This document shows, one piece after another, positions 1-64,000 of a stretch of 64,000 nt of DNA. The notes below the pieces were generated by a model that was given only the letters and a program-made list of their open reading frames with translations, did no database searches and had not been told where the DNA came from. The position numbers and the translations under genes were made by a program. The DNA comes from Candidatus Kapaibacterium sp. GTDB lineage: Bacteria > Bacteroidota > Ignavibacteria > Kapaibacteriales > UBA2268. The stretch lies in the NCBI GenBank assembly GCA_026390695.1, contig JAPLFL010000103.1, positions 8,963 through 72,962 on the forward strand, written 5' to 3'. How positions within the stretch are numbered: position 1 is the stretch's first letter; each line of letters opens with the position of its first letter.

Positions 1-858
1 TTTGAAGCACTACAAAAGATAACAAAGAAGGATTTTAAAATTACTTATCACAGTATAGATTTATCGTTCTTTCAGAAACTTCAAAATTTCTATATTGACG
101 TGAAAAAGCACAATAATAATAACATTCGTAAAAATCTACAATTTATCAGAGTGTTTCTTCAATGGTCTGAGGATAATGGCATCCAAATAAACCAGTCTTA
201 TCATAAATTCAAACTTAACCGTGAAGAAGAACGGGACATTATTTTCATCACTGAAGAAGAACTACTCAGTATATTCAATTATGATTTTTCTGATAATGAG
301 AGATATGATCATGCAAGGGATTTATTTATTTTGCAGTGTGCTACAGGTCTAAGAATTTCAGATTTGAAACGGATAACAAAGGATAATATCAAAAATGGAT
401 TTATTGAAATCAGACAGCAAAAAACCTCAAATTTTGTTACAATTCCACTGACTCCCTATTCTGAAATTATCCTGAATAAATATGACGTACTCCCTTCAAT
501 CTCTGAAGTAGAGCTCAATAGAACTATTAAGCAAGTCTGCAAAGATTGTGGATTGAATGAGATTATTACGATTAGCAGCAAGTCAGGGAACAAACTGAAT
601 GAAGAAAAATTTGAGAAATGGCAGAAAATAAGTTCCAAAATAGGGCGCTCCACCTTTGCCTCACTCAATTTAGCTAAGGGAGTACCGGAACATATTGTCA
701 AATCTATGACAGGTCATAAGGATTCGAGAGCCTTTGCAAAATATGTAGGAGTCTCAAAACAAATCCAAAAAGAAGCCACTGAAAAAGCGTGGAGAGCTCC
801 CACAGACGATGGAACTATAATTAAGATAATCAAACATCAACATAAAAAAGTTGGTTAA
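1..858 (+). CDS. Tyrosine recombinase/phage integrase, Bacteroidota-type with SAM-like domain; 5' end lies before the window
   Basis: Frame +1 is open from base 1 (FEALQKITKKDFKITY...). Catalytic motifs: GLRISDL (R), RQQKT (K), SSKIGR (HxxR position), MTGHKD (H), FAKYV (Y). Confidence 0.92.
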   Translation, partial: FEALQKITKKDFKITYHSIDLSFFQKLQNFYIDVKKHNNNNIRKNLQFIRVFLQWSEDNGIQINQSYHKFKLNREEERDIIFITEEELLSIFNYDFSDNERYDHARDLFILQCATGLRISDLKRITKDNIKNGFIEIRQQKTSNFVTIPLTPYSEIILNKYDVLPSISEVELNRTIKQVCKDCGLNEIITISSKSGNKLNEEKFEKWQKISSKIGRSTFASLNLAKGVPEHIVKSMTGHKDSRAFAKYVGVSKQIQKEATEKAWRAPTDDGTIIKIIKHQHKKVG

Positions 859-909
859 GTTTTCCAACTTCAATTTTTATATTTATTCATTTTATCAAAG
901 GGATAAACA

Positions 910-1218
910 ATGGAATTTAATCCGAACATTTACAGTATTAGTCGAGAGGAATATTATGAATGCCACCCGACCGCCGCTTCACTGGACATTATTTACCTTG
1001 CCTTAGATTCAATCATTAATCGAATGAGAAAAGAAAATGGTACAATTGGCACAGACGAATTGAAAGTGATGTATATGAGACCTTTACAAGCTATAAAAGA
1101 AACTATTAACAGATTAAGCCATGATATTGAGATAGAAGAACTTAATAATGAGAAACGTTCTTTCTTAGATAGAGGATACACAGATATGAAAGAAAATACT
1201 ATGTTTGAATATAATTAA
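910..1218 (+). CDS. Hypothetical protein (102 aa) downstream of the integrase
   Basis: ATG ORF preceded by AAAGGGA and followed by a terminator; no recognisable motif. Confidence 0.65.
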   Translation: MEFNPNIYSISREEYYECHPTAASLDIIYLALDSIINRMRKENGTIGTDELKVMYMRPLQAIKETINRLSHDIEIEELNNEKRSFLDRGYTDMKENTMFEYN

Positions 1219-1227
1219 TTTATCCAT

Positions 1228-1257
1228 CCGCCTTCAGCAGCACTGAGGGCGGTTTTT
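1228..1257 (+). terminator. Rho-independent terminator
   Basis: CCGCCTTCAG-cagca-CTGAGGGCGG stem (one G-U pair) followed by TTTTT. Confidence 0.8.
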
Positions 1258-1477
1258 AATATCCTACAATGAAATAATAGAATTAGTATTTTAATTACAT
1301 TTTATGAAACTGCTAATATCTCTATTAATATACAAAAATTTATTTGATAAATAAAAAAGTAATTAGTGCAGTAAATAACGGCAGCGTTTACTTTTTTGAA
1401 TGGCGGAAATAGGAATATAAGTTTGCTTATGTTTTTATATTGAAAATATATTTTTGTTTTATTCATTGAGGTTTTAT

Positions 1478-1678
1478 ATGACAAACACGCTCCACACAGA
1501 AAAGGAAATGTTATCCTTCAAAGAATTCCTGACATACACAGGATATTCCAAACACCAAGCCTACAAATTAACATCTACCGGACGGATTAAACATTTTAAG
1601 CCAACTGGAAAAGTTATTTTCTTCAAAAAATCCGATGTTGATGAGTTTTTACAAACTAATCCAAAGGGAGTAAAATAA
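1478..1678 (+). CDS. Excisionase/AlpA-like HTH_17 DNA-binding protein
   Basis: MLSFKEFLTYTGYSKHQAYKLTSTGRIKHFKPTGKVIFFKKSDVDEFL matches the Bacteroidota excisionase pattern. The ATG at 1478 follows GAGG. Confidence 0.8.
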   Translation: MTNTLHTEKEMLSFKEFLTYTGYSKHQAYKLTSTGRIKHFKPTGKVIFFKKSDVDEFLQTNPKGVK

Positions 1679-1977
1679 TGGAAAATAGACAAGTATTTGT
1701 AGGCATATCTATTGATGAACTTAGTAACGTAATCCGTAATGAAGTTCAATCAGTAATGAATGAATTAATTCCAAAATCACAATCTAAAGTTATTAATCCA
1801 CCTGAAGCCGATTTGATCAATGCTAAAGAAGCTCAAAAGATTCTTAATTGTTCTTTTGGTACTTTGGTTAATTATCGGAAATCCGGTAAACTACAAGCTC
1901 GGAGATTTGGACGGAAATTATTTTTCTCGAAATCGGAAATCCTCAAAAGTTTGGAAAATAAGTTTGGAGTGATTTAG
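1678..1977 (+). CDS. HTH_17 (MerR-like) DNA-binding protein
   Basis: LINAKEAQKILNCSFGTLVNYRKSGKLQARRFGRKLFFSKSEI, preceded by the N-terminal 'IDELSNVIRNEV' helix typical of this family in integrative elements. Confidence 0.8.
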   Translation: MENRQVFVGISIDELSNVIRNEVQSVMNELIPKSQSKVINPPEADLINAKEAQKILNCSFGTLVNYRKSGKLQARRFGRKLFFSKSEILKSLENKFGVI

Positions 1978-2162
1978 TGGAGACAGACAATAGTAAATCG
2001 AACAAGCGTAATAAGCTGCTAAATGGCAAATATCCTCAGATCATAGAACATGGCAAGAAATATGCCTGTTATCCTGAAAGAACGTCCATTAATGGCAGAT
2101 TTAGCAGCTTAAAGAACTACGGCAGACGTAAACCCGTAACAGTCAGGAAAAGGCGGTTATGA
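1977..2162 (+). CDS. Small basic hypothetical protein
   Basis: GTG ORF overlapping both neighbours, consistent with translational coupling; no motif. Confidence 0.4.
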   Translation: METDNSKSNKRNKLLNGKYPQIIEHGKKYACYPERTSINGRFSSLKNYGRRKPVTVRKRRL

Positions 2163-2989
2163 TGGAAAAAGAAGAAGTTAAGTATTTTAATTTTCCTATT
2201 CAGTTACTCAGTGGATTTTTAGAGGATAGTAAAACAGCATTATATAATATTTTAACCTATGGAATTTATTCCTTTGCAGTTGATTATAATGAGGCAGAAA
2301 CCATTGAGAAAAAAATTAAGGCAAGTACAGATTATCATAATGTAAAACTTGGCAATATTCCGAACACAATAAAGCTCGGAAAAGATCTGTACGACAAATT
2401 TCATAAGGGGAGTCCAATGAGTGGAATAGAGTTGAAAGTATTCTGGACTTATTATGACGAGTATAAAGATGAGACTTTGCCTAAGAAGTCCGATTTTGAA
2501 AAGGTCTGTCTATTAGGATTCTTAGCTTTAAAATCAATACTTGGTGAAAAACCTTATTGCCATGTTTTTAATGATTATTGGCTTGCACGTATGGACGGAA
2601 AAGTAAAAAGAATATACGATGTTAATGAACTATCAGAAAAAATCAGACCTTATCACTCTGAAAGAAATCCAAGAAAAATAAAAACGGAACTGGCAGCAAA
2701 ATGGAATTTGAAACACTATTCCAAAAAAGGAATGAGAGGATTCTATGTAAGTTTAGAGCCCAAAATGACCACTAAAGATTTAATTAAGCAAGTAATGATT
2801 AGGAAAAATAAATCTATACTTGAAAAAAAGATGGGTAACAATCAGATCAAAAAGTATGAAGAAGAAATTTTGCAAGAATTAAATTTCATGCCAACGATCA
2901 AACAATCATCATCAAACAAAAACCAGTCAGTAGCTCCACCGGAAATTAATGATATTTCTTTTCCTGACTGGAATGATCCTTTTGCATAA
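2159..2989 (+). CDS. Hypothetical protein, candidate replication initiator of the element
   Basis: 276-aa ORF (KYFNFPIQLL...ALKSILG.KPYC...WNLKHYS...RGFYVS) located just upstream of the iteron cluster. The function is inferred from position only. Confidence 0.6.
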   Translation: MMEKEEVKYFNFPIQLLSGFLEDSKTALYNILTYGIYSFAVDYNEAETIEKKIKASTDYHNVKLGNIPNTIKLGKDLYDKFHKGSPMSGIELKVFWTYYDEYKDETLPKKSDFEKVCLLGFLALKSILGEKPYCHVFNDYWLARMDGKVKRIYDVNELSEKIRPYHSERNPRKIKTELAAKWNLKHYSKKGMRGFYVSLEPKMTTKDLIKQVMIRKNKSILEKKMGNNQIKKYEEEILQELNFMPTIKQSSSNKNQSVAPPEINDISFPDWNDPFA

Positions 2990-3038
2990 TCAAAAAAATC
3001 AAATCAAATTATTTATTCAAATTTAAGAAAGTTTTAAA

Positions 3039-3287
3039 ATGGAATTAAGTGAACAAGCCAAAGCAGCAAAAAGGCAATATGCCAAAGAATGGAGACGAAA
3101 CAATCCTGAAAAAGTGAAAGAATATTCCAATAGATTTTGGGAACGTCGAGCCGAAAATTTTTCCATTGAGCAAAAAGCAAGGAATTTAAAAGCCGATGGA
3201 ATGACTCAAAGAGAAATTTCTAAGGCTCTAAATATTTCACTTGGACTTGTAAATAAGTACGTGAACAAGCGTGAACATGAATATTGA
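3039..3287 (+). CDS. Small protein with C-terminal helix-turn-helix
   Basis: GMTQREISKALNISLGLVNKY HTH, with a basic N-terminus (RQYAKEWRRNNPEKVKEY). Confidence 0.75.
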   Translation: MELSEQAKAAKRQYAKEWRRNNPEKVKEYSNRFWERRAENFSIEQKARNLKADGMTQREISKALNISLGLVNKYVNKREHEY

Positions 3288-3462
3288 TTTGTCGAACAAG
3301 CGTCGAACAAGTTGTCGAACTATATAAAGCGTCGAACAAGTTGTCGTTAGTAGTGTCGTTAGTAGTGTCGTTAGTAGTGTCGAACTATATAAATCTTATT
3401 CTTATAAATATTATCTTATAAATATTATCTTATACACTTGTTCAATTTTAAAAAAATTGAAC
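3261..3462. repeat. Iteron-like direct repeats, AT-rich repeats and a hairpin: putative replication origin
   Basis: GTCG cores at 3291, 3302, 3314, 3331, 3343, 3355, 3367 and 3379. GTCGTTAGTAGT x3, CTTATAAATATTAT x2, and the hairpin GTTCAATTTT-aaa-AAAATTGAAC (3440-3462). Confidence 0.7.
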
Positions 3463-3520
3463 GTGTGAGTTTTTTTAGAAATGAATTTGAAATCTATTTT
3501 GCAATTAATCAGAGGATAAA

Positions 3521-3943
3521 ATGAAATACTCAAAAGCAATCACTGAATCAATAGTGATGGAACTGAGACAAGGAAATGGCAGAGTAAGAACCTGTAAAGC
3601 AGTTGGAATTACTCACGAAACTTTTATGAATTGGATTACAAAATATTCCGAGTTTTCCGACACTATAAAAAAAGCAGAGAAAGCCGGTATTATGTTAAAG
3701 AAAGAAGAAGCCGAACAATGTATCCGAGAGGCACAAAAAAAGCAATGGCAAGCCGCCGCTTGGTTTTTAGAGCGTAAATTTCCAAAAGAGTACGGACGTA
3801 AAGAAAATATTGAGATGCACGGAAATATGAAGAACGATATAAAAATGAATATGCCAATATTATCACCTGTACCACAAACTGAAGAAGAAATGGAACTGAA
3901 AGATAGATTACTGGTATTGATGGAAAAAAATAGAAATAACTAA
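3521..3943 (+). CDS. Terminase small subunit-like protein
   Basis: N-terminal HTH (CKAVGITHETFMNW), then SEFSDTIKKAE, WQAAAWFLERKFPKEYGRK and the C-terminal strand IEMHG. This is the pattern of phage DNA-packaging small subunits. Confidence 0.65.
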   Translation: MKYSKAITESIVMELRQGNGRVRTCKAVGITHETFMNWITKYSEFSDTIKKAEKAGIMLKKEEAEQCIREAQKKQWQAAAWFLERKFPKEYGRKENIEMHGNMKNDIKMNMPILSPVPQTEEEMELKDRLLVLMEKNRNN

Positions 3944-3952
3944 TTTAAGGAA

Positions 3953-4339
3953 ATGATCATGCAAAAAGAATCACAAAACACACAGATAATCACAAATAGA
4001 AAAATATTCATTGACAATGCTGAATTAATCAATAGTACAGTATTGCAAATTATTTCAGAACATGATGGAAATAGAATGCCAAGTCTGAAGGAAATTTCCG
4101 AACGAACGGGACTTCATATAAACACAGTATCTAAGCACTACAAGAAATTAAAATTTGAGCCGAAAATAAGTCCGGTACGTTCATTATCTCCAATAGTGAT
4201 TTACAATATTTTCAACCTCACGAAAACAAGCGTCTCTGCCTGTGCTCTGTGGTTTAAAATCATAGAAGGGTGGGTGGAACGTGCTGAAGTTGAACATTCA
4301 GGAACTATTGTTGTACAATTGCCAAAAGAATTAGAATAG
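3953..4339 (+). CDS. HTH protein with TerS-like C-terminus
   Basis: PSLKEISERTGLHINTVSKHY HTH; ends WVERAEVEHSGTIVVQLP, where EVEHSG is typical of TerS oligomerisation strands. Confidence 0.55.
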   Translation: MIMQKESQNTQIITNRKIFIDNAELINSTVLQIISEHDGNRMPSLKEISERTGLHINTVSKHYKKLKFEPKISPVRSLSPIVIYNIFNLTKTSVSACALWFKIIEGWVERAEVEHSGTIVVQLPKELE

Positions 4340-4350
4340 GGAGCTATTTT

Positions 4351-4710
4351 CTATGAGTTCACTATTTTTATTAATTTTTTTTGTTCTTCAGACAAAGAAC
4401 TATACAGTTCCTCAGCTGAGTATTTTTTACCATCAGAATCAACACCACTTTGCATTTTTTTTGCAAAGCTGTAATCAGATTGGTTAATAATTTCAAAATA
4501 CTCTTTTAAGGATATACCTAATGTTTTTGGGTCAGTAATCGGAATTGAACTTTGCATTTTGTCTGCAAAACTGTAATCTGATTTGATCATCATTTCTTGC
4601 ATGGTTAATAATTTACCTTCAGGTTCTTTCATTCCACCTTGCATTTTATCGGCAAAACTATAATTCTTTTCGCTTGCCTGTATTCTTTTTCTCTGTTCTT
4701 CAGTTAGCAT
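4351..4710 (-). CDS. Hypothetical protein with three (S)DYSFA(D/K)KMQ repeats
   Basis: NYSFADKMQ, SDYSFADKMQ and SDYSFAKKMQ within 119 aa; convergent with the TerS-like genes. Confidence 0.7.
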   Translation of the reverse strand: MLTEEQRKRIQASEKNYSFADKMQGGMKEPEGKLLTMQEMMIKSDYSFADKMQSSIPITDPKTLGISLKEYFEIINQSDYSFAKKMQSGVDSDGKKYSAEELYSSLSEEQKKLIKIVNS

Positions 4711-5027
4711 AATTTTTCTTTCAGTTATTCAGTACCTCTTAACAACTGGACTGTCATTATTTGACGGTCTTATAGTTTTTTTATTTGAAATCCTTCAAAC
4801 ATGGCTCCCTATGCTGCTAATGAGTGCCTTACACAAATACGTTTTAACGTACTTTTATGCTGCAAGGCATAATTAGCACCCTTAACCATATATTAAATAT
4901 GAATTTAGCAGCTTAAAACCCTTCACTAAGAAGTGAAATTAAGATGAGAAATTCAATCATTAATTTTCATCAATTAGGTTTGACAACTGATCATAAATCA
5001 GACCTAAAAAATATCTAAAATAGTTCA

Positions 5028-5048
5028 TTCCGTTCTATTTCCGTTCTA
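5028..5048. promoter_or_regulatory. Putative integrase arm-type binding sites
   Basis: TTCCGTTCTA at 5028 and 5039 (11-bp period), about 60 bp from the tmRNA 3' end. Confidence 0.45.
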
Positions 5049-5105
5049 ATCTGTTTTTACGTACCTGAAAAAGCAGAGCCAGTGCAGGAAATAATTTTTG
5101 TCAAG

Positions 5106-5467
5106 TGGAGATGGCGGGAGTCGAACCCGCGTCCAAAGTGCCTCTTTCGTAGCTTCTACATGTTTATTTGATCTATAATTTCCCGCCTTCGATTCTGCCG
5201 ATCAACAGGCACTCGAACGCTAACAAGTGTGATTTCTCAAAGCAAGTCCACCCGTGAAACTTACTCCCAGCCTATCTTAAAGCGACACCTCAGTCAAAAC
5301 CGATAGGTAAACCCTGCCTGAGATGTGGCCGGTAAACTTAATTAAGCAGCCATTGCATAGTTATAGTTGTCATTTTTTGTATCAGCAGTTGAATTTACGT
5401 GCGCCACCGCTTAAGCACGACATGCCACTTACGACCTCGTCCACCCTGTCGAAGCCATTTCATCCCC
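5106..5467 (-). ncRNA. ssrA: tmRNA (SsrA)
   Basis: The minus strand starts GGGGATGAAATGGCTTCGAC and ends GGACGCGGGTTCGACTCCCGCCATCTCCA. The internal tag ORF ends in YAMAA-TAA. Confidence 0.97.
5342..5386 (-). other. tmRNA tag reading frame, (A)ADTKNDNYNYAMAA*
   Basis: GCT GAT ACA AAA AAT GAC AAC TAT AAC TAT GCA ATG GCT GCT TAA. The resume codon is inferred from the upstream TCAACT. Confidence 0.75.
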
Positions 5468-5713
5468 GAATGAGTTGAAAGTTTATAAAGTTCATAAAGT
5501 TTATGGTTGATTTTTATTAATTTATGAGTTTATTTATTTCAATTCAAAATGGATATTTTATTCCTTGTTTGAAACTTAAAAACATGATGAGAGACAATTA
5601 GTAGGCCTACTGTAGCTCAGGCATACTTGTCAATATAATTTCTCAATTTCAAAAGGATTTAATATATTAATTTTAACAACTTTCAAAGAACTAATATCTA
5701 TAAACGAATCTTA

Positions 5714-6499
5714 TTAAAATTTATTTTTAATATGCCACATTATTTTTTCAATTCTTTTTATCATTGAGCGTTTTATTCGGCTGTTCGATTTCCTTGTACT
5801 TTCTAAAATCATGGGATAATCCGAATCAGGATATAAATTTTCCAATCCTTTACCAAATTGTGAAGGATCTCGAAATGCTTTTAAGCCGTATTTTTTTGTT
5901 AATAAACTAAATATTGATAAATCATGTCGATGCTCAATAAATTCCGGATATTCTTCAAGTCCACAAGAATTTAATTTATCGGTAATTATCCTTTCATCAC
6001 ATGCAAAATTCAGGAATTCATTTATGAATCTTGTCGAGAAATCAGTTTTTTTTATCAAATTATATCCGGCTAATCTTTGAAAAGATTCTGTATATTTTGG
6101 TTCATCGCAATCCATCAGTACAAGGGCATCTCGTTTTGTATATTGCTTTTCCATAAATCTGAGTTCGAAAGGAATAATATCCTGTTTTTCTCTTTTCTGC
6201 AATTCTATCAGTGGATCAATCGAATTTACAAAAATCGATCCTGAATCTGCATAAAACAAATAATCAGCTTCACCGATTAAATCCAATGCTTTTCTGATAA
6301 TGTATGGCTTCCACAGCCAATAACCTCCACCACGTGAATAACCTAAAATCTTTTTATTCTTTTCTTTAAATTCGGAATCAATATCATCAGGTGAATATTC
6401 AATAACTTTATCAAATCCAGCGATCTCATATCCGGTTGTAGTATTTAATTGCTGAGCTTTAGTAAAATTTTTATCAGAATAATTTATCAGTAATTTCAT
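5714..6499 (-). CDS. Glycosyltransferase-like protein
   Basis: RGGGYWLWKPYII, FYADSG (DxD-like) and EHRHDLSIFSLL motifs. Confidence 0.6.
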   Translation of the reverse strand: MKLLINYSDKNFTKAQQLNTTTGYEIAGFDKVIEYSPDDIDSEFKEKNKKILGYSRGGGYWLWKPYIIRKALDLIGEADYLFYADSGSIFVNSIDPLIELQKREKQDIIPFELRFMEKQYTKRDALVLMDCDEPKYTESFQRLAGYNLIKKTDFSTRFINEFLNFACDERIITDKLNSCGLEEYPEFIEHRHDLSIFSLLTKKYGLKAFRDPSQFGKGLENLYPDSDYPMILESTRKSNSRIKRSMIKRIEKIMWHIKNKF

Positions 6500-6644
6500 A
6501 ATTATTAATTAGTATTAGATTTATACGACAACTTACAAGCTTCTGTTCGGAACTGTATTGAGTATGCTTCTAACTTGCTAAAGTTTAGTACAAAAATATT
6601 TTTCCATTATTTATCATTAACCTTTAACCATGCATAATTGACAA

Positions 6645-8021
6645 TCATTTCTTAAGTATAATAAATTCCGTTCTCCGGTTTTGAGCTCTTCCTTCATCAA
6701 GTTTGTTATCAGCTATCGGTTGCTTTTCACCAAAGCCTTTTGAACTTATTCTTGCAGCGGAAATACCTTTATTAACAAGATATTTTTTAACAGCATCGGC
6801 TCTTCGCTGTGAAAGTCTCATATTATATTCTTCATCAGGAGAATTATTTACATTATCAGTATGACCACGAAGCTCGACTTCCATATTAGGATATGATTTC
6901 ATTAGGACAAAGAAATTATCTAATATCGGATTGCTCTCTTTGCTAAGATTTGCCTTATCAAATTCAAATACAACCGGTAATAAACAAACAGTTCCGATAT
7001 CCGGTAAATTATTATAATTTGCGATGGCAATTATTGTTGTATCGGGATAGCAGAATTTCAATGTCAGAGTATGAATCCCAAACTCCTCCGGGCGATATTC
7101 TATCTGGTAATAAGTTCTTAATCGAAAGTAAATATCATCAAACATCTTTGGAAATTCTTCTGTTCTGTAAATATGACGATAAACCCCGCCGCTTGCCAAT
7201 GCAAATTGATTCATATAACCATAATTGATTCCATCACAGAAATCAACTGCATTTATTGATACATTCTTTATAATAGCAAGTTTAATAACAGAATCCTTTT
7301 GAACCGTGGAACTGTTATCAAAGCCATCAGTAAATACAACAACTGCTTTTGTGATTCCTGCAGGCACAGCATCTAACGAATTAATTCCTTCAATTATTCC
7401 ATTTGATATTGCGGTCATTCCACCATAATTTTCCAGACCATTTTTTTGAAATCCGGTTTTAAGTTCATTCTGATTCTGAGTTGCTTTCAACTCAGTTACG
7501 ATATGGTTATCATATTTGATAATTGAATAATAGTCTCTCGGATATTTTTTTTCGATCAATGCTCCAATGGCTTTCTGAACCTCATTAGCACGCCATTGAC
7601 CCATCGACCCGCTATGATCCAAAACGAAGGCAACAGCAATTGTCTGCTCTTCTGCATCAGATTCGCGTAAAATATAATTATTGATTTCCTTTGATTTGCC
7701 ATTAAATTCATCAAAAAATCCGCACCAATTTTTTTTAAAACCTTTACCAGCTGCATCGCTCAGATAGTATTTATTGGAATCCGTCAGATGAACTCTCACC
7801 TTTATCTTCATTGGCTCATGGCTGATAATCTGACTAAGCTCAATCCCCGGTGCTTTCTCTTTACCACTGAATGGAATACTTGTATAAATAAAAGTTGGAT
7901 TATAATCTTTAGGTGGAACTGCATCATTGGTGATTTCGGTCTCACTCTTCTCTTGTAAAAAGCTGCATGAATTTATTAAAAAGGTAGCGCATAAAAGCAG
8001 GATAGTCTTAGTTTTTAACAT
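6645..8021 (-). CDS. VWA-domain plus OmpA-family peptidoglycan-binding lipoprotein
   Basis: Lipobox (INSC), MIDAS DHSGSM, VFTDG, and C-terminal OmpA motifs FEFDKA..GHTD..YNMRLSQRRADAV..GRAQNRRTEF. Confidence 0.88.
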   Translation of the reverse strand: MLKTKTILLLCATFLINSCSFLQEKSETEITNDAVPPKDYNPTFIYTSIPFSGKEKAPGIELSQIISHEPMKIKVRVHLTDSNKYYLSDAAGKGFKKNWCGFFDEFNGKSKEINNYILRESDAEEQTIAVAFVLDHSGSMGQWRANEVQKAIGALIEKKYPRDYYSIIKYDNHIVTELKATQNQNELKTGFQKNGLENYGGMTAISNGIIEGINSLDAVPAGITKAVVVFTDGFDNSSTVQKDSVIKLAIIKNVSINAVDFCDGINYGYMNQFALASGGVYRHIYRTEEFPKMFDDIYFRLRTYYQIEYRPEEFGIHTLTLKFCYPDTTIIAIANYNNLPDIGTVCLLPVVFEFDKANLSKESNPILDNFFVLMKSYPNMEVELRGHTDNVNNSPDEEYNMRLSQRRADAVKKYLVNKGISAARISSKGFGEKQPIADNKLDEGRAQNRRTEFIILKK

Positions 8022-8205
8022 ATATTTTCCAAAAATATTTCATAAGTTCAAAGATTATTAATAATTATTAAATAAACAATCATAAAACGATTATTACATC
8101 TAATTATTTTCTTCTTATGATGTGTTCTAATAAAAAATCAACAATAATAAGAATAATAATCTGTTTTTTTCGTCTAACTAATAAATTAATCAAAATTGAG
8201 GATAT

Positions 8206-8883
8206 ATGAAAAATACATTTTATTATATTTTGATAGCATCTTGCTTTTTAAATATCCATGCAATTGCATGGAATGATCAGACCCATATTTCCGTTGGTAA
8301 AGCTGCCGGATTTAAATTAGCTTATAATCTTGCCGCTCCAGATGTAGCCAAACTCAAAGCTAAAAATATTGAAGCCTTTAATCATTATGTCGATGTTCCT
8401 AAATTTGCAATAATCACAGCAGATATTGTCCGAAAGCAAATTGAAAATTACAATTCTCCTACCGATAGCACCGGTCATCTTTATGGAGCCATTGTTGTTG
8501 CTGTCCGGGACTATATCCGCGAATCAAAACAGGGAAAAAGCGGGCGTTACAATCTTTGTTATGCCGGACATTATATCGGGGATTTGTCAATGCCATTGCA
8601 TAATATGGATTATAATGAGTTCAATAAAAAAAATCATTTCAGCAATGACGATATTATTGAAAGCGAAATTAGTGATAACCTTGATAAAATAATAATAACT
8701 GAAATCAAAATTGAAAACGAGGATGATTTGATAAATGCGATTGTAGAAATTGCCAATGAATCAAGAAATTTGGCGTACAAGCTGGAAGGCGAGCAAAGAA
8801 ATATGACTAAAGAAGAAGCGTACTGGCGGATTTCAAGATCATCAAGCCTGTTCAAAGCTGTATTAAAATTTGTTGGTTTTTAA
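8206..8883 (+). CDS. Secreted zinc-dependent S1/P1 nuclease or phospholipase C-family protein
   Basis: Signal peptide, then mature W-N-D-Q-T-H, APD, NHY and GHYIGDLSMPLH zinc ligands. Confidence 0.75.
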   Translation: MKNTFYYILIASCFLNIHAIAWNDQTHISVGKAAGFKLAYNLAAPDVAKLKAKNIEAFNHYVDVPKFAIITADIVRKQIENYNSPTDSTGHLYGAIVVAVRDYIRESKQGKSGRYNLCYAGHYIGDLSMPLHNMDYNEFNKKNHFSNDDIIESEISDNLDKIIITEIKIENEDDLINAIVEIANESRNLAYKLEGEQRNMTKEEAYWRISRSSSLFKAVLKFVGF

Positions 8884-9034
8884 ATTTTGAATATATTAAA
8901 AATTAATAAAATCAATTACTGAAACTATTACATTGGCTCTATAATAAGTCCAAATTACAGCCATTCCAAAACTGATGAAAAATCCAGAAGAGGCTGCTGT
9001 ACTGGATTCTATTTCTTTTCTTTTGAGAAGGTAT

Positions 9035-9201
9035 AAGATCGTTTCCTACTTGAAAGCTGTCATTTGTGCGTATGCAGGAATCCTCTTCCATGGCGCAATT
9101 GGGGATTCCTGCATTCGCAGGAATGACAAGAAAAGGTAGTTTTCACACTGTCTCATGCGCGGGAATGACAATAATTCCTAATTCATTAAGGAAATGATAT
9201 A
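9035..9201. repeat. Composite MITE/REP locus: outer TA-ended MITE, REP doublet and a GAG-type right end
   Basis: Ends ATCGTTTCCTACTTGAA and TTCATTAAGGAAATGATATA. GGATTCCTGCATTCGCAGGAATGAC inside; CACACTGTCTC|ATGC junction at 9154. Confidence 0.85.
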
Positions 9202-9324
9202 ATCAAGCAAGGGTGAAATAATAAAAGTTTTGATTATATTGCGAAAAATTATTAACTTTGTAACTTAATATTAAATACTGGGAAAAAAGAAAAAAATATT
9301 TCCGATAAATAAAAGGATCATTTT

Positions 9325-10872
9325 ATGAAGTTATTTTTTATTTTAATTATTGTTTCTTCCTTTTTGATTAGTTCTTGTGTTGGAATATTTGCAACTCATG
9401 ATCAGAAGCTCGTGATTACAACTAATAATCCTTCTGCAGCTGTTTATGTGGACAGCACAAATGTTGGTAATGGAGACAAAGTCGAAGCTATCGTTGAGAG
9501 GGACAGACATGAAAAACAATTTATGATGGTATCCGACAGCACGAAACCATTATACCAAGTTGCCATACCTACAAAAACTCATTGGCTTTATTATTTGGAT
9601 TTTCCCTGGATTGTTACAATAATTGGGATTTATGTTCCAATGTTTGACGGCATGATTTCTAAATGCAATGTCTTTAAAGAAAATTGGAGTTTAGACATAC
9701 CGTATATGTATCGTTTTTGGGATTCATCAACGAAAAAAGTGTACATAGATAATGTTTGCCTCGACATTAAAAAAGGTAAAAGTAAGTTAAAATCATTCAC
9801 TTATAATGATTATCTAAAAAATGATGATCCAATCGAGACAAAAGACCTTGATAGTTTGGTAATTAAACACTCGAATTTAGATGAACATCTGGAAGAGATA
9901 ATGAAAAAAACTTATTTTCAGGATTCTGTTCCGAGCGTTTTTATTGATAATATTAACACCTATTACTTTAAAGCTGTTGTGAAAAATGTAAATATAAATG
10001 ATGTCGCTGATAATTACATGGTTATTAAGGGGTATCGTGCTGGTGCTGAGTTTATGTATATGGATATGGAATGTAAGTGGATAGTTGAAGATACTTATGG
10101 AGATACAGTTTATGTTGATTCAATAGCTTCAAAATCTGGTCAAATTGGCACTCATCTTAATAAATGGTCAGCCGCTGTAAAACTGGCTATGGAAGATGCT
10201 CTCGAAACATCTTTGATAAAATTTATGGAAACTACGGCTGTTAAAGAGTTACTTAAAAAAGATACTTTGAGACATTTGATCTTTGATAAATTAACTATTC
10301 CTAAACCAAGTAAAACACCATCCAATATTGACGATGCAATGAAAGCCACTGTGACAATTAAAATCGGGAAAAATAAAGGGCACGGATCAGGATTTTTCAT
10401 TTCAAATGACGGTTATATAATTACAAATCATCATGTGGCAAATAAAAAATTGAAATTAACTGTAATCACTTCTGAAGGAACAGAATATGAAGCCAAGCTT
10501 ATTCGTTCAAATAAAGTCATTGATCTGGCCATACTAAAAATTGAAGGAAAATCTGAATTCGCATATAATATTCCGGCAGAAAAGAATTTCAAAACCGGAC
10601 AGGAAATATTTGCTATTGGTACTCCCAAATCTATCGAATTGGGGCAATCAATTTCAAAAGGAATTATCTCAAGTTTAAGAAAAAATAAAGATTTGAATTT
10701 CCTGCAAATTGATGCAAGCATCAATCGCGGCAATAGTGGCGGTCCGATAACCAATACTAATGGAGATTTATTAGGTGTTGTAGAATCAAAATTATTTGGA
10801 GTTGGGACGGAAGGAATTTCATTTTCAATCCCTGCTTTTGATATAATGAATTCATTATCAATTTCTTATTAG
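9325..10872 (+). CDS. Lipoprotein with C-terminal trypsin-like (S1C) serine protease domain
   Basis: Lipobox ISSC; GSGFFIS, TNHHV (H), DLAILKI (D) and INRGNSGGP (S); no PDZ domain. Confidence 0.88.
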   Translation: MKLFFILIIVSSFLISSCVGIFATHDQKLVITTNNPSAAVYVDSTNVGNGDKVEAIVERDRHEKQFMMVSDSTKPLYQVAIPTKTHWLYYLDFPWIVTIIGIYVPMFDGMISKCNVFKENWSLDIPYMYRFWDSSTKKVYIDNVCLDIKKGKSKLKSFTYNDYLKNDDPIETKDLDSLVIKHSNLDEHLEEIMKKTYFQDSVPSVFIDNINTYYFKAVVKNVNINDVADNYMVIKGYRAGAEFMYMDMECKWIVEDTYGDTVYVDSIASKSGQIGTHLNKWSAAVKLAMEDALETSLIKFMETTAVKELLKKDTLRHLIFDKLTIPKPSKTPSNIDDAMKATVTIKIGKNKGHGSGFFISNDGYIITNHHVANKKLKLTVITSEGTEYEAKLIRSNKVIDLAILKIEGKSEFAYNIPAEKNFKTGQEIFAIGTPKSIELGQSISKGIISSLRKNKDLNFLQIDASINRGNSGGPITNTNGDLLGVVESKLFGVGTEGISFSIPAFDIMNSLSISY

Positions 10873-10908
10873 TTATATGAAGAAAACTAACTTAAAAGTT
10901 TTGTTTCT

Positions 10909-11165
10909 GAGGCAGTCTCATAACCCACAAATATACGAAAGCTGTCATTCCCGCATGCGAGCATGTGTAAAAACTCCTTATTGCTGTCATTCCTGCGAAT
11001 GCAGAAATCTCCTAAGGTGCCATAGATGGGGATTCCTGCGTACGCAGGAATGACATTTTTGTTAAATATGTGGCTTTTGAGACGGCATCAATTGATGATT
11101 TTCGGAAACATGAAAAGTTATTTAAATTTGTAGGTTTTTACACAGTCTCATTCGCAGGAACTGTC
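10909..11165. repeat. Composite MITE/REP locus
   Basis: Imperfect inverted ends GAGGCAGTCTCATAACCCACA (10909) and TGTGGCTTTTGAGACGGCATC (to 11089). REP doublet inside; GAG junction at 10959 and CTC junction at 11149. Confidence 0.85.
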
Positions 11166-11201
11166 ATGATTATAGAAAGCACAAATTAGTATGAAAATAT
11201 T

Positions 11202-11234
11202 ATTCATCTGATGACTGCCAGTCATCGGATGAAT
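11202..11234. repeat. Isolated palindrome ATTCATCTGATGACT-gcc-AGTCATCGGATGAAT
   Basis: 15-bp stem with one mismatch, about 90 bp upstream of the next CDS. Confidence 0.65.
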
Positions 11235-11322
11235 GATTATAAAGCCTTCAATCCTAAGCATCAGATAATTAATTATTCGCTATATTTGTACTATTAGTTT
11301 ATTTTAAAATAACTATTCCAAA

Positions 11323-13344
11323 ATGCAATTATTTATCTATTATTCTATATTTGTGATATTTTCAACTTCTGCTCTGAGTCAGTCGCTTTCTGTATTTAGT
11401 ATAGATACTTCCGCATTCCCTGTAATTAAAGCCAAGTTTTATGCTTTTGATGCAGTAGGAAATCAGATACGTAGCTTATCAGCGTCAGATTTCTTTGTTA
11501 CTGAAAACGGGCAGCCACGAACTGTTTTGGCTGTATCTTGTCCGGCTCCGAAACCACCCGTTGCTTTGTCATCTGTGCTGGTGATGGATCAGTCTGGTTC
11601 TATGTTTGAAGGAACAAAATTAGATGCAATTCATCAGGCTGCTGCAGCTTGGATCAATGCGCTTCCCGGGAAATCGGAATGTGCAATTACATCTTTTGAT
11701 AATTCCAATTATATTATTCAGGATTTTACCACAAGTAAAAGTTTACTTATCCAAAAAGCCGCTACCATCACAGCGAACGGAGGGACTGATTACGATATGG
11801 CGCTGGATATTCCTATGGCTGGTGGTATATGGATGGCAAAAGCAGGGAAATATAAGCGAATCATCGTTATGATGAGCGACGGAGAGCCTAATTTCACACC
11901 TAATACTCAGCAAATCATTAATGATGCACTTTCAAATTCAGTTATAATATATTTTGTGTCACTTGGCTATCCCAGCCTCCAGTGCATGAAAGATATTACA
12001 ACAAAAACCGGGGGACAGTATTTTGAAAAAATTAGTACTGTCGAAGAAGCAAAGCAAGTTTATATGAAAATCATGCAATCTGCAACTGGCAGCGATCCTT
12101 GCGAAATTAGCTGGGTTAGCCAAGTGAATTGTAAGCCAAGTACGATGAATGTAGATGTTAAGGTAAATTCTCTTAATCTGGCTGCTAATGCTGTATATCA
12201 GGCTTCAATCAGTTCTGCTACTCAACTTGAATTTGCACCTTCAACTATTGTCTATAAAAATGTTTTGCCCGGAACAAAGAAGGATACTATTGTCAGGATA
12301 ACGGCGCGTAATGCGGATTTCACGGTTTCGGATATTAAACTTTCCAATTCTTCTGTATTTTCTATTGATAAAAAGAATTTTATTCTGAAGAAAGATTCAA
12401 GCATTGATTTGACTATTAGTTTTGCTCCCACTGACAGCGGCTATTGTATATGTAAGTTCATTTTTGTAAATGATGTGTGTCCTGCAAATTACTATGCCCG
12501 AGGTGGCTTTCCAGGCAAATTTCCAATTATTCATTCGATAAATCTTGTCCAACCAAATGGCGGACAAGTCTTTTTAGCTGGCTCTGATACTGAGATTACT
12601 TGGGATGGCGTGACGCCGCAAGAAAACGTGAAGCTGGAATATAGCATAGACAGTGGTAAAACATGGATATTTATTTCGGACACTGCTTCAGGACTAAGTT
12701 ATATGTGGCATGTTCCGAATACTCCGAGTAATATCTGCTTGGCGCGAGTGACTGCCAAAGCTAATTATGATGATTGTCAAGTTCGGATTGGTAATCAGAT
12801 TTGGATGTGTAAAAATCTTGATGTGGATCATTACCGTAATGGTGATTCAATTCCGCAAGTAACGGACTATAAAGTTTGGGGAACTCTTACAACTGGTGCA
12901 TGGTGCTATTATAATAATTCCGATTCATTAGGAGAAATTTATGGAAAACTTTATAATTGGTATGCTGTTACTGATAAGCGTGGATTAGCTCCTGTTGGAT
13001 GGCATATTTCAAGTGATGCAGACTGGTCAGTATTGCAGAATTATCTTGGTGGTTTGGCAATAGCCGGAGGCAAATTAAAGGAGCAAGGAATAGCCCACTG
13101 GACAGATCCTAATGTTGGTGCGACGGATGACTTTAAATTTACCGCCTTACCCGGTGGTTACAGAAGTAATTATACTGGTAATTTAAATTTTGATAATTTG
13201 ATGCTGAATGCTTACTGGTGGACTTCAACTGGATCAAGTTTTACAAGAGCATGGTCAAGATATTTATCCAATACTTCTTATGAATTGTTTTTTTCTGAAA
13301 TTCTTTATAATTATGGTCTATCAGTTCGTTGCGTTAAAGATTAA
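11323..13344 (+). CDS. Secreted VWA plus Ig-like plus Fib_succ_major (FISUMP) domain protein
   Basis: Signal peptide, MIDAS DQSGSM, MMSDGEP, and the FISUMP motifs IGNQIWMCKNL..YGKLYNWYAV..LAPVGWHI..ALPGGYR..YWWTS..GLSVRCVKD. Confidence 0.88.
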   Translation: MQLFIYYSIFVIFSTSALSQSLSVFSIDTSAFPVIKAKFYAFDAVGNQIRSLSASDFFVTENGQPRTVLAVSCPAPKPPVALSSVLVMDQSGSMFEGTKLDAIHQAAAAWINALPGKSECAITSFDNSNYIIQDFTTSKSLLIQKAATITANGGTDYDMALDIPMAGGIWMAKAGKYKRIIVMMSDGEPNFTPNTQQIINDALSNSVIIYFVSLGYPSLQCMKDITTKTGGQYFEKISTVEEAKQVYMKIMQSATGSDPCEISWVSQVNCKPSTMNVDVKVNSLNLAANAVYQASISSATQLEFAPSTIVYKNVLPGTKKDTIVRITARNADFTVSDIKLSNSSVFSIDKKNFILKKDSSIDLTISFAPTDSGYCICKFIFVNDVCPANYYARGGFPGKFPIIHSINLVQPNGGQVFLAGSDTEITWDGVTPQENVKLEYSIDSGKTWIFISDTASGLSYMWHVPNTPSNICLARVTAKANYDDCQVRIGNQIWMCKNLDVDHYRNGDSIPQVTDYKVWGTLTTGAWCYYNNSDSLGEIYGKLYNWYAVTDKRGLAPVGWHISSDADWSVLQNYLGGLAIAGGKLKEQGIAHWTDPNVGATDDFKFTALPGGYRSNYTGNLNFDNLMLNAYWWTSTGSSFTRAWSRYLSNTSYELFFSEILYNYGLSVRCVKD

Positions 13345-13371
13345 CATAACAAAAAAGAATTATATTTTATT

Positions 13372-13632
13372 TTGAAATGTATTGTAGGTATTTTGATTAT
13401 GTTTATTAATTCTTTGAATTAGTTTATGTATGTTTTGAAATATCTTATTGATAATTTGCAATAGATTATTTATATTTCATATATGATTAAAGATGATTTG
13501 AATTGTCTTATAAGTATTTTGAATGCTCTTAAAGATGATTTGAATTGTCTTATAAGTATTTTGAATGCTCTTAAAGATGATTTGAATTGTCTTATAAGTA
13601 TTTTGAATGCTCTTAAAGATGATTTGAACTAA
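13372..13632 (+). repeat. 21-bp-period tandem array, left arm of a foldback
   Basis: Three exact 42-bp units AAAGATGATTTGAATTGTCTTATAAGTATTTTGAATGCTCTT (13489-13614), plus degenerate 21-bp units upstream. Confidence 0.85.
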
Positions 13633-13642
13633 TTCAAAAGGT

Positions 13643-13890
13643 TAATAAGAGCATTCATAGAGCTAATAAGAGCATTCATAGAGTTAATAAGAGCATTCAT
13701 AGAGTTAATAAGAGCATTCATAGAGTTAATAAGAGCATTCATAGAGTTAATAAGAGCTTTCAAAAGTATAATAGGAGCATTCAAAATATCTATAAGAGTA
13801 TTCATAGTGTCAATAAAAGTATTCATAGAGCTAATAAGAGCATTCATTAGGTTCATAATGATTTTCAAATGTATGATAAGATATTTCTCA
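13643..13890 (-). repeat. 21-bp tandem array, right arm of the foldback, inverted relative to the left arm
   Basis: TAATAAGAGCATTCATAGAG(T/C) x5 from 13643, then about 7 progressively diverged units. The reverse complement shares TGAATGCTCTTA with the left array. Confidence 0.88.
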
Positions 13891-13891
13891 T

Positions 13892-14090
13892 GTCATTCCC
13901 GCGAATGAGACTGTATAAAAACTCTTTATTTCTGTCATTCCTGCGAATGAGATCGTGTAAAAACTCTTTATTTCTGTCATTCCTGCGAATGTAGGAATCC
14001 CCTTCCATTGGCGCATTTGGAGATTGTAGCATTCTCAGCAATGTCAGAAGAAGAATAAATGGAGATTGCAGCCTTCGCAGGAATGTCAGG
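13892..14090. repeat. Composite REP locus with serially nested GAG-type ends
   Basis: TGTCATTCCYGCGAAT|GAGA..GTRTAAAAACTCTTTATTTC repeated at a 41-42 bp period (GAG at 13908 and 13949), followed by a degenerate REP doublet. Confidence 0.85.
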
Positions 14091-14146
14091 ATTATAATTT
14101 TTAGATTTCCAAACTGATTCTACTTTTAGGTAATTTTATTATTATG

Positions 14147-14177
14147 AAAAAAAAAGGGATGCAATTTCTTACATCCC
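14147..14177 (-). terminator. Rho-independent terminator of the lipoprotein genes
   Basis: Minus strand GGGATGTAAGAAATTGCATCCC followed by a run of T. Confidence 0.75.
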
Positions 14178-14201
14178 ATTCTTTCAAATATCAAATATCA
14201 A

Positions 14202-15023
14202 TTATTTTACTGCTTTGTATCTCAGAAGTACAATATCCGAACCGGTAAAATTAAACTTGGTTAAAGTCTGTCCGAGAACAGTTATCGGAATTGAGATTGA
14301 TGGGGTGTGAACACGGACCATTCCTATTTCCGAATTCATGTAATGATGAACTTGTATTGTAAAGACTAATGGAACGGGGAATGTCAATCCTAAATAAACA
14401 ACGGTTGCTGTACCGCTAAAAATAAATTGAGTTGTGAAATCTTCGCACAGTGCGGATTTTGCTTCGTTTTCTCCGTAATTCACAGTCACAGACGGGCTTT
14501 TGAACATTCTCATTGTATATTTACCATCTACAGTTGCAGTGGAACCGTTGAATGGGATTTGCAAGCCTTTGATGGTCGTATCAATTAATTTCCATGCTGT
14601 ATCCATTGGATTTGTTGACGCCAATTTGGAGAAACCACCTGCTACAGGGAGTGGAATAGGAAATCCCATTATATTGGTTGTGCCGGGGTATAAATATTCA
14701 TTATTGCAGAAGAGTGAGTCTTTTGCCATGGTATAAAATGCTGAAGAATCGGATATACCGGTCATTCCTGAGGTTTGCATTCTTGATATGATCCGCGTTC
14801 CAACTGTATCCCGTCTGATAACAACAAGAGAATCCTGAGCAAAGCTATCAGTTCTCTTGTTTAAAGTATCAAGATTATAATGTAAATAAGTCCAGTATGA
14901 TCCTTTGTTAATTGGGATATAAGTTTTAGGAGCATCGACAGGTGGATTTGTCGTCCCGTTATCGGAGCAATATGTCAGAAAGCCAGCAAGTAGAATGGCC
15001 GCAATTAATTGGAATTTTTTCAT
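14202..15023 (-). CDS. Hypothetical lipoprotein, paralogue of 15107-15916
   Basis: Lipobox LTYC, YIPINKGSYWTY motif, C-terminus LLRYKAVK. Confidence 0.8.
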   Translation of the reverse strand: MKKFQLIAAILLAGFLTYCSDNGTTNPPVDAPKTYIPINKGSYWTYLHYNLDTLNKRTDSFAQDSLVVIRRDTVGTRIISRMQTSGMTGISDSSAFYTMAKDSLFCNNEYLYPGTTNIMGFPIPLPVAGGFSKLASTNPMDTAWKLIDTTIKGLQIPFNGSTATVDGKYTMRMFKSPSVTVNYGENEAKSALCEDFTTQFIFSGTATVVYLGLTFPVPLVFTIQVHHYMNSEIGMVRVHTPSISIPITVLGQTLTKFNFTGSDIVLLRYKAVK

Positions 15024-15106
15024 AGAATATTTCGTTTATAAGTTAACAAATATGTTTTCGAATTAATTTCATTAGTAAGACTAATTTTTGTAAAAAAAGT
15101 TTCAGT

Positions 15107-15916
15107 CTATTTTAAATGATATCTTAAAAGTGTTCTGTTGTATCCACCGGTTTTTTGGGACATTATTGTCATGTTAAAGGTGGAAGGATCGGTCACATCG
15201 GACACAAAACCAATATTATTGCCGACATAATAATGATAAGTCATATTGCTTTTTGTGTTTATCGGAACGGGTAAACCGGGTATAGTAATGGTTACATCTA
15301 TTTTTAATGTTAAAAGGAATGCTTTAGTAATAACGTTTGAGCTGCCAATCTGGAAACTTTTGTCTGCCGATGGCTCTCCCTGCATCTCTACTGAACCATT
15401 TATCGGTATCGGAAGCGGAAGTTTGAAGGTGGTGGAGTCAATAGGCATTTTGAAGACTCGCCATAATGAAGCAGTAAAATCAAGCATTGTACTCCAGTAT
15501 TTCGGAATACTGCTGATTGAGGAATCCATGCCTAATCCTGAAACATTAAGTCCTGACACATCCGAGTAACGATAGATTTTCTCGTTAGTAAAACGATAAT
15601 AAACGTGAACAGATGTGTCTGTAATCCTTTTAAATGTTGAATCAAAAGTAAAAGTTTTATAATCAAAGCCGGCAGTGTCGTTCAATGTGATTGGTCCGAC
15701 TAAGACCACGGAATCGTAAGTGGCAGACAAAGGATGAGCCACACCATTTGTATCTATCGGGATGTTCTTATAAATCCAGTAAGAGCCAATTGTGGTTGGG
15801 AAATATGACCCGAATTTGGAACTTGGTGGATTACTGGAATTTGAATTCCCATCAGAACAGGAATAAATACCAAGAACAAGAACTATTGCAAAGATTAGAG
15901 TAATTATATTTTTCAT
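15107..15916 (-). CDS. Hypothetical lipoprotein
   Basis: Lipobox IYSC, YFPTTIGSYWIY motif, C-terminus LLRYHLK. Confidence 0.8.
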   Translation of the reverse strand: MKNIITLIFAIVLVLGIYSCSDGNSNSSNPPSSKFGSYFPTTIGSYWIYKNIPIDTNGVAHPLSATYDSVVLVGPITLNDTAGFDYKTFTFDSTFKRITDTSVHVYYRFTNEKIYRYSDVSGLNVSGLGMDSSISSIPKYWSTMLDFTASLWRVFKMPIDSTTFKLPLPIPINGSVEMQGEPSADKSFQIGSSNVITKAFLLTLKIDVTITIPGLPVPINTKSNMTYHYYVGNNIGFVSDVTDPSTFNMTIMSQKTGGYNRTLLRYHLK

Positions 15917-16105
15917 TTTTGACTCATTATATTTAAAAAATATGACACGAACAAAGATTTATAATATTTTAAATCATTAAATAATTTGAATACTAATAAT
16001 CATATTTATAATTACACTTGAATAAATAAAAGGTTTCAAAAACTTTTTAGATAAAAGTAAGAAATATAATTATACCGACTAAAAAAACATCATAATTTGT
16101 AATTA

Positions 16106-17629
16106 TCAATCCAATCTTCCGGTTTCTTCTTCCACAGCCTTCAGTATGTCACAAGATTTAACAAGATCCTTCATTTTATTATGATCAGGATAAAGTGGTC
16201 TGTCAATATCAAGGAAATCTATATGCTTGCGTATTGTTTCATAAGCTTTTCTGACTCCTTTACCATTAGTAAAAGCACGAATATCAAGAGCCTGAGCCGC
16301 TGCCATAAATTCTATACCTAACACTCCATAAGCATTATCTAAAATCTGACAGTTCTTTAGTGCAGTATTCATTCCCATAGATACAAAATCTTCCTGATCG
16401 GCTGCAGCCGGAATCGACTGAACTGATGCAGGTGTACATAGAATTTTTTGTTCAACTATAAGCATATCTGCTGTATATTGCGAAAGCATCAGACCGGAAT
16501 AAAATCCTGGATTTGTTGTTAAAAATGAGGGTAAACCCACACTGAGAGCTGGATTTAACATTCTATTCAGCCTTCTTTCCGAAAGGATACAAACCATAGT
16601 AATTGCGTTACCAGCTAATTCCATTGGCAGTGATACCGGCGATCCCTGAAAGTTAGCACCAGTCAATGTTAAATTTTGTTCCGGTATAAAAATCGGATTA
16701 TCACCAACTCCGTTGAGTTCGATTTCTACCTGAGAACGTGCATAAGCAATTGCATCGTGAGCAGCTCCGACAACTTGCGGTGTAGAACGCATTGAATAAG
16801 CGTCCTGAACTTTGGTTTTAACTTTTCCAGTCAATAAATCACTTCCTTCGACGCATTTGAGTATTGCCTTAGAACTACGAACAGCACCAGCAAATCCACG
16901 GAGTTGGTGCAGTTGTATGTTATATGGCTTCATATTTGCAAGGAGGGCTTCCAGTGACATCGAAGCAGCAATTTCGGCTTGTTTAAGAAAATTATTAAAA
17001 TCATAAAGATTCAGTGCACTTATTGAGGTTAATAAATTTGAGCCATTGATTATAGCAAGCCCATCACGAGCTTGCAGCCCCGGTACGGCAATTCCGGCTT
17101 TCTCAAAAGCATCGGCACCTTTGAATCTCTCTCCATTAAAGAATGCTTCCCCTTCACCCATCATTAATAGCGCTATCTGTGACATAGGAGCTAAATCTCC
17201 ACATGCACCTACCGAGCCTTTAGTACAAACAACCGGTGTTACACGTTTGTTCAGCATTTCTACTAATGTTTGAGTGATCTCAGGGCGGCATCCGCTGTTA
17301 CCATGAGCATGGACATTTATTCGAGCGGCTATTGCAGCACGGACATGTTCAAGTGGAGCTGGCTCGCCAATTCCGGCACTATGATTATATACTAAATATT
17401 TTTGGAATTGGCTTACTTGTTCATCGCTGAGTACAATTTCAGAAAACTCACCAATTCCGGTATTAATCCCATACATGATTTCACGAGCTGCTATTTTTTC
17501 CTCAAGCATTGCCCGGCATACAGTTATTCGTTCAAGAGAATCCTTCGATAACTCAACAGATTCAAAATCACGAGCTATTGATTTTAACTTTTCAATTGTT
17601 AATCCACTTCCATTTAAAATTATTGACAT
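16106..17629 (-). CDS. Histidine/aromatic amino acid ammonia-lyase family (MIO enzyme) with Ala-Cys-Gly tripeptide
   Basis: YGINTGIG, YNHSAG, GSVGACGDLAP, GLAIING, QDAYSMR, DNPIF, GANFQG and QEDFVSMG. The ATG at 17629 is preferred over the GTG at 17659. Confidence 0.88.
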   Translation of the reverse strand: MSIILNGSGLTIEKLKSIARDFESVELSKDSLERITVCRAMLEEKIAAREIMYGINTGIGEFSEIVLSDEQVSQFQKYLVYNHSAGIGEPAPLEHVRAAIAARINVHAHGNSGCRPEITQTLVEMLNKRVTPVVCTKGSVGACGDLAPMSQIALLMMGEGEAFFNGERFKGADAFEKAGIAVPGLQARDGLAIINGSNLLTSISALNLYDFNNFLKQAEIAASMSLEALLANMKPYNIQLHQLRGFAGAVRSSKAILKCVEGSDLLTGKVKTKVQDAYSMRSTPQVVGAAHDAIAYARSQVEIELNGVGDNPIFIPEQNLTLTGANFQGSPVSLPMELAGNAITMVCILSERRLNRMLNPALSVGLPSFLTTNPGFYSGLMLSQYTADMLIVEQKILCTPASVQSIPAAADQEDFVSMGMNTALKNCQILDNAYGVLGIEFMAAAQALDIRAFTNGKGVRKAYETIRKHIDFLDIDRPLYPDHNKMKDLVKSCDILKAVEEETGRLD

Positions 17630-17770
17630 ATAAACTCTGAAATATTTTATAAAAAACACTTTACAAAATTAACTTTTATCGCATTGATAATAACTATAAT
17701 TATTTGTTATATGAAACATTTTAAAAAATTATTCGTAAATTACAGAAGTTTAAGTACATGGAGTTGAAAA

Positions 17771-18214
17771 ATGGAACGAAGATTATACAGGAATATTTAC
17801 AATAAAATTATCGCGGGCGTATGTTCGGGACTTGCAGATTATTTTAATATCGATCCGGTATTAATCAGGGTCATATTTGTAATTTCAGCAATAATTTCAG
17901 GTGGATTAGCAATTTTCGGATATATAGTATTTTGGATTATAGTTCCTGTTAATCTGGTAGAACCGGTTATGGATAAATCTCAACCAGCGGATGTTTCTCC
18001 AAGTTTTACAAATATAAATGTGAATAATAAAATTCAGAAAAAGAAAAATGGAAGAGTGATTTTTGGGATTATGCTGATTATCATGGGTGTATTTTTTCTG
18101 TTAAATAGGATATTCCCGGCTCTTGAGCTGCATTTCTGGCCTATTTTATTAATTATTCTTGGAGTTTTGATTTTATTAAAAGGTTATATGAAGTCATCGC
18201 AGGAGCAACAATGA
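17771..18214 (+). CDS. PspC-domain membrane protein
   Basis: RLYRN..KIIAGVCSGLADYFNIDPVLIRVIF PspC motif plus LiaF-like C-terminal helices. Confidence 0.9.
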   Translation: MERRLYRNIYNKIIAGVCSGLADYFNIDPVLIRVIFVISAIISGGLAIFGYIVFWIIVPVNLVEPVMDKSQPADVSPSFTNINVNNKIQKKKNGRVIFGIMLIIMGVFFLLNRIFPALELHFWPILLIILGVLILLKGYMKSSQEQQ

Positions 18215-19155
18215 GACCAAAGTCATATTTCTGGGGAATTTTCTTTATCTCTCTTGGTCTATTGCTTTTATTGCAAGATTTAAAAGTTTTATATATAAGT
18301 TTTGCAGATAATTTGCAGTTGTGGCCAATTGTAATAATTATTTTCGGTATTTGCTTTTTAAAAATACCAAGATTCATTAAATCCATATTATCTGGCATAG
18401 CCGGCTTGATTATGGCAGGATTTATTGTCGGAATTATTTCCAGCCATGGATTAATCCCTGGGAATTTTTCAGTAAATTTTCCTGATAATATTAATTTTGA
18501 TGATAAAACATATAGCGATAGCTTGAACGAATCTGTGTCGCTGCCTCAACCAGTCGGGATTATACTCGCAAAATTGAATTTCTCCGGTGGAGCAGGGAAA
18601 TATATTTTTTCTGATTCAGCGTCCGATAAGTTAATTGATATAAGATCACATGAAAAACGTGATAATATCGAAATTAGTTCGGAAGTGAAAGACTCAGTTG
18701 CTGAAATTCACTATGAATCTAATTTCAACAACATTATGATGAAAAAGAATGTTCGACATGGATCGAGAATATTATTGAGTGGCAAGATCCCATGGGAATT
18801 AAAGATGGATGCGGGTGCTTCAAAGTTGTTATGCGATTTTACTAAAAATATTATAAGGAAAATCGATTTTGATGGCGGAGCTTGCAGTATAAACTTTAAA
18901 ATTGGTGACCGCTCTGATACTACTCTTATGACCTTCGACATCGGCGCAAGCGCATTAAAAATTCAAATTCCCGAAACTTCTGCTTGCGAAATAGAGTGTG
19001 AAACAGGACTTTCGAGCAGAAGCTTCCCTAACTTTCATTTAGTTTCTGAAAATGTCTGGCAAACAGAAAATTTTAATACATCAGTTAAAAAGGTGTTTAT
19101 AAAAATTTCCGGTGGTGTTTCATCATTTAAAGTAGAACGATATAAGATTAATTAA
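18211..19155 (+). CDS. LiaF/LiaI-like membrane protein with periplasmic beta-rich domain
   Basis: YFWGIFFISLG..LWPIVIII transmembrane helices, followed by GAG/GAS beta-repeat segments; coupled to pspC. Confidence 0.7.
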   Translation: MRPKSYFWGIFFISLGLLLLLQDLKVLYISFADNLQLWPIVIIIFGICFLKIPRFIKSILSGIAGLIMAGFIVGIISSHGLIPGNFSVNFPDNINFDDKTYSDSLNESVSLPQPVGIILAKLNFSGGAGKYIFSDSASDKLIDIRSHEKRDNIEISSEVKDSVAEIHYESNFNNIMMKKNVRHGSRILLSGKIPWELKMDAGASKLLCDFTKNIIRKIDFDGGACSINFKIGDRSDTTLMTFDIGASALKIQIPETSACEIECETGLSSRSFPNFHLVSENVWQTENFNTSVKKVFIKISGGVSSFKVERYKIN

Positions 19156-19194
19156 TTTTTTAGTTAATTATTTATTTTATTCCTTATTGTGGTT

Positions 19195-19391
19195 GAGACT
19201 GTCTCAAAGGTAGAATATTTACCAAAAATGTCATTCTCGCGCATGAGACTGTGTGAAAACTACCTTTTCTTGTCATTCCTACGCATGCAGGAATTCCCAA
19301 TTGCGCCATGGAAGCGGATTTCTGCATGCGCGGGAATGACATTCCATTGGAATTTCCTCGCGTTCACACACTCTCATGCGCAGGAATGACA
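19195..19391. repeat. Composite MITE/REP locus
   Basis: GAGACTGTCTCAAA at 19195, GCAT|GAGACTGTGTGAAAACT at 19245, inner REP doublet, and CTCTC|ATGC at 19375. Confidence 0.85.
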
Positions 19392-19442
19392 GATGCGATG
19401 CTTTTAAAACTTCCGCTTAGGTGTGTTTGTCATTTTGAGAGT

Positions 19443-19495
19443 AACAAATAAGAATGTTTGTTCTACTAAGAGTAGGTCAGACATTCTTGTCTGAC
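19443..19495. repeat. GTAG-type REP doublet
   Basis: GTAG-GTCAGACA-ttct-TGTCTGAC (19472-19495), preceded by an inverted degenerate copy ending CTAC (19443-19466). Confidence 0.65.
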
Positions 19496-19706
19496 ATTGT
19501 TAGAATATCCATTAAACTCTATATAATAATCGAAATCACTTTATATATAAAGGCGTAAATTCAAATGGGAAATATCATTAAATAAATATTTATAATATTT
19601 TTTGTTCATAACTTTAACAATAAAAATTCACTGTTTCGTCAATACTAAAAATATAATTTGGCATGTTAAAAATATTTACTTTTTTTATCAATAAAATGGA
19701 GCTATA

Positions 19707-20888
19707 ATGGAAATGGATATTTGTTACGGTGGCATACCGAGCCGCATTCCAAACAATTCGATGGGAATTCGTGGTTATGATTTTGTTGAATTCTATGTTG
19801 GTTCTGCCAAACATGTAGCTTATTGGCATGCCAAGGCTTTAGGCCTTGATATAACGGCATATTGCGGTCCTGAGACGGGTGTTCGGGATAGAACCTCATA
19901 CCTTCTGACCAGTCCTTACGGAATGCGAATTGTTATAACATCTGCTCTGAAACCGGATACTTATGATATCAATTCATTTATTACTAAACATGGTGATGGC
20001 GTTAAACGCTGGGCTGTTGAAGTTGTCGATGTTACCGATGCATTTATGAAAGCTCTAAAGGGTGGTGCAGTGCCGCTTATCAAGCCTCACAAAATAGAAG
20101 ATAAAGAGGGTTATGTTGAAGAAGCCGCAATCAGACTGTATGATTCAACTGAAATAGTTTTTATAAATCATGATAATTATCGTGGAATCTTCAAACCTGG
20201 CTTTGGGAAACCTAATCAGAATATACCATTCAGCAGGCATGAGACAGGTTTAAAAGTTATTGACCATATTGTTGGGAATGTTCATATAAATGAAATGGAC
20301 TATTGGGCTGAATACATTAACAAAGCTCTTGATTTTGAAACATTCATTTATTACGGCCCCGGCGACATTTCAACGAAATACTCAGCTTTGCTTTCAAAAG
20401 TAGTTCGCTCAAAAGATGGGAAAATTAAAAATCCGATTAATGAACCTTATGAAGCCGAACGTCTTTCGCAAATTGATGAATATATCCAGCAGTACAATGG
20501 TACCGGAATCCAGCACATTGCATTAAGTACCCGAGATATTATAGCGACCGTCGGTGCACTTAGAGATAACGGAGTAGAATTTTTAGATGCACCGCCTCAT
20601 GCTTATTATGAAAATTTATCTAAAAGGGATTTTGGATTAACTCAAAATCTCAACGATTTGGAAAAATTAGGGATTTTATGCGATGTTGAAGGTACTGGCT
20701 ATCTATTACAAATTTTCACAAAGCCATTTAGTGATCGCCCAACATTCTTTTATGAAATTATTCAAAGATGTAATGGAGCTCAGGGTTTTGGACAAGGTAA
20801 TTTTCAGGCACTATTTGAATCAATCGAAAGAGATCAGGATAAAAGAGGGAATTTAACTATAATTGAAAATCCAATAAATGTTATGTAA
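19707..20888 (+). CDS. hppD: 4-hydroxyphenylpyruvate dioxygenase
   Basis: DFVEFYVG, HGDGVK, IDHIVGN, GIQHIAL, LLQIFT, FYEIIQR and GFGQGNFQALFESIE. The start codon is uncertain. Confidence 0.95.
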   Translation: MEMDICYGGIPSRIPNNSMGIRGYDFVEFYVGSAKHVAYWHAKALGLDITAYCGPETGVRDRTSYLLTSPYGMRIVITSALKPDTYDINSFITKHGDGVKRWAVEVVDVTDAFMKALKGGAVPLIKPHKIEDKEGYVEEAAIRLYDSTEIVFINHDNYRGIFKPGFGKPNQNIPFSRHETGLKVIDHIVGNVHINEMDYWAEYINKALDFETFIYYGPGDISTKYSALLSKVVRSKDGKIKNPINEPYEAERLSQIDEYIQQYNGTGIQHIALSTRDIIATVGALRDNGVEFLDAPPHAYYENLSKRDFGLTQNLNDLEKLGILCDVEGTGYLLQIFTKPFSDRPTFFYEIIQRCNGAQGFGQGNFQALFESIERDQDKRGNLTIIENPINVM

Positions 20889-20942
20889 ATTTCCGAATAT
20901 TCCGTAATTTTGGCAAATTTACAAAATTTTAAATGGGGAAAA

Positions 20943-22103
20943 ATGGCGTTTTATCATAAGCTGGGGGAGATACCTCAGAAAAAACATACAACTTTTTATA
21001 AAGCTGATGGCAAATCACTTTATCGGGAAGAGCTTGTAAGTTCTATTGGATTTTCAAGTATTTATTCAAACAAATACCACATCAATGCTCCTACTCAGAC
21101 TTTGGAAGTCAAGGAATTAGCAGTTATAACCGAAAATTTATGGGATGATGCTAAACTTATTCAGTATCATTTTTTGACAAATCGGTTACATACTGGAGGC
21201 AATTTTTTTTCGGCACGTGATCTATTTCTGACCAATCCTCATTGTAAGATCCATACAGCCAAACCTACACACAACCCCGATTATTTTTATAAGAATGCTT
21301 ATTTTCACGAATATATTTTTGTTCATCATGGAACCGGTAAATTTGTATCGGAGTATGGAGTTTTTGATTTTGAGCCAGGCGATCAGATTGTAGTATATAA
21401 AGGCATTATGTTCAGCATGCTTTTCGATGATTTTGAAAATAATAAAATCGTTGTTGTCGAATCGGATTCTCCTTTTGAAATACCAAAACATTTCAGAAAT
21501 GATTATGGGCAATTGACTGAGGATGCCCCATTTTGCGAAAGGGATATTAAAATACCAAATAGGCTCGAAATTCACGATGAAAAAGGCGAATATAAATTGC
21601 TGATCAAATACGGGAACAGACTTCATGAATTTATAGTTCCGAATCATCCATTGGATGTTGTAGCTTGGGATGGTTATCTTTATCCTTTTGCAATAAATAT
21701 CAAAGATTATGCACCTAAGGTAGGTAAATTGCATTTACCTCCACCGGTGCATCTATTGTTCTCTACTCAACATTTTGTGATTTGTAATTTCTGTCCGCGA
21801 CCTTATGATTTTCATCCTCAATCAATTCCAGCACCTTATTTTCACACGAATATTGATAGTGCAGAAGTCTTATATTATATTGAAGGTGAATTTATGTCGA
21901 GAAAGGGTATAGAGGAAGGCTCAATCACCTTGCATCCAATAGGAGTTCCTCATGGGCCTCAACCCGGGAAAACCGAGCAATCTATCGGTGCAGTAAAAAC
22001 TGATGAGTATGCCTTAATGGTGGATACTTTTGAGCCATTGGCTGTGACATTAAATGTTAAAAATACTTTGATTGAAGATTATTATAAATCATGGTTAGAC
22101 TGA
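20943..22103 (+). CDS. hmgA: Homogentisate 1,2-dioxygenase
   Basis: YHKLGEIPQKKHT, HPLDVVAWDG, HLPPPVH, PYFHTNIDSAEV and TLHPIGVPHGP; follows hppD. Confidence 0.93.
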   Translation: MAFYHKLGEIPQKKHTTFYKADGKSLYREELVSSIGFSSIYSNKYHINAPTQTLEVKELAVITENLWDDAKLIQYHFLTNRLHTGGNFFSARDLFLTNPHCKIHTAKPTHNPDYFYKNAYFHEYIFVHHGTGKFVSEYGVFDFEPGDQIVVYKGIMFSMLFDDFENNKIVVVESDSPFEIPKHFRNDYGQLTEDAPFCERDIKIPNRLEIHDEKGEYKLLIKYGNRLHEFIVPNHPLDVVAWDGYLYPFAINIKDYAPKVGKLHLPPPVHLLFSTQHFVICNFCPRPYDFHPQSIPAPYFHTNIDSAEVLYYIEGEFMSRKGIEEGSITLHPIGVPHGPQPGKTEQSIGAVKTDEYALMVDTFEPLAVTLNVKNTLIEDYYKSWLD

Positions 22104-22136
22104 GAAAAATTTTAATTAAAAATAAGGAGATATTTA

Positions 22137-22862
22137 ATGAATAGAAATGAATTTTTAAAAAACAGCCTCATAGTCGGCGCTGCTACTGTTCTATCGTCAA
22201 AATCAATGCTTGCCGAGACCATAAGTGCAAGCGAAATTGATTCATTAGTGGATTCAAAAGGTATATTCATCCAAAAGAAATTATCATATCCTGAAGACTT
22301 TTTAGAGCCATTTATGGATGCTGAAACATTACATCTGCATTATACTTTTCATCACTCAGCCGCCGTTAAAGGGGCGAATGATGATATGAAAAAGATTAAA
22401 GAAGCTTTGGAAGCCAATAATCTTGATACCGTTGACCATTGGACAAAAAAATTATCGTTTCATTTTTCTTCACATTTCTTGCATTCTGTTTTTTGGACAA
22501 ATTTAACTAATAAAAAGTCCGAACCAAAAGGTGAGCTGCTTAAAAGAATCGAGAATCAATTCGGATCTTTTGAAAAATTAAAATCTTACATTTCAACTAT
22601 TGCTAAAAATATTGATGGCAGTGGCTGGGGAATATTAGGATATCAGCCATTCTCAGATAGCCTGGCTGTCATGCAAATTGAAAATCATGAGAAATTATCA
22701 CATTGGGGAGTAGTTCCATTGCTTGTAATAGATGTTTGGGAACATGCTTATTATCTGAAATACCGCAACAAAAGAGCCGATTTTGTATCTGCTCTATTTA
22801 ATCTAATAAATTGGGATAATGTAGCCATGAGGCTTGATCATGCAATCAAGCAAAACAGATAG
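22137..22862 (+). CDS. Fe/Mn superoxide dismutase with Tat-like leader
   Basis: LHYTFHH, SHFLHSVFW, GSGWG and DVWEHAYY; leader MNRNEFLK..MLA. Confidence 0.92.
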   Translation: MNRNEFLKNSLIVGAATVLSSKSMLAETISASEIDSLVDSKGIFIQKKLSYPEDFLEPFMDAETLHLHYTFHHSAAVKGANDDMKKIKEALEANNLDTVDHWTKKLSFHFSSHFLHSVFWTNLTNKKSEPKGELLKRIENQFGSFEKLKSYISTIAKNIDGSGWGILGYQPFSDSLAVMQIENHEKLSHWGVVPLLVIDVWEHAYYLKYRNKRADFVSALFNLINWDNVAMRLDHAIKQNR

Positions 22863-23014
22863 ATGAATGTTAAAAAGAATAAACAAACTTTTTTTTTATA
22901 ACCGTTGCTTGCAAGTGAAAATGTCAATATTTACTCGTTGCAGAATATAACAGAAAGTTTTTTTTAGAGCATTTTTTAATTGTTTAATAGTCAATCAATT
23001 TCAGGAAAAATATA

Positions 23015-23374
23015 ATGAATAAAATAAAAAAATACGATGTGGAATTAGCAACCCGGATACGTATTTGCCTTTCGGGTCTGGAAGCGGTAAATGAAAAAGA
23101 AATGTTTGGGGGCTTGACATTTATGGTGAATGATAAAATGTGTGTGGGAGTCATCAAAGAAGAGATGATGTGCCGTATTGATCCCGATTTTCACGATACT
23201 GCAATTGAAATGACCGGATGCCGAACCATGGATTTCACAAAAAAACCAATGAAGGGATACATCTATATTGCTGATGAAGGAATGAAAACCAATGAAGATT
23301 TTGATTATTGGATCAATCTTGCATTAGAATTTAATAAAAAAGCAAAATCATCAAAAAAAGCTAATAAAAAATAA
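23015..23374 (+). CDS. TfoX N-terminal domain protein
   Basis: EKEMFGGLTFMVNDKMCVGV..MCRIDP..MDFTKKPMKGYIYI. Confidence 0.85.
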   Translation: MNKIKKYDVELATRIRICLSGLEAVNEKEMFGGLTFMVNDKMCVGVIKEEMMCRIDPDFHDTAIEMTGCRTMDFTKKPMKGYIYIADEGMKTNEDFDYWINLALEFNKKAKSSKKANKK

Positions 23375-23458
23375 TCAACCAACTTTATGAACTGACAAAC
23401 TCATTCATCGGGGTAGCCGAAAACCGTGCAGAGTAGGCATAATTTATTAGGAGATTTT

Positions 23459-23887
23459 ATGGAATTCAAAATTAACATGGCTGCTGTACTTGTTTCAGTA
23501 GTTGCGAATTATATAATCGGAGCAATATGGTATATGCCCCTCTTTGGAAAAATTTGGGGTAGAGAAATGGGTTACGATCCCAATATGAAACCCGATAAAA
23601 AACTGATGTATAAAGGGATGATTTATATGATAATCGGGAATTTCCTTTTTGCATGGGTTTTTGCTCATAATACCGAAGCCTGGCGTTTTGTACCTGGAAT
23701 GAATGAAATGAGCACTTTTTCAAAAGCATTTTCTTCAGCTTTTTTCACATGGCTCGGTTTTTATTTACCTGGGTTTCTTTCATCAACAGTCTGGGAGAGA
23801 AAATCATGGACACTTTTCTTCATCAATAGCAGTTATCAATTCATTGCTTTAATTGTAGTATCAATGATCCTGACTTATTGGAGATAA
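23459..23887 (+). CDS. DUF1761-like membrane protein
   Basis: INMAAVLVS..IGAIWYMPLFGKIW with four transmembrane helices. The ATG at 23459 follows AGGAG. Confidence 0.8.
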   Translation: MEFKINMAAVLVSVVANYIIGAIWYMPLFGKIWGREMGYDPNMKPDKKLMYKGMIYMIIGNFLFAWVFAHNTEAWRFVPGMNEMSTFSKAFSSAFFTWLGFYLPGFLSSTVWERKSWTLFFINSSYQFIALIVVSMILTYWR

Positions 23888-23921
23888 ATTTACTGTTTTT
23901 TATAATTTAAATTTGTACTCA

Positions 23922-24293
23922 ATGAAAAACGCAATAAATTGGTTTGAAATTCCAGTCAAAAATTTCAATAATGCAAAACTCTTCTATGAAACTATTCTTG
24001 GCACTGAGATGCAGGTTATGGAAGCAATGGGGATGATTTCAGCATTCTTTCCGGCTGAAATGGAAACAGGTGGTATTGGAGGATGTATAATAGCAGGTCA
24101 AGGGTATGAACCGTCTGCTAATGGAACAATTATATATCTTAATGGAGGAGATGATTTGAATATTCCTCTTTCAAAGGTTGAGCAAGCCGGTGGTAAAGTT
24201 CTTTTACCCAAAACAGCCATTGGTCATAATGGATTCTTAGCTTTCTTTTCCGATACTGAGGGAAATAAAATAGGATTTCATTCGAGGGATTAA
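23922..24293 (+). CDS. VOC/glyoxalase family protein
   Basis: AINWFEIPV..AKLFYETIL..GGKVLLPKTAIG..FSDTEGNKIGFH. Confidence 0.9.
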   Translation: MKNAINWFEIPVKNFNNAKLFYETILGTEMQVMEAMGMISAFFPAEMETGGIGGCIIAGQGYEPSANGTIIYLNGGDDLNIPLSKVEQAGGKVLLPKTAIGHNGFLAFFSDTEGNKIGFHSRD

Positions 24294-24302
24294 ATACAAA
24301 AT

Positions 24303-24450
24303 CGGGAATCCACTTCCAGTGCCAAATAATGGGATTGCTGCAACTGAGCCTGTGGTAAAACTGAGGAATTTATATTATTTCATCCTGGACAAAGCGAAGG
24401 ATCACTCCAAATATGGCTGTAAGAGATATTCTTCGCTTTGCACTGGATGA
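24303..24450. repeat. Degenerate REP/GAG-end remnant plus a second palindrome type
   Basis: CGGGAATCC..CCAGTGCCAA..GGGATTGCTGCAACT|GAGCCTGTGGTAAAACT, then CATCC..AAAGCGAAGGATC...TTCTTCGCTTTG..GGATGA (24380-24450). Confidence 0.65.
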
Positions 24451-24559
24451 TAATCCAGTGTAATTTTAAGGTTTGGTACAGTCACATACACTGGAATGAT
24501 ATTGAAAAGATTTCTTTAGTTTTTAGATAATTTATCTTTGAATGTTTTAATATTTTTGT

Positions 24560-24585
24560 TAATTTCGCTATTAGACGAAATGACA
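24560..24585. promoter_or_regulatory. Putative ArsR operator 1
   Basis: TTTCG-ctattaga-CGAAA inverted repeat just upstream of arsR1; a near-identical site lies upstream of arsR2. Confidence 0.6.
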
Positions 24586-24605
24586 AATTGAAATATATTT
24601 AAATT

Positions 24606-24950
24606 ATGAAAAAATTACTTAAAATATTTAAAGCCTTATCTGATAAAAACAGAGTCAGAATTTTATTAATGCTAACCAAGAAAAAGCTCTGTGTCTGCGA
24701 GATTCAGGACATTCTCGGTATTACAGTTTCAACTGTCTCCAAACATCTATCTATTTTGAGAGATGTTGAATTCATAAATGATGAAAAAGATGGCAAATGG
24801 GTGAATTACAGCCTCAATACTGCCTCGAAGGATATTGTATTAAACCAGATAATGCTTATTTTACCCTTTTATCTTAATGATGATGAATTAATAAAATCCG
24901 ATTTCGAAAAAGTTAATACTGTTTGTAGAAAAAATTTATGCAACATTTAG
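24606..24950 (+). CDS. arsR: ArsR/SmtB metalloregulator, copy 1
   Basis: FKALSDKNRVRIL, LCVCEI (CVC site), VSKHLSIL and GKWVNYSL. Confidence 0.92.
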   Translation: MKKLLKIFKALSDKNRVRILLMLTKKKLCVCEIQDILGITVSTVSKHLSILRDVEFINDEKDGKWVNYSLNTASKDIVLNQIMLILPFYLNDDELIKSDFEKVNTVCRKNLCNI

Positions 24951-25008
24951 TTTTATATAAATTATTTCGTTGTTTGTCCAAATATGATAAACTTATTAAA
25001 GGCTAATT

Positions 25009-25512
25009 ATGAAATTTCAAAATCTATTCTTTTTAATTGCTCTTGTTTTGGTAATTCTCTTCACTTATACTTTATCACAAAATAGAGTATTCCCATCTAT
25101 TAGAATTAAGAAGTTGACGGGAGAAATAGTCGATACAAGAAACTTCGGAAATAATGGGAACCCGTTTCTAATAGTTTTTTTTGGTACTTGTTGCAACCCG
25201 AGTTTAAAGGCAATGAGTGAAATAAGTGAAAATTACAAGATATGGCAAAATAAATATAAACTTAAAATAATAGCAATTTGTATTGATGATTCCAGAAACA
25301 GTAAAAAAGTAGCTCCATTGGCAAAAAGTAATGGCTGGATGTTTGACATTTTTCTTGACGAGAACAGTGATTTCAAAAGAGAAATGAATGTAAGCGACAA
25401 ACCTCATTTTACTCTTTTTGACGGGAAAGGGAAAATATTATATCAAAAAGCAGGATATATGCCTGGGTTAGGTAATGAGATAAAAAAAGTATTGGAGGAA
25501 ATTCCACAATGA
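25009..25512 (+). CDS. Exported TlpA/AhpC-like redoxin with atypical active site
   Basis: Signal peptide and thioredoxin fold; GTCCNPS replaces the usual WCxxC. Confidence 0.75.
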   Translation: MKFQNLFFLIALVLVILFTYTLSQNRVFPSIRIKKLTGEIVDTRNFGNNGNPFLIVFFGTCCNPSLKAMSEISENYKIWQNKYKLKIIAICIDDSRNSKKVAPLAKSNGWMFDIFLDENSDFKREMNVSDKPHFTLFDGKGKILYQKAGYMPGLGNEIKKVLEEIPQ

Positions 25513-26441
25513 AACAATACCAAACTATAACTGTTACAATCTTGGCTTGCTTGTTCTGTGCATTTAAAGTCCACACTCAATGTCCTTGCATGGGGGGTGC
25601 CTCAGTAGGAGGACTCACACCAATTGCTGGTACTTCTAATATAGGCATATTAAAAGAAGGAAATCTTAGAGCAATGTCTTTTTATTCTTACTCAAATGGG
25701 AATAGATACTACAGCGGAGATATTCTGGCAGAAGAGGGATTGGTTAAAAGTTTCAATTCTTCATATTTAGGACTTTTAATAGGTTATGGTATTCTTGAAG
25801 ACCTGACAATAGATACAGAAATAGGTTATTACTTAAATAAGGCACAAGATTTTGGTGGATATACATTGTCCGGTTCAGGTTTTTCACATGCTACCCTTTA
25901 TGGGAAATACAATGCTTTTAATAGTAGAGCTAAAGAATTTGAGTGGACTATTGGACTTGGTGCTAAAATACCTTTGAATTTCATTGAACAGAACCTGCCT
26001 CAGAATATTCAATCTTCTACTGGTGCTTTTGGTGCTGTTTTAATTTCTTATTTTCACAAGGGCTATAAGTCCGAAGGACTGCATTTTATTCTTGTAAACC
26101 GTGCAGAGTTCAATGCTGAAAATAAAAATACCTATAAATATGGTAGTAGTTTAATTAATTCCTTATTTGTTACCAAAAGTATTTTCGATAAACTTACAGG
26201 TATGCTGGAATTCAGAAGTGATTTAAAGCTTAAAGATACAAAATATGGTGTAAAGAATGAAGATTCAGGCTGGAACATATTCGTCTTATCTCCACAATTA
26301 AGTTATTCATTATCGGATTTCAATATTTCTGCATACTTTGATATTCCCTTATACAAGTATTATAATGGTAAGCAATTGACAAATAAAAATTCACTTGGTT
26401 TAACATTCACTTGGCAAAACAATTTATTAAAAGGAATTTAA
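25509..26441 (+). CDS. Putative outer-membrane beta-barrel/transporter with N-terminal CPC motif
   Basis: Signal peptide, mature QCPCMGG, and alternating aromatic/Gly beta strands ending LGLTFTWQ. Confidence 0.6.
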   Translation: MKQYQTITVTILACLFCAFKVHTQCPCMGGASVGGLTPIAGTSNIGILKEGNLRAMSFYSYSNGNRYYSGDILAEEGLVKSFNSSYLGLLIGYGILEDLTIDTEIGYYLNKAQDFGGYTLSGSGFSHATLYGKYNAFNSRAKEFEWTIGLGAKIPLNFIEQNLPQNIQSSTGAFGAVLISYFHKGYKSEGLHFILVNRAEFNAENKNTYKYGSSLINSLFVTKSIFDKLTGMLEFRSDLKLKDTKYGVKNEDSGWNIFVLSPQLSYSLSDFNISAYFDIPLYKYYNGKQLTNKNSLGLTFTWQNNLLKGI

Positions 26442-26443
26442 AA

Positions 26444-26851
26444 ATGGATTCAGTTGAAATAATGAGAAATACAAAATCTTTTGCAATTATCGGAGCTTCA
26501 GCAAAGGAAGAAAGCTATGGTTTTAAATTAGTCAAAAATCTAATTGATGCTGGTTACGTTGTTTATCCGATGAATCCGAAATATCCAAAAATATATGGGA
26601 TAAATACCTTCCAGTTTTTTAGTGATTTACCTGATTCACCTAATAACATTGTTCTTGCAATGTCTCTAGCAAACAATTTAATAGCTCTGGAACAAATCGA
26701 AGCAAATTGTAATTCATATATCTGGTTTCCTCCAGAATGTTGGAACGATGAAATAATTGCAAAAGCAAAAGATAAGAATTTAAAATTTCTGAAAGATGTA
26801 TGTCCAATTGGTACATATCTGTTATTAAATTTTTCGAGTGAGATAAAATAA
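26444..26851 (+). CDS. CoA-binding domain protein
   Basis: FAIIGAS..YGFKLVKNL..VYPMNPK..IWFPP..DVCP; the ATG at 26444 is preferred. Confidence 0.8.
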   Translation: MDSVEIMRNTKSFAIIGASAKEESYGFKLVKNLIDAGYVVYPMNPKYPKIYGINTFQFFSDLPDSPNNIVLAMSLANNLIALEQIEANCNSYIWFPPECWNDEIIAKAKDKNLKFLKDVCPIGTYLLLNFSSEIK

Positions 26852-26852
26852 T

Positions 26853-27746
26853 ATGTCCTATAATCACACTCATACCAAGACCAGTAGTAAATCAGAAAAG
26901 AACCTGATTATTACAATATTTTTAAATTTTATTATTAGCTTTATTGAAATCATTGGAGGGCTTCTTTCAGGAAGTTTATCACTAATATCAGATGCTCTTC
27001 ATAATTTCAGTGATGGTATAGCGATTATCATTACATATATTGCCATGAAGTTGAGCAAGAAACCCAAAACTTTTAAATACACCTTTGGATTTAAGAGAGC
27101 TGAAATTATTGCAGCAATCATAAATTCTTCAACATTGATAATAATTTCATTTTTTTTAATCAAAGAAGCTGTTGAACGGATTAATCATCCCAGTCCGATA
27201 ACTGGCTCTATAATGCTTATTGTAGCCACAATTGGTTTAATTGCAAATATTGTCGGTACTTTGTTGCTCAAAAAGGGGTCTAAGAATAGTTTGAATATGC
27301 GAGCTGCATACTTCCATTTACTTAGTGATGCTATTTCAAGCCTTGCTGTGGTTATTGGAGCTGTTTTTATTATTTTCTTTAATATTTATTGGCTTGACCC
27401 TCTTATGACGATTGTCATCTCTATATACATTTTAAAAGAAGCATACATCATTGCTAAAGAAGCTGTTGAGGTTTTAATGATGTCCGTTCCAGATGGAATT
27501 GATATTCAAGAAATGAAACAGGAAATTGAATCTAAGGCAGGTGTTATCAACTTACATCACCTCCACTTATGGAAATTAAATGATAAAGATATTCATTTTG
27601 AAGCTCATATTGAAGTAAATGATTCCCTAATAAGTTCCTTAATGCCATTAAAAATTGGAATTGAAGAAATTCTTAAATCTAAGTTTGATGTAAACCATAC
27701 AACCATTCAATTTGAGGTTTCACAATGCGAAAACATACTTGTTTAA
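26853..27746 (+). CDS. czcD: Cation diffusion facilitator (CzcD-like)
   Basis: GSLSLISDALHNFSD, TFGFKRAEI, AAYFHLLSD, HHLHLWKL and HTTIQFE. Confidence 0.9.
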   Translation: MSYNHTHTKTSSKSEKNLIITIFLNFIISFIEIIGGLLSGSLSLISDALHNFSDGIAIIITYIAMKLSKKPKTFKYTFGFKRAEIIAAIINSSTLIIISFFLIKEAVERINHPSPITGSIMLIVATIGLIANIVGTLLLKKGSKNSLNMRAAYFHLLSDAISSLAVVIGAVFIIFFNIYWLDPLMTIVISIYILKEAYIIAKEAVEVLMMSVPDGIDIQEMKQEIESKAGVINLHHLHLWKLNDKDIHFEAHIEVNDSLISSLMPLKIGIEEILKSKFDVNHTTIQFEVSQCENILV

Positions 27747-27795
27747 ATAATAAAAAAATAAATTTCTAAATACAAATTAAAAAGGAAATACGCTC

Positions 27796-28122
27796 ATGGA
27801 ATCAAATTCTAAAACACCTATGGAATTATTAAAAGAATTCGCTCCCGAATTCTCTAAAAATCAAATGGACGAAAAAGCATTGCTTTTTGAAAATCCAAAT
27901 TATCAGGTTGTACCTAATAAATATAAAATTCTTATTGGGATTGGAGTTGCCTCTGCACTTGGTTCTGATACATGCACACAGATGTGGACTAAAATGGCAA
28001 AACAAAGTGGTTTAACCAATCAAGAGATTACTGAAGCTATTATGGTAGCCCGTTATATGAAGCAAGCAACAGTAAATGATACTGTTGCAAATTCTTTTAA
28101 ATTTCTTATTGAAAATAGCTGA
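27796..28122 (+). CDS. Carboxymuconolactone decarboxylase/AhpD-like protein
   Basis: KYKILIGIGVASALGSDTC..AKQSGLTNQEITEAI. Confidence 0.75.
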   Translation: MESNSKTPMELLKEFAPEFSKNQMDEKALLFENPNYQVVPNKYKILIGIGVASALGSDTCTQMWTKMAKQSGLTNQEITEAIMVARYMKQATVNDTVANSFKFLIENS

Positions 28123-28129
28123 GGTTATT

Positions 28130-28525
28130 ATGAAAAAGATAATTTCATCAACATTGTTCTCTTGTGTTTTTTTATTGTTTATTAGTTGTTCCAATAATTC
28201 AACAAATACAATTAAGCCAGCTCCGATTGATACGTCATTGAAAATGATTTTTATTGAACTTGGTTCTGATAACTGTATCCCTTGCAAAGAAATGAGACCT
28301 GTAATGGACTCTATTCAAAAAAAATATGGAAGCCAAATCATTGTAAAGTTTATTGATGTGATTCGTAATAGTAAAGCTGCTGAACAATATAAAGTAATTG
28401 CAATGCCCACTCAGGTATTTCTTGATACAAATAATATTGAACTTCACAGACATATAGGTTTCTATACAGAAGACAGCATTCACTTGTTTATTCAGTCCAA
28501 AGGACTGAAAATAATTATTAATTAA
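28130..28525 (+). CDS. Thioredoxin-family lipoprotein
   Basis: Lipobox FISC, ELGSDNCIPCKEM, MPTQVF and RHIGF; ATG at 28130. Confidence 0.85.
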   Translation: MKKIISSTLFSCVFLLFISCSNNSTNTIKPAPIDTSLKMIFIELGSDNCIPCKEMRPVMDSIQKKYGSQIIVKFIDVIRNSKAAEQYKVIAMPTQVFLDTNNIELHRHIGFYTEDSIHLFIQSKGLKIIIN

Positions 28526-28537
28526 AGGTATTTTGAA

Positions 28538-29587
28538 ATGTTTAGTAAGTTTATCAAAAAAGACTCAATTTTTATAAAAAATAAAATTCTGATTCCAATA
28601 ATTTTATTACCAGTTTGGCTTATTCTCTATATTTATCTTGAACCTATAGTCAATGGAATGGTTTACAATACATTTGGAATGAACAAAATATCTCAAATAA
28701 CCGAAACAATAAGATTCTTCATTTATGAAGTTCCCAAAGTTCTGATGCTGCTTACTTTAATTGTATTTGTTGTGGGTATCATCCGTAGTTATTTTTCACC
28801 CGAAAAGACAAGAAAGGCACTTGAAGGAAAACCACTATTTGTTGGAAATATAATGGCAAGTTCACTTGGAATAGTTACTCCTTTCTGCTCATGTTCGGCA
28901 ATACCTCTGTTTCTTGGTTTTGTAGAGGCTGGAATACCGCTTGGAGTAACATTCTCTTTTTTAATTGCTGCACCAATGATAAATGAAGTGGCAATAGTTT
29001 TATTGTTTGGCTTATTTGGGTGGAAGACAGCATTAATTTACGTTTCAACGGGTTTATTCATCGCCATTTTTTCAGGATGGGTAATCGGAAAATTGAAATT
29101 AGAGAAATGGGTGGAACCTTGGGTTTATGAAATAAAAGCCGGAAATCTTACAATGGAAGAAGAGAAGTTGAATTTAAACCACAGAATTGATGCAGGTTTT
29201 ACGGCTGTTCGGGAAATCGTATCAAAAGTATGGATTTATATAATAATTGGTATTGCAATTGGGGCTGGAGCTCATGGATATGTACCAGCCGAATTCATGG
29301 CATCTTTTATGGGCAAAGATGTTTGGTATTCTGTTCCGCTGGCAGTTCTATTGGGTGTTCCAATGTATTCAAATGCAGCGGGAATAATTCCTATTGTTCA
29401 GGTGCTGCTCGAAAAAGGTGCTTCTTTGGGTACTTCTCTTGCCTTTATGATGGCTGTTATTGGCTTATCACTGCCCGAAACAATAATTTTGAAAAAAGTG
29501 TTGAAATATCCCTTAATCTTTACATTTGTGGGAATCGTTGCCACAGGTATAATGATTGTTGGATTCTTATTTAATTTGATTTTTTAA
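28538..29587 (+). CDS. ArsP/DUF318-family permease
   Basis: GIVTPFCSCSAIP, SFLIAAPMINE and VPMYSNAAG. Confidence 0.9.
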   Translation: MFSKFIKKDSIFIKNKILIPIILLPVWLILYIYLEPIVNGMVYNTFGMNKISQITETIRFFIYEVPKVLMLLTLIVFVVGIIRSYFSPEKTRKALEGKPLFVGNIMASSLGIVTPFCSCSAIPLFLGFVEAGIPLGVTFSFLIAAPMINEVAIVLLFGLFGWKTALIYVSTGLFIAIFSGWVIGKLKLEKWVEPWVYEIKAGNLTMEEEKLNLNHRIDAGFTAVREIVSKVWIYIIIGIAIGAGAHGYVPAEFMASFMGKDVWYSVPLAVLLGVPMYSNAAGIIPIVQVLLEKGASLGTSLAFMMAVIGLSLPETIILKKVLKYPLIFTFVGIVATGIMIVGFLFNLIF

Positions 29588-29616
29588 TATGTTAAACAAA
29601 AATTTGTGGTGAAAAA

Positions 29617-29859
29617 ATGGATATTCTTATTTTAGGCCCCGGTTGCATGAATTGCGTTACTCTCGAAAAAAGAGCCCGCACGGCCGTTCGAGAATTAAAT
29701 ATTAATGCTGAAATATTTAAAATTTCTGATTATGCAAAAATTGCTGAATATGGAGTGATGAAAACTCCGGCTATGGTTATTGATGAAAAAGTAATTTTTT
29801 ATGGCAAAGTACCATCTGTCGATGAATTGAAAGAATATATCACGAAAGGAGTGAACTGA
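29617..29859 (+). CDS. Small redox-active disulfide protein (MTH895/Thioredoxin_3 type)
   Basis: ILGPGCMNC..YGVMKTPAMVIDEKV..GKVPS. Confidence 0.9.
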   Translation: MDILILGPGCMNCVTLEKRARTAVRELNINAEIFKISDYAKIAEYGVMKTPAMVIDEKVIFYGKVPSVDELKEYITKGVN

Positions 29860-30275
29860 TGAGAAAATTCATTTTTAGTATCTCAATCTTTTTTCTGTTA
29901 TTTGCTTTCTCTTCTTCAATTAATGCACAAGAGAAAAAAGTTCGTATTGATGTTTTGTATTTCCATGCAACAACTCGTTGCCATGGCTGTCTCACGATAG
30001 AAGAATATATCAAGAACAGTATGAATGCTGTTTTTAGTATTGAAATGAAAGACAGCCTTATTGTTTCTTCCTCAATTGATTTTCAACAAACAGAAAATGA
30101 GCATTTTCAGGATGATTATAAATTTGAATCTCAAACATTAATTTTAAGCAAAAAAGTGAATGGAAAAGAAGTGAAATGGAAGAATCTTGATAAAATCTGG
30201 GATTATTCCTCAGATTATCAAAAATTTCAAAAGTATATCGAAGATGAAATTAATAAATTTATCAAAGAATCATAA
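29859..30275 (+). CDS. Exported ArsF-like thioredoxin-fold protein
   Basis: Signal peptide, then YFHATTRCHGCLTIE..KWKNLDKIW. Confidence 0.75.
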   Translation: MRKFIFSISIFFLLFAFSSSINAQEKKVRIDVLYFHATTRCHGCLTIEEYIKNSMNAVFSIEMKDSLIVSSSIDFQQTENEHFQDDYKFESQTLILSKKVNGKEVKWKNLDKIWDYSSDYQKFQKYIEDEINKFIKES

Positions 30276-30290
30276 AAAGGAGAAGTTATT

Positions 30291-30530
30291 ATGAACATCA
30301 AAATTCTTGGAACTGGATGTTCCAAATGTATCAATCTTGAAACGAAAGTAAAAGAAATTGTAAAACAAAATTCAATTGATGCCGAAATTCAAAAGGTATC
30401 TGAATTGCAAGACATTATGAAATATGGAATAATGTCCACTCCGGGATTAGTCATTAATGAGAAAGTAGTTAGTTTCGGTTCAGTTCCTAAAGATGCTCAA
30501 ATTCTGCAATGGATTAAGGAGGCAATGTAA
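30291..30530 (+). CDS. Small redox-active disulfide protein (MTH895 type), copy 2
   Basis: IKILGTGCSKC..YGIMSTPGLVINEKV. Confidence 0.9.
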   Translation: MNIKILGTGCSKCINLETKVKEIVKQNSIDAEIQKVSELQDIMKYGIMSTPGLVINEKVVSFGSVPKDAQILQWIKEAM

Positions 30531-30902
30531 ATGAAAAAGCTAATTATTACAAGTCTTATCTTTGTGCTAATAAGTGCATTGACAATGAATATTGAAGCAC
30601 AAACAAAGAAAGCAAAGATTACTTTTATTGAACTTGGTTCGGTTAATTGTATCCCTTGCAAAAAGATGCAACCAATTATGAAATCACTTGAAAAAAAATA
30701 TGGTGAGCAACTCAAAGTTATCTTCTATGATGTTTGGAAAAAGGAATATAAAGATAAAAGTAAAGAATACGGCGTTAAATTAATTCCAACACAAATATTT
30801 CAAGATGAAAATGGAAAAGAAATTCTTCGTCACGAAGGTTATTATCCTGAAGCTGATATTGATAAATTTTTGCAATCGAAAGGATTGAAGGTTTTGAAGT
30901 AG
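30531..30902 (+). CDS. Exported thioredoxin-family protein
   Basis: ELGSVNCIPCKKM, IPTQIF and RHEGY; paralogue of 28130-28525. Confidence 0.88.
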   Translation: MKKLIITSLIFVLISALTMNIEAQTKKAKITFIELGSVNCIPCKKMQPIMKSLEKKYGEQLKVIFYDVWKKEYKDKSKEYGVKLIPTQIFQDENGKEILRHEGYYPEADIDKFLQSKGLKVLK

Positions 30903-30945
30903 GGACGATGGACTTTTAATTGAAAGAAAATGACAAAAGCCGAAA

Positions 30946-31029
30946 AACCCCTCCCTAACCCTCCCCGAAGGGGAGGGAACAAAGCCACAATCCAATTCCC
31001 TCCCCTTCGGGGAGGGTTAGGGAGGGGTT
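30946..31029. repeat. Hairpin A: perfect 34-bp inverted repeat with 16-bp spacer
   Basis: AACCCCTCCCTAACCCTCCCCGAAGGGGAGGGAA (30946-30979) and its exact reverse complement (30996-31029). Confidence 0.95.
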
Positions 31030-31096
31030 CTTCGCTGATTATGAAGCTGTTCATCAATTTTAACAGCAACTATGTTAACTAATCCATTCACTTTTT

Positions 31097-31465
31097 ATGC
31101 GCTATATTCTAACAGACACATATACTTGGGACAAATTAAAAGGTTTTGTTCAGGAAAATCGCAAAGACCCAACTTATGCTGAACAAATCATTTGGACGAA
31201 TCTGAGAAGAAAGCAATTAGGATATCGCTTCAGAAGACAACATGCAATTTATAGATATATCGTTGATTTTGTATGTATTGAAAAGAAATTAATAATAGAA
31301 ATAGATGGAGATTCGCACGATGATAAACAAGAATATGATGCAGAAAGAGAAAAAGAATTAAGAGGAATGGGCTTTGATGTTCTTAGATTTACAAACGAAG
31401 AAGTGTTCCAAAATGGGAATAAAGTAATTGCAATAATTAAAGATAAATTAAATGAAAAAGAGTAA
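31097..31465 (+). CDS. DUF559 (Vsr-like/PD-(D/E)XK) endonuclease
   Basis: PTYAEQIIWTNLR, FRRQHAI..YIVDF, LIIEIDGDSH, DAERE and VLRFTNEEV. Confidence 0.92.
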   Translation: MRYILTDTYTWDKLKGFVQENRKDPTYAEQIIWTNLRRKQLGYRFRRQHAIYRYIVDFVCIEKKLIIEIDGDSHDDKQEYDAEREKELRGMGFDVLRFTNEEVFQNGNKVIAIIKDKLNEKE

Positions 31466-31512
31466 GAACAAGTTATTTGCTCAAATAGTGAGATTTGCGC
31501 TGAAACAAGCCC

Positions 31513-31602
31513 AAGAACCCCTCCCTAACCCTCCCCGAAGGGGAGGGAACAAAGCCACGATACAATTCCATCCCCTTCGGGGAGGGTTAGGGAGGGGTTC
31601 TT
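31513..31602. repeat. Hairpin B: direct copy of hairpin A
   Basis: Same 34-bp arms (one mismatch) and a similar spacer, 570 bp downstream of hairpin A. Confidence 0.95.
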
Positions 31603-31652
31603 CTGTGTGCTACGGAGATATCTTATAATAAAAACATTATGAAAGAACACTT

Positions 31653-32354
31653 ATGATTGAAACAATCTTCAACTCTCTCTCCGAACTGCTTTACGGCAAC
31701 TTCTGGCTCGCAACATTTTCAGCATTTGCTTGGGGAATATTAAGCATATTACTAAGTCCTTGCCATTTATCAAGTATTCCATTAATCGTCGGCTTTCTTA
31801 GTTCTCAAGGTGAAATAAGTTTAAAACGCACCTTCAACTTATCACTCGTATTTGCAATAGGAATACTAATCACAATTGCAATAATTGGAGCTATTACTCT
31901 CGCAATGGGACGTTTAATGGGTGATGTCGGCAAAATCGGGACATATCTTGTTGCTGTCATTTTCTTCGTAGTCGGATTATATTTATTGGATGTAATCCGA
32001 TTACCCTGGGACGGTGCAAAAATGAGCGGAACGAAATACAAAGGATTATTAGCAGCGCTCGTACTTGGACTAATATTCGGCATTGGACTCGGTCCCTGTG
32101 CCTTTGCATTCATGGCACCAGTTCTTGGAGTCGTGTTCCAAGTATCATCCACCGACATGATATTAGCAATAAGCCTCCTCGTTGCTTTTTCCATCGGACA
32201 TGCTTTTGTCATAGTTCTTGCCGGAACATTAACCAAGAAAGTTCAAAAATATTTAAACTGGACAGAAAATTCAAAAGTCAGTCGATATATAAAAAAGACT
32301 TGTGGAGTGCTGGTAATTATTGCAGGAATATATTTAATATATAATACTTTTTAA
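31653..32354 (+). CDS. ccdA: CcdA/DsbD-family disulfide transporter
   Basis: GILSILLSPCHLSSIPL and GIGLGPCAFAF, with six transmembrane segments. Confidence 0.9.
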   Translation: MIETIFNSLSELLYGNFWLATFSAFAWGILSILLSPCHLSSIPLIVGFLSSQGEISLKRTFNLSLVFAIGILITIAIIGAITLAMGRLMGDVGKIGTYLVAVIFFVVGLYLLDVIRLPWDGAKMSGTKYKGLLAALVLGLIFGIGLGPCAFAFMAPVLGVVFQVSSTDMILAISLLVAFSIGHAFVIVLAGTLTKKVQKYLNWTENSKVSRYIKKTCGVLVIIAGIYLIYNTF

Positions 32355-32396
32355 TAGGAATATGATTTCTCTTGCTTATTATGTAAAAAATATTTC

Positions 32397-32422
32397 GTAA
32401 TTTCGCTATTGAACGAATTGAC
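32397..32422. promoter_or_regulatory. Putative ArsR operator 2
   Basis: TAATTTCGCTATTGAACGAATTGACA, near-identical to the site upstream of arsR1. Confidence 0.6.
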
Positions 32423-32443
32423 AATTTAGAATATATTGAAATT

Positions 32444-32803
32444 ATGGAAAAATTACTTAAAATATTTAAAGCTCTATCTGATAAAAACCGTGTTAGAATT
32501 CTTTTGCTACTGACAAAGAAGAAGCTCTGTGTGTGCGAGATTCAAGACATTCTTGGTGTAACTGTTTCTACAGTTTCAAAACATTTATCAATATTGCGTG
32601 ATTGTGATTTTATTATTGATGAAAAAGATGGTAAATGGGTGAACTACAGCCTCAATACTGCTTCTAAAGATATTGTTTTAAATCAAATTCTATTAATTCT
32701 GCCTTTTTATCTAAATAATGATGAATTAATTCAATCCGATTTCGAAAAAGTAAATTCCGTTTGCAGAAAAAATTTATGCAACATTTTATTGAATATTTCG
32801 TAA
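32444..32803 (+). CDS. arsR: ArsR/SmtB metalloregulator, copy 2
   Basis: About 90% identical by eye to 24606-24950; LCVCEI motif. Confidence 0.92.
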   Translation: MEKLLKIFKALSDKNRVRILLLLTKKKLCVCEIQDILGVTVSTVSKHLSILRDCDFIIDEKDGKWVNYSLNTASKDIVLNQILLILPFYLNNDELIQSDFEKVNSVCRKNLCNILLNIS

Positions 32804-32838
32804 TACATTTCGTTGACTAAATAAATGAAAGCCAAAAA

Positions 32839-33258
32839 ATGAAAATTTTAATACTTTGCACAGGTAATTCATGTCGAAGCCAAATGGCTGAAGCTTTTTT
32901 GAAATCTTTTGATTCATCGCTTGAAGTGTATTCAGCCGGAACAAAACCAACAGAAGCTGTTCATCCATTGGCAATTAAAGTTATGAAAGAAAAAAGTATT
33001 GATTTAAGTAAAAATATTCCCAAATCCGTAGATAATTATCTAAATGAAAACTTTGATTTCGTAATTACGGTCTGTGGTGGAGCAAAAGAATCATGTCCTG
33101 CCTTTTTGGGAAATGTTAAGGAGAGGATTCATATTGGTTTTGACGACCCAGCAGAAGCAACAGGAACCGAGGAACAGATTTTAGGTGAATTTAGAAGAGT
33201 AAGAGATGAAATCCAGTATGAATTTACTCAATTTTACAAAATAATTATTAACAAATAA
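32839..33258 (+). CDS. arsC: Arsenate reductase, thioredoxin-dependent LMWP type
   Basis: ILCTGNSCRSQMAEA, VITVCGGAKESCP and GFDDPA. Confidence 0.93.
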   Translation: MKILILCTGNSCRSQMAEAFLKSFDSSLEVYSAGTKPTEAVHPLAIKVMKEKSIDLSKNIPKSVDNYLNENFDFVITVCGGAKESCPAFLGNVKERIHIGFDDPAEATGTEEQILGEFRRVRDEIQYEFTQFYKIIINK

Positions 33259-33270
33259 AAGGATTATATC

Positions 33271-34092
33271 ATGGATACAATGATTGACATTAAAGATGTC
33301 GTTAAAAAGAAATATGCCGAAATTGCAGTTTCAAATCAAGACTGCGGTTGTTCTTGCTGCGGGACAGATTCTGGAGCAACCTTTGATTATACCATAATGA
33401 GTGATGACTATTCAAAAATTGAAGGTTATTACTCCGAAGCCGATTTGGGCTTAGGATGTGGATTACCCACTGAATTTGCGGGAATTAAAGAATGTAATGT
33501 GGTTCTTGACTTAGGTTCAGGTGCAGGTAATGATGTATTTATTGCAAGAAGAATAGTTGGAGATTCTGGGAAAGTCATTGGTTTAGATTTTACTGATGAA
33601 ATGATTGACAAGGCAAGATTAAATTGTGATAAACTTGGCTACAATAATGTAGAGTTCCGTAAAGGGGATATTGAACAAATGCCAATTGGTGCTTGTACTA
33701 TTGATGTTGTAATAAGTAACTGTGTTTTAAATTTAGTGCCTGATAAGCAAAAAGCTTTTTCGGAAATTTATCGTGTTCTAAAACCGGGCGGACATTTCTG
33801 TGTATCGGATATTATAATAAAAGGAGAATTGCCAGAGAATCTATTGTCTGCTGCTGCTATGTACACAGGTTGTGTTGCTGGAGCATTGCAAAAAGACGAG
33901 TATTTGAAGATAATTTCAGATTCAGGTTTCACTGATATTGAAATTCCAAAAGAGAAAAGGATAAATATACCAGATGAAATTTTATTAGGTTTTATTAGTA
34001 ATGACGAACTGAATGCCTTTAAAACTTCAGGCGTTGAAATATTAAGTGCAACTGTTGTTGCAACAAAGCCAATAACTACTAATTGTTGTTAA
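33271..34092 (+). CDS. arsM: Arsenite S-adenosylmethionine methyltransferase
   Basis: LGLGCGLP, VLDLGSGAGND, DVVISNCVLNL and TGCVAGAL. Confidence 0.93.
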   Translation: MDTMIDIKDVVKKKYAEIAVSNQDCGCSCCGTDSGATFDYTIMSDDYSKIEGYYSEADLGLGCGLPTEFAGIKECNVVLDLGSGAGNDVFIARRIVGDSGKVIGLDFTDEMIDKARLNCDKLGYNNVEFRKGDIEQMPIGACTIDVVISNCVLNLVPDKQKAFSEIYRVLKPGGHFCVSDIIIKGELPENLLSAAAMYTGCVAGALQKDEYLKIISDSGFTDIEIPKEKRINIPDEILLGFISNDELNAFKTSGVEILSATVVATKPITTNCC

Positions 34093-34248
34093 TAATCATA
34101 GGAAAGAAATAAATAGATTATTTGTTTTTAAGAAAAGAAGGATTATGCAATGAAGCAATTTAAAAGAATGTTAATTGATATGCAAAATACTGCATACTTT
34201 CAAAATTATAAGTTTTCAATATTATTTAATTAATTTAAGGAGAATCAC

Positions 34249-34989
34249 ATGTTTAAGTTCAGAATCATCGTAGTTATTGCAGCTTTATTTGTTGCAAATT
34301 CATTTCTCACTCTTGCAAATTCGAAGCAAGACATCGACAAAGCCAACAAGAAAGGAAATTGTGTATTTCTTGTAGTTACTGAAAAAGGAATTAGTCAAAT
34401 TCAGGAGGCATTAAAACTTGCAAATGAAGCACAAAAATTGTATGCGAAGTCAGAAGTTTTAGAATTAGACCGAGCGAATTCAGAAAATGCAGAATTAGTT
34501 AAAAAATATCGTTTGGCAGGTGCACCTTTACCGCTAATTATTGTCATTGCTACAAACGGGTTTGTTGCTGGAGGTGCTCCGTTACAAGGATTAACTGCTG
34601 ATGCACTTGTCAATATGGTTCCAAGTGCAAAAGAAGAAAAAATAATCAAAGCTATGAATAATGGACATTCTGCTTTCGTTGTTTTCTCTAAAAAATCGGA
34701 TACAAAAAATAAAAAACAGATTGATGCTTGCCAAAAAGCGTGTACTAACATGGGAGACAAAGCAGTAACTGTGAATGTGGATATAGATGATGCAAACGAA
34801 AAGTCATTAATAGCCAAATTCAAAGTTGATAAAAATGCTTCTTTTCCTGTTACCTACGTTTTAAATGCTCAAGGACAGATAGCCTCCACTTTTAATGGAA
34901 TTACCGAAGCAACAAGTTTAGTTACTGCTGCCAATAAAAAAGTAAGTAGCGGTTGTTGCCCTCCGGGTGGTGGCAAGACTTGCAAATAG
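34249..34989 (+). CDS. Exported two-domain thioredoxin-like protein with Cys-rich tail
   Basis: Signal peptide, two similar halves, C-terminus SGCCPPGGGKTCK. Confidence 0.6.
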   Translation: MFKFRIIVVIAALFVANSFLTLANSKQDIDKANKKGNCVFLVVTEKGISQIQEALKLANEAQKLYAKSEVLELDRANSENAELVKKYRLAGAPLPLIIVIATNGFVAGGAPLQGLTADALVNMVPSAKEEKIIKAMNNGHSAFVVFSKKSDTKNKKQIDACQKACTNMGDKAVTVNVDIDDANEKSLIAKFKVDKNASFPVTYVLNAQGQIASTFNGITEATSLVTAANKKVSSGCCPPGGGKTCK

Positions 34990-35020
34990 ACTGTTTTTTC
35001 ATTAATAAAAGAATCAAAGT

Positions 35021-36238
35021 ATGAAAATATACAAATTAGTATTAATTGAACTTTGGCATAGAAAGTCTCAATTGATAACTGCGCTATTAGCTATAACACT
35101 TGGAATAGGTGTTATTGTTGGAATTCGTTCTGTCGCTGTTGTATCAGAAAAAGCTGTTGCTATTAATCTTGATAATTTGGGTGCAAATATCCTGGTTCTT
35201 CCTCAAGGAACAACTATAGATAATTACTATTCTGCCGATATTGACGCTCCTACATTTCCTGAAGAATTTGTCGAAAAAATAAGAACATCAACTTTATCGG
35301 GTGTAGATAACATTTCACCGAAGCTTACAAGAAGAATAAAACTTAACAATCAAAGTGTTGTTCTTACCGGAATTTTGCCTTCAAATGAAATAGCTGCAAA
35401 ACCTACCTGGCAGACATCAGGTCTGACTGGTCAAGCATTAAAAGCAACTTGTGATACAAGTGCAGCCAATAAATCACATGGTTTTGAAGATACAAAACTT
35501 CAGAGAAAACCAATCGAATCCTTGCAACAAAATGAATGCATCGTTGGTGCGAACATTGCAAAATTATTGAAGTTAAAACAAGGAGACCGAATTGATATTC
35601 TTGAAAATGACTTCACTGTATTCAATGTTTTAGAAGAAACAGGCACTATTGACGATGACCGTATCTTTGCACACTTACATACAGTTCAAAAAATCACCGG
35701 AATAGAAAACCAAGTTAGTGTTATTGAGATTATGGGATGCTGCAATGCCATAAGTGAAGGTTTGCTCGGTAAACTCAGGAATATCTTACCAGACACTAAA
35801 ATTACTACAATTAATCAAATTGTTTCAACTCAGATAAAAACAAACCAATTGATGAACAAGATTTCTATTATTTTCCTAATAATTATTTTATTCGTAGGTG
35901 GAATTTCAATTGGTAATTCAATTTGGGCTAATGTTAATGAAAGAAAAAAAGAATTAGGTACATTGAGAATGATAGGGTTTACGAAAAGTAAAATTTATCA
36001 AATATTATTAATGAAAGCTGGCATTCTTGGTGTCATTGGTGGTATCTTAGGTTATCTTGTGGGTACACTTTCTGGTGTTGTTCTTGGCCCTCAATTAGCT
36101 GGTTTGAACATTCAGCCGATACCAATTTATCTACTTTGGTCTGTTTTACTTTCAATTTTAATTTCTCTTTTGGGCTCAATAATTCCTGCATATTTGGCAG
36201 GGAAAATTGAACCATACAAAATTATGCAGGAGGCTTGA
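35021..36238 (+). CDS. MacB/FtsX-family ABC permease
   Basis: DNLGANILVLP, NVNERKKELGTLRMIGF and SIIPAYLA; periplasmic MGCCN. Confidence 0.88.
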   Translation: MKIYKLVLIELWHRKSQLITALLAITLGIGVIVGIRSVAVVSEKAVAINLDNLGANILVLPQGTTIDNYYSADIDAPTFPEEFVEKIRTSTLSGVDNISPKLTRRIKLNNQSVVLTGILPSNEIAAKPTWQTSGLTGQALKATCDTSAANKSHGFEDTKLQRKPIESLQQNECIVGANIAKLLKLKQGDRIDILENDFTVFNVLEETGTIDDDRIFAHLHTVQKITGIENQVSVIEIMGCCNAISEGLLGKLRNILPDTKITTINQIVSTQIKTNQLMNKISIIFLIIILFVGGISIGNSIWANVNERKKELGTLRMIGFTKSKIYQILLMKAGILGVIGGILGYLVGTLSGVVLGPQLAGLNIQPIPIYLLWSVLLSILISLLGSIIPAYLAGKIEPYKIMQEA

Positions 36239-36239
36239 C

Positions 36240-36911
36240 ATGTTAATAGAAACAAAAGGATTATCAAAGTTCTATCAACATAAAGACGGTTTGATAGAAG
36301 CAGTAAAAGAGATTGATTTAGGATTCAAACAAGGTGATTTTGTAACCATAACAGGCCCCTCTGGTTCAGGTAAAACAACTTTGTTGCTTTTACTTGCTGG
36401 TTTGATAAGACCAACATCAGGAACTATACAATTTCAGAATTATAAATTACATTCGGCAAGTGATAATCAATTAGCAGGAATAAGAAGTAAGCATATAGGC
36501 TTTATAATGCAGAATTTCAGTTTAATACCATATTTAACTGTTTTGAATAATGTTCTTATACCCTTATCTTTAAACCAAAATGGTGAAAGTTCAAATTACG
36601 ATTATGCAATTAATCTTCTCGAAAAAGTTGGTTTGAAGGATAGGATGAATCATTTACCTAAAGAACTATCGGCTGGTCAACAACAAAGAGTTGCTATTGC
36701 AAGAGCATTAGTTAACAAACCTAATTTAATTTTGGCAGATGAACCTACTGGAAATCTTGACCCTGCATTAGCCATTGAAATATTAGAGGTGCTTAAACAA
36801 ATTAACATAGAGAATCAGATTACTATTGCTATGGTTACACATAGCCCTACAGCTTCTGAATATGGAAACATCAGAGTTCATATTAATAATGGTTGTATCC
36901 AAGAGTTTTAA
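36240..36911 (+). CDS. ABC transporter ATPase (MacB/LolD type)
   Basis: GPSGSGKTT, LSAGQQQRVAIARAL, ILADEPTGNLD and VTH. The ATG at 36240 follows AGGAGG. Confidence 0.92.
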   Translation: MLIETKGLSKFYQHKDGLIEAVKEIDLGFKQGDFVTITGPSGSGKTTLLLLLAGLIRPTSGTIQFQNYKLHSASDNQLAGIRSKHIGFIMQNFSLIPYLTVLNNVLIPLSLNQNGESSNYDYAINLLEKVGLKDRMNHLPKELSAGQQQRVAIARALVNKPNLILADEPTGNLDPALAIEILEVLKQINIENQITIAMVTHSPTASEYGNIRVHINNGCIQEF

Positions 36912-36975
36912 TACAAATTAATATTATTAAGGAAATCACTTTTATATAATTCATTACTTTATTAAAAGGCAAATA

Positions 36976-38058
36976 ATGTCAAACATAACAAAAAAACTTA
37001 GCTTCCTCGACAGATACCTTACCTTATGGATTTTCCTTGCAATGTTTCTTGGTGTGATGTCAGGTTATCTTTTCCCTTCAATTGTGGGTTTCTGGAATCA
37101 ATTTCAAACAGGAACAACAAATATTCCAATTGCAATCGGATTAATACTAATGATGTATCCTCCGCTTGCCAAAGTTAAATATGAAGAATTGGGTGACGTA
37201 TTTAAAAATGTCAAAATATTAGCTCTTTCATTAGTTCAAAATTGGATTATCGGCCCGGTCTTGATGTTTATTCTTGCAATTCTATTATTGCCCGACCACC
37301 CCGATTATATGGCAGGACTTATTATGATTGGACTTGCCCGATGTATTGCAATGGTAATCGTTTGGAATGAACTTGCAAAAGGTGATACTGAATATGCAGC
37401 AGGTTTAGTTGCATTTAATTCTATCTTTCAAGTTCTATTCTTTTCAGTATATGCTTATGTATTTCTAACTGTTTTACCAAATTGGCTTGGCATTCAGGCA
37501 TTCAAAGTAAATATAACTATCGGACAAATTGCTCAGAGCGTGTTTATTTATCTCGGTATTCCATTTATTGCCGGAATGCTCACAAGATTCATTCTCATTA
37601 AACTAAAAAATAAGGAATGGTATCATAAAAAATTTATTCCGAAAATCAGTCCGATTACTCTAATTGCCTTACTTTTTACAATTTTTGTGATGTTCTCACT
37701 CAAAGGTGAGTATATTATCAAAATTCCACTTGATGTTGTCAGAATAGCAATTCCGCTACTTATCTACTTTATCGTCATGTTTCTTGTTTCATTTTATATG
37801 GGTCATAAACTTGGTGCAGATTATTCCAAAACAGCAACACTATCATTCACAGCTGCGAGTAATAATTTTGAATTAGCGATTGCAGTTGCTGTGGCAGTAT
37901 TCGGAATTAACTCAGGCGAAGCATTTGCAGCAGTAATCGGCCCACTTGTTGAAGTTCCGGCACTTATAGGCTTAGTCAATGTAGCATTGTGGTTTCAAAA
38001 GAAATATTTTAAAGAAGTAGAAAGAGGAACCATAGAAGCTCCTGACATCTGTTTATAA
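36976..38058 (+). CDS. acr3: Acr3-family arsenite efflux permease
   Basis: [40 protein letters not shown] and GPLVEVP. Confidence 0.95.
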
Positions 38059-38094
38059 ATTTTACAACTAATTAACAATAAAAATGGGGACAAA

Positions 38095-38544
38095 ATGAAA
38101 AAATTACAATTTAAAATAATAATCAATGCCAATGTTGAAAAAGTCTGGCATACAATTTTTGATGCTGACAGTTACCGGAAATGGACTGAGGTTTTTCAAA
38201 AAGGTTCATGTTTCGAAGGTTCATGGGATAAGGGTTCTGAAATTCGCTTCCTTGCTCCTGACGAAAATGGGAAAATGATGGGAATGTATAGTTTTATAAA
38301 TGAAAATATAAAGTATAAATTTGTTTCAATTCACCATAAAGGTTTAATCATTAGTGGCGTAGTTGATACTTCAAATGAAGATTTTCATAAATGGTCGGAT
38401 TCTTATGAAAATTACACTTTGAATGAGTTGGACAGTGACACTGAATTAATAACAGATATGTGTATTCCCGAAGAATACATGAAAATGATGGAAGAAACCT
38501 GGCCATTGGCACAGCAAGCATTAAAATCATTATGCGAATTATAA
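38095..38544 (+). CDS. SRPBCC/AHSA1-like domain protein
   Basis: IIINANVEKVW..YRKWT..GSWDKGS..ENYTL..WPLAQQALKSLCE. Confidence 0.8.
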   Translation: MKKLQFKIIINANVEKVWHTIFDADSYRKWTEVFQKGSCFEGSWDKGSEIRFLAPDENGKMMGMYSFINENIKYKFVSIHHKGLIISGVVDTSNEDFHKWSDSYENYTLNELDSDTELITDMCIPEEYMKMMEETWPLAQQALKSLCEL

Positions 38545-38559
38545 TAAAAAAGGAGTAAA

Positions 38560-38943
38560 ATGAACACAATCGGATATTTTGAAATCCAATCTTCAAACCC
38601 AGCAAGAGAAATAGAATTTTATAAAAATGTCTTCGGGTGGAATTTTATAAGAGAAAAATTTGTTCCAATCGAATATTATAGAATAGAAACAGATGGAATT
38701 AGCGGTGGCTTACTGATAAGACCAGTTGCTGTACCTCCGATGCAATACGGAACAAATGCGTTTGTTTGCTCAATTGAGGTTGAAAATTTTGATAAAACAT
38801 CGGAATTAATCCTGAGAAACGGCGGAATAATAGCTTTGCCCAAGTTTGCTATTCAGGGTAGATGCTGGCAGGGCTATTTCTTGGATTTGGACAATAATAC
38901 TTTTGGCATATTTGAAGTTAATGAAAAGGCAGGAACTGAATGA
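38560..38943 (+). CDS. VOC/glyoxalase family protein
   Basis: IGYFEIQ..FYKNVFGW..GGIIALPKFAI..DLDNNTFGI. Confidence 0.88.
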   Translation: MNTIGYFEIQSSNPAREIEFYKNVFGWNFIREKFVPIEYYRIETDGISGGLLIRPVAVPPMQYGTNAFVCSIEVENFDKTSELILRNGGIIALPKFAIQGRCWQGYFLDLDNNTFGIFEVNEKAGTE

Positions 38944-38968
38944 TTATATTATAATTAATTTCATAAAT

Positions 38969-39228
38969 AATATCATTTCCTAAATGAATTAGGAATTACT
39001 GCCATTCCCGCGCATGAGCTTGTGTAAAAACTCACAACTTCTATTGAATTGTCATTCCCGCGCATGCGGGAATCCCCATCCAGTACCAATCAGGAGATTC
39101 CTGCATGCGCAGGAATGACAGAAAAAGATAGTTTTTACACAGGCTCGCATGCGGGAATCCCCATCCAGTACCAATCAGGAGATTCCTGCATACACACAAA
39201 TGACAGCCTTCAAGTAGGAAACAATATA
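38969..39228. mobile_element. Complete three-layer nested element: TA-ended MITE > REP doublet > 131-bp GAG...CTC MITE (39016-39146) with a GCAT duplication
   Basis: Inner ends GAGCTTGTGTAAAAACT and AGTTTTTACACAGGCTC (1 mismatch), flanked by GCAT at 39012-15 and 39147-50. Outer ends TATCATTTCCT and AGGAAACAATATA. Confidence 0.88.
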
Positions 39229-39323
39229 AGATGAAGTATTTATTAAGAAAAAGCAATTTATCATAACTCAAAAAAAATCAACCCAGAACTTTAAATTTTA
39301 TAAACTTTCAACTTAGAAATTAT

Positions 39324-40031
39324 ATGACAACTACAGAAATACTTAGCATGCTTCAAGACTTCGGTGACGAAGCTACTAAAAAGACTTTAATGCGGCATGG
39401 AGCCAAAGAGCCCATCTTTGGTGTTAAAGTAGCAGATTTAAAGAAAATTCTCAAAAAAACAAAGAAGAATCACGAGCTTTCTTTGGAATTATATGATACC
39501 GGCAATTCCGATGCCATGTACTTAGCAGGGTTAATGGCTGATGAAACCAAAATTACTGAAAAACAACTTAACCAGTGGGTTGAAAAAGCATACTGGTATT
39601 ATTTATGCGAATATACAGTTCCATGGGTTGCAGCCGAGACGACCTTTGGTTTTGAGCTTGGTTTGAAGTGGATTAAATCCGACAATGAACAAATTGCTTC
39701 TGCCGGTTGGGCAACTCTCCGCGACTATGCCAGTTTATGTGATGATCAAGATTTGGATATTAACATTTATAGTGATCTACTGGATAAGATTGCCAAAGAT
39801 ATTCATCATTCTCAAAACAGAGTTCGTCACACAATGAACGGATTTATTATTGCTATCGGATCCTTTGTTGTCGAATTAACTGATAAAGCCATTAAAGTTG
39901 CCGAGCAAGTCGGAATAGTTACGGTAGATATGGGAGGAACAGCTTGCAAGGAGCCTTTTGCTAAAGAATACATTCAAAAAGTGATTGACCGAGGTTCTCA
40001 TGGCAAGAAAAGAAAATCAGCAAGATGTTAA
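39324..40031 (+). CDS. DNA alkylation repair (AlkD-like HEAT) protein
   Basis: FGVKVADLK, LYDTGNSDAMYLAGL, SAGW, RVRHTMN and VDMGGTACK. Confidence 0.85.
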   Translation: MTTTEILSMLQDFGDEATKKTLMRHGAKEPIFGVKVADLKKILKKTKKNHELSLELYDTGNSDAMYLAGLMADETKITEKQLNQWVEKAYWYYLCEYTVPWVAAETTFGFELGLKWIKSDNEQIASAGWATLRDYASLCDDQDLDINIYSDLLDKIAKDIHHSQNRVRHTMNGFIIAIGSFVVELTDKAIKVAEQVGIVTVDMGGTACKEPFAKEYIQKVIDRGSHGKKRKSARC

Positions 40032-40149
40032 ATAATAAGTAAAAAAATATTGAAAATTAAACAATTGGATTATAAATAAAATTAAAATTTATAAATACAA
40101 TAAATTGATAAAATGAACGTTTTAAAGAAAAATTACAAATAGGTACAAA

Positions 40150-41065
40150 ATGAAATTAATAACTTATCTAAATCTTGAAAATCAGGAAAGATTAGGACTT
40201 TATATAAATGGAAAAGTTGCGGATATGCAACTTTCTGCACTTGAAAAATTACGGTGATTTTTTAACAAGCTTTAAACTCATTGCTCCTGTTCCACATCCT
40301 CCTTCATGTAGAGATGGATATGCTTTCAGACAGCACGTTGCTGCCGCCAGAAGGAATCGCGGAGTGGAAATGATCCAAGAATTTGATCAATATCCGATTT
40401 TCTATTTCACTAACCATAATAGTATAATTGGTGGTGGAGATTTAAATGTAGAACTTGATCATTTGATGAAGTTGGACTTTGAACTCGAACTTGCTGCTGT
40501 AATTGGAAAGAAAGGTAAGAATATTCCATCTAATGAAGCAGATGATTATATTGCCGGTTTTACAATTATGAATGATTTCTCAGCTCGTGTCCTTCAAATG
40601 GAAGAAATGTTGCTCAATTTAGGACCCGCAAAAGGGAAAGACTTTGCTACTGCAATCGGCCCTTGGCTTGTAACTCCAGATGAACTTGAAAATTATAGAA
40701 TTTCTACCGAATTTGGAAATGTTTATGATTTATCAATGAAAGCATATCACAGAAGTTTACTTGTTTCATCGGGTAATGCTAAAGATATGAACTGGACTTT
40801 TGCTGAAATTATCGAAAGGGCTTCCTATGGCACTGAGATTTATCCGGGAGATGTTATCGGTTCCGGAACTGTTGGAACTGGCTGCTATCTTGAGATAAAC
40901 GGAACTCGTGCACGCGAAGCCAAAGAAAAAGGCAAAGAGTACAATCCTGTTTGGCTTCAAAATGGGGATATTATTTCATTGGAAATTACCGGCTTGGGGC
41001 GCCTGACCAATAAAGTAGTACTAAGTGATAATAATGTTTCGATATTAAATAAAAAAAAATCCTGA
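40150..41065 (+). pseudogene. fahA: Fumarylacetoacetate hydrolase, split by a frameshift near 40250
   Basis: Frame 1 from ATG 40150 reads MKLITYLNLENQERLGLYINGKVADM and stops at 40255-57. Frame 2 continues LIAPVPHPPSCRDGYAFRQH..LDFELE..NDFSAR..GSGTVGTGC. Confidence 0.75.
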
Positions 41066-41095
41066 TATAGATTAAAAATAAATTATAGGTATAAT

Positions 41096-42097
41096 ATGTT
41101 TGAATTTGAAGTTAAAGATTTAAGTATAAATAAAATATCGGCTTTATTGACTTACGGAGTTTCTCCGCGTCCTATTGCCTTGGTTTCAACAATTTCACAA
41201 GATGGCGTAAATAATCTCTCACCATTTTCATTCTTTAATGCATTTGGTTCCAATCCGCCGGTTGTGGCTTTTTCACCTTCCCGAAGAGTGCGTGACGGTT
41301 CACTGAAGGATACTTATCATAATCTGATCGAATCAAAAGAATGTGTGATCCATGCTGTTAGTTATGCAATGGTTGAACAGGTCAATCTTGCATCTTGTGA
41401 TTATCCTCCTGAAGTGGATGAATTTATCAAAAGTGGTTTTACTCCTATTGAATCTGACTTAGTTAAGCCCAGAAGAGTGATGGAATCTCCTTTTCAGATG
41501 GAATGCAAGCTGATTCAAATGGTTAATTGTGGAGATGAGTTCGGTGCTGGCAATATTGCGATTTGCGAAGTTTTAAAGTTCCATATTTCCGAAAAAGTTT
41601 ATCGGGATGGGAAAATTGATCCTGCATTATTAGATTTAGTAGGCAGAAACGGAGCGGAATATTATACTCATGCAAATAAATCTTCACTGTTTACTGTTAT
41701 GAAACCGGGCACAAAAAAAGGGATGGGTTTTGATAATCTACCGGATTTCATTAAAGATTCATCAATATATACAGCAAACAATTTAGGGAAAATGGCTTTG
41801 CTCGAAAAGTTGCCGACTCAGGAAGAATTAGATGATTTTATAAAAACAATTGAATCCTTAAATGAACTGGAATTTGTTGAAGCAACCGAAGCAAATTTTG
41901 TACGTTTTTCAGATACAAGGGATTATAGGCAAATGTTCGCAATCGCTTATGTTCTTCATTTAAAGAATAATCCTAAGGTAGGGAAATACATTGAACTTGC
42001 AGCTAAGGCAGCCATTGATGTTAATGATTTTGATTTCGGTATAAAAGCAGCAGTATGGAGAGGAAAGTTCATTGAAAGTAGAAGGATAGGAAATTAG
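41096..42097 (+). CDS. Flavin reductase (DIM6/NTAB) family protein with C-terminal extension
   Basis: VSPRPIALVST..NLSPFSFFN..DTYHN..ESPFQMEC..GRNG..YTHA. Confidence 0.9.
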   Translation: MFEFEVKDLSINKISALLTYGVSPRPIALVSTISQDGVNNLSPFSFFNAFGSNPPVVAFSPSRRVRDGSLKDTYHNLIESKECVIHAVSYAMVEQVNLASCDYPPEVDEFIKSGFTPIESDLVKPRRVMESPFQMECKLIQMVNCGDEFGAGNIAICEVLKFHISEKVYRDGKIDPALLDLVGRNGAEYYTHANKSSLFTVMKPGTKKGMGFDNLPDFIKDSSIYTANNLGKMALLEKLPTQEELDDFIKTIESLNELEFVEATEANFVRFSDTRDYRQMFAIAYVLHLKNNPKVGKYIELAAKAAIDVNDFDFGIKAAVWRGKFIESRRIGN

Positions 42098-42337
42098 AAA
42101 GCAGAAAAAGAGTTTTTAATTTTTTTAACGTTCCTGTTACCTCCTACTTTTCTACTTTCAATTCTGCTACCTTCTATAACCGGGGCAGGGGAGATTTAAG
42201 TAAGTTCTTTCTTTGAATTTAATATTTTAATAGAATTCAATTATTTTAAATATACAATTTCATATTAATTATATCCAAAGAAAATATAATCCTAATTTTA
42301 TCGTTTTTATCCACTTTAGAAATATTTTGAGGCAACA

Positions 42338-42544
42338 ATGAATACTTTTTATGAAATAATCGAAGAAACAAATAAGTTTTCTATTGATGAACAGGAAACA
42401 TTTGTTGAAATTTTACAAAAAAGAATTTCTGCTGAAAAGAGAATAAGAATAATTGATGAAGCAAGAGAATCTCGTTTAGAATTTGAGTCGGGTGATAAGC
42501 AAACAACAAGTATTGATGATATAATGAAAGAAATTCTCACTTGA
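42338..42544 (+). CDS. Putative type II antitoxin
   Basis: Acidic 68-aa ORF overlapping the toxin start (TTGA). Confidence 0.7.
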   Translation: MNTFYEIIEETNKFSIDEQETFVEILQKRISAEKRIRIIDEARESRLEFESGDKQTTSIDDIMKEILT

Positions 42545-42840
42545 GCTATTACCTTGTCAAATCATCAAATTTTATTCGATCAGCAAAGAAACTTGCCAGA
42601 AAATATCCGAATTTTCTGATAGAATTGAATGAAACTTTGAAAATATTAACTTCTAATCTTTATGATAGCAGATTAAAAACACACAAACTTAATGGTGAAA
42701 TGAAGGAATTTTGGGCTTGTAGTATAAATTACGAACTTAGAATTATTTTTCAATTGGTTAATGCAATTGATGAAGAATCTGGCAATACTGTAGAAGCAAT
42801 TCTATTAAACAATATAGGGACTCATGATGAAGTGTATTAG
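42541..42840 (+). CDS. RelE/YafQ-like mRNA interferase toxin
   Basis: FIRSAKKL, LKTHKLNG..WACSINYELRIIF and NIGTHDEVY. Confidence 0.85.
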   Translation: MSYYLVKSSNFIRSAKKLARKYPNFLIELNETLKILTSNLYDSRLKTHKLNGEMKEFWACSINYELRIIFQLVNAIDEESGNTVEAILLNNIGTHDEVY

Positions 42841-42930
42841 TTGAAAATGTAAAACAATCCATTTCAAAGCTTAAACCCCTCCGAAAGTATTTTTCTATTC
42901 TGATGTTTTAAAATGATTTAAAAAATATAT

Positions 42931-45129
42931 ATGCAATCTGCTCAACCACTTTGGTACCCATCACCTGATCAAATTAAAAACTCAAACATGACAAAATTCA
43001 TGAATTTTGTCAATGTGAAATTTGATCTGAATTTTTTAGATTATTATAATCTTTACGATTGGTCAATTGATAGAATTGAAGATTTTTGGGTAGCGATTTG
43101 GGAATTTTCTGAAATCATTTATTCGAAATCATATAAAACAGTTTTGGATGATCGGAAAATGCCCGGCTCTAAATGGTTTCAAGGTGCTGAACTAAATTTT
43201 GCTGAGAATCTTTTAAAATATCGAGATGATAGAATTGCTCTTATTTATAATAATGAAAAAAATGAGAGAATTAGCCTTTCATATCGTGAACTTTACGCAC
43301 AGGTTGCCGAATGCGCTGCGGGACTAAAAAAGCTTGGAGTTAGAAAATGTGATAGAGTTGCAGCATTAATTTCTAATATCCCTGAGGCGATTATTGCAAT
43401 GCTTGCCACGACCTCGATTGGTGCAGTTTGGTCATCAACATCGCCGGATTTCGGATTAAGCGGGATTCTTGACCGCTTTGAACAAATCAATCCAAAGGTT
43501 CTGTTTGCAGTGAATGGATATACCTATAACGGAACAGATTTTGATTGCTCAGAAAAAATCGAAGGAATTTGTTCGCAAATTATTAGTTTAGAGAAAATTG
43601 TCATCATTCCGAAAATTCAATCGACAATTGAAAATTTAATTCCTGTTAATTCTGAGAATGCAGGAATCATCAATTGCGAATCTTCTGTCATTCCTGCCAA
43701 TTCAGGAATCTCCTTCCATTCCACCATAGGAGATTCCTGCATTCGAGAGTGTGTGAAAACTCGAAATAATAACGTATCTGTCATTCCCGCGCATGCGGGA
43801 ATTCCCTTCCAGTACCAATCAGGGGATTCCTGCATTCGCAGGAATGACAACGGAGAAGTTACAAATGACACTGAAGATATGGACAGCAAAAGTAAATTTA
43901 TCTTCTGGAATGATTTTATTGATAAAAATGCAGTAGAAATTGAATTTGAACAATTGCCATTTGATCATCCTGTTTATATTATGTATTCATCGGGTACTAC
44001 AGGTGTACCGAAATGTATCGTTCATGGCGCTGGTGGAACTCTGCTTCAGCATTTCAAAGAGCTCAGCCTCCATACTAATCTAACACGGGATGATGTGATT
44101 ACTTATTTTACGACTTGTGGCTGGATGATGTGGAACTGGCTTGTGAGTTCACTAAACAGCGGCGCAACAATTTTTCTATTCGATGGCTCACCTTCATATC
44201 CGAATATAAACATTCTTTGGAAAACAATTGAAGTTGAAAAAATAACAATTTTCGGTACAAGCCCGAAATTCCTGAGTACATGCCAAAAATCAGGTATTAA
44301 GCCTGGAAGAGAATTTGATCTTTCATCATTAAAAACTATCTTATCAACCGGCTCTCCTCTTTCGTCAGATGAATTTCAATGGGTATATTCCGATGTTAAA
44401 ACTGATATTCGCTTATCTTCAATTTCTGGCGGCACGGATATTATCTCGTGCTTTATGTTAGGAAATCCTAATCTTCCGGTTTATTCGGGTGAGATTCAGT
44501 GCCGTGGATTAGGAATGAAAGTCGAATCTTATGACGAAAATGCAGATGGAATTATAGATGTAAAAGGGGAATTAGTTTGCACTGCACCTTTTATTTCGAT
44601 GCCTGTATATTTTTGGAATGACCCTGAAAATAAATTATATTTTAATAGTTACTTCAATGTTTTTACCGATGTTTGGTGCCATGGTGATTTTATTAAAATA
44701 ACTGATAGAGGTGGTGTGATTGTTTATGGTCGTTCTGACGCAACTCTTAACCCTGGTGGCGTGCGTATCGGATCTGCAGAAATTTATAGAGTTATAGAAT
44801 CAATTGAGGAAATAAACGATAGTATAGTCGTGGGAGTCAATCATGATAATGATATTCGGATTGTACTTTTTGTTGTTACCAAATTAGATATTAATTTAAC
44901 TAATGAATTAATTGTTAAAATAAAATCCAAGATAAGGGTAATGCTCACTCCTCGGCATGTTCCTTATATTATAAAGGCAATAAACCAAGTACCAGTGACA
45001 TTCAATGGTAAGAAAGTAGAATTAGCAGTTACAAAAATACTTAATGGTGAACAAGTCAAAAATTTAAGTGCAATTGCTAACCCGGAGTCACTGGCACAGT
45101 TTGTTGATATTATATCGTTTCCTACTTGA
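42931..45129 (+). CDS. Acetoacetyl-CoA synthetase with an in-frame REP-derived insertion
   Basis: WFQGAELNFAENLL, FDHPVYIMYSSGTTGVPKCIVH, TTCGWMMWNW, ISGGTD and GRSDATLNPGGVRIG; about 70 aa of repeat-derived insert. Confidence 0.92.
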   Translation: MQSAQPLWYPSPDQIKNSNMTKFMNFVNVKFDLNFLDYYNLYDWSIDRIEDFWVAIWEFSEIIYSKSYKTVLDDRKMPGSKWFQGAELNFAENLLKYRDDRIALIYNNEKNERISLSYRELYAQVAECAAGLKKLGVRKCDRVAALISNIPEAIIAMLATTSIGAVWSSTSPDFGLSGILDRFEQINPKVLFAVNGYTYNGTDFDCSEKIEGICSQIISLEKIVIIPKIQSTIENLIPVNSENAGIINCESSVIPANSGISFHSTIGDSCIRECVKTRNNNVSVIPAHAGIPFQYQSGDSCIRRNDNGEVTNDTEDMDSKSKFIFWNDFIDKNAVEIEFEQLPFDHPVYIMYSSGTTGVPKCIVHGAGGTLLQHFKELSLHTNLTRDDVITYFTTCGWMMWNWLVSSLNSGATIFLFDGSPSYPNINILWKTIEVEKITIFGTSPKFLSTCQKSGIKPGREFDLSSLKTILSTGSPLSSDEFQWVYSDVKTDIRLSSISGGTDIISCFMLGNPNLPVYSGEIQCRGLGMKVESYDENADGIIDVKGELVCTAPFISMPVYFWNDPENKLYFNSYFNVFTDVWCHGDFIKITDRGGVIVYGRSDATLNPGGVRIGSAEIYRVIESIEEINDSIVVGVNHDNDIRIVLFVVTKLDINLTNELIVKIKSKIRVMLTPRHVPYIIKAINQVPVTFNGKKVELAVTKILNGEQVKNLSAIANPESLAQFVDIISFPT
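43640..43849. repeat. Composite REP/GAG-end locus inside the acetoacetyl-CoA synthetase CDS
   Basis: TGTCATTCCTGCCAATTCAGGAATC, ATTC|GAGAGTGTGTGAAAACT (43745), and a full doublet at 43779-43849. Confidence 0.9.
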
Positions 45130-45279
45130 AGGCTGTCATTCCCGCGCATGAGACTGTGTGAAAACTTCAATTTCTTGTCATTCCTGCGCATGCAGGAATC
45201 CCCAAAATGTGCTACAGGAAGGGGATTCCCGCATGCGCGGGAATGACAATAATTCCTAATTCATTAAGGAAATGATATA
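45111..45279. mobile_element. TA-ended MITE carrying a REP doublet and a GAG end; supplies the stop codon of the synthetase
   Basis: TATATCGTTTCCTACTTGAA ... TTCATTAAGGAAATGATATA; the TGA at 45127-29 lies inside the left end. Confidence 0.85.
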
Positions 45280-45322
45280 AATGACATTTTGCGTTTTCTA
45301 TTCAGTGGTAGGTATAAATTAA

Positions 45323-45353
45323 AAACCCTTGCATTTAATATTTGCAAGGGTTT
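45323..45353 (-). terminator. Terminator downstream of tRNA-Phe
   Basis: AAACCCTTGCA-N9-TGCAAGGGTTT stem. Confidence 0.75.
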
Positions 45354-45367
45354 GTATTTTATTGCCG

Positions 45368-45440
45368 TGCTCAGGGCCGGAGTTGAACCAGCGACACATG
45401 GATTTTCAGTCCATTGCTCTACCAACTGAGCTACCTGAGC
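45368..45440 (-). tRNA. tRNA-Phe (GAA), CCA not encoded
   Basis: GCTCAGG/CCTGAGC acceptor stem, TAGCTCAGTTGGTAGAGC D-arm, CTGAAAA anticodon loop and GGTTCAACTCC T-arm. Confidence 0.96.
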
Positions 45441-45530
45441 CGATCTGCATTAAAGCAGAAAACAAAATTACGACTTATTTTTGAATTATCCAAAAAAAAT
45501 ATTAATTATTTCTATTAAATCATATTTTTT

Positions 45531-46922
45531 TTAAAAATCAGTATTCATTGCCAGTGTTGTGCTGATGTCCTGCTGCGCATTATGCTTTTTATCAAGTTGT
45601 TTTACCTCAATATAGAGTAAAATCCCTGTTAAGACCGATGAACAAAAATCAGCTATAGGAGCAGAATACCAGATTCCATCTGTATGGAAAAATTGTGGTA
45701 ATATCAGCATCAGTGGCAGAACAAAAATGATTTGCCTCGTTAAAGTCAATATTAATGTCTGGGTTGGCTTTCCGACTGCCTGAAAATATACAGAACTTAC
45801 AACTTGAAATCCAATTACTGGTAACATAATAAGATAGATTCTAATAGCGTGGGTGCCCATTTCGATAAGAGCATGGTCATTATCACAAAATTTAGAAATC
45901 ATTTCTCGTCCGAATATATCAACTACTAATAAACCAATAATTCCGATTGAAACCGCTGCAAATATTGATAACCTCAATGTTGATTTAACACGGTCGAATT
46001 GCTTTGCACCGTAATTGAAGCCGATTATCGGCTGCATTCCCTGATTGATTCCAAAGATGGGCATCATAATAAACATAGCAATTGGACTGATTATTCCCAG
46101 AACTGCTATAGCTGTGTCGCCACCATACATAGTTAATGCCTTATTAGCAACGGAAATCGTGATTGCTCCTGCTATGTGCATCACAAAGAAAGGGAAACCG
46201 ATTTTCATTATCTGCGCTACAATTTCATATTTTAGCTTGAAATTCGAATAATGAAAATGCAAATGGCTTCTCTTTTGAAGGAAATAAGCAAAAATCCAGA
46301 TAAGTGAAACTAATTGTGCGATAACCGTAGCCAGAGCCGATCCAGCCATACCAAGTTTGAAAATAACGATAAATAACGGATTAAGAACAATATTGATTAA
46401 TGCACTAATAATCATGGTTATCATAGCGGTTTTGGGATTTCCTTCAGCACGTATCACATTATTCAGGGACCATGCTATTGATTGAAAAACTCCACCAACT
46501 AACGATATTTTCAAAAAAGTACGTGCATATTCCAGAACCGTTCCTTGAGCACCAAATGAAATTAATAAGGGGTCTAAGAAAATATACAAAATTCCGGTAA
46601 CAATAGTTGATAATATTAAAGACAGTGAGAACACATTACCTAAAATAAGTTCAGCTTCCTTTTTTTTCCCTTCTCCTAATTTCAGTGAAACGGCTGAGGA
46701 AGCGCCGAATCCGAGTAGCATACCAAATGCAAAAAATACCATGATTATAGGCATTGATATGTGAATCGCCGATATTCCTAAGGTGCCAACAACATTGCCG
46801 ATAAAATATCTGTCAATTAGTGAATAAGAAGCCATCACACCCATTCCGATCATACCGGGAAGAGAAAAGCTAAAGAGCAGTTTCCCTATTTTTTCGTTTC
46901 TTAATTTTTCTGTTCTATCCAT
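45531..46922 (-). CDS. MATE family efflux transporter
   Basis: SLPGMIGM..SLIDRYFIG, RAEGNPKTAM, GSALATVIAQ, QPIIGFNYGAK and FQAVGK. Confidence 0.93.
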   Translation of the reverse strand: MDRTEKLRNEKIGKLLFSFSLPGMIGMGVMASYSLIDRYFIGNVVGTLGISAIHISMPIIMVFFAFGMLLGFGASSAVSLKLGEGKKKEAELILGNVFSLSLILSTIVTGILYIFLDPLLISFGAQGTVLEYARTFLKISLVGGVFQSIAWSLNNVIRAEGNPKTAMITMIISALINIVLNPLFIVIFKLGMAGSALATVIAQLVSLIWIFAYFLQKRSHLHFHYSNFKLKYEIVAQIMKIGFPFFVMHIAGAITISVANKALTMYGGDTAIAVLGIISPIAMFIMMPIFGINQGMQPIIGFNYGAKQFDRVKSTLRLSIFAAVSIGIIGLLVVDIFGREMISKFCDNDHALIEMGTHAIRIYLIMLPVIGFQVVSSVYFQAVGKPTQTLILTLTRQIIFVLPLMLILPQFFHTDGIWYSAPIADFCSSVLTGILLYIEVKQLDKKHNAQQDISTTLAMNTDF

Positions 46923-47148
46923 AAAAATTTATTTCATTTATTTTAATTACGTATTGACGATTCAATTTTCAATTTCATGTATTAAAAATTGAGCATTAAA
47001 TAAATTCATTTTGAGACGAGGCTAAAAAGCTTAATGTAATAAAATTTCTAATTGGTTATTGAGTTTAAAATTAACTTTAAATGCACAATTAGATTATAGT
47101 TAACCTGAGGTTTTAGGCATTTAAGTGTAATTATAGAAACTCAAAATT

Positions 47149-47300
47149 TGTCATTCTTGCGAAAATCATCAATCGAGGCCGTCTCAAAAGCCACATATTT
47201 AACAAAAATGTCATTCCTGCGTATGCAGGAATCTCCTTCCAGTGCCAATTTAGGGGATTCCTGCATTCGAGACTGTGTAAAAACTATGAAATTCCAATGG
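47149..47300. repeat. Composite MITE/REP locus
   Basis: GAAAATCATCAATCGAGGCCGTCTCAAAAGCCACATATTTAACAAAAATGTC is a near-exact reverse complement of 11051-11103. ATTC|GAGACTGTGTAAAAACT at 47269. Confidence 0.85.
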
Positions 47301-47415
47301 AATGACTATTTTTAGAAGCACCCTTTAGTGAGGGGGAATAGTGATTCTTCAGAACGTTCCAAAATGACGGTTTTGAGATTTTTAGCTATTTAAAGAGGAC
47401 AAGAACTTTACAAAC

Positions 47416-48195
47416 TCAGTGCGAGAGGGCATAGACCATGATATTGACTCCTATCTTGAAAGATAGTTCGCGTTTTTCAGGAGGATCGTTGTGGGCATCG
47501 GCATCAGCCCAGCCATCGCTGGGATTTGTTTCATAAGTATAATAAACGCAGAGCCTGCCACCCGCAAATAACCCAAAGCCCTGAGGTGTTTTATTATCGT
47601 GCTCGTGGATTTTTGGCAAACCGTTTGGAAATTTGAAATGGCAGGTATATATTTCGTGATTAAAAGGCAACTCGACAAGTTTTTGTTCGGGGAAAACTTT
47701 TTTCATTTCTTTATGTACAGATTCATCTAATCCGTAATCATCATCTATATATAAAAACCCTCCGTTTTCGAGATATGCCCGCAGGTGCTTGATTTCAGTC
47801 TCACTAAAGTTTAAATTACCATGTCCGGTAATGAAAATTACTGGATACAGAAAAAGATTATCCGAAGCCAATTCAACATATTCGTAAAAAGGAGCAACTT
47901 TAATATTTGTATTAGCCGCTAAATATTTCAGCAAATTTGGTTCTGACGAAGGATCATTATACCAATCTCCTCCACCTGAATATTTCACTCTCGCTATTTT
48001 AAAGGCACTGGTAGTCTGCTGACTCAGAGCGCTTTCAGTGATAATCAAAAGCATAATTATGATTATGGAACTCAAACAAGAATGGGCTATGATCCCAGAT
48101 TTCCCATTAAAAAAATTATGTTTGGATTCTCCTTGTATCTTATAAAATAATTTATTTAAAATATTTGGGTTATCGCTTATAGCATGGTTCTTCAT
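47416..48195 (-). CDS. DUF4159 domain protein
   Basis: IARVKYSGGGDWY, YLENGGFL..DD, PKIHEHD and DGWAD. The true start may be downstream of 48195. Confidence 0.85.
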   Translation of the reverse strand: MKNHAISDNPNILNKLFYKIQGESKHNFFNGKSGIIAHSCLSSIIIIMLLIITESALSQQTTSAFKIARVKYSGGGDWYNDPSSEPNLLKYLAANTNIKVAPFYEYVELASDNLFLYPVIFITGHGNLNFSETEIKHLRAYLENGGFLYIDDDYGLDESVHKEMKKVFPEQKLVELPFNHEIYTCHFKFPNGLPKIHEHDNKTPQGFGLFAGGRLCVYYTYETNPSDGWADADAHNDPPEKRELSFKIGVNIMVYALSH

Positions 48196-48853
48196 ATTTA
48201 AATTCGCAGATTAATAATTTTTTATCATCTTTTTCAAAAAAGTCACAATCTATTAACGAAATAGGATGAACTTTAATCTTTAATTTCGGAAAAGAATTTT
48301 TTGCAAGTTTGATTTCTTCATCAATATTACCGCCTTTGTATAAAATTATTTTAGAATGTGGCTTCAGCAGATATTGAATCCACTCCAATATCTGATTTAC
48401 CGGTGCAACTGCACGTGAAATGAATATATCGAACTGTTCCCTGTATTTTCTGTTAAAATGAAGCTCTTCCACTCTTGTTCGAACAGCTCTGAGTTTTTTG
48501 TTAGCGGTATGATCAGCCATTGATTCGGTAATTTTTATTTTTTTCTCAATAGAATCAACTAAAAGCATAGACAAATCAGGACGGACAATTGAAATTGGGA
48601 TGCCAGGTATGCCGCCTCCTGAGCCAATATCAAGGCAGTTTGAATTCTTTTTTATTTCAAAATATTTAATAATTGTCAATGCGTGTAAGATATGTCTTTC
48701 CCATAAATTTGTAATATCTTTACGTGAAATTAAATTTACTTTATCATTCCAGTAAATTAAATCATTGTGGTATTGTTGCAGCTTTTCAAAGGCTATTTCA
48801 GTTAGATGTATATTGTTCTTGAAACATATAATCTTAAATTCTTCACTCGTCAT
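48170..48853 (-). CDS. rsmG: 16S rRNA m7G527 methyltransferase
   Basis: WNDKVNLIS, RHILHAL, LDIGSGGGIPGIP, LVDSIEKK, SRAVA and YKG. Confidence 0.93.
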   Translation of the reverse strand: MTSEEFKIICFKNNIHLTEIAFEKLQQYHNDLIYWNDKVNLISRKDITNLWERHILHALTIIKYFEIKKNSNCLDIGSGGGIPGIPISIVRPDLSMLLVDSIEKKIKITESMADHTANKKLRAVRTRVEELHFNRKYREQFDIFISRAVAPVNQILEWIQYLLKPHSKIILYKGGNIDEEIKLAKNSFPKLKIKVHPISLIDCDFFEKDDKKLLICEFKYEEPCYKR

Positions 48854-50312
48854 TGATATTGTTCTTTACTTTACTATGAATAAAAAAACCGATATTTTCA
48901 GCTAAAAGAATTTTTAGAGGTTTGCTCACTAATCTAAATTCATATTGTTTCTTTATCAGTCCATGGCAATCATATTTGACTAATATTGCATTTAAAATAG
49001 AAACGCTTAATCCAAAGAAAAAATAAAGTGATTGGCTAATCACTTGATTTCCGGCAATGTTCTGTATAAGGAAAGTGTTGCAACCAATAAAAAAAGCAAT
49101 TCCAAGCAATGATGAGTTTTCTGGAGTAATGAAATTTAATTTTCTATTGGAATTTAGTAAGCGGTTAATATAATAAAGGGGAGTAATGAACATGGAAATA
49201 AATATAATTAGCCCAATCAATCCAAGTTCGGACAAAACCTGAAGAAAAGATGAATCATAGAACATTACTTTACCTTTTGTGAAAATAAAGGTTAAGCCAA
49301 GCCCATGGCCCAAAAGAGGATTATTCAAAAAACATTCCCAAGCAATTTTTATTCCTGATGCCCTTAACCAAAAGGATTCTCCTGCCATCTGCCTGCTTGC
49401 ATGTCCACCGGAAGAAATACCATAAATTCTATCGGTAAATAACGAGATGACACTTATATTCAGATAATTTTCAACTAAAATATCTGCAAAAATTATTATC
49501 AGTACTGAAATTATTATTACCGGTATCATTTTCTTTGTTTTTGAAAATCTTTCAAAAATAAAAAGAAAAGAAATGAATATTCCTAATCCGGTAAATCCTG
49601 TCATTGAAAAGGTAAGAAAAAGGCTGATAAGGCTGATAATAAAGATTAGAACTGCTAATCCTTGGTTTTTTAATATAAATTTCCCTGAATAAATCAATGG
49701 AGTAATTAAAAAAATTAAAATCACATTATTGAAATTTGCGAGAGCCGATGGTTCTGAAAAGACAGATGTATTGCGAAAAAAAGAAGCAAATTGTAAACTT
49801 ATTTGACTTATTTCATTGTCAACTCCATAAGATCTGGTGGCCATATTTCTGGAATTTGAACTTAACCAAGCTAATGGTAAACCAAAAGCACGGGCGAAAA
49901 TCTGATAAACCCCAAAAATGTTTATTATAATGGAAATAATTAACAGAGCTTTGATTAACTTAGCCCAATCTTCTAATTTTATTGGAAATATTATAAAAAT
50001 AATTAATGGGATTATTACATAAACAAAATGTAAAAAAGTTTTTATAAATTGTATGGTTATATCAGAGTTATGCTCAAATACAACAAAAACTCCTGATAAA
50101 ACAGAAATAAAAAGCATTGCTATTACTATTAGTAGGGTATCAGGATTTGTAATTTTAACTTTTTGTCCTTCCCAAATCATTTTTTTAATCACATAAAAAA
50201 TTAGAAGAAGTTCACCGGCATCAGAAACGCCGACCCCATATGTGCTTATTCCAAAAAATTCAAACAAAATGAAAAAACCACTACAATAAATTATAAGTAA
50301 AATCAGAAACAT
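48843..50312 (-). CDS. O-antigen ligase/polymerase-like membrane protein
   Basis: Multiple transmembrane helices; RNTSVFSEPS, LTFSMTG, NPLLGHGLG and LSELGLIG. Confidence 0.8.
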   Translation of the reverse strand: MFLILLIIYCSGFFILFEFFGISTYGVGVSDAGELLLIFYVIKKMIWEGQKVKITNPDTLLIVIAMLFISVLSGVFVVFEHNSDITIQFIKTFLHFVYVIIPLIIFIIFPIKLEDWAKLIKALLIISIIINIFGVYQIFARAFGLPLAWLSSNSRNMATRSYGVDNEISQISLQFASFFRNTSVFSEPSALANFNNVILIFLITPLIYSGKFILKNQGLAVLIFIISLISLFLTFSMTGFTGLGIFISFLFIFERFSKTKKMIPVIIISVLIIIFADILVENYLNISVISLFTDRIYGISSGGHASRQMAGESFWLRASGIKIAWECFLNNPLLGHGLGLTFIFTKGKVMFYDSSFLQVLSELGLIGLIIFISMFITPLYYINRLLNSNRKLNFITPENSSLLGIAFFIGCNTFLIQNIAGNQVISQSLYFFFGLSVSILNAILVKYDCHGLIKKQYEFRLVSKPLKILLAENIGFFIHSKVKNNINDE

Positions 50313-50394
50313 GTTAAATATTTTTTATAATAATAATTACAAAATTACTATTTTAAAATGCAATTAAACAAGTATTTTAATTTATAAAAATGAA

Positions 50395-50841
50395 ATGGAA
50401 AAAATTGATCATTTATCATTAGATAAATCACAAACCGAACTTATCGAAGCTGCAATATCTTTACGCAAAATGGCATATTGTCCTTACTCGAATTTTAAAG
50501 TAGGAGCTGCTCTCAGAGATGATGCCGGTGATATTCACAACGGCTGTAACATAGAATCATCTGATTATACACTCACCACCCATGCTGAGATGTTGGCAAT
50601 TGATTCAATGGTTAAATCAAGAGTAGGTGCAAAAATTCAAAGTCTGGCTGTTGCCTTATCATCAAAGTCAGGGTATCCGCTGCCATGTGGACTTTGCAGG
50701 CAGAAGATAGCTGAATTCTCTGATGGAGATGTTATCGTATATGGTGTAAATCTGGATGAATTAGGGCTGGTTTCCGATATTTTTAAAACATCTTTGAATG
50801 AACTATATCCTTTTTCATTCAATGCGATAAATTTGGAGTAA
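50395..50841 (+). CDS. cdd: Cytidine deaminase
   Basis: AYCPYSNFKVGAAL, GCNIE, HAE and PCGLCRQ. Confidence 0.88.
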   Translation: MEKIDHLSLDKSQTELIEAAISLRKMAYCPYSNFKVGAALRDDAGDIHNGCNIESSDYTLTTHAEMLAIDSMVKSRVGAKIQSLAVALSSKSGYPLPCGLCRQKIAEFSDGDVIVYGVNLDELGLVSDIFKTSLNELYPFSFNAINLE

Positions 50842-50940
50842 GATGCCGAAATTTGTTAGTTAAAAACAAAATAAATGCTAAATAAAGCGTCTATACTTAA
50901 TTATTTAGATTCTTTACAAATATTTTTTATTAGGGTGCCG

Positions 50941-52836
50941 ATGAGAAAATGGAAAATTGAGGATTCAATTGAATTATATAATGTTAATGGCTGGGGAGTC
51001 GATTATTTTTCTATAAATGAAAATGGCAACATCAGCGTTAGTCCTAAGAAGGATAAGGTCAGTATTGACCTGAAAGATTTAATTGACGAATTGGTTCTTC
51101 GCGACGTTTCTACTCCAGTTCTACTGCGTTTTCCTGATATCCTTGATAATAGAATAGAAACAATTGCAAATTGTTTTGCACAGGCATCTAAGGAATATGG
51201 CTTCAATGGCGATTTTTTCAGTATTTATCCAATCAAGGTGAATCAGGCCAGACCAGTTGTAGAGGAAGTATTAAAACATGGCAGCAAATTCAATTTTGGA
51301 CTCGAAGCTGGCTCTAAGCCTGAGCTTCATGCTGTTTTAGCCGTTACAACAAACCCAGAATCATTGATCATTTGTAATGGTTATAAGGATAAAGATTTTA
51401 TCGAATTAGCCCTTTTAGCTCAAAAAATGGGTAAAAAGATATTTTTAGTCGTCGAGAAACTAAATGAACTACGCCTTATTATTCAAATCTCAAAAAGGCT
51501 CGGTGTAAAGCCAAATGTAGGAATTCGTATTAAACTTGCCAGCTCCGGAAGCGGCAAATGGGAAGATTCAGGCGGTGATCAAAGTAAATTCGGACTCAAT
51601 GCCAGCGAGTTGGTTGAAGCAATTGAAATAGCTGTCCAATACAATTTCCTCGAACAAATTAAATTGATCCATTTTCATCTTGGTAGCCAGATCACCAAAA
51701 TTCGAAAAATTAAAACTGCCCTACGTGAAGCGGCACAGTTTTATGTTCAACTTATGAAACTCGGCTGTAATATCAATTTTGTTGACATTGGAGGTGGACT
51801 TGGTGTAGATTATGACGGTACTCGCTCAACAAATTCAAGTAGCATCGATTATTCAATCCAAGAATATGTCAACGACGCAATTGCTACTCTGGTTGAAGCC
51901 TGCGAAAAAAATAATCTAAAGCATCCTAATTTGATAACTGAGTCTGGTAGATCTCTAACAGCCCATCATTCAGTACTTATTTTTGATGTTTTGGAAAAAA
52001 CGACGCAGCCTGTGTGGGAAGAAAATGAAAAACTTGGCGATAATGAACATGATTTAGTTAGAGAATTATATAGAATTTATGAGGATTTAAGCCCATCCCG
52101 AATGCTCGAAGCCTGGCACGATGCCCAGCAGATACGTGAAGAGGCATTGGATCTATTTAGTCTTGGTATGCTTGATCTGCATACCCGTGCAATGATCGAA
52201 AGGCTCTTCTGGTCAACTGCAAGAGATGTTTATGATATTAGTGTCGAAATGAAACATCCACCCGAAGAGTTGAAAATTCTTTCAAAGATGTTGAGCGATA
52301 AATATTTTTGTAATTTCTCATTATTCCAGTCTTTACCTGATTCATGGGCTATAGATCAGGTGTTTCCGATAATACCTATTCATAGGCATACGGAAAAACC
52401 TTCAAGATTTGCTACTATTCAGGATATTACCTGTGATTCGGATGGTAAAATCGAACACTTTATCGGATCACGCAATTTATCTCACAATCTGCCACTGCAC
52501 GAATTCAAGAAAGACCAGCCCTATTATTTAGGTGTTTTTCTTATAGGGGCTTATCAGGAAATATTAGGTGATTTACATAATTTGTTTGGTGACACAAATG
52601 CAGTGCATGTGGTTGTGAAAGACGGTGTGTATGAAATCAAACAAATTATAGACGGAGAGTCAGTTGCCGAAGTTTTGGATTATGTTCAGTATAGCTCAAA
52701 AAAATTAGTAAGAACGATGGAAACTTATGTCTCGACATGCGTTAAAGAAGGTAAAATATCACTTGAAGAAGGAAAAGAATTTCTTTCGAATTATCGTTCT
52801 GGCTTGTATGGATATACATATCTGGAAAAAGAGTGA
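50941..52836 (+). CDS. speA: Biosynthetic arginine decarboxylase
   Basis: MRKWKIEDS..YNV.GWG, YPIKVNQ, GLEAGSKPEL, HFHLGSQ, ESGR and DITCDSDG; the ATG at 50941 is preferred. Confidence 0.95.
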   Translation: MRKWKIEDSIELYNVNGWGVDYFSINENGNISVSPKKDKVSIDLKDLIDELVLRDVSTPVLLRFPDILDNRIETIANCFAQASKEYGFNGDFFSIYPIKVNQARPVVEEVLKHGSKFNFGLEAGSKPELHAVLAVTTNPESLIICNGYKDKDFIELALLAQKMGKKIFLVVEKLNELRLIIQISKRLGVKPNVGIRIKLASSGSGKWEDSGGDQSKFGLNASELVEAIEIAVQYNFLEQIKLIHFHLGSQITKIRKIKTALREAAQFYVQLMKLGCNINFVDIGGGLGVDYDGTRSTNSSSIDYSIQEYVNDAIATLVEACEKNNLKHPNLITESGRSLTAHHSVLIFDVLEKTTQPVWEENEKLGDNEHDLVRELYRIYEDLSPSRMLEAWHDAQQIREEALDLFSLGMLDLHTRAMIERLFWSTARDVYDISVEMKHPPEELKILSKMLSDKYFCNFSLFQSLPDSWAIDQVFPIIPIHRHTEKPSRFATIQDITCDSDGKIEHFIGSRNLSHNLPLHEFKKDQPYYLGVFLIGAYQEILGDLHNLFGDTNAVHVVVKDGVYEIKQIIDGESVAEVLDYVQYSSKKLVRTMETYVSTCVKEGKISLEEGKEFLSNYRSGLYGYTYLEKE

Positions 52837-53822
52837 AGTGTTGTTTATTAGTTCCCGGTTTTAATAATTTGATTCTGTCATTGCCTAAAATACAGAGAAT
52901 AGCTCCAAAAGCTCTAATTGAGAAATACATTTACTTGTTCAGCTCAAATATAAGGAAATTATTATTTATCATTTTATTTTTGATAATTAGCACTGACTCT
53001 AAAGCTTCAAACGATACTACATTAATTCTATCAGTAAAAAAATATTTAAATAAAATCATTTCCAAACCAAACTATATTATTAATCAACCTACAGTAGGTT
53101 TGACTTATGGGTTAGCTCCGATAAGTTCTCAGTCGCTGAAGAATCCCCTTGCTTCTTGCTTTAATACTGAAATTATATACGGATTCAATCAAATTGACAG
53201 CAATTACGATTATCCTTTGGTTTATAAATCCAACACTCAATATACTTTCCTATCAAATATCTCATCACATTTTGGCCCTGGTACTATTCAAAACAGAGGA
53301 CTCACAACCGATTCTTGGCGTTTCGGCTTTGGTCACACAAGCGGTTGGGGATGGGATAGTCATCGTTCAGACCTGCTCCTATGGCATAGTGGTGCATTTG
53401 TTTTTACTCATATTGATTTCGAGCAATATCCAAATGATCAAAATGATCTTAACATTTATAATCATTTTGATTTGGTATTTAAATTCGGTACATCAACTTC
53501 GACCGGACTGAATGCTAAGATATATGAGATTTTATATGCAGATCTTTCTTATGAACATTCAATAGTATTCCCTCGTTTTATGCCATTTAAATGGATGGGG
53601 TCTTACTTTACGGAATTATTACTTGAAAAAACAATCGATGTTTTTGATGAGAAGCTGCTTGACCGTTACGAAGAATTTTATCCTTTGGTGTATTTTCTTA
53701 TGAAGAATGCGGTTTCATTTTCTCTGTATGAACTGCGAAGACATCAAATGAACTGGCCTTTTTCGGATGCATCTCCAATGAATTATGATATGATAAAATT
53801 TGGAATAGCACTTAAATTCTAA
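52833..53822 (+). CDS. Hypothetical exported/outer-membrane protein
   Basis: Beta-rich sequence ending in F (KFGIALKF); start uncertain. Confidence 0.6.
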   Translation: MKCCLLVPGFNNLILSLPKIQRIAPKALIEKYIYLFSSNIRKLLFIILFLIISTDSKASNDTTLILSVKKYLNKIISKPNYIINQPTVGLTYGLAPISSQSLKNPLASCFNTEIIYGFNQIDSNYDYPLVYKSNTQYTFLSNISSHFGPGTIQNRGLTTDSWRFGFGHTSGWGWDSHRSDLLLWHSGAFVFTHIDFEQYPNDQNDLNIYNHFDLVFKFGTSTSTGLNAKIYEILYADLSYEHSIVFPRFMPFKWMGSYFTELLLEKTIDVFDEKLLDRYEEFYPLVYFLMKNAVSFSLYELRRHQMNWPFSDASPMNYDMIKFGIALKF

Positions 53823-53901
53823 ACTTTTCCTAATATTTATATTTAAAATAAACTATCACTAAAAATTAAACATCTTACACTTTTCGATAATAAGAATTAA
53901 A

Positions 53902-55029
53902 ATGAAGAAAAAAATTGCAATTATTCTTATAACAATTTTCGTGGTAAGCGCACTGTTTTTCGCTGTCCAGAAAATAATAAAATCCAGCGCTGAAGGCGTA
54001 AAACGAATGCCTTTAATTGTAAATGTCAATATTGGAAAACTCAAGAAAGGAGATATATCCAATACTGAAAGTTTAACCGGAACAATTTATTCCGATCAAC
54101 AGGCAAATATTTATTCTAAAGTCAGTGGAAATATAGAAAAAGTTTTTGTTAATATTGGAGATTTTGTCAAACAAGGACAACTCTTAGCTTTGATAGATAC
54201 AAGTATATATTCACAAAATCTTAAACTTGCAAGTGCAAATTATAATCAGGCTACTGCCACTGCTGCTAACAGTAAATTACTCTTTGACAGAAACAGTAAA
54301 TTATTGGAGCAGAATCTTATCTCCAAACAAGAAGTGGATAACTCAAAAACTGCTTATGAAGTAACTTTAGCTCAAAAAGATGCTGCTTTTGCAAATTATT
54401 CGAATGCAATAACACAACTTAGTTATTGCAGAATCACAGCACCATTTACCGGATACATTACTAAAAGAATGCTGGATGCTGGTGTTTATGTAACAGCATC
54501 TGCAGCGTCTCAAAGCTCAAATTTATTCATTCTTTCGGATTTAACTAAGTTAAAAATAATTACAAATATTCCTGAAAAAGATATTAGTATCCTTGATAGG
54601 ATAACTGATATTGAAGTTATCCCTGATGCACTACCAGAGCAATTATTCAAGGGCAAATTAAATAGAATCTCCGGTTCGATTGATCTATCGACACGCACAA
54701 TGGAAGTTCAGATTGATATTAATGATAATAAAAAAGTATTAAAACCCGGAATGTTTACAAAAATTAGTTTAATAACCGAGAAAAAGTCAAATATAAATTA
54801 TTTACCAAATGAGGTGATTCAGAGCGATCCAAATGGTGATTATGTTTTTGTTGTTAATGGTAATCCGCAGCCAAACTCAACATGTACTGTATCAAAAAAA
54901 TATGTGAAACTCGGATTGAAGCAAGAAACAAAATGTGAAATAGTATCCGGTATTGATGAAAATGATAATCTCGTCGTTGTTGGTCAGAATTTAATCAAAG
55001 ATGGTTCCACAGTCAAGATTGCGAAATAA
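53902..55029 (+). CDS. RND efflux periplasmic adaptor (MFP)
   Basis: SKVSGNIEKVFV..GDFVKQGQLL, ITAPFTGYI and LKPGMF. Confidence 0.92.
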   Translation: MKKKIAIILITIFVVSALFFAVQKIIKSSAEGVKRMPLIVNVNIGKLKKGDISNTESLTGTIYSDQQANIYSKVSGNIEKVFVNIGDFVKQGQLLALIDTSIYSQNLKLASANYNQATATAANSKLLFDRNSKLLEQNLISKQEVDNSKTAYEVTLAQKDAAFANYSNAITQLSYCRITAPFTGYITKRMLDAGVYVTASAASQSSNLFILSDLTKLKIITNIPEKDISILDRITDIEVIPDALPEQLFKGKLNRISGSIDLSTRTMEVQIDINDNKKVLKPGMFTKISLITEKKSNINYLPNEVIQSDPNGDYVFVVNGNPQPNSTCTVSKKYVKLGLKQETKCEIVSGIDENDNLVVVGQNLIKDGSTVKIAK

Positions 55030-55031
55030 TT

Positions 55032-58000
55032 ATGTGGTTAACCAGATTAGCATTAAAATACCCGATAACAACATTGATGGCTGCAATGGCAGTGTTTGTC
55101 TTAGGTTTCGTATCGTTTTATCAACTGCCAATTGATATGCTGCCCAATCTTCAAATTCCAGTTGTGACGGTCATCACATTCAACAATGGCGCAGGTCCTA
55201 TTGATATGGAACAAACTGTCACCGTTCCCATAGAAAGGGCGGTCAGCTCTACAAATGATGTAGATTATGTACAATCAGCCACACGTGAAGGGCTGTCCCA
55301 AGTCAGAGTATTTTTTAATTGGGATGCCAATACAAGCACAGGTCTTATTGACGTTATTCAAAAAGTTAATCGTGTATTTAATTTATTACCACCGACTGCA
55401 TCGCAGCCATTGGTGCTCCGTTTCGATATAACTAACATGCCGGTCGGAATTGTTGCTCTTAGCGGAGATTTAGACGAAAAAGCGCTTTATGATTTAGCTT
55501 ACAATGTTATTGAACCGCAATTGGAGCATGTTCCCGGAGTTGCATTTGCACAGGTTGTTGGTGGAAAAATCAGGGAAATACAGGTACGAGTTGATAGAAA
55601 TAGAATTGATGCAACCGGACTGACGCTCTCACAGGTGATGAATGCAGTGAGCTCATCAAATTTGATAGTACCCTCAGGAGACATAAAATCAGGTGTAATG
55701 GATTATTCTCTTCGCACTGAAAGCCGTTTTAATATGGTTGAACCCTTAGGTGATGTTGTAATAAAAACTATTAATAATATTCCGATCCGTATTCGTGATG
55801 TAGCCCGTGTTGAAGATTCATTTCAGGAGCAATCGGAAATTATCAGGCATAATGGAAAACCCGGAGTCATTCTGCGTGTTCAGAAAACATCGGGAGCAAA
55901 TACCGTGAGTGTGGTTAATGCGGTCGTAAAAGCATTAACAAATTTAAAAGATGTTCCTCCTTCTATTAAAGCATCATTAGGCTCTGACCAAAGTCTTTAT
56001 ATAAAGCAGTCCATCAGCGGACTTCAGCAGGAGGCAATGTTAGGTGCTTTTCTTGCGATGATAATTATCATATTATTTCTCAGGAATACTCGAAGTGCAA
56101 TAATTATTTTTGTTGCAATACCACTTTCGATATTAGCTACTTTTATATTTTTCAGATTTTCCGGCACATCCCTCAATATAATGACATTCGGTGGCTTGGC
56201 GCTTGGAATCGGGCGTTTGGTTGATGATTCGATCGTTGAACTTGAAGCAATTCTTCGTCATTATAATACAATGGGAAGAGATCGAATATCTAAGATGCAA
56301 GCCACATTGGATGCTGCAAGAGAGGTTGCTTCACCAATATTTATTTCTACATTGACCACTGTTATAGTTTTTCTTCCGGTCGTATTTTTAACAGGAATTG
56401 CTCAGTTGTTGTTTGTACCACTTGTAACAACGATTTCGGTTGCACTGTTCGGCTCATTCTTTGTTTCGAGAACTGTAACGCCGCTTATGTGCTATAAATA
56501 TCTTAATCCTGAACGTGAAATAGAAGCTAATTCAGATAAATTTTCTCACAGAATTCAATATCGTGCAAAACTGATGCTTGATTGGATTGATAATAATTAT
56601 GAATCCGTATTAAAATCAGCTCTCAGACACAGAAAACTTGTAATTTTCAGTATTCTAATATTTTCCTTTTTATCATTCGGTTTGTTTAAGTTTATTGGCA
56701 GTGAATTCTTTCCTGATACCGATGAGAGCCAGTTTACAGTAATAATAAAAAAGCCGGTCGGCACCAGAATTGAAGAAACAATAAAATTTGTAGAAAAAGT
56801 AGAAGCAATAATAAAGCAAGAAGTACCTGAATTAGTAACCATGGTTTCCGATGTAGGCGTACCCAATGCCAAAAGCGGAAATCTGTTCGGACAAAATTCC
56901 GGAAGTCATGCTTCAAATATTGCTGTTTCTGTTGTTCCACCGGATGAAAGAAGCAGAACAATTTTTGAAATAATAAAAAAGTTAAGACCAAAGCTTATTA
57001 GTCTGCCCGGAGCGCAGGTTTTCGTTAATACCGGAGGATTTTTAAAATTCTTGTTAAATTTCGGATCATCCGCTCCTATTGATATTGTAGTAAGTGGTCA
57101 CGATTTCGTAAAGTCTGATCCATTAATCAGGCAGATTGCTGATTCTGTAAAAACCGTCAACGGAGCAACAGATGTGCAAATAACAAGAGAACTTAATTTA
57201 CCCGAACTGTTAGTTTCAATTGACAGAGTGAAGGCTGGGGCTGCCGGAGTAAGTATCCAGCAGATCTCAAATACAATTGCAACCGCGATCAGTGGCTCGG
57301 TCGTGTCGTATTTCATTGATCCTAATACTGGCAATCAATATAATATGCTCGTAAGAATGCAAGAAGATTATCGTAATAAAACCGATGATATTAAAAACCT
57401 GAGTGTGGCTAATTCTGCGGGACAGCTTATCAAACTCAGAGACCTCATTAATTTGAAATTTTCAAAATCTCCTATTCAGATTGATAGAAAATATCAAATG
57501 CGAATAGCTGAGGTAACTGGAAATGTGACCGGACGTGATTTAGGCTCCGTTGTTAATGATATTAAAACAAAAGTAGCTGGAATTAGCGTCCCAAGCGGAT
57601 TTCAGGTTAGTATTAGTGGAAATATCGAGCAACAACAAAAAACATTCAGTGGATTATTTCTCGCCCTGTTACTCGCCATAGTGCTGGTTTATATGGTCAT
57701 GGCATCACAATTCCAATCGTTACTTGATCCGTTTATCATCATGTTCACAGTTCTATTAGGCGTTGTTGGGGTGCTGTGGGCGCTGTTTATTACAGATACA
57801 ACATTATCCGTAACTTCATTTGAGGGTGTTATTGTAATGATAGGTATTGTTGTTTCAAATGGAATTTTAATGGTTGACTATACAAATCGTTTGAGAAAAA
57901 CAACTGGACTTGAACTGAATGAAGCAGTTATAAAAGCCTCAAAAACACGGCTTAAACCGATTTTAATGACTAGTTTGGCTACTGTATTAGGCTTGATCCC

Positions 58001-58175
58001 CATTGCTTTGTCTATTGGGGGAGAAACGTCTCAGGCTCCACTTGCAATTGCTGTGATCGGTGGACTTACAGCATCAACTTTTTTAACTTTGCTGTTTGTT
58101 CCTTGTTTATACACTGTGTTTGAAACAAAATTTAACAAAAAAATAAAAGAAGATGATAAAATCGATGAACTATAA
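55032..58175 (+). CDS. RND efflux permease (AcrB/CusA superfamily)
   Basis: LPIDMLP, GRLVDDSIVELE, FFPDTDE, VVSNGILMVD and RLKPILMT. Confidence 0.95.
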   Translation: MWLTRLALKYPITTLMAAMAVFVLGFVSFYQLPIDMLPNLQIPVVTVITFNNGAGPIDMEQTVTVPIERAVSSTNDVDYVQSATREGLSQVRVFFNWDANTSTGLIDVIQKVNRVFNLLPPTASQPLVLRFDITNMPVGIVALSGDLDEKALYDLAYNVIEPQLEHVPGVAFAQVVGGKIREIQVRVDRNRIDATGLTLSQVMNAVSSSNLIVPSGDIKSGVMDYSLRTESRFNMVEPLGDVVIKTINNIPIRIRDVARVEDSFQEQSEIIRHNGKPGVILRVQKTSGANTVSVVNAVVKALTNLKDVPPSIKASLGSDQSLYIKQSISGLQQEAMLGAFLAMIIIILFLRNTRSAIIIFVAIPLSILATFIFFRFSGTSLNIMTFGGLALGIGRLVDDSIVELEAILRHYNTMGRDRISKMQATLDAAREVASPIFISTLTTVIVFLPVVFLTGIAQLLFVPLVTTISVALFGSFFVSRTVTPLMCYKYLNPEREIEANSDKFSHRIQYRAKLMLDWIDNNYESVLKSALRHRKLVIFSILIFSFLSFGLFKFIGSEFFPDTDESQFTVIIKKPVGTRIEETIKFVEKVEAIIKQEVPELVTMVSDVGVPNAKSGNLFGQNSGSHASNIAVSVVPPDERSRTIFEIIKKLRPKLISLPGAQVFVNTGGFLKFLLNFGSSAPIDIVVSGHDFVKSDPLIRQIADSVKTVNGATDVQITRELNLPELLVSIDRVKAGAAGVSIQQISNTIATAISGSVVSYFIDPNTGNQYNMLVRMQEDYRNKTDDIKNLSVANSAGQLIKLRDLINLKFSKSPIQIDRKYQMRIAEVTGNVTGRDLGSVVNDIKTKVAGISVPSGFQVSISGNIEQQQKTFSGLFLALLLAIVLVYMVMASQFQSLLDPFIIMFTVLLGVVGVLWALFITDTTLSVTSFEGVIVMIGIVVSNGILMVDYTNRLRKTTGLELNEAVIKASKTRLKPILMTSLATVLGLIPIALSIGGETSQAPLAIAVIGGLTASTFLTLLFVPCLYTVFETKFNKKIKEDDKIDEL

Positions 58176-59439
58176 AATCATAATTGCTGCGTTATTTATT
58201 TTTACTTTATTTCAATTTATCAAAGCAGAGAATTCTGATACATTAACAGTAGAGAACTGTCTGCAGATCGCACTTTTAAAAAATCCATCAATGAAAATAT
58301 CTGAAGGTATTTATAATTTAACTGAAGCATCATATAAATTGACAAAATCAGGACTATTGCCACAGATCTCATTTCAGAGCAGTTGGACAGATAATTATAA
58401 TATGATTTTCGGAAAATCTAAGATTCCGGGAAGTCTTGAAAATTATACTTTCGGCTTTCAGGCGACACAATCTATTTTTGATTATAGTAAATATCAAAAA
58501 TTATCTTCCGGAAAAGATTTGTTATCAGCAGCCGATCAAGACAGACTGACTGCGACTCAGAATCTTATTATGTCTGTTTATATTGCTTATTATAATTATT
58601 TGCAGTCAAAACGTCAGATTGATGTTGCTAATGAAGTCAATCAACAGGCTCAGGAGCATCTGAGGCAGGCACAAGGGCTATTTACCGTTGGAAAAACATC
58701 GAAATATGATTTGTTAAAAGCTCAGACTGATTTATCGAACACAGAATTAAATAAAATAACGGCTCTGAATTCTCTATCAATAGCAAAAGTACAATTGGAA
58801 AATGTTTTAAATGATAAATTATCTGAGGGATTTAATCTAAAGGATAATCTCGAAAGTATCGAAGATAATATGACATTGGCTTCTGCACTCGATGTTGCAA
58901 GAAAATCACGACCTGAAATAATTTCAAGTAATTTCATTGTTGATGCAAATAGAACAAATCTTAATGCAGCTTGGTCAGCTAATTTACCTGCTTTGAATGC
59001 CAGTGGTGGCTATAACTGGAAGAGTCTTACATTTTCAGGGCCATTCCCAAATACTTGGAATATTGGTCTGACTCTGTCCCTGCCGCTTTTCCAAGGATTT
59101 GGAATAGAGTCCATGGTAGATCAGGCTTCAGCAAATTTGAAAATTGCAGAAGCTACAAACAATGCTTTGGTTAACTCAATCTATCTTGAAGTGCAGCAGC
59201 AGTATTTTATATTAAATCAAAACAGACAAAAAATCATTGCAACCAAAAATTTGCTAACCCAAGCCGAAGAAACTATGAAAATTGCTGAAGGTAGATTCAG
59301 TGAGGGTATTGGAAGTCCTCTTGAGATTACCGATGCGCGTGTTTTACTATTTTCTGCAAAAACTTCTTTTATTCAAACTCTTTATGATTATCAAATATCA
59401 AAAATCCGTTTAAAACGATCTGTCGGTGCGCTAAAATAA
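58153..59439 (+). CDS. TolC-family outer membrane efflux protein
   Basis: LTVENCLQIALLKNP and repeated TolC helical segments; last gene of the RND operon. Confidence 0.9.
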   Translation: MIKSMNYKIIIAALFIFTLFQFIKAENSDTLTVENCLQIALLKNPSMKISEGIYNLTEASYKLTKSGLLPQISFQSSWTDNYNMIFGKSKIPGSLENYTFGFQATQSIFDYSKYQKLSSGKDLLSAADQDRLTATQNLIMSVYIAYYNYLQSKRQIDVANEVNQQAQEHLRQAQGLFTVGKTSKYDLLKAQTDLSNTELNKITALNSLSIAKVQLENVLNDKLSEGFNLKDNLESIEDNMTLASALDVARKSRPEIISSNFIVDANRTNLNAAWSANLPALNASGGYNWKSLTFSGPFPNTWNIGLTLSLPLFQGFGIESMVDQASANLKIAEATNNALVNSIYLEVQQQYFILNQNRQKIIATKNLLTQAEETMKIAEGRFSEGIGSPLEITDARVLLFSAKTSFIQTLYDYQISKIRLKRSVGALK

Positions 59440-59592
59440 TTTTTTAACTTTTACAATAAATAAAAATCAATCTCGTTTTCCTAAAAAGTTAATAAATCAA
59501 ATTGCTTATATATCTTTCTACATTGTTTCATTAATAGAGTCATTTTACGGAAATATCTACTTTTTTGTAGTTCTAATTTTTGGGATTTTCGT

Positions 59593-62500
59593 ATGATTAA
59601 GAGCATTTCAATAGCCAAAAAGTTAATGGCATTAGTATTTATTTGTTTAAATTTAATGCTGATTTCTTCGTATTCTTTTGCAAAAAATGATATAATATCT
59701 GTTATTAGCAGCAATAGTAGCGAACTTATTATAAAATATAAAATTGAAAATTATAGCTTTGACCCAGTCACTCTTAGTGATGGATCCATTGCATACCGAC
59801 CAAGAATCGAAGGAACCGTTTTTTCTGGTAAGGATAAAGGAAGTCCTGATTTCTGTTCGATTATTAATAGCATCGTAGTTCCCACAGAAAGCGGATTTTC
59901 AATTTCCGAAATTAAAATTATTTCGCAAGATCGTAAAGAAATGATGATTGCACCCGTTCCACAGATTTCGGTCAGAAATAGTAATGTTGATCCAATTTTT
60001 ACAATTGATAGAATTAAATATCAAAATTCCAAGCTACCCGAATTTGTTCAATTAAATTATGCAGGATTAGCCGGATCCAATCATATTGCTCGACTTGTCA
60101 TTAATAGTGCTGCTTATGATTACTCAACAAATTCAATAATTATTCCAACCGAAATATTAATCAAAATAAAATTTAAAATTCCTTTCGGAACCAAGACTAA
60201 TGCTAATATACAGCCGTCAATGCTTGATAACGCTGTTTTAAATACATCACAAATATCTAATTGGGCTGTGAATTTGCAGCCTGATAAAAGGAATACCGGA
60301 ACACCCAAAACCCAGAATAATCTTCAAAGTACAGATAAAAACTGTGTTAAAATGGCTGTAGCTAACGAAGGTATTTACAAAGTGACTTCTGATCAGCTTG
60401 CATCTTTAGGAGTTAAAATATCTCAATCTGATATTGCTAAAATAAAAGTTTATGGAAGATATGGAAATAACCTCAGTGAGTCTGTAATTGAAGGTAATAA
60501 AAGCATTTTAAACGAACAAGATATTATTGTAAAAACTAAGCCTAACGGCGATCTTGATGAAATCATTTTCTACGGAGCTCCTGCTTACGGATTCATTATG
60601 AGCAAGGATGGGCCAAGGCACTATCTGAGCGATTATTCATGGAAAAATTATTATATATTAAACTGGAGCGGTGATATTGGGAAGAGGGCTGTAGCTATTG
60701 ATCCACCAACGGAACCTGTTATTGCAAGACCTAATTCCTATATTGCAAATATTTTTTATCAGGAGCAATTTTACAATGCTTTCACTTACCCCGCCTCAGG
60801 AAGATTTTGGTTTGGCAGAGAGAGTTTCCCTGCTGTGATAGATACTCTGCTGCCAAATATTGACCGTTCAAATAAAATTAAATTCAAATTCTCCTTAGCA
60901 CATCGTTCAAATAATAGCGGAAATTTCTCTGTAAATATTAATACGATCAATATTGGTAATTTTCCAATAAGTGGCACCAGTTCTGATGCGTTTTGTATTG
61001 AACAAGAAGCTGCATCACTTGGAACAAGCATTACTCCTGACGAGCATTGCACAATAAATATTAATTACTCAAATTTAAATAAAAGTTCTATTCCATATTT
61101 TAATTGGTATGAAATCCAGTATAGACGTAGCTTTGTGCCTATTTCAGATGAATTGGAGTTCTTTGCTGAAAAAGCAAATCAGGGAATTAATGAATTTACA
61201 ATTACACCTTTTAAAAATAGTGAAATTTATGGATATGATGTTAGCGATCCTTCAAATCCAAAACTCTTAAAAAATGCTGCCAGTACAGGTGGAATGTACA
61301 TTTTAAAATCAAAAATTGATTCTAATGTAAATTCAAGATTTTTCATAGGCGCAAAATTCCATCAACCGACACTTGCAAAAATTGAATTTGCCGGATTGAG
61401 AAGTATCACTGATGGTGCAGACCTGATCGTAATAGCAGCTCCTGAATTTATTGAATCAGTAAAAAAATATGCCGCATATCGTAGTCAAAAATCTGGAATC
61501 AAAGTCATAGTTGTTACAACAGAACAAATTTATAATGAATTTTCATATACAATCGCAGATCCTACGGCATATCGTGATTTTATAGCATTTGCATATAGAA
61601 ACTGGGCACTAAAGCCACGATATGTGCTTTTGTGGGGTGATGGCCATTATGATTATAAAAATATAACAACAACAGCTACCCGGAATTATGTTCTTCCTTA
61701 CGAAACAAAATCTGAGGTTGATTCATTCGACCAGATTGATTCATACACTACTGATGACTATTTCGGAAGAATTGTCGGAGAGGATCTAATCCCTGATTTA
61801 GCTATCGGCAGAATCACTGCGGATTCTCCAGAAATCAGCGATTGGATGGCTGAAAAAATTAAGAATTATGAAACTAACTCATCACGTGATATCTGGCGCT
61901 GTAGGGCTACCTTATTAGCTGATGATAGCCAGGCAGGAAATAATGGCAATGGGATTGATCACGATGGTGCTGCTCACACTAATGGCTCGGAATATATCTC
62001 TCTGAATTGCATTCCTGATTTTATCCTCCAAAAGAAAATTTATCTTGTTGAATATCCAACTGAAAATGTTCCCGGTGGACGCCGCAAACCACGTGTTAAT
62101 CAGGAAATGATTTCGACAATCAACAATGAAGGAACATTGTTATTAAGCTGGTTTGGTCACGGTAATCCACGAGTTTGGGCACATGAGGAGATTTTAGAGC
62201 GTGGTAATGATATTCCACAAATGGTAAATTCAGATAAATATTATTTTTGTACTGCCGCTACTTGTGATTATGCTCGTTTTGATTATCCCGATGGCCTCAG
62301 AAGCGGAGCTGAAGAAATGCTACTTTCAAAAAGAGGTGGTGCCATCGGTTTACTTTCAACAACCCGATCTGTGTATATTCAAGGAAATGAAGCTATAACA
62401 GCGTCATTTTATTCTAACCTATTTCAACAGAATAGCCTCAGTGGCGATTATTCGGCATTGGGTGATGTCTTGTTCAAGGTGAAGTTGAATAATACTTCCG

Positions 62501-63639
62501 ACAATGATCAAAAATACTATCTGCTCGGAGATCCGACGATGTATCTTAATTACCCTAAGCAAAATATTGTGATTGATAAAATAAATTCGATTGATTTGGC
62601 AAATTATAAAGACACTCTGCATTTGAAAGCTATGCAGGAAATCAGCCTTGAAGGTCGAGTTCTGATGAATAAATCAATTGATACGAGTTTTAATGGAAAT
62701 GCAGTTATTACAATGCTTGATGGAGATGATTTTGTTGTTGCCATTGATGTTGATGGTTCAGAACATAATATCGATCATTTTGGCGGAATACTGAACAGGA
62801 GCAACTGTACGGTTGTTAATGGCAATTTTAAAACAAAATTTATTATTCCAAAGGATATTAGTTTTTCTCATAATTTAGGAAGATTATACGTCTATTCTAA
62901 TTCAAACGATAATCGATACGCCAAAAGTTCACTTAGAAAGTTTATCATTGATAGTGCATTAATCCTAACAGGAATTGGTGATATTGAAGGACCGGAAATT
63001 AAGTTATATCTTGATTCAAGAGAATTTCAACAGGGAAATGTTGTTCGGGCAGTTCCTTTGCTAATTGCGGATATAACCGACAAGTCAGGGATCAATACTA
63101 CCGGAAGCGGCATAGGACATAATATTGAAGCTTGGGTCGATGATGAAATTAATTCGATTGATTTAACCAACAGCTTTGAAACTTCATCAAATATTTTTGG
63201 TGGTGGAACCGCTCAGGGACTTTTGTATAAGCTGACACCCGGCATACATAAGGTTAAAGTTAGAGCATGGGATGTGTTTAACAATTTTTCAACGGCATCT
63301 ACATATTTTCAAATTTTACCTTCGGATAATGGAATATATATTTACAATTTGTTAAATTATCCAAATCCTATATTGAACGGTTCGAGCACAAGCATCAAAT
63401 TTTATCATAATGTTTCACCTCCTGTGGATTTGACACTCAAGATTTATAGCACGGATGGTAATTTAGTAAGATCGATTGATGAAAAAATAAATTCTCCTTT
63501 TGTGGGTGAAATTGTCTTTGATGGCTATGATAATGGATTTAATATTATTTCTGACGGTAATTATCTTTATGAAGTTATATTGACCGATATAAAGGGGAAC
63601 AGAGCTGTTAAGGGTGGAATCATGACTTATTTGAAATAG
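59593..63639 (+). CDS. porU: Type IX secretion sortase PorU (C25 peptidase)
   Basis: GIYKVT, IYNEFS, PRYVLLWGDG, DLAIGR, FGHG (His), TCDYARFD (Cys), LLGDP and a C-terminal NYPNP domain; followed by porV. Confidence 0.9.
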   Translation: MIKSISIAKKLMALVFICLNLMLISSYSFAKNDIISVISSNSSELIIKYKIENYSFDPVTLSDGSIAYRPRIEGTVFSGKDKGSPDFCSIINSIVVPTESGFSISEIKIISQDRKEMMIAPVPQISVRNSNVDPIFTIDRIKYQNSKLPEFVQLNYAGLAGSNHIARLVINSAAYDYSTNSIIIPTEILIKIKFKIPFGTKTNANIQPSMLDNAVLNTSQISNWAVNLQPDKRNTGTPKTQNNLQSTDKNCVKMAVANEGIYKVTSDQLASLGVKISQSDIAKIKVYGRYGNNLSESVIEGNKSILNEQDIIVKTKPNGDLDEIIFYGAPAYGFIMSKDGPRHYLSDYSWKNYYILNWSGDIGKRAVAIDPPTEPVIARPNSYIANIFYQEQFYNAFTYPASGRFWFGRESFPAVIDTLLPNIDRSNKIKFKFSLAHRSNNSGNFSVNINTINIGNFPISGTSSDAFCIEQEAASLGTSITPDEHCTININYSNLNKSSIPYFNWYEIQYRRSFVPISDELEFFAEKANQGINEFTITPFKNSEIYGYDVSDPSNPKLLKNAASTGGMYILKSKIDSNVNSRFFIGAKFHQPTLAKIEFAGLRSITDGADLIVIAAPEFIESVKKYAAYRSQKSGIKVIVVTTEQIYNEFSYTIADPTAYRDFIAFAYRNWALKPRYVLLWGDGHYDYKNITTTATRNYVLPYETKSEVDSFDQIDSYTTDDYFGRIVGEDLIPDLAIGRITADSPEISDWMAEKIKNYETNSSRDIWRCRATLLADDSQAGNNGNGIDHDGAAHTNGSEYISLNCIPDFILQKKIYLVEYPTENVPGGRRKPRVNQEMISTINNEGTLLLSWFGHGNPRVWAHEEILERGNDIPQMVNSDKYYFCTAATCDYARFDYPDGLRSGAEEMLLSKRGGAIGLLSTTRSVYIQGNEAITASFYSNLFQQNSLSGDYSALGDVLFKVKLNNTSDNDQKYYLLGDPTMYLNYPKQNIVIDKINSIDLANYKDTLHLKAMQEISLEGRVLMNKSIDTSFNGNAVITMLDGDDFVVAIDVDGSEHNIDHFGGILNRSNCTVVNGNFKTKFIIPKDISFSHNLGRLYVYSNSNDNRYAKSSLRKFIIDSALILTGIGDIEGPEIKLYLDSREFQQGNVVRAVPLLIADITDKSGINTTGSGIGHNIEAWVDDEINSIDLTNSFETSSNIFGGGTAQGLLYKLTPGIHKVKVRAWDVFNNFSTASTYFQILPSDNGIYIYNLLNYPNPILNGSSTSIKFYHNVSPPVDLTLKIYSTDGNLVRSIDEKINSPFVGEIVFDGYDNGFNIISDGNYLYEVILTDIKGNRAVKGGIMTYLK

Positions 63640-63884
63640 AATAATAATGTAAACGTTTATCATTAATTATAGGATGAAAATTCAACATTATAATTTATAT
63701 TTTTGAATACAAGTCATTTTGTTTATATTTGTAATTTTCGAATAATTAGTGATGCTCGAAGATATTAGGAAATTCAAACAATTTTAATGAAATAAAATAC
63801 AGTAAGACAGAATTTTTATTAAAGGAAAGGCAGATACGGAGAATTATTACTCTGTTTCGATTTGTTTAAAAAAAGGGTTAAAAA

Positions 63885-64000
63885 ATGAATAAACTAACAA
63901 GAATCAGTTCCGTTGCGATACTGCTTATTTTATTAACAATTACTCTAAATGCCCAAGGTGGCGGAGCTGGAGTACCTTTCCTTAGGATTTCTCCTGATGC
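63885..64000 (+). CDS. porV: PorV-family T9SS outer membrane protein, truncated by the window end
   Basis: Signal peptide, then AGVPFLRISPDA, matching the PorV N-terminal motif; directly after porU. Confidence 0.8.
   Translation, partial: MNKLTRISSVAILLILLTITLNAQGGGAGVPFLRISPD

Follow-up and report, generated by a model that had tools for sequence, protein, structure and literature searches.

Several satellites that lack capsid genes are known to travel in the particles of a helper phage. PICMI115, only 6,110 bp long, is packaged as concatemers (PMC10803314), and the same holds for the VEIMEs, which range from less than 5 to 16.8 kb (PMC9618062). The VEIMEs, uncultured marine elements, have already been reported integrated in the genomes of marine bacteria, Flavobacteria among them (PMC9618062). 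For PICIs, over 99.9% of those detected reside in Proteobacteria or Firmicutes (PMC6092414, PMC10085698). The locus described here is a complete island of 5,734 bp, inserted in the 3' end of the tmRNA (ssrA) gene of an FCB-group host, Candidatus Kapaibacterium sp. We consider it probable (roughly 0.6) that the island is a minimalist helper-dependent phage satellite; its genes suggest a lifestyle involving a helper phage, induction and packaging. A first-pass annotation had proposed a satellite of 5.5–6 kb, which the measured length bears out, in a lineage for which it was aware of no characterised satellite; our literature search agrees on the latter point, with the reservation that VEIMEs are reported from Flavobacteria.

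The window, by which we mean the whole 64,000-nt stretch of DNA analysed, starts inside the integrase gene. Logan contig L001, of which bases 738–9843 are 100% identical to window positions 1–9106, adds 737 bases upstream of window base 1 that are absent from the window. Of an exact 18-nt direct repeat, GTGGAGATGGCGGGAGTC, one copy (attL) is found at L001 108–125, which lies 612–629 nt before the first window base, and the other at positions 5105–5122 of the window, with a spacing of 5,734; a duplicated tmRNA 3' end, which the first-pass annotation had suggested looking for on the upstream contig, is therefore present. The tmRNA is called at 5105–5467 on the minus strand by ARAGORN and matches Rfam RF00023 over its full length at 5103–5467 (169 bits, gathering score 47), and ssrA is still intact after the integration. 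Between attL and the start of the integrase there are 222 nt of non-coding DNA and nothing else; no structural phage genes precede the integrase on L001. The island is an intact integrative element at the ssrA 3' end, with both cores present. The sequence TTCCGTTCTA occurs in three exact copies, all in the non-coding DNA flanking the att cores: two in tandem near attR and the third 123 nt inside attL (L001 249–258). Allowing up to one mismatch, four matches are found against 0.61 expected by chance, and only one of 200 shuffles gave four. Searches of IMG/VR and JGI metagenomes for the exact attP and empty-attB junctions of the island, of the kind the first-pass annotation had suggested looking for, gave no match. 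The features it had listed (tmRNA, integrase, HTH proteins, Rep ORF, repeats, TerS-like genes and convergent ORF) lie where it had placed them or a few bases away (Table 1).

Table 1. Features of the island and its target gene; positions refer to the window.
Feature	Position	Strand	Basis
Tyrosine integrase, 3' 858 nt (285 codons + stop) of the gene for a 415-aa protein	1..858	+	Pfam, PHROG
orf102, co-oriented with the integrase	910..1218	+	gene call on L001
Intrinsic-terminator-like hairpin, 10-bp stem (7 GC pairs), then T-run	1228..1262	+	
HTH_17 protein 1, 66 aa, candidate excisionase/AlpA-like regulator	1478..1678	+	PF12728, phrog_66
HTH_17 protein 2, 99 aa	1678..1977	+	PF12728, 38.0 bits (cutoff 27)
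Possible 61-aa basic ORF, GTG start, overlaps Rep start codon	1977..2162	+	ORF list
Candidate replication initiator (Rep), 276 aa, family marker	2159..2989	+	homologs, AF2 model, position
orf82, small HTH protein between Rep and iterons	3039..3287	+	HTH_24, phrog_14214
Iteron block, candidate origin of replication	3289..3434	.	TRF, repeat search
AT-rich stretch, 15–20% GC, candidate DNA-unwinding region	3380..3520	.	GC profile, repeat search
Small terminase 1 (TerS 1), 140 aa, Sf6 gp1-like	3521..3943	+	Pfam, PHROG, structure profile, viral synteny
Putative small terminase 2 (TerS 2), 126–128 aa, wHTH family without annotation	3953..4339	+	viral synteny, few PHROG matches
orf119, convergent orphan ORF, cargo	4351..4710	-	ORF list, L001 gene call
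Two tandem copies of TTCCGTTCTA, candidate integrase arm-type sites	5028..5048	+	third exact copy inside attL
tmRNA gene (ssrA), integration target	5103..5467	-	ARAGORN; Rfam RF00023
att core (attR copy) GTGGAGATGGCGGGAGTC, 3'-terminal 18 nt of tmRNA	5105..5122	.	exact repeat; attL copy at L001 108–125, outside the window

The island encodes about ten ORFs, in the order tyrosine integrase, orf102, terminator, two HTH_17 proteins, 276-aa candidate Rep, small HTH protein, iterons with AT-rich DNA, two TerS proteins and the convergent ORF. The integrase gene (L001 348–1595) begins 390 nt before the first window base; the window edge truncates it, leaving an open frame at 1–858. The truncated part matches Pfam Phage_integrase (2.5e-10) and the integrase family phrog_1 (1.7e-23), and the full 415-residue protein on L001 contains Arm-DNA-bind_5 and Phage_integrase domains. 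The catalytic R, R, H and Y residues are kept, with His-I of the HxxR box replaced by Lys (KIGR). The terminator-like hairpin separates the integrase and orf102, the latter matching nothing in Pfam, PHROG, NCBIfam or PADLOC, from the downstream operon. HTH_17 protein 1 scores 37.8 bits against PF12728 (cutoff 27), matches the excisionase family phrog_66 and reaches 25.8 bits with the TIGR01764 'excise' model, under its cutoff of 28.8; HTH_17 protein 2 belongs to a family (F2) common to 13 related elements. The possible 61-residue ORF that follows is absent from public gene calls and has no family match.

CTns and IMEs of Bacteroidota usually begin with a Bacteroidota-type integrase that has an Arm-DNA-bind_5 N-terminus, together with genes for HTH_17 excisionase-like proteins. 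The integrase and HTH_17 genes of the island form just such a front end, and one relative carries RteC; both would fit a Bacteroidota integrative mobilisable element similar to NBU/Tn4555, which would depend for its movement on a conjugative element in the same cell. However, searches of Pfam, NCBIfam and PHROGs reveal no relaxase/MOB, coupling-protein or primase gene among the ten island ORFs, and the recognisable genes outside the backbone are phage packaging genes, making this the least probable of the alternatives considered.

The 276-residue protein has around 50 homologs, at about 40% identity, and matches no Pfam or other named family. Its AF2 model (pLDDT 90.8) has an alpha/beta core resembling tandem winged-helix proteins and, at the C-terminus, a long helix. 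The best Foldseek matches, all non-significant (E >= 0.0046), are to ORC, Cdt1, MarR and the staphylococcal plasmid initiator 4pt7, the top one being a viral 'Replication initiator protein' (E 4.6e-3, prob 0.99). From these non-significant fold matches and from its position we consider it a candidate replication initiator. With the initiators of iteron plasmids (RepA/RepE/Pi; staphylococcal RepA_N, PDB 4pt7) it would share a core, predicted at about 200 residues, whose nearest folds are winged-helix, as well as a gene beside tandem iterons and an AT-rich region and the lack of an element-encoded helicase; the island encodes neither helicase nor primase. It differs from them in showing no detectable sequence similarity to known initiators in Pfam or a PDB profile search, with no homolog among PLSDB plasmids or GenBank phages (INPHARED), the structural matches being non-significant.

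Between this gene and the iterons lies orf82 (HTH_24, 26.6 bits, cutoff 21.9; phrog_14214, 7e-8), found in no other element of the Rep family. In the 146 nt of the iteron block, TRF identifies three adjoining arrays, at 3289–3320 (period 11), 3342–3382 (period 12, 100% identity) and 3388–3434 (period 14). The motif GTCGAAC occurs five times, twice within TGTCGAACTATATAAA; TGTCGTTAGTAG is repeated 3.4 times and TATAAATATTATCT 3.3 times. The AT-rich stretch contains an imperfect palindrome at 3435–3467 and also the promoter/leader region upstream of terS. Most of the 18 relatives examined have this layout of iterons and AT-rich DNA after the Rep stop codon, each with a different iteron sequence, which strengthens the earlier suggestion of an iteron origin.

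TerS 1 is a small terminase. It matches Pfam Sf6_terminase (PF20901, 37 bits, cutoff 27) and phrog_4102 (1.9e-19), and its family profile retrieves the solved Sf6 gp1 structures 4dyc and 3hef over nearly the full length (E 7.5e-8). The alignment is not confined to the HTH: it takes in the oligomerisation region as well as the invariant motif WQAAAWFLER. In viral loci the next ORF, immediately downstream of the homolog or overlapping it, has at least 390 residues, and seven of ten such ORFs tested are TerL by Pfam. The case for TerS 2 is made by gene position: for 14 of the 16 IMG/VR loci examined (17 found), a homolog directly precedes or overlaps an ORF of at least 371 residues, six of ten such ORFs tested being TerL by Pfam (Terminase_3, n = 5; Terminase_6C, n = 1). 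Sequence searches with TerS 2, which has 190 phmmer homologs, give weak HTH matches only; five of 60 family members match TerS PHROGs, and the AF2 model is all-alpha (pLDDT 87). Position in viral contigs and these few PHROG matches support a small terminase here too. The first-pass reading of both ORFs as TerS-like is thus upheld, for TerS 1 by structure profiles and for TerS 2 by its place next to TerL. Both proteins also show weak matches to transposase or regulator HTHs. The two are unrelated beyond the HTH (hhalign probability 5%), and none of 76 viral loci contains both families.

No gene or remnant of TerL, portal, capsid or tail was found in the island. The convergent orf119 contains three internal repeats, DYSFA[D/K]KMQ, and matches nothing in Pfam, PHROGs, NCBIfam or PADLOC. 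Among the window ORFs sampled nothing is phage-like, and no helper phage was identified. These results, the negative junction searches and the Lys in place of His-I in the integrase weigh against the satellite reading.

The Rep/origin module marks a previously undescribed family of mini-elements across Bacteroidota, islands of 4.9–13.5 kb in tRNA or tmRNA genes. Eighteen further elements have tRNA or tmRNA 3'-end repeats at their ends and the common integrase-HTH_17-Rep backbone; at least nine relatives, independently integrated in different tRNA or tmRNA genes, fall in a size class of 4.9–6.2 kb. One relative of 5,000 bp assembles as a circle with a 30-nt terminal overlap and has a tmRNA-like attP core upstream of its integrase. 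The module is also found in IMG/VR viral contigs, in the order integrase, HTH_17, Rep, portal, further genes, TerS, TerL and tape measure. Such contigs would be compatible with a defective remnant of a temperate phage with this module, from which everything after terS was deleted. We regard such an origin as very improbable: both ends retain intact att cores and arm-type repeats, there is no pseudogene trace of TerL, portal or capsid, and the phage-like relatives have a Terminase_2 TerS, unlike the Sf6-like and TerS 2 types of the island. A deletion would not bring together two terS genes that never co-occur in phages, and the many independent integrations of the small size class and the circular relative also argue against decay.

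TerS-like genes without TerL recur in several relatives (L021, L031/L032/L035 and L041); that of L021 is similar to the TerS 2 family (E 1.6e-20) and is the last gene before att. Most members of the Rep family, including the circular one, have no recognisable TerS; the family backbone alone could therefore represent a plasmid-like integrative element. Applied to the island, this would mean a phage-independent element replicating via Rep and iterons, its TerS-like proteins being HTH regulators or partition-like factors and any transfer relying on vesicles, on natural transformation or on transduction by chance. That TerS proteins are small HTH proteins, with weak matches of this kind in both cases here, fits such an element. 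We nevertheless consider it unlikely, as the similarity of TerS 1 to a solved small terminase reaches well beyond the HTH, both families lie directly upstream of TerL in viral contigs, and two different terS genes on 5.7 kb with some ten ORFs are hard to account for without a role in packaging.

For a helper-dependent satellite, the following cycle may be proposed. The integrase and one or both HTH_17 proteins would excise the island via the two 18-nt cores, with the TTCCGTTCTA sites acting as arm-type sites. The winged-helix protein would bind the iterons (GTCGAAC/GTCGTTAG) next to the AT-rich stretch and bring in host replication enzymes, generating multimeric island DNA. Upon infection by a helper phage, or its induction, the island TerS proteins would recognise this DNA and recruit the helper TerL. 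Concatemers could then fill normal-sized helper capsids, as in PICMIs and VEIMEs; by arithmetic, heads of 35–60 kb would hold about 6–10 copies. Since the two TerS families are mutually exclusive in phages, the island may exploit, or interfere with, two different helper packaging machines. Interference with helper packaging is known for the TerS and packaging-redirecting proteins of satellites (PMC5052747; discussed in PMC9618062), and two TerS types would affect a wider range of phages; the island might then be a defence island whose TerS proteins act mainly as decoys, poisoning or misdirecting an invader's packaging motor and so protecting the host, with transfer secondary or absent. This seems distinctly unlikely as the main role, given that PADLOC detects no known defence system in the island and that a full set of genes for integration, excision and replication has been kept, which suggests that mobility is under selection; it also overlaps with the satellite model and does not exclude a satellite.

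In size, the island is close to PICMI115. Like PICMIs, it combines an integrase, an AlpA/excisionase-like HTH protein and a (candidate) replication protein, without capsid or capsid-remodelling genes, and concatemers in full-size helper heads are the packaging to be expected. PICMIs, from Vibrionaceae, are located next to fis and have a primase-type replication protein and no terS or packaging-redirection gene (PMC10803314), whereas the island, from another phylum, uses ssrA and has a putative winged-helix initiator with iterons and two terS genes; no sequence homology to PICMIs was found. Most VEIMEs have tyrosine integrases, some have TerS homologs or a plasmid-like Rep, and major capsid genes are absent (PMC9618062). 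They are defined operationally, by concatemers recovered from seawater virions; for the island such packaging is a prediction, and the comparison is by description. A VEIME with two terS genes or the island Rep family is not described in the text consulted (PMC9618062).

With PICIs and SaPIs the island shares site-specific integration and the order integrase, regulator/xis, rep, ori (iterons flanking AT-rich DNA) and terS (PMC6092414, PMC10085698); the use of an own TerS with the helper TerL is established for SaPIs and proposed for the island. PICIs are larger (about 8–18 kb), with a primase/helicase replicase and usually capsid-morphogenesis or packaging-interference genes, and are regulated by an Stl-type repressor in Gram-positives and AlpA in Gram-negatives (PMC6092414, PMC10085698). 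The earlier label PICI-like stands as a functional analogy and fails as a class assignment, the island having neither a primase/helicase replicase nor a capsid-morphogenesis gene. No described satellite with two unrelated terS genes was found in the literature. SaPIbov5 carries one terS for pac helpers and a cos site for cos helpers. The island may likewise be one satellite addressing two classes of helper packaging machinery (PMC5052747), with two unrelated terS genes instead of terS and cos. In the best reading, it is functionally like PICIs, PICMIs and VEIMEs, yet not a member of the PICIs.

The tmRNA gene (ssrA) is encoded on the minus strand, so its 3' end points towards the island region, where the first-pass annotation had placed a phage satellite-like element of 5.5-6 kb and suggested a search for a second copy of that 3' end upstream. 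This copy is present on L001, a Logan contig of 9,843 nt (run SRR20698641) that extends the window by 737 bases upstream and of which bases 738-9843 correspond to window 1-9106 with zero mismatches. The att cores are an exact 18-nt direct repeat, the second copy of which forms the terminal 18 nt of the tmRNA. With this repeat at both ends, the element is fully delimited at 5,734 bp, and an intact ssrA is restored upon integration. Scanning for TTCCGTTCTA, exact copies of which lie close to both cores, gave four matches when one mismatch was allowed, against 0.61 expected by chance; four were reached in one out of 200 shuffles. For an integrase that has an arm-binding domain, these copies could plausibly serve as arm-type sites.

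Features of the island and its surroundings (positions refer to the window unless marked L001)
Feature	Position	Strand	Remarks
Dispersed intergenic repeat (CACAAATGACAGCCTTCAAGT.GGAAACGAT)	L001 1-45; 9038-9068 (-); 39195-39225 (+); ~45124-45140 (-)
att core, upstream copy	L001 108-125		GTGGAGATGGCGGGAGTC
Candidate arm-type sites, TTCCGTTCTA	near attL (one copy); 5028-5048 (two in tandem)		three exact copies; non-coding, just inside the cores
Tyrosine integrase, full	L001 348-1595		415 aa; Arm-DNA-bind_5 and Phage_integrase
Tyrosine integrase, C-terminal 285 residues	1-858		frame 1, open from base 1; cut by window edge
orf102	after int		no match to any family searched
Strong terminator-like hairpin	1228-1252		followed by a T-run
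HTH_17 protein 1	1478-1678		above Pfam cutoff; excisionase PHROG match
HTH_17 protein 2	1678-1977		above Pfam cutoff; excisionase PHROG match
Possible basic ORF	between HTH_17 protein 2 and Rep276		61 aa
Rep276	2159-2989		276 aa
orf82	between Rep276 and repeat block		82-aa HTH protein
Repeat block	after orf82		146 nt; followed by DNA of 15-20% GC
TerS 1	3521-3943
TerS 2	3953-4339
orf119	4351-4710	-	119 aa, convergent; three ~34-aa repeats, motif DYSFA(D/K)KMQ
att core, tmRNA copy	L001 5842-5859 (= window 5105-5122)		GTGGAGATGGCGGGAGTC
tmRNA (ssrA)	5103/5105-5467	-	ARAGORN; Rfam RF00023, 169 bits, full length
VWA+OmpA lipoprotein-like protein	6645-8021	-	near island
GGAATGACAA-type motifs	9070-9180		near dispersed intergenic repeat
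Trypsin-like protease	9325-10872		between the two VWA-domain proteins
VWA+Fib_succ_major protein	11323-13344	+	near island

The predicted attP junction of the island reads TTTTGTCAA, followed by the core GTGGAGATGGCGGGAGTC and CGTTTTCAC; the predicted empty attB junction reads CTAAAACC, the core and GAACCC. The attP junction and the empty-ssrA relatives proposed as further checks were not recovered: the exact attP junction is absent from IMG/VR and the JGI metagenomes, the exact empty attB junction is absent from the JGI metagenomes, and the GTDB species representatives contain no match to the candidate replication protein, Rep276. No circular form of the island itself was found. In a GTDB scan, the 3' 30-mer of the tmRNA was identical in genomes of many phyla. 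The tag peptide predicted by ARAGORN, ADTKNDNYNYAMAA, is unlike the GE(D/G)NYALAA tags of Flavobacteriia tmRNAs in related loci. A copy of the dispersed repeat abuts attL, which is probably why contig L001 ends there.

The GC content of the window is about 32%. Its histidine ammonia-lyase (HutH) is 74-78% identical to proteins of Ignavibacteriaceae and Melioribacter MAGs and also of some Anaerolineales; no synteny of the HutH flanks with Ignavibacteria MAGs was found. Of the other genes sampled, those for a C25 peptidase and a Fib_succ_major protein are ones we regard as typical of the FCB group. The host is therefore placed, tentatively, in the FCB group, where it is probably Ignavibacteria-like. 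Among GTDB species representatives, neither Rep276 nor the flanking 458-aa OmpA/VWA protein has close relatives.

About 10 ORFs are encoded on the island. ORF calls, Pfam and PHROGs reproduce the order of the first-pass annotation: integrase, two HTH_17 genes, candidate Rep, iterons, two TerS genes, a convergent ORF and the tmRNA. The reported lack of large terminase (TerL), portal, capsid and tail genes extends to the completed element. No island ORF matches large terminase, portal, capsid, tail, lysis, relaxase, primase, helicase or defence families, PADLOC detects no defence system on the island, and tblastn gave only noise with 21 proteins of related viral loci, of which 18 were TerL or ORFs in the TerL position, one was a portal and two were ORFs of the head region. 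A conjugatively mobilised IME is extremely unlikely, given that relaxase and oriT-type genes are absent. The sole cargo candidate is orf119, without a homolog in any library searched. Neither a sigma-70 consensus scan nor one for the Bacteroidota -7 motif TAnnTTTG revealed enrichment over chance. In the integrase, the first catalytic histidine of the HxxR box is replaced by lysine (KIGR, window 634-645); the same position is occupied by histidine in 16 and tyrosine in two of 19 family integrases. The lysine calls for caution, as activity of the island integrase may be reduced or altered.

TerS 1 scores 37 bits against Pfam Sf6_terminase (PF20901, cutoff 27) and 1.9e-19 against phrog_4102. A profile of TerS 1 and six homologs, containing the invariant motif WQAAAWFLER, matches the solved Sf6 gp1 small terminase (4dyc, 3hef) with an E-value of 7.5e-8, with residues 8-130 of 4dyc aligned, in agreement with the TerS-like label this ORF had received. 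Relatives are encoded at 59 IMG/VR loci, where most overlap or abut a downstream ORF of 390-540 aa. Seven of ten tested downstream neighbours are TerL by Pfam, and both Terminase_3/3C-type and Terminase_6N/6C-type partners occur. By homology, TerS 1 is established as a small terminase of the Sf6 type (PF20901), and no TerL follows it on the island. One of its closer homologs, P0054 (38% identity), is encoded near one end of a different element, found on ENA metagenome contigs (L043-L045). There, an AAA_25 helicase-like protein, a 1,714-aa protein, the TerS and an HTH_17 protein are encoded in this order beside tRNA-Lys, with no TerL after the TerS; this may be another type of TerS-only island.

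TerS 2 appeared orphan-like in a word-indexed search, without relatives; an exhaustive phmmer scan returned 190 representatives. TerS PHROGs are matched by five of the 60 family members scanned, and GenBank phage records contain no match to the family. Of 17 IMG/VR loci found, 16 were examined, and in 14 of these the homolog lies directly upstream of, and often overlaps, an ORF of at least 371 aa. Ten such downstream ORFs were tested, five being Terminase_3 and one Terminase_6C, and the viral partners are mainly of the Terminase_3 type. For this second TerS-like ORF, gene position supports the earlier assignment. Foldseek against the PDB gave nothing beyond generic HTH proteins; the prophage protein 2ao9 ranks 18th, with an E-value of 1.1 that does not count as evidence. 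The AF2 model (pLDDT 87) is all-alpha: its N-terminal helix is long and precedes an HTH and two more helices, a predicted fold compatible with a TerS without being diagnostic. Its conserved position makes TerS 2 a probable small terminase, giving a likely function to an unannotated family of about 190 representative members. In the representative library, the 1,224-aa protein P0136 matches the HTH region of this family at six separate places, i.e. as a repeated wHTH array.

An hhalign comparison of the two TerS families gives a probability of 5%, and therefore no homology is detectable beyond the HTH. The families do not co-occur at any of the 17 + 59 viral loci. The island thus has, next to each other, two genes that are alternatives for the TerS slot of phages, and it has no TerL. 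A defence island in which the TerS proteins act as decoys, a model that overlaps with that of a satellite, is in our opinion quite unlikely; a phage-independent integrative plasmid, the reading in which no helper takes part, is unlikely.

Rep276 matches no known family, and its roughly 50 homologs, at about 40% identity, are all unannotated. Pfam, PDB sequences, GenBank phages and PLSDB plasmids gave no match. In its AF2 model (pLDDT 90.8), an alpha/beta core leads into a long C-terminal helix; Foldseek found nothing significant for this model (best E-values 0.027 in the PDB and 0.0046 in BFVD). The nearest PDB folds, all non-significant, are the winged-helix proteins ORC, Cdt1, MarR and the staphylococcal plasmid initiator 4pt7; the best viral fold match, likewise non-significant (E-value 4.6e-3, probability 0.99), is annotated as 'Replication initiator protein'. 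Having neither sequence nor significant structural homology to a known initiator, Rep276 is not assigned to the iteron-plasmid Rep class (Rep_3/RepA), and the absence of a conserved HUH motif from the Rep alignment makes a rolling-circle nuclease unlikely.

Gene context tells more about Rep276 than its fold does. In most relatives, two to three tandem short iterons ending in CTATA(A/T)AAAG are located directly past the Rep stop codon. Some 50 nt of AT-rich spacer (TTGTTTTTTTAC...) separate them from one further iteron, after which come TATAAAAAG and then ATATTATAGAAAG-like repeats. The iteron words vary by sub-lineage (ACACGACC, ACAACACC, ACGACACC, GCAGCACC and GTACAGCATTA). The repeat block of the island shows the same pattern, with GTCGAAC present five times (twice as GTCGAACTATATAAA), TGTCGTTAGTAG three times and TATAAATATTATCT 3.3 times, but is placed after orf82 rather than directly after Rep. 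Because the layout accompanies Rep in elements without any TerS, we read it as an origin and not as a pac site, and Rep276 is a candidate for a new replication initiator family with its own origin layout.

Rep homologs were found in genomes of Flavobacteriia, Chitinophagia, Cytophagia, Saprospiria and Bacteroidia; Flavobacterium, Chryseobacterium and Aquimarina strains are among the carriers, with islands of the L013, L015, L020 or L026 type. At the loci examined, an HTH_17 gene is usually located just upstream of Rep and a tyrosine integrase further upstream. Direct repeats of 13-45 nt, derived from tRNA or tmRNA 3' ends, delimit 18 further elements; the delimited relatives measure 4.9, 5.6, 5.8 (three times), 6.15, 6.2 (twice), 7.8, 8.8, 9.6, 10.7, 11.4, 12.1, 12.2, 13.3 and 13.5 kb. 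The last gene of the 4.9-kb element L021 is a TerS 2 family member (E-value 1.6e-20), L031, L032 and L035 contain a Terminase_2-like gene (phrog_51 at 2e-5) and L041 encodes a protein matching five TerS PHROGs, all without TerL. A match to GP3_package in L018 is sub-threshold, and no TerS is recognisable in the other relatives. L031 and L032 (Galbibacter orientalis and Joostella sp.; 11.4 and 13.3 kb; tRNA-Leu) have an odd intermediate gene set, combining the Terminase_2-like TerS with a tape-measure-like protein of 1,100-1,160 aa, without TerL, portal or capsid genes.

A Logan contig of 5,030 nt (L048, SRR24319190) has a 30-nt exact terminal overlap and is therefore a 5,000-bp circular assembly. 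In circular permutation from Rep to int, its order is F4-Rep-F3-79aa-175aa-int, where F3 and F4 are protein families of the relatives; no TerS is recognisable. Between the last ORF and int, the expected place of attP, lies a core resembling a tmRNA 3' end (at 3082, GTGGAGCTGGTGGGAGTCG). The circle may represent the element in an excised, a plasmid-like or a packaged state. The P0042 contigs were rejected as circular relatives: their 1.7-kb terminal repeat is just 94.8% identical and they contain tRNA-Val, indicating an integrated or tandem arrangement. The F3 family (about 99 aa, DUF5681-like), missing from the window's island, is encoded in most relatives, directly past the origin (L016, L017, L020, L022, L023, L024, L031, L032, L037, L040 and L048). 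It shares 36% identity with gp71 of Bacteroides phage BF1-TP2, which is encoded near the lysogeny module and not beside TerL; given this position and the lack of similarity to TerS profiles, F3 was discarded as a hidden TerS.

The Rep module is also present on six IMG/VR contigs, three of which (L007, L010 and L011, 16.7-18.5 kb) add an SPP1-type portal, a Terminase_2 TerS and TerL, so the module is shared with phage-like elements. These three may represent temperate phages of very small size, or else satellites able to form capsids. They share the HTH_17-Rep module and add a 340-aa head-region protein; a tape-measure homolog is present on L007 and L010, and int was detected on L010 alone. That the island is the remnant of a prophage is very unlikely: its att and arm sites are intact, pseudogene traces are absent, the 5-6-kb size class recurs, a circular relative exists and its two TerS types are paired unnaturally.

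The most economical reading is that the island is a minimalist phage satellite, with a probability of about 0.6. It is complete, without structural genes, TerL or remnants, and it retains parts for excision and replication, namely intact att cores, int, the HTH_17 genes and an iteron origin. Beyond the presence of these parts, we infer every step of the mechanism. Int and the HTH_17 proteins would excise the island, and replication, of a theta or multimer-forming type, would be started at the iterons by the winged-helix initiator and carried out by host enzymes. Rings of island-encoded TerS, usually 8-11-mers in such proteins, would then recruit the TerL of a helper. As the island measures 5.7 kb and lacks a gene for capsid remodelling, its DNA would need to be concatemeric to fill the heads of a helper. 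With two TerS genes, the island may use helpers of two lineages, or may interfere with packaging by one of them.

A bolder proposal, which we consider less likely than not, is that this is the smallest terS-encoding satellite seen so far and that Bacteroidota/Ignavibacteria here gain their first recognised satellite family, a new winged-helix/iteron replicon with two unrelated TerS, of types that exclude each other in phages, commandeering the TerL and capsids of two helper lineages. Should the two-TerS design function in this way, a minimal element would have an inexpensive means of widening its helper range, and two small proteins would be provided for tracing helper phages via cognate TerL and pac sites. 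Phage satellites influence gene transfer and phage resistance; those characterised are, to our knowledge, almost all from Proteobacteria and Firmicutes. Bacteroidota, for their part, are the dominant phylum in communities of the gut, of soil and of marine particles. The locus offers a concrete candidate, delimited on both sides and simple in its parts, and a family of no fewer than 19 related islands from which more can be mined.

The description of the island as PICI-like survives as a functional analogy, in layout, integrase and TerS, but not as a class assignment. Of SatelliteFinder's five core PICI components (PMC10085698), it contains the integrase (the 415-aa tyrosine integrase) and the small terminase (PF20901 above cutoff and Sf6 gp1 profile match, with the second family by synteny). 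For the regulation module (alpA, merR or stl homolog), the candidates are the two excisionase-like HTH_17 proteins of the MerR superfamily; no Phage_AlpA or Stl match was reported for the island, and a divergently transcribed repressor is absent. The primase-replicase is missing, with no primase/helicase domain in any island ORF and a 276-aa winged-helix-like protein as the replication candidate, as is capsid morphogenesis/packaging interference, with none in PHROGs or Pfam and no capsid or portal similarity by tblastn. Lacking these two of the five core components, the island falls outside PICI.

SatelliteFinder places >99.9% of PICIs in Proteobacteria or Firmicutes, with Bacteroidota unmentioned (PMC10085698). 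VEIMEs integrated in Flavobacteria have been reported, without characterisation (PMC9618062), and in the literature on Flavobacterium and Bacteroidota we found no characterised satellite, as the first-pass annotation had supposed for this lineage. The locus represents a new satellite-like family, from a lineage new to such elements and with an unusual pair of TerS genes, and is known in silico only. PICMIs are defined by integration beside fis, Int, AlpA and Prim cores, no packaging-redirection genes and a Vibrionaceae host (PMC10803314), whereas the island has an ssrA site, no primase, two terS genes and an FCB-group host. VEIMEs are an operational class of concatemeric repeats recovered from purified virions (PMC9618062). 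Experiments on the 6.1-kb PICMI115 showed that heads are filled with concatemers of eight copies (PMC10803314); for VEIMEs, 8-17 copies were inferred (PMC9618062). The island resembles PICIs and SaPIs in function and layout (int-xis-rep-ori-terS), and PICMIs and VEIMEs in size and economy.

Follow-up and report, generated by a model that had tools for sequence, protein, structure and literature searches.

The GAG-ended sequences found in the window, i.e., the whole 64-kb stretch of DNA analyzed here, are very probably the 17-bp TIRs of an IS1182-derived MITE that is located in the loop of a REP palindrome and carries a REP doublet as cargo. Consistent with the definition of a MITE, the elements are 131 to 191 bp long, contain no transposase gene, and occur in several copies in the window; one of them (positions 39016 to 39146) has a GCAT/GCAT target site duplication, and their TIR is shared with autonomous IS1182 elements, those being from other genomes. 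Hairpin targeting by IS1182 elements is already known, and the novelty is a REP-loop variant of it rather than a new kind of system.

REP palindromes and GAG-type ends

A pattern scan of the 64-kb window for ATTCCYGC-N4-GCRGGAAT with at most one mismatch gave 14 matches (0.01 expected), and a looser scan gave 16 REPs in all, grouped in eight clusters. As is typical of REPs and REPINs, the palindrome is short, is present in many copies, and forms inverted doublets. In folding analysis, the single 20-mer forms an 8-bp stem with a 4-nt loop (−8.8 kcal/mol), and the 71-bp doublet forms one long hairpin (−25.9 kcal/mol, z = −8). The loops in this genome are almost exclusively GCAT/ATGC or GAAT/ATTC. 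The likeness to Neisseria dRS3 pointed out in an earlier note on this DNA holds for the C-variant REPs, which match the strict pattern ATTCCC-N8-GGGAAT, but these are only 3 of the approximately 16 REPs; the remainder have ATTCCT.

The consensus of the GAG-type ends is GAGACTGTGTRAAAACT. Scanning the window for GAGACTGTGTAAAAACT with up to three mismatches recovered 12 true ends (0.18 expected), and a degenerate end at 19359 to 19375 brings the total to 13. Other three-mismatch matches lie inside genes with no REP alongside and were dismissed as chance. On the outer side of each of the 13 ends, exactly 4 nt lie between the end and an ATTCCYGC-like REP arm, as the earlier note had claimed in stating that the ends begin directly past the loop; the ends listed there are real, except that the one placed at 13908 begins at 13907. 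The "left" and "right" end types distinguished in that list are a single TIR in two orientations, and six of the 13 ends belong to three complete elements, the other seven being solo. A GAG end is present in every one of the eight REP clusters. TIRs of 17 bp (GAGNNTGTGTRAAAACT) are found at both termini of the elements at 39016 to 39146, 19245 to 19375, and 10959 to 11149, and the TIR copies in the window have diverged, with one to four mismatches each.

Architecture and insertion sites of the elements

The canonical element is 131 bp long and consists of a TIR (17 bp), a spacer (9 nt), a REP doublet (71 bp), a second spacer (17 nt), and the other TIR (17 bp). This fixed layout, in which one end has the short spacer and the other the long one, is common to two complete copies, and the orientation of the doublet spacer relative to these ends is mostly constant. 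The insertions were divided into type A, in which one REP is split and its loop duplicated, and type B, in which the unit lies between the two outer halves of a doublet (tgtc-arm-loop ... loop'-arm-gaca).

Judged by its sequence layout, the 131-bp element on the plus strand at 39016 to 39146 is complete and of type A, comprising a TIR (39016 to 39032), the 17-nt spacer, a REP doublet (39050 to 39120), the 9-nt spacer, and a TIR (39130 to 39146), and it folds as a long hairpin (−38.4 kcal/mol, z = −9.7). At 39000 to 39015 lies the left half of the REP that it interrupts, tgcc ATTCCCGC with the loop GCAT. The remainder of the host doublet is found at 39147 to 39205, where a second GCAT (the target duplication) is followed by the right arm GCGGGAAT and, further on, by a degenerate right REP. 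Both the GCAT duplication and the cargo doublet of the target's own family had been recognized before. The further claim that the inner and outer doublets have the same spacer is true in a stronger form, since positions 39061 to 39106 and 39146 to 39191 are 100% identical over 46 bp. This identity is not predicted by insertion from elsewhere, so that gene conversion or a local event is needed to account for it. Matched 4-nt flanks around one split REP occur only here in the window, and the GCAT/GCAT match alone is weak evidence because nearly all loops are GCAT/ATGC or GAAT/ATTC.

A simple insertion into one REP does not describe the other two complete elements, which belong to type B. The plus-strand unit at 19229 to 19391 consists of tgtc ATTCTCGC GCAT, a 131-bp MITE (19245 to 19375) with a degenerate right TIR, and ATGC GCAGGAAT gaca. 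The plus-strand unit at 10943 to 11165 has the flanking loops ATGC and ATTC and encloses a 191-bp element (10959 to 11149), in which a REP doublet (10985 to 11055) is followed by 77 extra bp (11056 to 11132) that are found again, reversed, at 47160 to 47233.

Solo ends show the same junction. On the minus strand, the locus at 9058 to 9170 contains a REP doublet (9058 to 9128), a 9-nt spacer, a solo TIR (9138 to 9154), and the loop ATGC with a half REP (9155 to 9170), and it is 93% identical to the reverse complement of 19229 to 19327. The remaining loci are on the plus strand. At 24300 to 24362, the right REP of a truncated doublet is cut past the loop AACT by a degenerate solo TIR (24346 to 24362). 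At 45134 to 45248, a half REP with GCAT (45134 to 45149) is followed by a solo TIR (45150 to 45166), a 9-nt spacer, and a cargo doublet (45176 to 45248). Host doublets are cut past the loop ATTC in two loci: at 47209 to 47306, the doublet (47209 to 47268) is followed by a solo TIR (47269 to 47285) and a collapsed hairpin, gaaATTCCaatGGAATgac, and at 43686 to 43849, the doublet (43686 to 43744) is followed by a solo TIR (43745 to 43761), a 17-nt spacer, and a cargo doublet (43779 to 43849). The whole repeat block at 43686 to 43849 lies in frame within an acetoacetyl-CoA synthetase gene and is absent from 119 orthologues, a comparison that concerns the entire block rather than the MITE by itself. 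A search for an empty allele gave none: the only other assemblies of this organism that were found are same-strain contigs, in which the site is filled or the sequence breaks off at the repeats.

The plus-strand locus at 13891 to 14088 is an array of two 42-bp units, each composed of a half REP, GAAT, a TIR (beginning at 13907 or 13949), and the spacer ctttatttc, followed by a REP doublet (13975 to 14047) and an extra REP (14065 to 14088). The array at 13891 to 13990 that was previously described as serial nesting does exist, but nesting is an interpretation, and a 42-bp tandem duplication fits equally well. The chances are even that this array, together with the 36- to 44-bp arrays of half REPs and TIRs in "Ca. 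Cloacimonas" BF2_31, arose by local tandem duplication or slippage rather than through successive insertions into the innermost REP. Both units at 13891 to 13974 have the identical spacer, which differs in other window copies, and the GAAT loop appears three times running. TRF detects 2.7 copies with an 85% match at 13891 to 13990, no right TIRs were found at 13891 to 14088, and the layer numbers of BF2_31 are in part unequal on the left and right (1+3, 2+3, and 2+2). However, the two TIRs of the window array have mismatches at 4 of 17 positions, which makes them less alike than the remainder of the two units, and the BF2_31 layers lie on both sides of the core, as would be expected if the inner doublet had been hit repeatedly and deletions had followed.

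The same junction in other genomes and the IS1182 relatives

The junction TTCCYGC-N4-GAGNNTGTGTRAAAAC was found at no fewer than 78 loci in other genomes. Those listed span Cloacimonadota, Ignavibacteria, Bacteroidota, Proteobacteria, and Chloroflexia and have unrelated internal sequences, and 48 of 69 other TIR ends in them are also 4 nt from a REP arm. Of the single split REPs listed, which come from the window and from related genomes, eight have a perfectly duplicated loop and four more have a duplicate that matches at three of four bases; several of these REPs are solitary and lie in unique DNA. The earlier proposal of a MITE in a REP loop with loop duplication is thus supported by 39016 to 39146 and by perfect cases in other genomes. 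Type B units also occur among the listed loci (L021, L036, L042, and L072).

A metagenome scan revealed at least 120 stretches in which a full-length left end carries the TIR GAGACTGTGTRAAAAC, and among the matches listed, the AT-rich copies (GC content of 0.32 to 0.37) have ends identical to the window consensus. Full-length elements with the window TIR are 1.4 to 1.75 kb long and encode IS1182-family transposases, three of which, from metagenomes, score 365 to 451 bits on NF033551 (IS1182), for which the cutoff is 270 bits. One element (L075; 1,669 bp) encodes a 500-amino-acid transposase with DUF772 and DDE domains and is located after cgtcATTCCCGC GAAA. Among the matches listed, perfect 4-bp duplications flank 32 of 68 distinct complete copies, and the flanking 8-mers are complementary at six or more of eight positions in 24 of 68 full-length copies, versus 4% in the control, which indicates a preference for the centers of palindromes. 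Several full-length copies, e.g., L152, lie inside GTCATTCC(C/G)GC REPs, also given as GTCATTCCCGC REPs. ISPpu20-like elements of Pseudomonas plasmids (TIR CAGRCTGTGTGAAAAC) are located in hairpin loops, with the loop duplicated, and relatives in viral contigs have 4-bp duplications within palindromes. The window elements thus combine a TIR match to the IS1182 family with its 4-bp duplication and its preference for palindromes and hairpins, and the previous guess of an IS1182/IS5-like transposase was right as to IS1182.

Proposed mechanism

Judging from the full-length relatives, an IS1182-family DDE transposase would bind the TIRs and integrate the element at the center of a hairpin-forming palindrome. 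Members of the family are known to target palindromes, and one published model for hairpin targeting includes loop duplication (PMC5678879, PMC4923244). The two strands would be cut 4 nt apart, which at a REP corresponds to both edges of the loop, and gap repair would then duplicate the loop, giving type A. The MITE lineage carries as cargo a 71-bp REP doublet that belongs to the family it targets, so that each insertion places 16- to 60-bp direct repeats of cargo and host doublet side by side. Recombination or slippage between these repeats may delete one end, which would produce the many solo ends. Type B units may arise when both REPs of a doublet are hit and the copies recombine, or in one step by replacement of the tip of the doublet's long hairpin, as described for IS1272. 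Since the scanned window ORFs included no transposase of any kind, we only infer that an IS1182 transposase acted in trans in this genome. The earlier description of a self-propagating system is not supported, and a decayed family fits better because the TIRs have diverged and more than half of the ends are solo.

An alternative explanation is that the TIRs are relics and that blocks of REP, TIR, and REP have spread only as larger units, with few or no independent MITE insertions; such units may have been carried by a mover of REP doublets or by a further shell element (module X), or recombination may have copied them. Stretches of 72 to 99 bp extending across the outer half REP and loop are 92 to 93% identical among 9072 to 9170, 19229 to 19327, and 45134 to 45205, and as all eight REP clusters bear a GAG end, copying of larger units fits these data as well as independent insertion does. 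The divergence of the TIRs, the proportion of solo ends (7 of 13), and the enclosure of three loci by the same outer module X also point in this direction. That the window has a single type A insertion counts against the MITE reading. However, the sequences outside tgtc and gaca vary between loci, a single REP is split at 39016 with its loop on both sides, and unrelated elements make the same junction in many genomes. Moreover, the module X paralogues at 9035 to 9203 and 38969 to 39230 share a degenerate REP1 but have different TIR-plus-spacer variants against the same ATGC-GCGGGAAT half, which we count in favor of independent insertions. Spread only as composite units is therefore considered improbable. 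It is even less probable that the moving unit is the whole type B palindrome, an enlarged REP doublet moved as a single-strand hairpin by a RAYT tyrosine transposase with the GAG ends as passengers: although type B units are common (both window units and the four loci named above), have borders that are exactly those of REP doublets, and fold as one long hairpin, it would leave unexplained the type A insertions with duplicated loops as well as the full-length IS1182 copies that occupy the same position, six full-length ISs with reverse-complement flanks among the matches listed point to the IS1182 enzyme, and tblastn with an Escherichia coli sequence, a weak test, found no RAYT-like gene in the window, the 78 related loci, or two contigs of the same strain (~0.55 Mb).

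Comparison with known systems

The IS1182-derived MITE closely resembles the ISPpu20-like clade of IS1182 elements (TIR (C/G)AGNCTGTGTRAAAAC), which has the same TIR, inserts at the center or loop of palindromes, and duplicates the loop (4 bp, or 5 bp in ISPpu20 copies); the window elements differ in being only 131 to 191 bp long, with a REP doublet in place of a transposase gene. IS1272, a staphylococcal member of the IS1182 family, targets hairpins by "stem-loop replacement" (PMC5678879, PMC4923244). Replacement of a hairpin tip would yield type B units in one step, but insertion of IS1272 removes part of the hairpin and leaves the target unduplicated, whereas in type A both arms are kept and the loop is duplicated. 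Insertion at a fixed position in REPs has been reported for IS1397 and ISKpn1 (IS3), ISPpu9, ISPpu10, ISPa11, and ISPsy8 (IS110), ISRm22, and IS621 (PMC1525189, PMC3184786). These are full-length ISs rather than MITEs and belong to other transposase families or had not been assigned to IS1182 at the time; unlike the window MITE, none has been reported with its target as cargo. An IS3 identity of the IS1397 type was rejected, the ends and related transposases being of the IS1182 family and the resemblance only behavioral.

Like REPINs and BIMEs, the window doublets are inverted pairs of short palindromes of ~70 bp that form one long hairpin and lie mostly just downstream of genes, but all of them are linked to a GAG end and one cluster lies inside a gene. 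NIMEs are likewise mosaics in which REPs lie between repeat units (PMC1797815), and the three C-variant REPs match their dRS3 pattern. However, complete dRS3 copies flank RS units, whereas the window unit splits the REP at its loop; in addition, NIMEs are described as Neisseria specific, and an IS110-type recombinase of a phage targets dRS3. A neisserial NIME identity was rejected on account of this split and of the host, which is not Neisseria, has a G+C content of 34%, and has its closest named homologues in Ignavibacteria, of which it is probably a relative. RPEs are reportedly palindromic repeats inserted in frame in protein genes that stay open (Ogata et al., 2000), and the block inside the acetoacetyl-CoA synthetase gene likewise leaves the frame open; RPEs have no sequence relation to the window repeats and no known IS1182-type TIRs.

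Implications

The REP-loop insertions suggest a concrete mechanism for REP mosaics, in which a DDE transposase family cuts both edges of the loop and a nonautonomous derivative carries the same hairpin. This links the separate literatures on REP-targeting ISs, on hairpin targeting by IS1182 and IS1272, and on REP doublets and NIME-like arrays, and it suggests a test case for DNA structure directing a DDE transposase. A broader but unlikely reading is that the GTCATTCC...GGAATGAC REP doublets are cargo spread by the IS1182-derived MITE rather than an independent RAYT-driven family, so that the MITE plants its own integration sites. If true, the element would build onion-like or NIME-like mosaics, and the same process might underlie the dRS3/RS arrays of Neisseria and comparable REP families of other phyla. 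The GAG end at all eight REP clusters and the layered arrays of BF2_31 are compatible with such cargo, as is a GTCAT...CC hairpin beside the TIR in MITEs with the window-type TIR from several phyla among the matches listed. In Ignavibacteria and Cloacimonadota genomes, elements of this kind interrupt short-read assemblies, the contigs of which terminate at them, and REP/TIR elements are able to sit in frame within genes.

REP repeats and GAG-type ends

The window is AT-rich, with a G+C content of 33.8%. A pattern scan of it detected 14 copies, at no more than one mismatch, of a short palindrome (REP) of the form tgtc-ATTCCYGC-N4-GCRGGAAT, against 0.01 expected, and a looser scan gave 16 REPs in eight clusters. 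The commonest arrangement is a 71-bp doublet, in which two REPs form an inverted pair. A single REP folds into an 8-bp stem with a 4-nt loop, and a doublet folds into a single long hairpin. An Rfam search returned no family matching the repeats of the window.

The GAG-type end is a 17-bp TIR with the consensus GAGACTGTGTRAAAACT, which occurs 13 times in the window, and all 13 copies have on their outer side an ATTCCYGC-like arm followed by exactly 4 nt. These ends make up three complete elements (39016-39146, 19245-19375, and 10959-11149) and seven solo ends that have no partner. The end coordinates listed in the earlier note are correct, except that 13908 should read 13907, and the "left" and "right" ends that it separated are the same TIR seen in two orientations.

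Anatomy of the elements and their junctions

Two copies of 131 bp share the same layout, consisting of a TIR (17 bp), a spacer (9 bp), a REP doublet (71 bp), a second spacer (17 bp), and a TIR (17 bp). They are asymmetric, with the short spacer at one end and the long spacer at the other, and the orientation of the doublet spacer relative to these two ends is mostly constant. The 131-bp copies are one element, a MITE carrying a REP doublet as cargo, and not chance associations.

Two types of junction were recognized. In type A, represented by the element at 39016-39146, a single REP is split and its loop is present on both sides, reading tgcc-ATTCCCGC-GCAT, element, GCAT-GCGGGAAT-cccc, and then the rest of the host doublet; the GCAT on both sides is a 4-bp target duplication. 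In type B (units 19229-19391 and 10943-11165), the two outer halves of a doublet enclose the element, in the form tgtc-arm-loop ... loop'-arm-gaca, with reverse complementary loops. That the half REPs are mere extensions of the TIRs was rejected as a general reading, since a TIR can adjoin a REP in either orientation and a single intact REP is restored in type A copies. Solo ends would be the expected leftovers of deletion between direct repeats, an example of which is found at 43745-43849, where the host ATTC-GCAGGAAT-gaca is identical to the end of the cargo doublet.

Separate insertions versus a single composite unit

The copies in the window could represent independent insertions or derivatives of one composite unit. 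In favor of independence, the flanks beyond tgtc/gaca are unlike between loci, and the paralogous outer-module copies at 9035-9203 and 38969-39230, which have a degenerate REP1 in common, carry a different TIR plus spacer against the same ATGC-GCGGGAAT half. This reading is qualified by stretches of 72 to 99 bp, including the outer half REP, that are 92 to 93% alike at three loci, by the presence of a GAG-type end in all eight REP clusters, and by the low loop diversity in the window.

The inner and outer doublets of the element at 39016 are identical over 46 bp (39061-39106 and 39146-39191), which we cannot explain except by gene conversion; of the two stretches, the left one is enclosed by the TIRs, and a long target duplication was rejected for this reason. 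At 13891-13990, two 42-bp units of half REP and TIR have the same spacer and loop and no right ends, and tandem duplication is as likely there as the serial nesting proposed earlier.

The same junction in other genomes

A scan for TTCCYGC-N4-GAGNNTGTGTRAAAAC in one genome per species yielded at least 78 loci, and the hosts among those listed include Cloacimonadota, Ignavibacteria, Kapaibacterium, Bacteroidota, Alpha-, Beta-, and Gammaproteobacteria, and Chloroflexia, with "Ca. Cloacimonas" BF2_31 being the source of many of the listed Cloacimonadota loci. Among the loci listed, the sequence inside the TIRs varies widely, 48 of 69 non-anchor TIR ends have a REP arm at a distance of 4 nt, both junction types are seen again, and the loops of type B units are reverse complements. 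Where a single REP is split, the 4-mer is perfectly duplicated in at least eight cases (ATTC, GCAG, GGAG, CTCC, GAAG twice, CTGC, and GCAT) and matches at three of four bases in at least four further cases. In several type A cases, MITEs whose interiors are unrelated have entered a lone REP surrounded by unique DNA; no other observation speaks as strongly for insertions that were independent and site specific.

In an Ignavibacteria MAG (locus L020), a REP doublet of the same kind hosts a 131-bp MITE that has identical ends but a different hairpin as its cargo. A search of metagenomes under a strict definition of the self-target signature (an inner REP followed by TIR, loop, and outer arm) gave no matches. 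Six BF2_31 loci (L006, L012, L043, L051, L058, and L071) hold onion-like arrays of the form [tgtc-arm-GGAG-TIR-spacer]n, core, [spacer-TIR-CTCC-arm-gaca]m, in which the numbers of left and right layers are unequal (n ≠ m), and these arrays are bounded by a further inverted repeat, ggcattccccc.../...gggggaatgcc.

Full-length relatives and classification

No transposase was found among the window ORFs that were scanned, and a RAYT search with an E. coli query, a weak test, gave no match in the window, the 78 listed loci, or two same-strain contigs (about 0.55 Mb in total). The organism is present in only two Logan samples, whose contigs break at the repeats. No empty allele was found in these two samples; one locus is filled in both. 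Given these results, that the element is active in this genome, or is moved in trans, is an inference.

A full-length element was found in a betaproteobacterium (L075). It is 1,669 bp long, has MITE-type TIRs, is positioned after cgtcATTCCCGC-GAAA, and encodes a 500-aa product with DUF772 and DDE domains. When an IS1182 transposase was searched by tblastn against the window and the 78 listed loci, only L075 and L014, a disrupted copy of the same type, matched; the 1,405-bp TIR pair of L055 and the ends of L022 and L054 enclose no transposase. The nearest annotated relatives are ISPpu20-like IS1182 elements (45% identity), whose copies on two Pseudomonas plasmids have the TIR CAGRCTGTGTGAAAAC and have entered a terminator-like hairpin at its 5-nt loop, which is duplicated. 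Relatives from rhizobial plasmids and viral contigs end in TIRs of this type and are flanked by 4-bp duplications, in many cases at the center of a palindrome.

A metagenome scan for GAGACTGTGTRAAAAC with conserved YGY codons at the right distance downstream returned at least 120 loci, and those listed include 68 distinct complete copies of 1.43 to 1.75 kb. The flanking 4-mers of these 68 copies form a perfect 4-bp duplication in 32, match at three of four bases in 15, are reverse complementary in 6, and are of other kinds in 15; the flanking 8-mers are complementary at six or more of eight positions in 24 of the 68 listed copies versus 4% in the control. Several full-length copies, among them L152, L203, L209, and L132, lie inside GTCATTCC(C/G)GC REPs, the ends of the AT-rich copies L157, L202, L214, and L147 are identical to the window consensus, and the transposases of three full-length elements exceed the NCBIfam IS1182 cutoff.

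Published work describes palindromes as the target of some IS1182 members and hairpins as that of IS1272, which replaces them and makes no duplication; one model in this literature predicts that the loop is duplicated (PMC5678879, PMC4923244). Six full-length IS1182 copies (including L210, L130, L132, L127, and L183) have reverse-complement 4-mers and long, perfectly palindromic flanks (24 of 24 positions in L210), a pattern that replacement of a long hairpin's tip would produce.

In its behavior, the system matches the ISPpu20-like clade of the IS1182 family, and it is best classified as a MITE derived from an element of that clade. With IS1397-type REP-loop insertion it has only behavior in common, and it is not a NIME. 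The new features are the MITE form, a REP doublet as cargo that belongs to the target's own family (in the window lineage and BF2_31), the layered mosaics resulting from this cargo, and the breadth of hosts.

Other features of the window

The acetoacetyl-CoA synthetase gene (42931-45129) contains about 82 extra residues in frame (insert at about 43640-43890), consisting of a REP doublet, a solo GAG-type end, and a second REP doublet, and its 732-aa ORF stays open. The 119 closest homologs are 634 to 664 aa long, those named being from Ignavibacteria and relatives, and the window probably belongs to the same group. The insert is missing from six aligned homologs and PDB 4wd1, and its site is a variable linker.

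An outer shell around REP doublets, module X, occurs in three copies (9035-9203, 38969-39230 in reverse, and 45110-45281). Its sides read tatcRtttcctacttgaaRgc versus ataattcctaattcattaaggaaatgatata, with inverted ends ATCRTTTCCT/AGGAAAYGAT, and it is possibly another element bounded by TIRs. A palindromic motif resembling a TIR, GAGRCNGTCTCAWAR, is located about 20 to 25 nt upstream of tgtc-REPs at about 10912, 19193, 47178, and 11086 (reverse). It may stem from an element that has collapsed or from a TIR family that has diverged; the segment 47160-47233 matches 11031-11104 in reverse at 96% identity. A second, GC-rich family of palindromic doublets, at 30937-31033 and 31507-31603, consists of CCCTCCCC-GAAG-GGGAGGG inverted pairs that are 95% identical. 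They are without GAG-type ends, which hints that the MITE does not accept every hairpin.

Long AT-rich tandem arrays (13413-13847), with 21-bp periods of about 10 copies each, including 3.4 copies of a 42-bp unit that are 100% identical, lie directly upstream of the cluster at 13891. At 100-5467, a tyrosine integrase (415 aa in a longer Logan contig, L233), HTH proteins, and a small-terminase-like protein adjoin the tmRNA gene (5103-5467, minus strand), and the region looks like an integrated element at ssrA. A 389-bp duplicate with 83% identity (24560-24948 and 32398-32786) spans an ArsR-family regulator gene, and an Rfam DUF805b RNA motif (23407-23439), matching just at the gathering score, is located upstream of a DUF1761 gene.

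Follow-up and report, generated by a model that had tools for sequence, protein, structure and literature searches.

A dyad-symmetric pair of 21-bp repeat arrays between two convergent genes of a Candidatus Kapaibacterium genome

In a 64,000-nt stretch of DNA of Candidatus Kapaibacterium, an uncultured freshwater bacterium (contig JAPLFL010000103.1, hereafter the window), two arrays of 21-bp units face each other across a central palindrome and carry two convergent open reading frames whose stop codons overlap on the axis. A first-pass annotation of the sequence left two readings side by side, a non-coding foldback element growing from its centre and a sense/antisense pair of coiled-coil peptides. 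The question raised by this locus is therefore whether the 21-bp units are conserved as codons, as DNA or not at all, and which known type of repeat, if any, they resemble.

Organization of the locus and support for its assembly

The arrays occupy a repeat-filled spacer of 857 bp that separates two convergent genes. On the left, a gene coding for a protein with VWA, Ig-like and Fib_succ_major (FISUMP) domains (11323-13344, plus strand) has its 3' end towards the arrays, as does on the right the gene of a 273-aa lipoprotein that belongs to no Pfam family (14202-15023, minus strand). An intrinsic terminator of the lipoprotein gene was predicted at 14156-14177 on the minus strand, and transcription from the right should therefore end before the arrays. 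The neighbourhood, which encodes the VWA-FISUMP protein, lipoproteins and an aromatic ammonia-lyase, is chromosomal and lies among genes of exported proteins.

Read in a fixed 21-nt register, the left array consists of 13 units in plus sense (13371-13643), beginning with TTTGAA, and the right array of 12 units (13641-13892) in which the left motif is reverse-complemented. The 12-mer TAAGAGCATTCA was found 12 times with at most one mismatch, against 0.84 expected; all these copies are within 13520-13846 and none is present elsewhere in the window. Tandem Repeats Finder (TRF) placed arrays with periods of 21 and 42 nt at 13413-13628 and 13641-13847. By the 12-mer count, the TRF result and the register, the opposed arrays reported by the first-pass annotation are real and far beyond chance. 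Its description of about 12 units per side sharing one sequence holds for the number of units but not for their sequence: the exact 12-mer is carried by just three left and six right units, with a one-mismatch form in three more right units, and the units devoid of it retain only T-TGAA and TTAT.

The left arm begins with six degenerate units of the form TTTGAA....TTAT...... (13371-13496, plus strand), which are mutually identical at only 9-16 of 21 positions. Five of these six keep the TTTG start (four of them the full TTTGAA) together with an in-phase TTA/TTAT block, and the unit at 13476 has lost the first block. The left core follows at 13487-13628 on the plus strand, with 3.4 perfect copies of a 42-nt double unit made of TTTGAATTGTCTTATAAGTAT and TTTGAATGCTCTTAAAGATGA (TRF period 42, 100% matches, score 284). 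The symmetry axis falls between 13630 and 13631, inside a 16-nt near-palindrome formed by the innermost copies (13623-13638; 7 of 8 pairs), TTTGAACTAATTCAAA, which reads as TTTGAAC followed by TAATTCAAA and contains the overlapping stop codons in CTAA. On the other side, the right core (13641-13745, minus strand) is made of five 21-nt units GTTAATAAGAGCATTCATAGA with a single substitution, representing the inverted left motif, and seven degenerate units complete the arm (13746-13892, minus strand), the last of them merging with the spacer half of the first unit of a neighbouring REP-like element. Over 13641-13847 the right arm scores in TRF as 9.9 copies of period 21 with 86% matches. The homogeneous centre described in the first-pass annotation is thus found again in the perfect cores adjoining the axis, but the outward decay is approximate only, since the outer right unit at 13830 still equals the core units at 19-20 of 21 positions. 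Units at mirror positions in the left and right arms resemble each other no more than any other two units do, and a recent simple inverted duplication is on that ground unsupported.

The REP-like element next to the right arm (13892-14087) is separate from the 21-nt arrays. It belongs to the dispersed GTCATTCCNGCGAATG family, of which 27 copies are present in the window against 1.35 expected, and contains three forward and two reverse copies with a 42-nt spacing. Its depth in Logan, summed over all contigs, is 2000-10000. Other composite members of the family are located at 9059-9169, 10986-11054, 19230-19390, 39001-39119, 43687-43848, 45135-45247 and 47150-47225. In each composite, one or two 42-nt half units (GTCATTCCCGCGCATGAGACTGTGTGAAAACT....TTTCTT) precede a full hairpin (GTCATTCCTGCGNATGCAGGAATCCCC), which a loop of about 20 nt separates from the reverse copy, and the one adjoining the arrays has one extra tandem 42-nt half unit. 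Compared with REP/BIME elements, here the GTCATTCC family next door, the arrays are similar in having forward and reverse copies head to head, in the same gap and with a 42-nt spacing; they differ because REP units are G+C-rich, dispersed hairpins, whereas the 21-nt unit has no internal dyad and its motif occurs at this locus only in the window. We rejected a derivation of the arrays from these REP elements, since the two are no more similar in sequence than expected by chance and the 42-nt spacing of the family reflects its composite structure.

Independent support for the assembly was taken from Logan unitigs of public freshwater metagenomes (runs X1 and X2, plus X4 and X5). In X1, unitigs cover 13100-13516, 13599-13693 and 13728-13945. 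The first and the last of these segments are reproduced with the depth of a single copy, which is about 12x in X1 and some 50x in X2, and the 95-nt unitig crossing the axis (13599-13693) has a depth of 14.4 in X1 for flanks at 12. Both repeat cores appear as collapsed unitigs at about four times the flank depth (3.8-3.9 times for the left core in X1 and in X2). The left core was also found at 100% identity in X4 and X5, and the same organism was detected at about 2.4x in two runs of a second study, the 42-nt core being present again. The depths of the cores, 3.8-4.0 times the flanks in contigs that cannot resolve alleles, exceed the 2.7 and 3.0 times predicted by the assembled lengths; therefore each perfect core may hold about one unit more than assembled.

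The first-pass annotation had named an assembly artefact at a hairpin as what could undo its description. Logan contigs do break around the locus, and the axis unitig is missing in X2 despite a depth four times that of X1. For this gap we suspect that the assembler removed low-coverage links between high-coverage repeats; it could also reflect a genuine difference at the axis. Against an artefact, the X1 unitig passes through the axis at single-copy depth, the breaks of the two Logan contigs concerned (L001 and L002) fall in the dispersed REP element outside the arrays, and a fold-back chimera cannot have generated the two arms because they are not identical copies. An artefact is on this evidence barely credible.

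Coding potential of the two open reading frames

The two open reading frames and their stops are positioned as the first-pass annotation gave them. The first, MIKDD(LNCLISILNALKDD)3LN, has 49 codons on the plus strand (13483-13632) and ends with TAA at 13630-13632; the second, (MNALINS)n, has 79 codons on the minus strand (13629-13868) and its TAG is read from 13629-13631. We judged both to be incidental. The reading as two convergent genes whose products would be small coiled-coil peptides (49 and 79 aa) draws on the hydrophobic a/d heptad pattern of these open frames and on the coincidence of the conserved blocks with the a and d/e codons, but the substitutions between units do not follow codons. 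Among 17 unique units, the pairwise differences amount to 486, 349 and 335 at codon positions 1, 2 and 3, so that the third position changes least, and single-base codon differences comprise 40 synonymous and 318 non-synonymous cases. The synonymous bias that the first-pass annotation had proposed to look for is thus absent. Furthermore, the invariant columns 1, 4 and 13 are all third codon positions. The G of TTG/ATG is retained in 24 of the 25 units and the synonymous TTA never replaces TTG, in a genome with a G+C content of 33%. In the heptad 'g' codon, positions 1 and 2 vary freely and the third base is fixed.

The frames themselves also argue against peptide genes. Two in-frame stops occur, in the frame of the first-pass annotation, within the outer left units that are in perfect phase with the others, and one proline falls inside the supposed coil of the right arm. 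Over each arm, three of the six frames are open; for the 49-codon frame, two further ones are open on the opposite strand, and the longest open frame over the right arm (91 codons) is on the plus strand, opposite to the 79-codon frame.

No homologue of either peptide could be found. Their exact sequences are absent from a collection of 15 billion proteins, no relative was detected at E<=0.01 or at E<=1 (including a word-indexed search for the 79-aa peptide) and no Pfam family scored above its cut-off. An exhaustive phmmer search with the 79-aa peptide gave 108 matches at E<=0.001, and the seven that were inspected are other heptad-periodic repeats, for example (SEQNALV)n, (MNTLPES)n, (YNALIHV)n and (FNELISS)n, which share a periodicity with the query and are not homologues.

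The codon-position, synonymous-change, frame and homology tests being all unfavourable, the peptide genes proposed in the first-pass annotation were rejected as highly improbable. The two 'heptad' frames result from a stop-free repeat unit combined with the central palindrome. The overlap of the stops in CTAA is present on the axis, but its significance is trivial: the two strands of the palindrome read TTG AAC TAA and TTG AAT TAG. The alternative offered by the same annotation, a non-coding foldback, is supported, the arrays being real, dyad-symmetric and conserved in the manner of DNA and not of codons. We consider with high confidence that the locus is a real, non-coding repeat at the level of DNA. 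Even if neutral, it is a warning case: 21-bp repeats automatically give 'heptad' frames in several frames and on both strands, and palindromes automatically give 'overlapping stops'. In public protein sets, many 'proteins' are translated 21-nt tandem arrays, (MNTLPES)n, (YNALIHV)n and (FNELISS)n among them (P0002-P0015 and P0108 in our set), from which it follows that gene callers routinely translate such repeats.

Conservation of the units and its possible interpretations

The mismatches to the majority base were counted per column in 19 unique units and are, from column 1 to column 21, 1, 7, 2, 1, 2, 1, 7, 12, 10, 6, 8, 1, 1, 1, 3, 9, 8, 7, 10, 13 and 10. This unevenness was never reached in 20,000 random redistributions of the mismatches of each unit (permutation p<5e-5), and it persists when the count is restricted to the 13 outer units, whose identity to the majority is only 68%. 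Each unit thus displays two near-invariant blocks about one helical turn apart, T-TGAA (columns 1-6) and TTAT (columns 12-15). Shared ancestry of the units could have partly inflated the heterogeneity between columns. In addition, the 21-nt register does not slip once in 25 units, though the outer units differ at about one third to one half of their positions; indels are expected under neutral decay. These patterns suggest that the arrays are constrained at the DNA level.

The best explanation, to which we give about an even chance, is that of a non-coding, dyad-symmetric phased repeat serving as a curved or protein-docking platform and expanding by slippage next to its axis. The exact two-turn phase of 21 bp is held over about 250 bp per side. 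With two blocks per unit in that phase, some 50 blocks would therefore be aligned on one face of a duplex that is predicted to be strongly curved. Such an arrangement could act as a dyad-symmetric docking or architectural platform for a putative oligomerising DNA-binding protein, and its working mode may be that of iteron or centromere-type arrays without membership of those families. The perfect cores next to the axis would be recent slipped-strand expansions, independent in each arm, the expanded unit being of 42 nt in the left arm and of 21 nt in the right. Growth from the centre, as the first-pass annotation had it, would be compatible with the position of these perfect cores. Against a docking platform, no regulator gene adjoins the locus; in favour of this kind of element is a second Kapaibacterium array of 30 in-phase 21-nt units between convergent genes (L086, see below). 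If the constraint on the DNA reflects a function, the locus would be a large, symmetric and phased putative protein-docking array on a bacterial chromosome.

Curvature was computed over the whole 64 kb in 252-bp windows with the Bolshoy-Trifonov wedge model. According to this model, the most curved 252-bp windows are those at 13567-13630, and the 522-bp locus has an end-to-end/contour ratio of 0.28 compared with 0.79 on average for the background. When the 21-mers were shuffled, their arrays had a similar mean predicted curvature; the curvature is a consequence of the two-turn period of 21 bp itself and is not evidence of selection.

The main rival of the docking platform is a pair of functionless minisatellites, the four other explanations (hairpin RNA or terminator, mobile foldback, peptide genes and artefact) being less likely. 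The tandem repeats would then be products of slippage, and their opposed arrangement that of an inverted duplication which took place long ago in an intergenic gap tolerating repeats; we regard this as possible rather than probable. The locus is unique to this organism within the collections searched, it is located between two 3' ends beside a REP cluster, the copy number of its cores is uncertain by about one unit and 21-bp arrays with arbitrary motifs are common, all of which agrees with neutrality. What neutrality accommodates less easily are the 7-9 near-invariant columns, including a G in DNA of 70% A+T, in units of which the rest differs at about one third to one half of the positions (p<5e-5), as well as the lack of any phase-breaking indel in 25 units and of any particular likeness between mirror-position units, so that a simple recent inverted duplication is not visible. 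Bacterial intergenic minisatellites or VNTRs are likewise built of units some tens of bases long in head-to-tail order, combine homogenised cores with decayed units and, as is probable here, show an uncertainty in copy number; unlike them, the present arrays oppose each other across a palindromic axis, keep invariant sub-motifs and a strict phase in their decayed units, and are situated between two 3' ends and not in a promoter or a gene.

When the locus is folded as single-stranded DNA, one long imperfect hairpin is predicted (-63 kcal/mol, z = -5.7). Together with the lack of a canonical intrinsic terminator behind the left gene, where the right gene has its own at 14156-14177, this fold is compatible with a transcribed element in which read-through from the VWA-FISUMP gene would produce a long imperfect hairpin RNA acting as a terminator, a stabiliser or an insulator between the convergent genes. 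The central hairpin is, however, not followed by a U-tract, the Kapaibacterium analogue in a like gap contains direct repeats alone, from which no hairpin can arise, the organism was found in no RNA run, and Rfam returned only sub-threshold hairpin look-alikes at the locus. We consider such an RNA unlikely.

Two classes of protein-binding repeats resemble the locus in part. Iteron and centromere-like arrays, such as parC of R1 and pSK41, sopC of F and the direct and inverted heptads of the omega protein, are coated cooperatively by small dimeric DNA-binding proteins. They consist of numerous direct repeats in phase, each about two helical turns long (17-22 bp), sometimes in both orientations and with conserved contact positions, to which the 21-nt units without slips and their two invariant blocks correspond; the locus, in contrast, is not accompanied by a rep or par gene and resembles no plasmid or phage sequence searched. 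LytTR sites consist of 9-bp direct repeats with a 12-bp spacer (consensus [TA][AC][CA]GTTN[AG][TG]), and the resulting 21-bp period of direct repeats is that of the locus. They are, however, pairs upstream of promoters, while the 25 units lie between two 3' ends with no gene downstream, and the GTT core would fall in the variable columns 16-21 when it is TGAA and TTAT that are conserved here. The LytTR-like sequence AGAGTTAAT is present only in the right core units of the locus.

Other 21-bp arrays

Searches for the unit sequence in other organisms were negative, whether in genome contigs, metagenome contigs, viral contigs, plasmids or phages, and BLAST, as suggested in the first-pass annotation and here run against all the loci collected, gave no similarity beyond the pattern. 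Synteny was followed through relatives of the ammonia-lyase; the best of them is only 78% identical and a 21-nt array was present in none of 80 loci. No description of such arrays was found in the literature searched.

The one related sequence is a second array on an 865-nt Logan contig of X1 and X2, which shares about 80% identity with the left core along 61 nt and continues as CCTTTTGAAAGCTCTTATAGATGTTTTGAA. Since the depth of this contig, 11.8 in X1 and 49 in X2, is that of the present genome in both runs, a second related locus probably exists in the same genome. A probable second copy is what would be expected of a mobile foldback element (of the MITE or Drosophila FB type) with inverted termini of tandem repeats, and the architecture, in which short tandem units form inverted arrays and a double unit occurs nearer the centre, has the appropriate shape. 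The Drosophila Foldback (FB) elements, which are eukaryotic, mobile and present in many copies, have long inverted arms of short tandem repeats whose unit length also grows towards the interior. Evidence of mobility was not found at our locus, by contrast: there is no second copy within the 64-kb window, no recognisable target duplication, no internal gene, no empty site in any run examined and no similar sequence among plasmids or phages. A mobile foldback is thus quite improbable.

A scan with a degenerate three-unit pattern detected unrelated 21-bp arrays in 8 genomic and 30 metagenomic loci, mostly intergenic and with varied neighbours. Arrays matching TGAA-N3-TCTTA occur in Chitinophagaceae, Paludibacter, Kouleothrix, Gammaproteobacteria and others, but the reversed control motif was found in 12 loci against 8 for the real one. 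The shared TGAA...TCTTA is therefore due to chance and 21-bp arrays are simply frequent; a cross-phylum motif, for which BLAST gave no similarity beyond the pattern either, was rejected. A gene family common to the neighbourhoods of these arrays was not found, the neighbours including a porin, a T9SS-tailed protein, a hydrolase, a methyltransferase, a ligase and a DUF1573 protein. The head-to-head arrangement is rare: an inverted copy is nearby in 2 of 49 loci with 21-bp arrays, and in both of them the units are internally palindromic.

What appears to us the most telling analogue is the array L086:4965-5594 of another Candidatus Kapaibacterium MAG (JAVSMQ010000001.1), where 30 units follow each other in one unbroken 21-nt register between convergent genes. 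Like the arrays of the window, it is intergenic, has an exact 21-nt period, is homogenised block by block and possesses a unit sequence specific to its locus; it differs in being one-way where the present locus is head-to-head. It comprises three differently homogenised blocks (GAACCTTCCGACCGTTACGCT, GACTCATCCGAGAGTTTTGAT and GAAGCATCTTAGCGTTCCGTT) with 11 of 21 columns in common and a hybrid unit at a block junction (5385), and it lies downstream of a gene encoding a DUF1573 Ig-like protein.

A broader proposal may be formulated, which we hold only tentatively and rate as rather doubtful. The locus would be a dyad-symmetric member of a lineage-wide class of cis-elements in which selection acts on the exact 21-bp period and on the face-aligned pair of blocks and not on the unit sequence. 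Its 25 or so phased sites might wrap around, or be coated by, an oligomerising protein, and the chromosome would thereby have an architectural or centromere-like landmark where two convergent genes meet, which is also where the one-way arrays of the Kapaibacterium relative lie. If functional, the locus would exemplify a more widespread and so far undescribed tendency of Ignavibacteriota, Kapabacteria and Bacteroidota genomes to keep 21-bp arrays between genes.

Several other arrays were observed in the course of these searches. Two metagenome contigs with a G+C content of 0.24-0.25 (L102:211-1014 and L119:1936-2740) each contain three short 21-bp arrays, about 350 bp apart, of related units (AAATTCAGGATTTTCTTGAAA and similar). 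Five short metagenome contigs of G+C about 0.31 (L109, L116, L114, L117 and L097) consist almost entirely of 21-bp arrays whose unit is a palindrome (TGAATCT-TCTT-AGATTCA), present in both orientations. In a Bacteroidaceae MAG (CAVHYP010000002.1, L003:3935-4000), three copies of a TGAATGCTCT core, two of them TGAATGCTCTTATG and one TGAATGCTCTGAATG, are 21-23 bp apart and adjoin, by eye, a putative start codon on the minus strand; two of the copies contain the exact 12-mer TGAATGCTCTTA of the window, which was judged to be chance after the control scan. Finally, related 21-bp units of the type CCCATATAAGATGATTCAGGA are found between same-strand genes at L108:4292-4486, L111:1630-1878, L092:9915-10146, L112:630-810 and L085:3514-3691 (G+C about 0.34-0.38), the L111 array being downstream of a BBP2 porin gene, and these units may constitute a true cross-genome family of arrays.

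What the first reader, a model, noticed from the sequence alone, without database searches (positions are those of the whole stretch)
30946..31602. DUF559 endonuclease cassette bracketed by two identical GC-rich hairpins, a candidate REP-associated mobile unit
Seen: a lone DUF559 gene lies between two direct copies (570 bp apart) of an 84-bp hairpin with 34-bp arms. Each arm has its own CCCTCCCC-GAA-GGGGAGGG stem-loop. The unit splits a co-oriented thioredoxin > ccdA pair. Known: RAYT transposases are flanked by REP doublets in this way, and DUF559 is a Vsr-like nuclease without an established role. Inferred: a RAYT-independent system in which a small nuclease spreads or maintains its own palindromes, or homes into them.
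Basis: partly seen in the sequence, partly recalled or inferred. Interest (0 to 1): 0.75.

Follow-up and report, generated by a model that had tools for sequence, protein, structure and literature searches.

The report
Mobile nuclease gene with BoxC-like palindromes
A small Vsr-like (DUF559) nuclease gene flanked by two copies of a GC-rich palindrome has inserted into an operon, and related genes in many bacteria, including E. coli ycjD with its unexplained "BoxC" repeats, carry the same kind of palindrome, which points to an undescribed selfish nuclease-plus-palindrome element.

Summary
An intact DUF559 ORF (31097-31465) lies between two direct copies, 570 bp apart, of an 84-nt composite hairpin, although the copies are 93% alike rather than identical. 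The ~750-bp unit (30903-31652) is an insertion: close relatives have the thioredoxin stop and ccdA start 8-9 nt apart. A 78%-identical DUF559 gene in another Ignavibacteria genome sits in an unrelated locus with arms 34/34 identical, while third codon positions are 56% identical.

The link is family-wide. Of 80 metagenomic homologues, 67 have such hairpins within 350 nt, about 28 times the background density. The usual layout is a left arm, the gene, then a right arm, forming 30-60-nt inverted repeats without target-site duplication.

Each arm is a BoxC-type element. A profile built from the 22 published E. coli BoxC repeats hits exactly the four arms in the window. E. coli ycjD (DUF559) adjoins BoxC copy 9.

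The protein keeps the catalytic residues of Vsr-like "EDxHD" homing endonucleases. No RAYT gene is present, and a RAYT gene in a relative has a different palindrome.

My best reading is a selfish nuclease-palindrome cassette that spreads by nuclease-stimulated recombination between palindrome copies. Cleavage and the mechanism are inferred, not shown. I found no paper describing the link.

The parts
30903..31652 (+). Whole inserted cassette, lying between the thioredoxin stop codon and the ccdA start codon
   Evidence: Relatives with CcdA 83-85% identical have only 8-9 nt between the thioredoxin stop and the ccdA start, with no hairpin and no DUF559 gene (L130-L135, L216-L218).
30931..31033 (.). 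Upstream direct-repeat copy. It contains composite hairpin 1: arms 30941-30979 / 30996-31034, 34-nt core arms 30946-30979 and 30996-31029, loop 30980-30995, and sub-hairpins 30959-30977 and 30998-31016.
   Evidence: Repeat family D1 and inverted repeat I1. Exact 19-mer matches. DNA fold of -48.6 kcal/mol, z=-13. Both arms are hit by the E. coli BoxC profile at E about 9e-4.
31097..31465 (+). DUF559 (Vsr-like, EDxHD-type) nuclease ORF of 122 aa
   Evidence: Pfam PF04480 at E=2.3e-35. NCBIfam YcjD model NF007294 at E=1e-21, below that model's equivalog cut-off. The family profile hits PDB 3hrl at E=1.5e-31 and 3r3p (I-Bth0305I) at E=6e-7. Invariant residues are E29, D57, E68, H74 and D81.
31501..31603 (.). 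Downstream direct-repeat copy. It contains composite hairpin 2: arms 31513-31549 / 31566-31602, loop 31550-31565, and sub-hairpins 31529-31547 and 31568-31586 (one mismatch).
   Evidence: Repeat family D1 and inverted repeat I4.. DNA fold of -45.7 kcal/mol, z=-10.8. BoxC-profile hits at E=7.6e-4 and 0.015. Two independent short-read contigs end inside its right arm (L125, L126).
30531..30902 (+). Thioredoxin-like gene. This is the host operon gene upstream of the insertion, not part of the element.
   Evidence: Pfam Thioredoxin_2 and Thioredoxin. It is syntenic in relatives.
31653..32354 (+). CcdA/DsbD_TM gene. This is the host operon gene downstream of the insertion, not part of the element.
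   Evidence: Pfam DsbD_TM. Many homologues are 83-87% identical.

Best explanation
The locus is a selfish insertion of about 750 bp. It is a free-standing Vsr-like (DUF559 / EDxHD-type) nuclease gene packaged with copies of a BoxC-type GC-rich palindrome.

The gene and the palindrome form one mobile unit. The palindrome arms act both as the site the nuclease recognises, as duplex or extruded hairpin, and as the homology used for repair.

Proposed cycle:
1. The nuclease nicks or cuts a resident copy of the palindrome.
2. The break is repaired by recombination with a copy that carries the gene. This may be homing-like gene conversion, or Campbell-type recombination of a gene-plus-palindrome unit with a resident palindrome.
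3. When the gene enters the loop, the product is left arm, gene, right arm.
4. When the exchange uses whole palindromes, the gene ends up between two direct copies, as in this window.

**Shown here:** the insertion itself; the same unit at a different locus in another genome; family-wide flanking palindromes with a fixed polarity; arms conserved far more than the gene; stand-alone palindromes; an intact catalytic motif; no RAYT gene.

**Inferred:** that the protein acts on the palindrome at all, where it cuts, and that spread goes through recombinational repair.
For: - **Insertion.** Empty thioredoxin|ccdA junctions of 8-9 nt occur in relatives.
- **Mobility.** L001, whose protein is 78% identical, carries the same arms in an unrelated context. 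All complete arms are 34/34 identical, while the CDS is 74.9% identical at the nucleotide level and 56% at third codon positions.
- **Association.** 67 of 80 metagenomic homologues have C-rich/G-rich hairpins within 350 nt, at 2.22 per kb against 0.079 per kb in the same loci.
- **Polarity.** The nearest upstream arm is left-type 41 times and right-type 7 times. The nearest downstream arm is right-type 37 and left-type 7 (Fisher p=1e-11).
- **Inverted repeats.** The flanks form 30-60-nt inverted repeats. Arms within a locus are more alike than arms from different loci (0.52 against 0.32).
- **No target-site duplication** above the null in 41 loci, which fits recombination rather than DDE transposition.
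- **Reverse test.** Of 12 DUF559 genes found in 120 hairpin-centred genome loci, 10 lie within 250 nt of the hairpin.
- **Stand-alone palindromes.** They occur in the L001 genome (L043, L079) and in another genome (L112).
- **Annotated proteins.** Many annotated homologues carry N- or C-terminal extensions that read like translated hairpins.
- **Enzyme.** The EDxHD catalytic residues are invariant. The family is profile-homologous to the dimeric homing endonuclease I-Bth0305I, which cuts a pseudopalindromic site (PMC3239194).
- **E. coli parallel.** ycjD adjoins BoxC copy 9, with a median of 19 BoxC-like copies per genome.
Against: - The empty alleles found here contain no palindrome, so simple homing into a pre-existing palindrome is not demonstrated at this locus. 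How the palindrome first arrives is unexplained.
- Protein-arm covariation is weak at depth (Mantel r=0.115). A sequence-specific homing enzyme would be expected to track its site more closely.
- The 122-aa protein has no separate DNA-binding domain, unlike I-Bth0305I.
- The window itself holds no stand-alone copy, and the rest of the source genome could not be searched.
- In E. coli, ycjD is single-copy and sits at one fixed locus. Where it is absent, the eef efflux operon occupies that locus. So it is not visibly jumping there.
- There is no biochemical evidence of any kind.
Confidence: 0.5

Rival explanations
1. Analogue of the RAYT/REPIN system. The DUF559 protein acts as the mobilising enzyme for the palindromes in trans. 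It excises or copies stand-alone BoxC-type palindromes and disperses them, while its own gene usually stays single-copy and flanked by the repeats it serves.
For: - Stand-alone copies far outnumber gene-bearing ones: a median of 19 per E. coli genome against 0-1 ycjD, and at least two stand-alone composites in the L001 genome.
- The gene is flanked by its repeats, as RAYT genes are.
- The palindrome has reached a site that has none in relatives, so the palindrome itself must be mobile.
Against: - A Vsr-like PD-(D/E)XK hydrolase has no known strand-transfer chemistry.
- The gene moves together with the arms.
- Protein-arm covariation is weak.
- Palindrome number could not be tested against the presence of the gene.
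Confidence: 0.2
2. No functional link. BoxC-type palindromes are an independent repeat family, spread by an unknown factor, that piles up in permissive intergenic DNA. This includes the flanks of small horizontally acquired genes. DUF559 would then be cargo, or a host repair or defence nuclease.
For: - About 110 of 120 hairpin loci have no DUF559 gene within the stretch fetched.
- The same thioredoxin|ccdA junction has independently taken up unrelated four-helix-bundle (23S_rRNA_IVP) cassettes with their own G-rich/C-rich inverted repeats. The site is therefore simply permissive.
- A larger DUF559-containing protein in Caulobacter is proposed to act in very-short-patch repair (PMC12907096).
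Against: - It does not explain the fixed polarity of the arms around the gene (p=1e-11).
- It does not explain the arm pairing within each locus.
- It does not explain the 28-fold local enrichment against the same contigs.
- It does not explain identical arms travelling with a diverged gene to a new locus.
- PADLOC has no defence-system match.
Confidence: 0.15
3. RNA-level role, which could coexist with the others. The flanking hairpins act on the operon transcript as RNase III or stability elements. They would insulate the inserted ORF so that the host operon tolerates it, as stems of 23S rRNA intervening sequences enclose their ORFs.
For: - The cassette sits inside a co-oriented operon, and the scan found no promoter-like site in the spacer upstream of the gene.
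- The hairpins are very stable.
- Neighbouring genomes hold IVS-protein cassettes enclosed by long inverted repeats at the same junction.
Against: - It does not explain mobility, stand-alone copies, or why a nuclease gene in particular is enclosed.
- There are no compensatory changes to argue for RNA pairing, because the arms are invariant.
- Rfam gives only sub-threshold chance matches.
Confidence: 0.1
4. Ordinary intrinsic terminators, or chance palindromes, on either side of an ordinary gene.
For: The hairpins are GC-rich stem-loops in intergenic DNA.
Against: - No T-run follows them, and the terminator scan does not call them.
- The 19-mer is expected 0.01 times by chance.
- The arm sequence is conserved across genomes and across phyla.
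Confidence: 0.02

Closest known systems
E. coli BoxC repeats (about 50-56 bp, 22-32 copies, function unknown; sequences in Additional file 1 of PMC2267715)
   Same: - Each arm has the BoxC build: a C-tract tail, TAA, then a C-rich/G-rich stem-loop. Compare CCCCTCCC-TAA-CCCTCCCC-GAA-GGGGAGGG here with CCCCTCACCC-TAA-CCCTCTCCCC-AAA-GGGGCGAGGGG in BoxC.
- A profile of the 22 published BoxC copies hits exactly the four arms in 64 kb and nothing else.
- BoxC copy 9 lies next to E. coli's own DUF559 gene, ycjD.
   Different: - The stems here are 2 bp shorter, and the scores are weak (E about 1e-3).
- Here two arms face each other as a perfect 34-bp composite hairpin, whereas the published E. coli copies are listed as single units.
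- The host phylum is different (Ignavibacteria-like).
- I found no published link between BoxC and DUF559/YcjD.
EDxHD (Vsr-like) homing endonucleases, prototype I-Bth0305I (PMC3239194)
   Same: - Homologous catalytic domain: family profile against PDB 3r3p at E=6e-7.
- Conserved E/D/H/D residues.
- A selfish gene that is present or absent at a given site.
- A palindromic or pseudopalindromic DNA context.
   Different: - I-Bth0305I is intron-encoded, has NUMOD/HTH DNA-binding repeats, and targets a unique protein-coding site.
- This protein is the bare 122-aa domain, free-standing, and tied to a dispersed repeat.
- Cleavage is untested.
REP/REPIN-RAYT systems (PMC3116915)
   Same: A single small nuclease-type gene is flanked by members of a dispersed palindromic repeat family, which also occurs as inverted doublets and stand-alone copies.
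   Different: - The enzyme is a PD-(D/E)XK Vsr-like hydrolase, not an HUH Y1 transposase.
- No Y1_Tnp homologue is in the window.
- A RAYT-like gene in a relative carries a different palindrome.
- Here the gene itself moves with the arms.
MITE / autonomous-element pairs with terminal inverted repeats; and, from memory, insertion sequences that insert into REP loops (IS1397)
   Same: Gene-bearing units are bounded by 30-60-nt inverted repeats, and short gene-less versions consist of just the two arms.
   Different: There is no target-site duplication and no DDE transposase.
23S rRNA intervening-sequence protein (TIGR02436 four-helix-bundle) cassettes
   Same: They are small lone ORFs enclosed by long G-rich/C-rich inverted repeats, inserted at the very same thioredoxin|ccdA junction in related genomes.
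   Different: The protein is unrelated and the repeats are different (tandem GGGAAC or GGGACAA arrays). No nuclease is encoded.

Membership tests
DUF559 / Vsr-like (EDxHD) nuclease superfamily | Significant match to the family model | tested here: met
   PF04480 at E=2.3e-35, 121 bits against a cut-off of 20.6. The profile hits PDB 3hrl at E=1.5e-31 and 3r3p at E=6e-7.
DUF559 / Vsr-like (EDxHD) nuclease superfamily | Conserved catalytic E...D...H...D residues | tested here: met
   E29, D57, E68, H74 and D81 are invariant in 40 homologues, including the window protein. They correspond to the residues described for Vsr and I-Bth0305I in PMC3239194.
DUF559 / Vsr-like (EDxHD) nuclease superfamily | Mg-dependent DNA nicking or cleavage | not testable with these tools
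   This needs purified protein.
Homing endonuclease gene (free-standing) | Alleles with and without the gene at one locus | tested here: met
   The window is filled. L130-L135 and L216-L218 are empty. However, the comparison is across species-level divergence (CcdA 83-85% identical), not within a population.
Homing endonuclease gene (free-standing) | The empty allele carries the recognition site, and insertion splits it | tested here: inconclusive
   The empty alleles found here have no palindrome. In the wider family the gene usually sits between the two arms of one palindrome (25 of 80 clean left-gene-right cases), as homing predicts. No matched filled/empty pair was found.
Homing endonuclease gene (free-standing) | The enzyme cleaves the empty site | not testable with these tools
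REP/REPIN-RAYT system | HUH Y1 (IS200-like) transposase | tested here: not met
   The protein is DUF559. tblastn of a RAYT-like protein from L221 against the window gives nothing below E=2.
REP/REPIN-RAYT system | The gene is flanked by members of a dispersed palindrome family that also occurs alone | tested here: met
   The copy number in the source genome itself is unknown.
TIR transposon / MITE | Terminal inverted repeats | tested here: met
   Inverted repeats of 30-60 nt bound most homologous loci.
TIR transposon / MITE | Target-site duplication | tested here: not met
   In 41 loci the flanking direct repeats are no longer than with shuffled partners.
E. coli BoxC repeat family | Sequence match to the published BoxC copies | tested here: met
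   nhmmer with a profile of the 22 copies from PMC2267715 hits the four arms only, at E=7.6e-4, 8.8e-4, 9.1e-4 and 0.015. The match is weak. It shows the same architecture, not proven common descent.
E. coli BoxC repeat family | Tens of dispersed intergenic copies per genome | tested here: inconclusive
   In E. coli the median is 19 copies. For the window's organism only the two flanking copies are visible.
Integron attC site | R''/R' core sites (RYYYAAC ... GTTRRRY) at the ends of an imperfect palindrome | tested here: not met
   Read directly from the sequence. The ends are AAGAAC ... GTTCTTC, the stems are perfect, and no integrase is nearby.
Intrinsic terminator | GC stem-loop followed by a T-run | tested here: not met
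   The scan does not call either hairpin.

The most novel reading that the evidence does not exclude
BoxC-type GC-rich palindromes and small DUF559 nucleases together form a pan-bacterial class of selfish element that has not been recognised. It would be a second, HUH-independent solution to REPIN-type mobility. A Vsr-like nuclease acting on folded or palindromic DNA would drive copying of itself and of its palindromes by recombinational repair. This would give a function both to the E. coli BoxC repeats, unexplained for about 30 years, and to YcjD.
Probability: 0.3. Interest if true: 0.85.

Novelty: new variant of a known kind. Interest (0 to 1): 0.72.

Why it matters
DUF559 is a very large uncharacterised family. 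At 50% identity, 9,688 protein clusters match this protein at E<=1e-10.

BoxC repeats have been catalogued in E. coli for decades without a function. A systematic physical link between the two, seen from Ignavibacteria-like genomes to E. coli K-12, turns two "unknowns" into one testable hypothesis in the best model organism: ycjD together with BoxC.

If the nuclease acts on its palindromes, three things follow:
- It adds a new enzyme class to repeat-associated mobile elements.
- It explains a common source of gene mis-calls, namely ORFs extended into translated hairpins.
- It may explain local rearrangements such as the ycjD/eef replacement in E. coli (PMC12817139).

Tried and rejected
- **Rfam scan of the region.** It returned only miRNA and snoRNA models far below their gathering scores, which are generic long-hairpin matches.
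- **Terminator and promoter scan.** The hairpins are not terminator-like, and there is no convincing promoter upstream of the gene.
- **attC reading.** Rejected from the sequence itself, because the core sites are absent.
- **Defence-system reading.** PADLOC gives no match.
- **Remnant of a four-helix-bundle (IVP) cassette under the window's insertion.** Local alignments of the cassette edges and spacers against L127, L219 and L220 are not better than shuffles once 12 tests are allowed for. Only the 9-nt TAGGGACGA after the thioredoxin stop is shared with L220.
- **Target-site duplications.** None above the null.
- **Clean empty site in E. coli.** Genomes without ycjD carry the eef efflux operon at that position instead, so they give no filled/empty pair.
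- **Viral contigs as a source of filled/empty pairs.** Only 125 distant relatives were found, and 11 of the 80 examined have hairpins. This is not a phage-centred family.
- **Survey of all genes next to stand-alone hairpins.** My "longest adjacent ORF" pick was too crude, because it missed known DUF559 neighbours. I dropped it.
- **Literature.** Searches for DUF559, Vsr-like plus inverted repeats, free-standing homing endonuclease plus palindromic repeats, BoxC, and ycjD found no paper linking the nuclease to the repeats.

Full report
**1. The observation**

- An intact 122-aa ORF at 31097-31465 matches Pfam DUF559 at E=2.3e-35.
- It lies between two direct copies (30931-31033 and 31501-31603, 570 nt apart) of a composite hairpin.
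- The copies are 93% identical over 103 nt, not identical. The loops differ at two positions and the last arm has one mismatch.
- Each hairpin has 34-nt core arms, with pairing up to 39 nt, and a 16-nt loop. Each arm holds its own CCCTCCCC-GAA-GGGGAGGG stem-loop.
- The 19-mer is found nowhere else in the 64 kb, against 0.01 matches expected.
- The hairpin folds at -48.6 kcal/mol, z=-13.
- The neighbours are a thioredoxin-like gene and a CcdA/DsbD_TM gene. Both belong to an ars-type operon that also has an ArsP permease, Thioredoxin_3 genes and, downstream, ArsR, a low-molecular-weight phosphatase and a methyltransferase.

**2. It is an insertion, and the unit moves**

CcdA has many close homologues.
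- In loci with CcdA 83-85% identical (L130-L135, L216-L218), the thioredoxin stop and the ccdA start are 8-9 nt apart, with no hairpin and no DUF559 gene. So 30903-31652 is inserted DNA.
- The closest DUF559 homologue is 78% identical and comes from an Ignavibacteria MAG. It lies between unrelated secreted-protein genes, yet is flanked by the same composite hairpin. Its downstream copy is partly decayed.
- Aligning the two cassettes shows the arms unchanged while the spacers and loops are unrelated.
- Every complete arm is 34/34 identical. The coding sequence is 74.9% identical, 56% at third codon positions. That locus was found through the protein, so the arm identity is not an artefact of the search.
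- The same MAG and another genome hold stand-alone composite hairpins in intergenic DNA (L043, L079, L112).
- Two independent short-read contigs of the window's own organism break inside the downstream arm, as repeats do.

**3. The association is a property of the family**

- Many database homologues carry N- or C-terminal extensions such as SPSPKGEGPGGEV or GPSPQGRGAPG. These are translated hairpins.
- I fetched 80 metagenomic loci encoding homologues 42-57% identical and scanned them with a simple detector: a perfect C-rich/G-rich stem of at least 6 bp and a loop of 3-6 nt. In the window it finds only the known hairpins.
- Of the 80 loci, 67 have such a hairpin within 350 nt of the gene, and 37 have one on both sides. 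The density is 2.22 per kb near the gene against 0.079 per kb in the rest of the same contigs.
- The arms have polarity. A "left" arm is a C-tract tail followed by the hairpin. A "right" arm is the hairpin followed by a G-tract tail.
- The nearest upstream arm is left-type 41 times and right-type 7 times. The nearest downstream arm is right-type 37 and left-type 7 (Fisher p=1e-11).
- So the usual layout is left arm, gene, right arm: the gene sits inside one palindrome, bounded by 30-60-nt inverted repeats.
- The window's layout, with a whole palindrome on each side, is the minority. It is shared by its closest relatives L001 and L229, and L226 has right-gene-left.
- No target-site duplication exceeds the shuffled-partner null in 41 loci.
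- Upstream and downstream arms of one locus resemble each other more than arms of different loci (0.52 against 0.32).
- Protein-arm covariation is significant but weak (Mantel r=0.115, 15 of 2000 permutations). It is carried by pairs at least 70% identical.
- More distant Vsr-like genes on viral contigs mostly lack hairpins (11 of 80). The link therefore belongs to this bacterial clade.
They span Flavobacterium, Bacteroidales, Ignavibacteria, Desulfobacteraceae, Anaerolineae and others. They hold 12 DUF559 genes, 10 of them within 250 nt of the hairpin.

**4. What the arms are**

- The generic half-element is CCCC(T/A)CCC, 2-3 nt, CCCTCCCC-GAA-GGGGAGGG.
- E. coli K-12 has one DUF559 gene, ycjD. 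Downstream of it lies CCCCTCACCCTAACCCTCTCCCCAGAGGGGCGAGGGG.
- That sequence is copy 9 of the 22 published E. coli BoxC repeats (supplement of PMC2267715).
- The 56-nt element has a median of 19 copies in 5,426 E. coli genomes.
- A profile built from the 22 BoxC copies hits the four arms in the window and nothing else (E=7.6e-4 to 0.015).
- In the 80 metagenomic loci, BoxC-profile hits are about 27 times denser next to DUF559 genes than elsewhere.
- So the arms are BoxC-type elements. BoxC is listed as a stem-loop repeat family of unknown role (PMC2267715).

**5. What the protein is**

- The family profile matches the structural-genomics protein 3hrl at E=1.5e-31. It matches 3r3p, the catalytic domain of the intron-encoded homing endonuclease I-Bth0305I, at E=6e-7.
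- I-Bth0305I is Vsr-like, dimeric, and cuts a pseudopalindromic target (PMC3239194).
- Residues E29, D57, E68, H74 and D81 are invariant, along with W33, Q48, R84 and R97. The enzyme is probably active.
- It also hits the NCBIfam YcjD model, below that model's equivalog cut-off. It matches no PADLOC defence model.
- The family is large: 9,688 clusters at E<=1e-10.

**6. RAYT independence**

- No Y1 transposase homologue is in the window.
- In a related genome, a RAYT-like gene a few kb from the same operon is flanked by its own, different palindrome, GGACACGGCGTGCCGTGTCC.

**7. Mechanism**

I favour a selfish nuclease-palindrome cassette that spreads by nuclease-stimulated recombination between palindrome copies.
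- This explains the inverted-repeat layout without target duplications.
- It explains the existence of gene-less palindromes.
- It explains arms kept identical while the gene drifts, either through constraint or through conversion among copies.
- It explains the window's direct-repeat layout, as the product of exchange between a gene-plus-palindrome unit and a resident palindrome.

It does not explain how a palindrome first reaches a site that lacks one, nor the weak covariation at depth. Recognition of structure rather than sequence would fit both, but that is speculation.

The rivals are a RAYT-like trans-mobiliser, mere co-location, and RNA-level insulation. They are weighed in the structured fields. 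All steps involving enzyme activity are inferred.

**8. Known or new**

- Vsr-like homing endonucleases, BoxC repeats and REP-RAYT systems are each known.
- I found no paper linking DUF559/YcjD to BoxC-type palindromes.
- The nearest trace is a table in PMC9881135, where "DUF559 domain-containing protein" is enriched among predicted programmed-inversion targets. That is probably an indirect sighting of these inverted repeats.
- A 2026 paper notes that ycjD occupies the fabI-sapF site in E. coli lineages that lack the eef operon, without mentioning the repeats (PMC12817139).

**9. Caveats**

- The 80 loci are the best tblastn matches, not a random sample.
- The hairpin detector was designed after seeing this hairpin type. 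The control is internal to the same contigs.
- The source genome outside the window was not available.
- BoxC-profile E-values are modest.

Noticed in passing
L127 2044-3000; L220 1329-2500; L219 657-934 (same thioredoxin|ccdA junction as window 30903-31652): In related genomes the same operon junction holds one or two four-helix-bundle (23S_rRNA_IVP / TIGR02436) genes, or a decayed 53-aa remnant. Each is enclosed by tandem G-rich repeats upstream (GGGAAC or GGGACAA units) and their C-rich complement downstream. The junction is a recurrent landing site for small structured cassettes.
   Followed up: partly
L220 about 1645, 2065 and 2485: Each four-helix-bundle cassette repeats TTAAACAGGAGAATTTATG (ribosome-binding site plus start codon) at its own start and again at the ccdA start. 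The insertion therefore restores translation signals for the downstream host gene.
   Followed up: no
L221 4909-5490 and flanks: A RAYT-like (Y1_Tnp, HUH motif) gene is flanked on both sides by its own palindrome GGACACGGCGTGCCGTGTCC, a few kb from the same operon. It is a classical REP-RAYT pair, distinct from the DUF559 palindromes.
   Followed up: partly
L223 4200-4430 (E. coli K-12, minus strand, downstream of ycjD): Between a degenerate BoxC at the 3' end of ycjD and BoxC copy 9 lies a duplicate of about 48 nt of the ycjD 3' end, followed by a decayed right-arm tail (GGGTTAGGGG). It looks like the remains of a second DUF559 cassette.
   Followed up: no
E. coli collection: ycjD is present in 3,378 of 5,426 complete E. 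coli genomes. Where it is absent, the eefRABCD efflux operon lies at the fabI-sapF site instead. PMC12817139 infers at least two independent losses of eef, each leaving ycjD in its place. One genome has ycjD split by IS1.
   Followed up: partly
window 30998-31029 and 31568-31599 (G-rich strand of each arm): The G-rich strand of an arm, GGGGAGGGTTAGGGAGGGG, has four G-tracts with short loops. That is a formal G-quadruplex motif, with an i-motif on the complement. This was not tested.
   Followed up: no
window 30903-30911 against L220 1327-1335: The 9 nt after the thioredoxin stop (TAGGGACGA) are identical to the start of the G-rich repeat of the four-helix-bundle cassette in L220. This hints that the DUF559 cassette replaced an older cassette, but alignments of the remaining edges are not significant.
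   Followed up: yes
window 3521-4339: Two small ORFs have weak phage-type matches, one to an Sf6-like small terminase and HTH_Tnp_1 and one to HTH_36. A mobile-element remnant may lie elsewhere in the window.
   Followed up: no
L003 5570-6780 (Kapaibacterium MAG, DUF559 56% identical): The gene is surrounded by three full copies of a MITE-like unit of about 115 nt, plus several half copies. Each unit is a left arm, a conserved 60-nt spacer, then a right arm ending GGAGAGGG-GTA-GGGTGAGGTC. The two arms have different hairpins, so the unit has polarity.
   Followed up: partly
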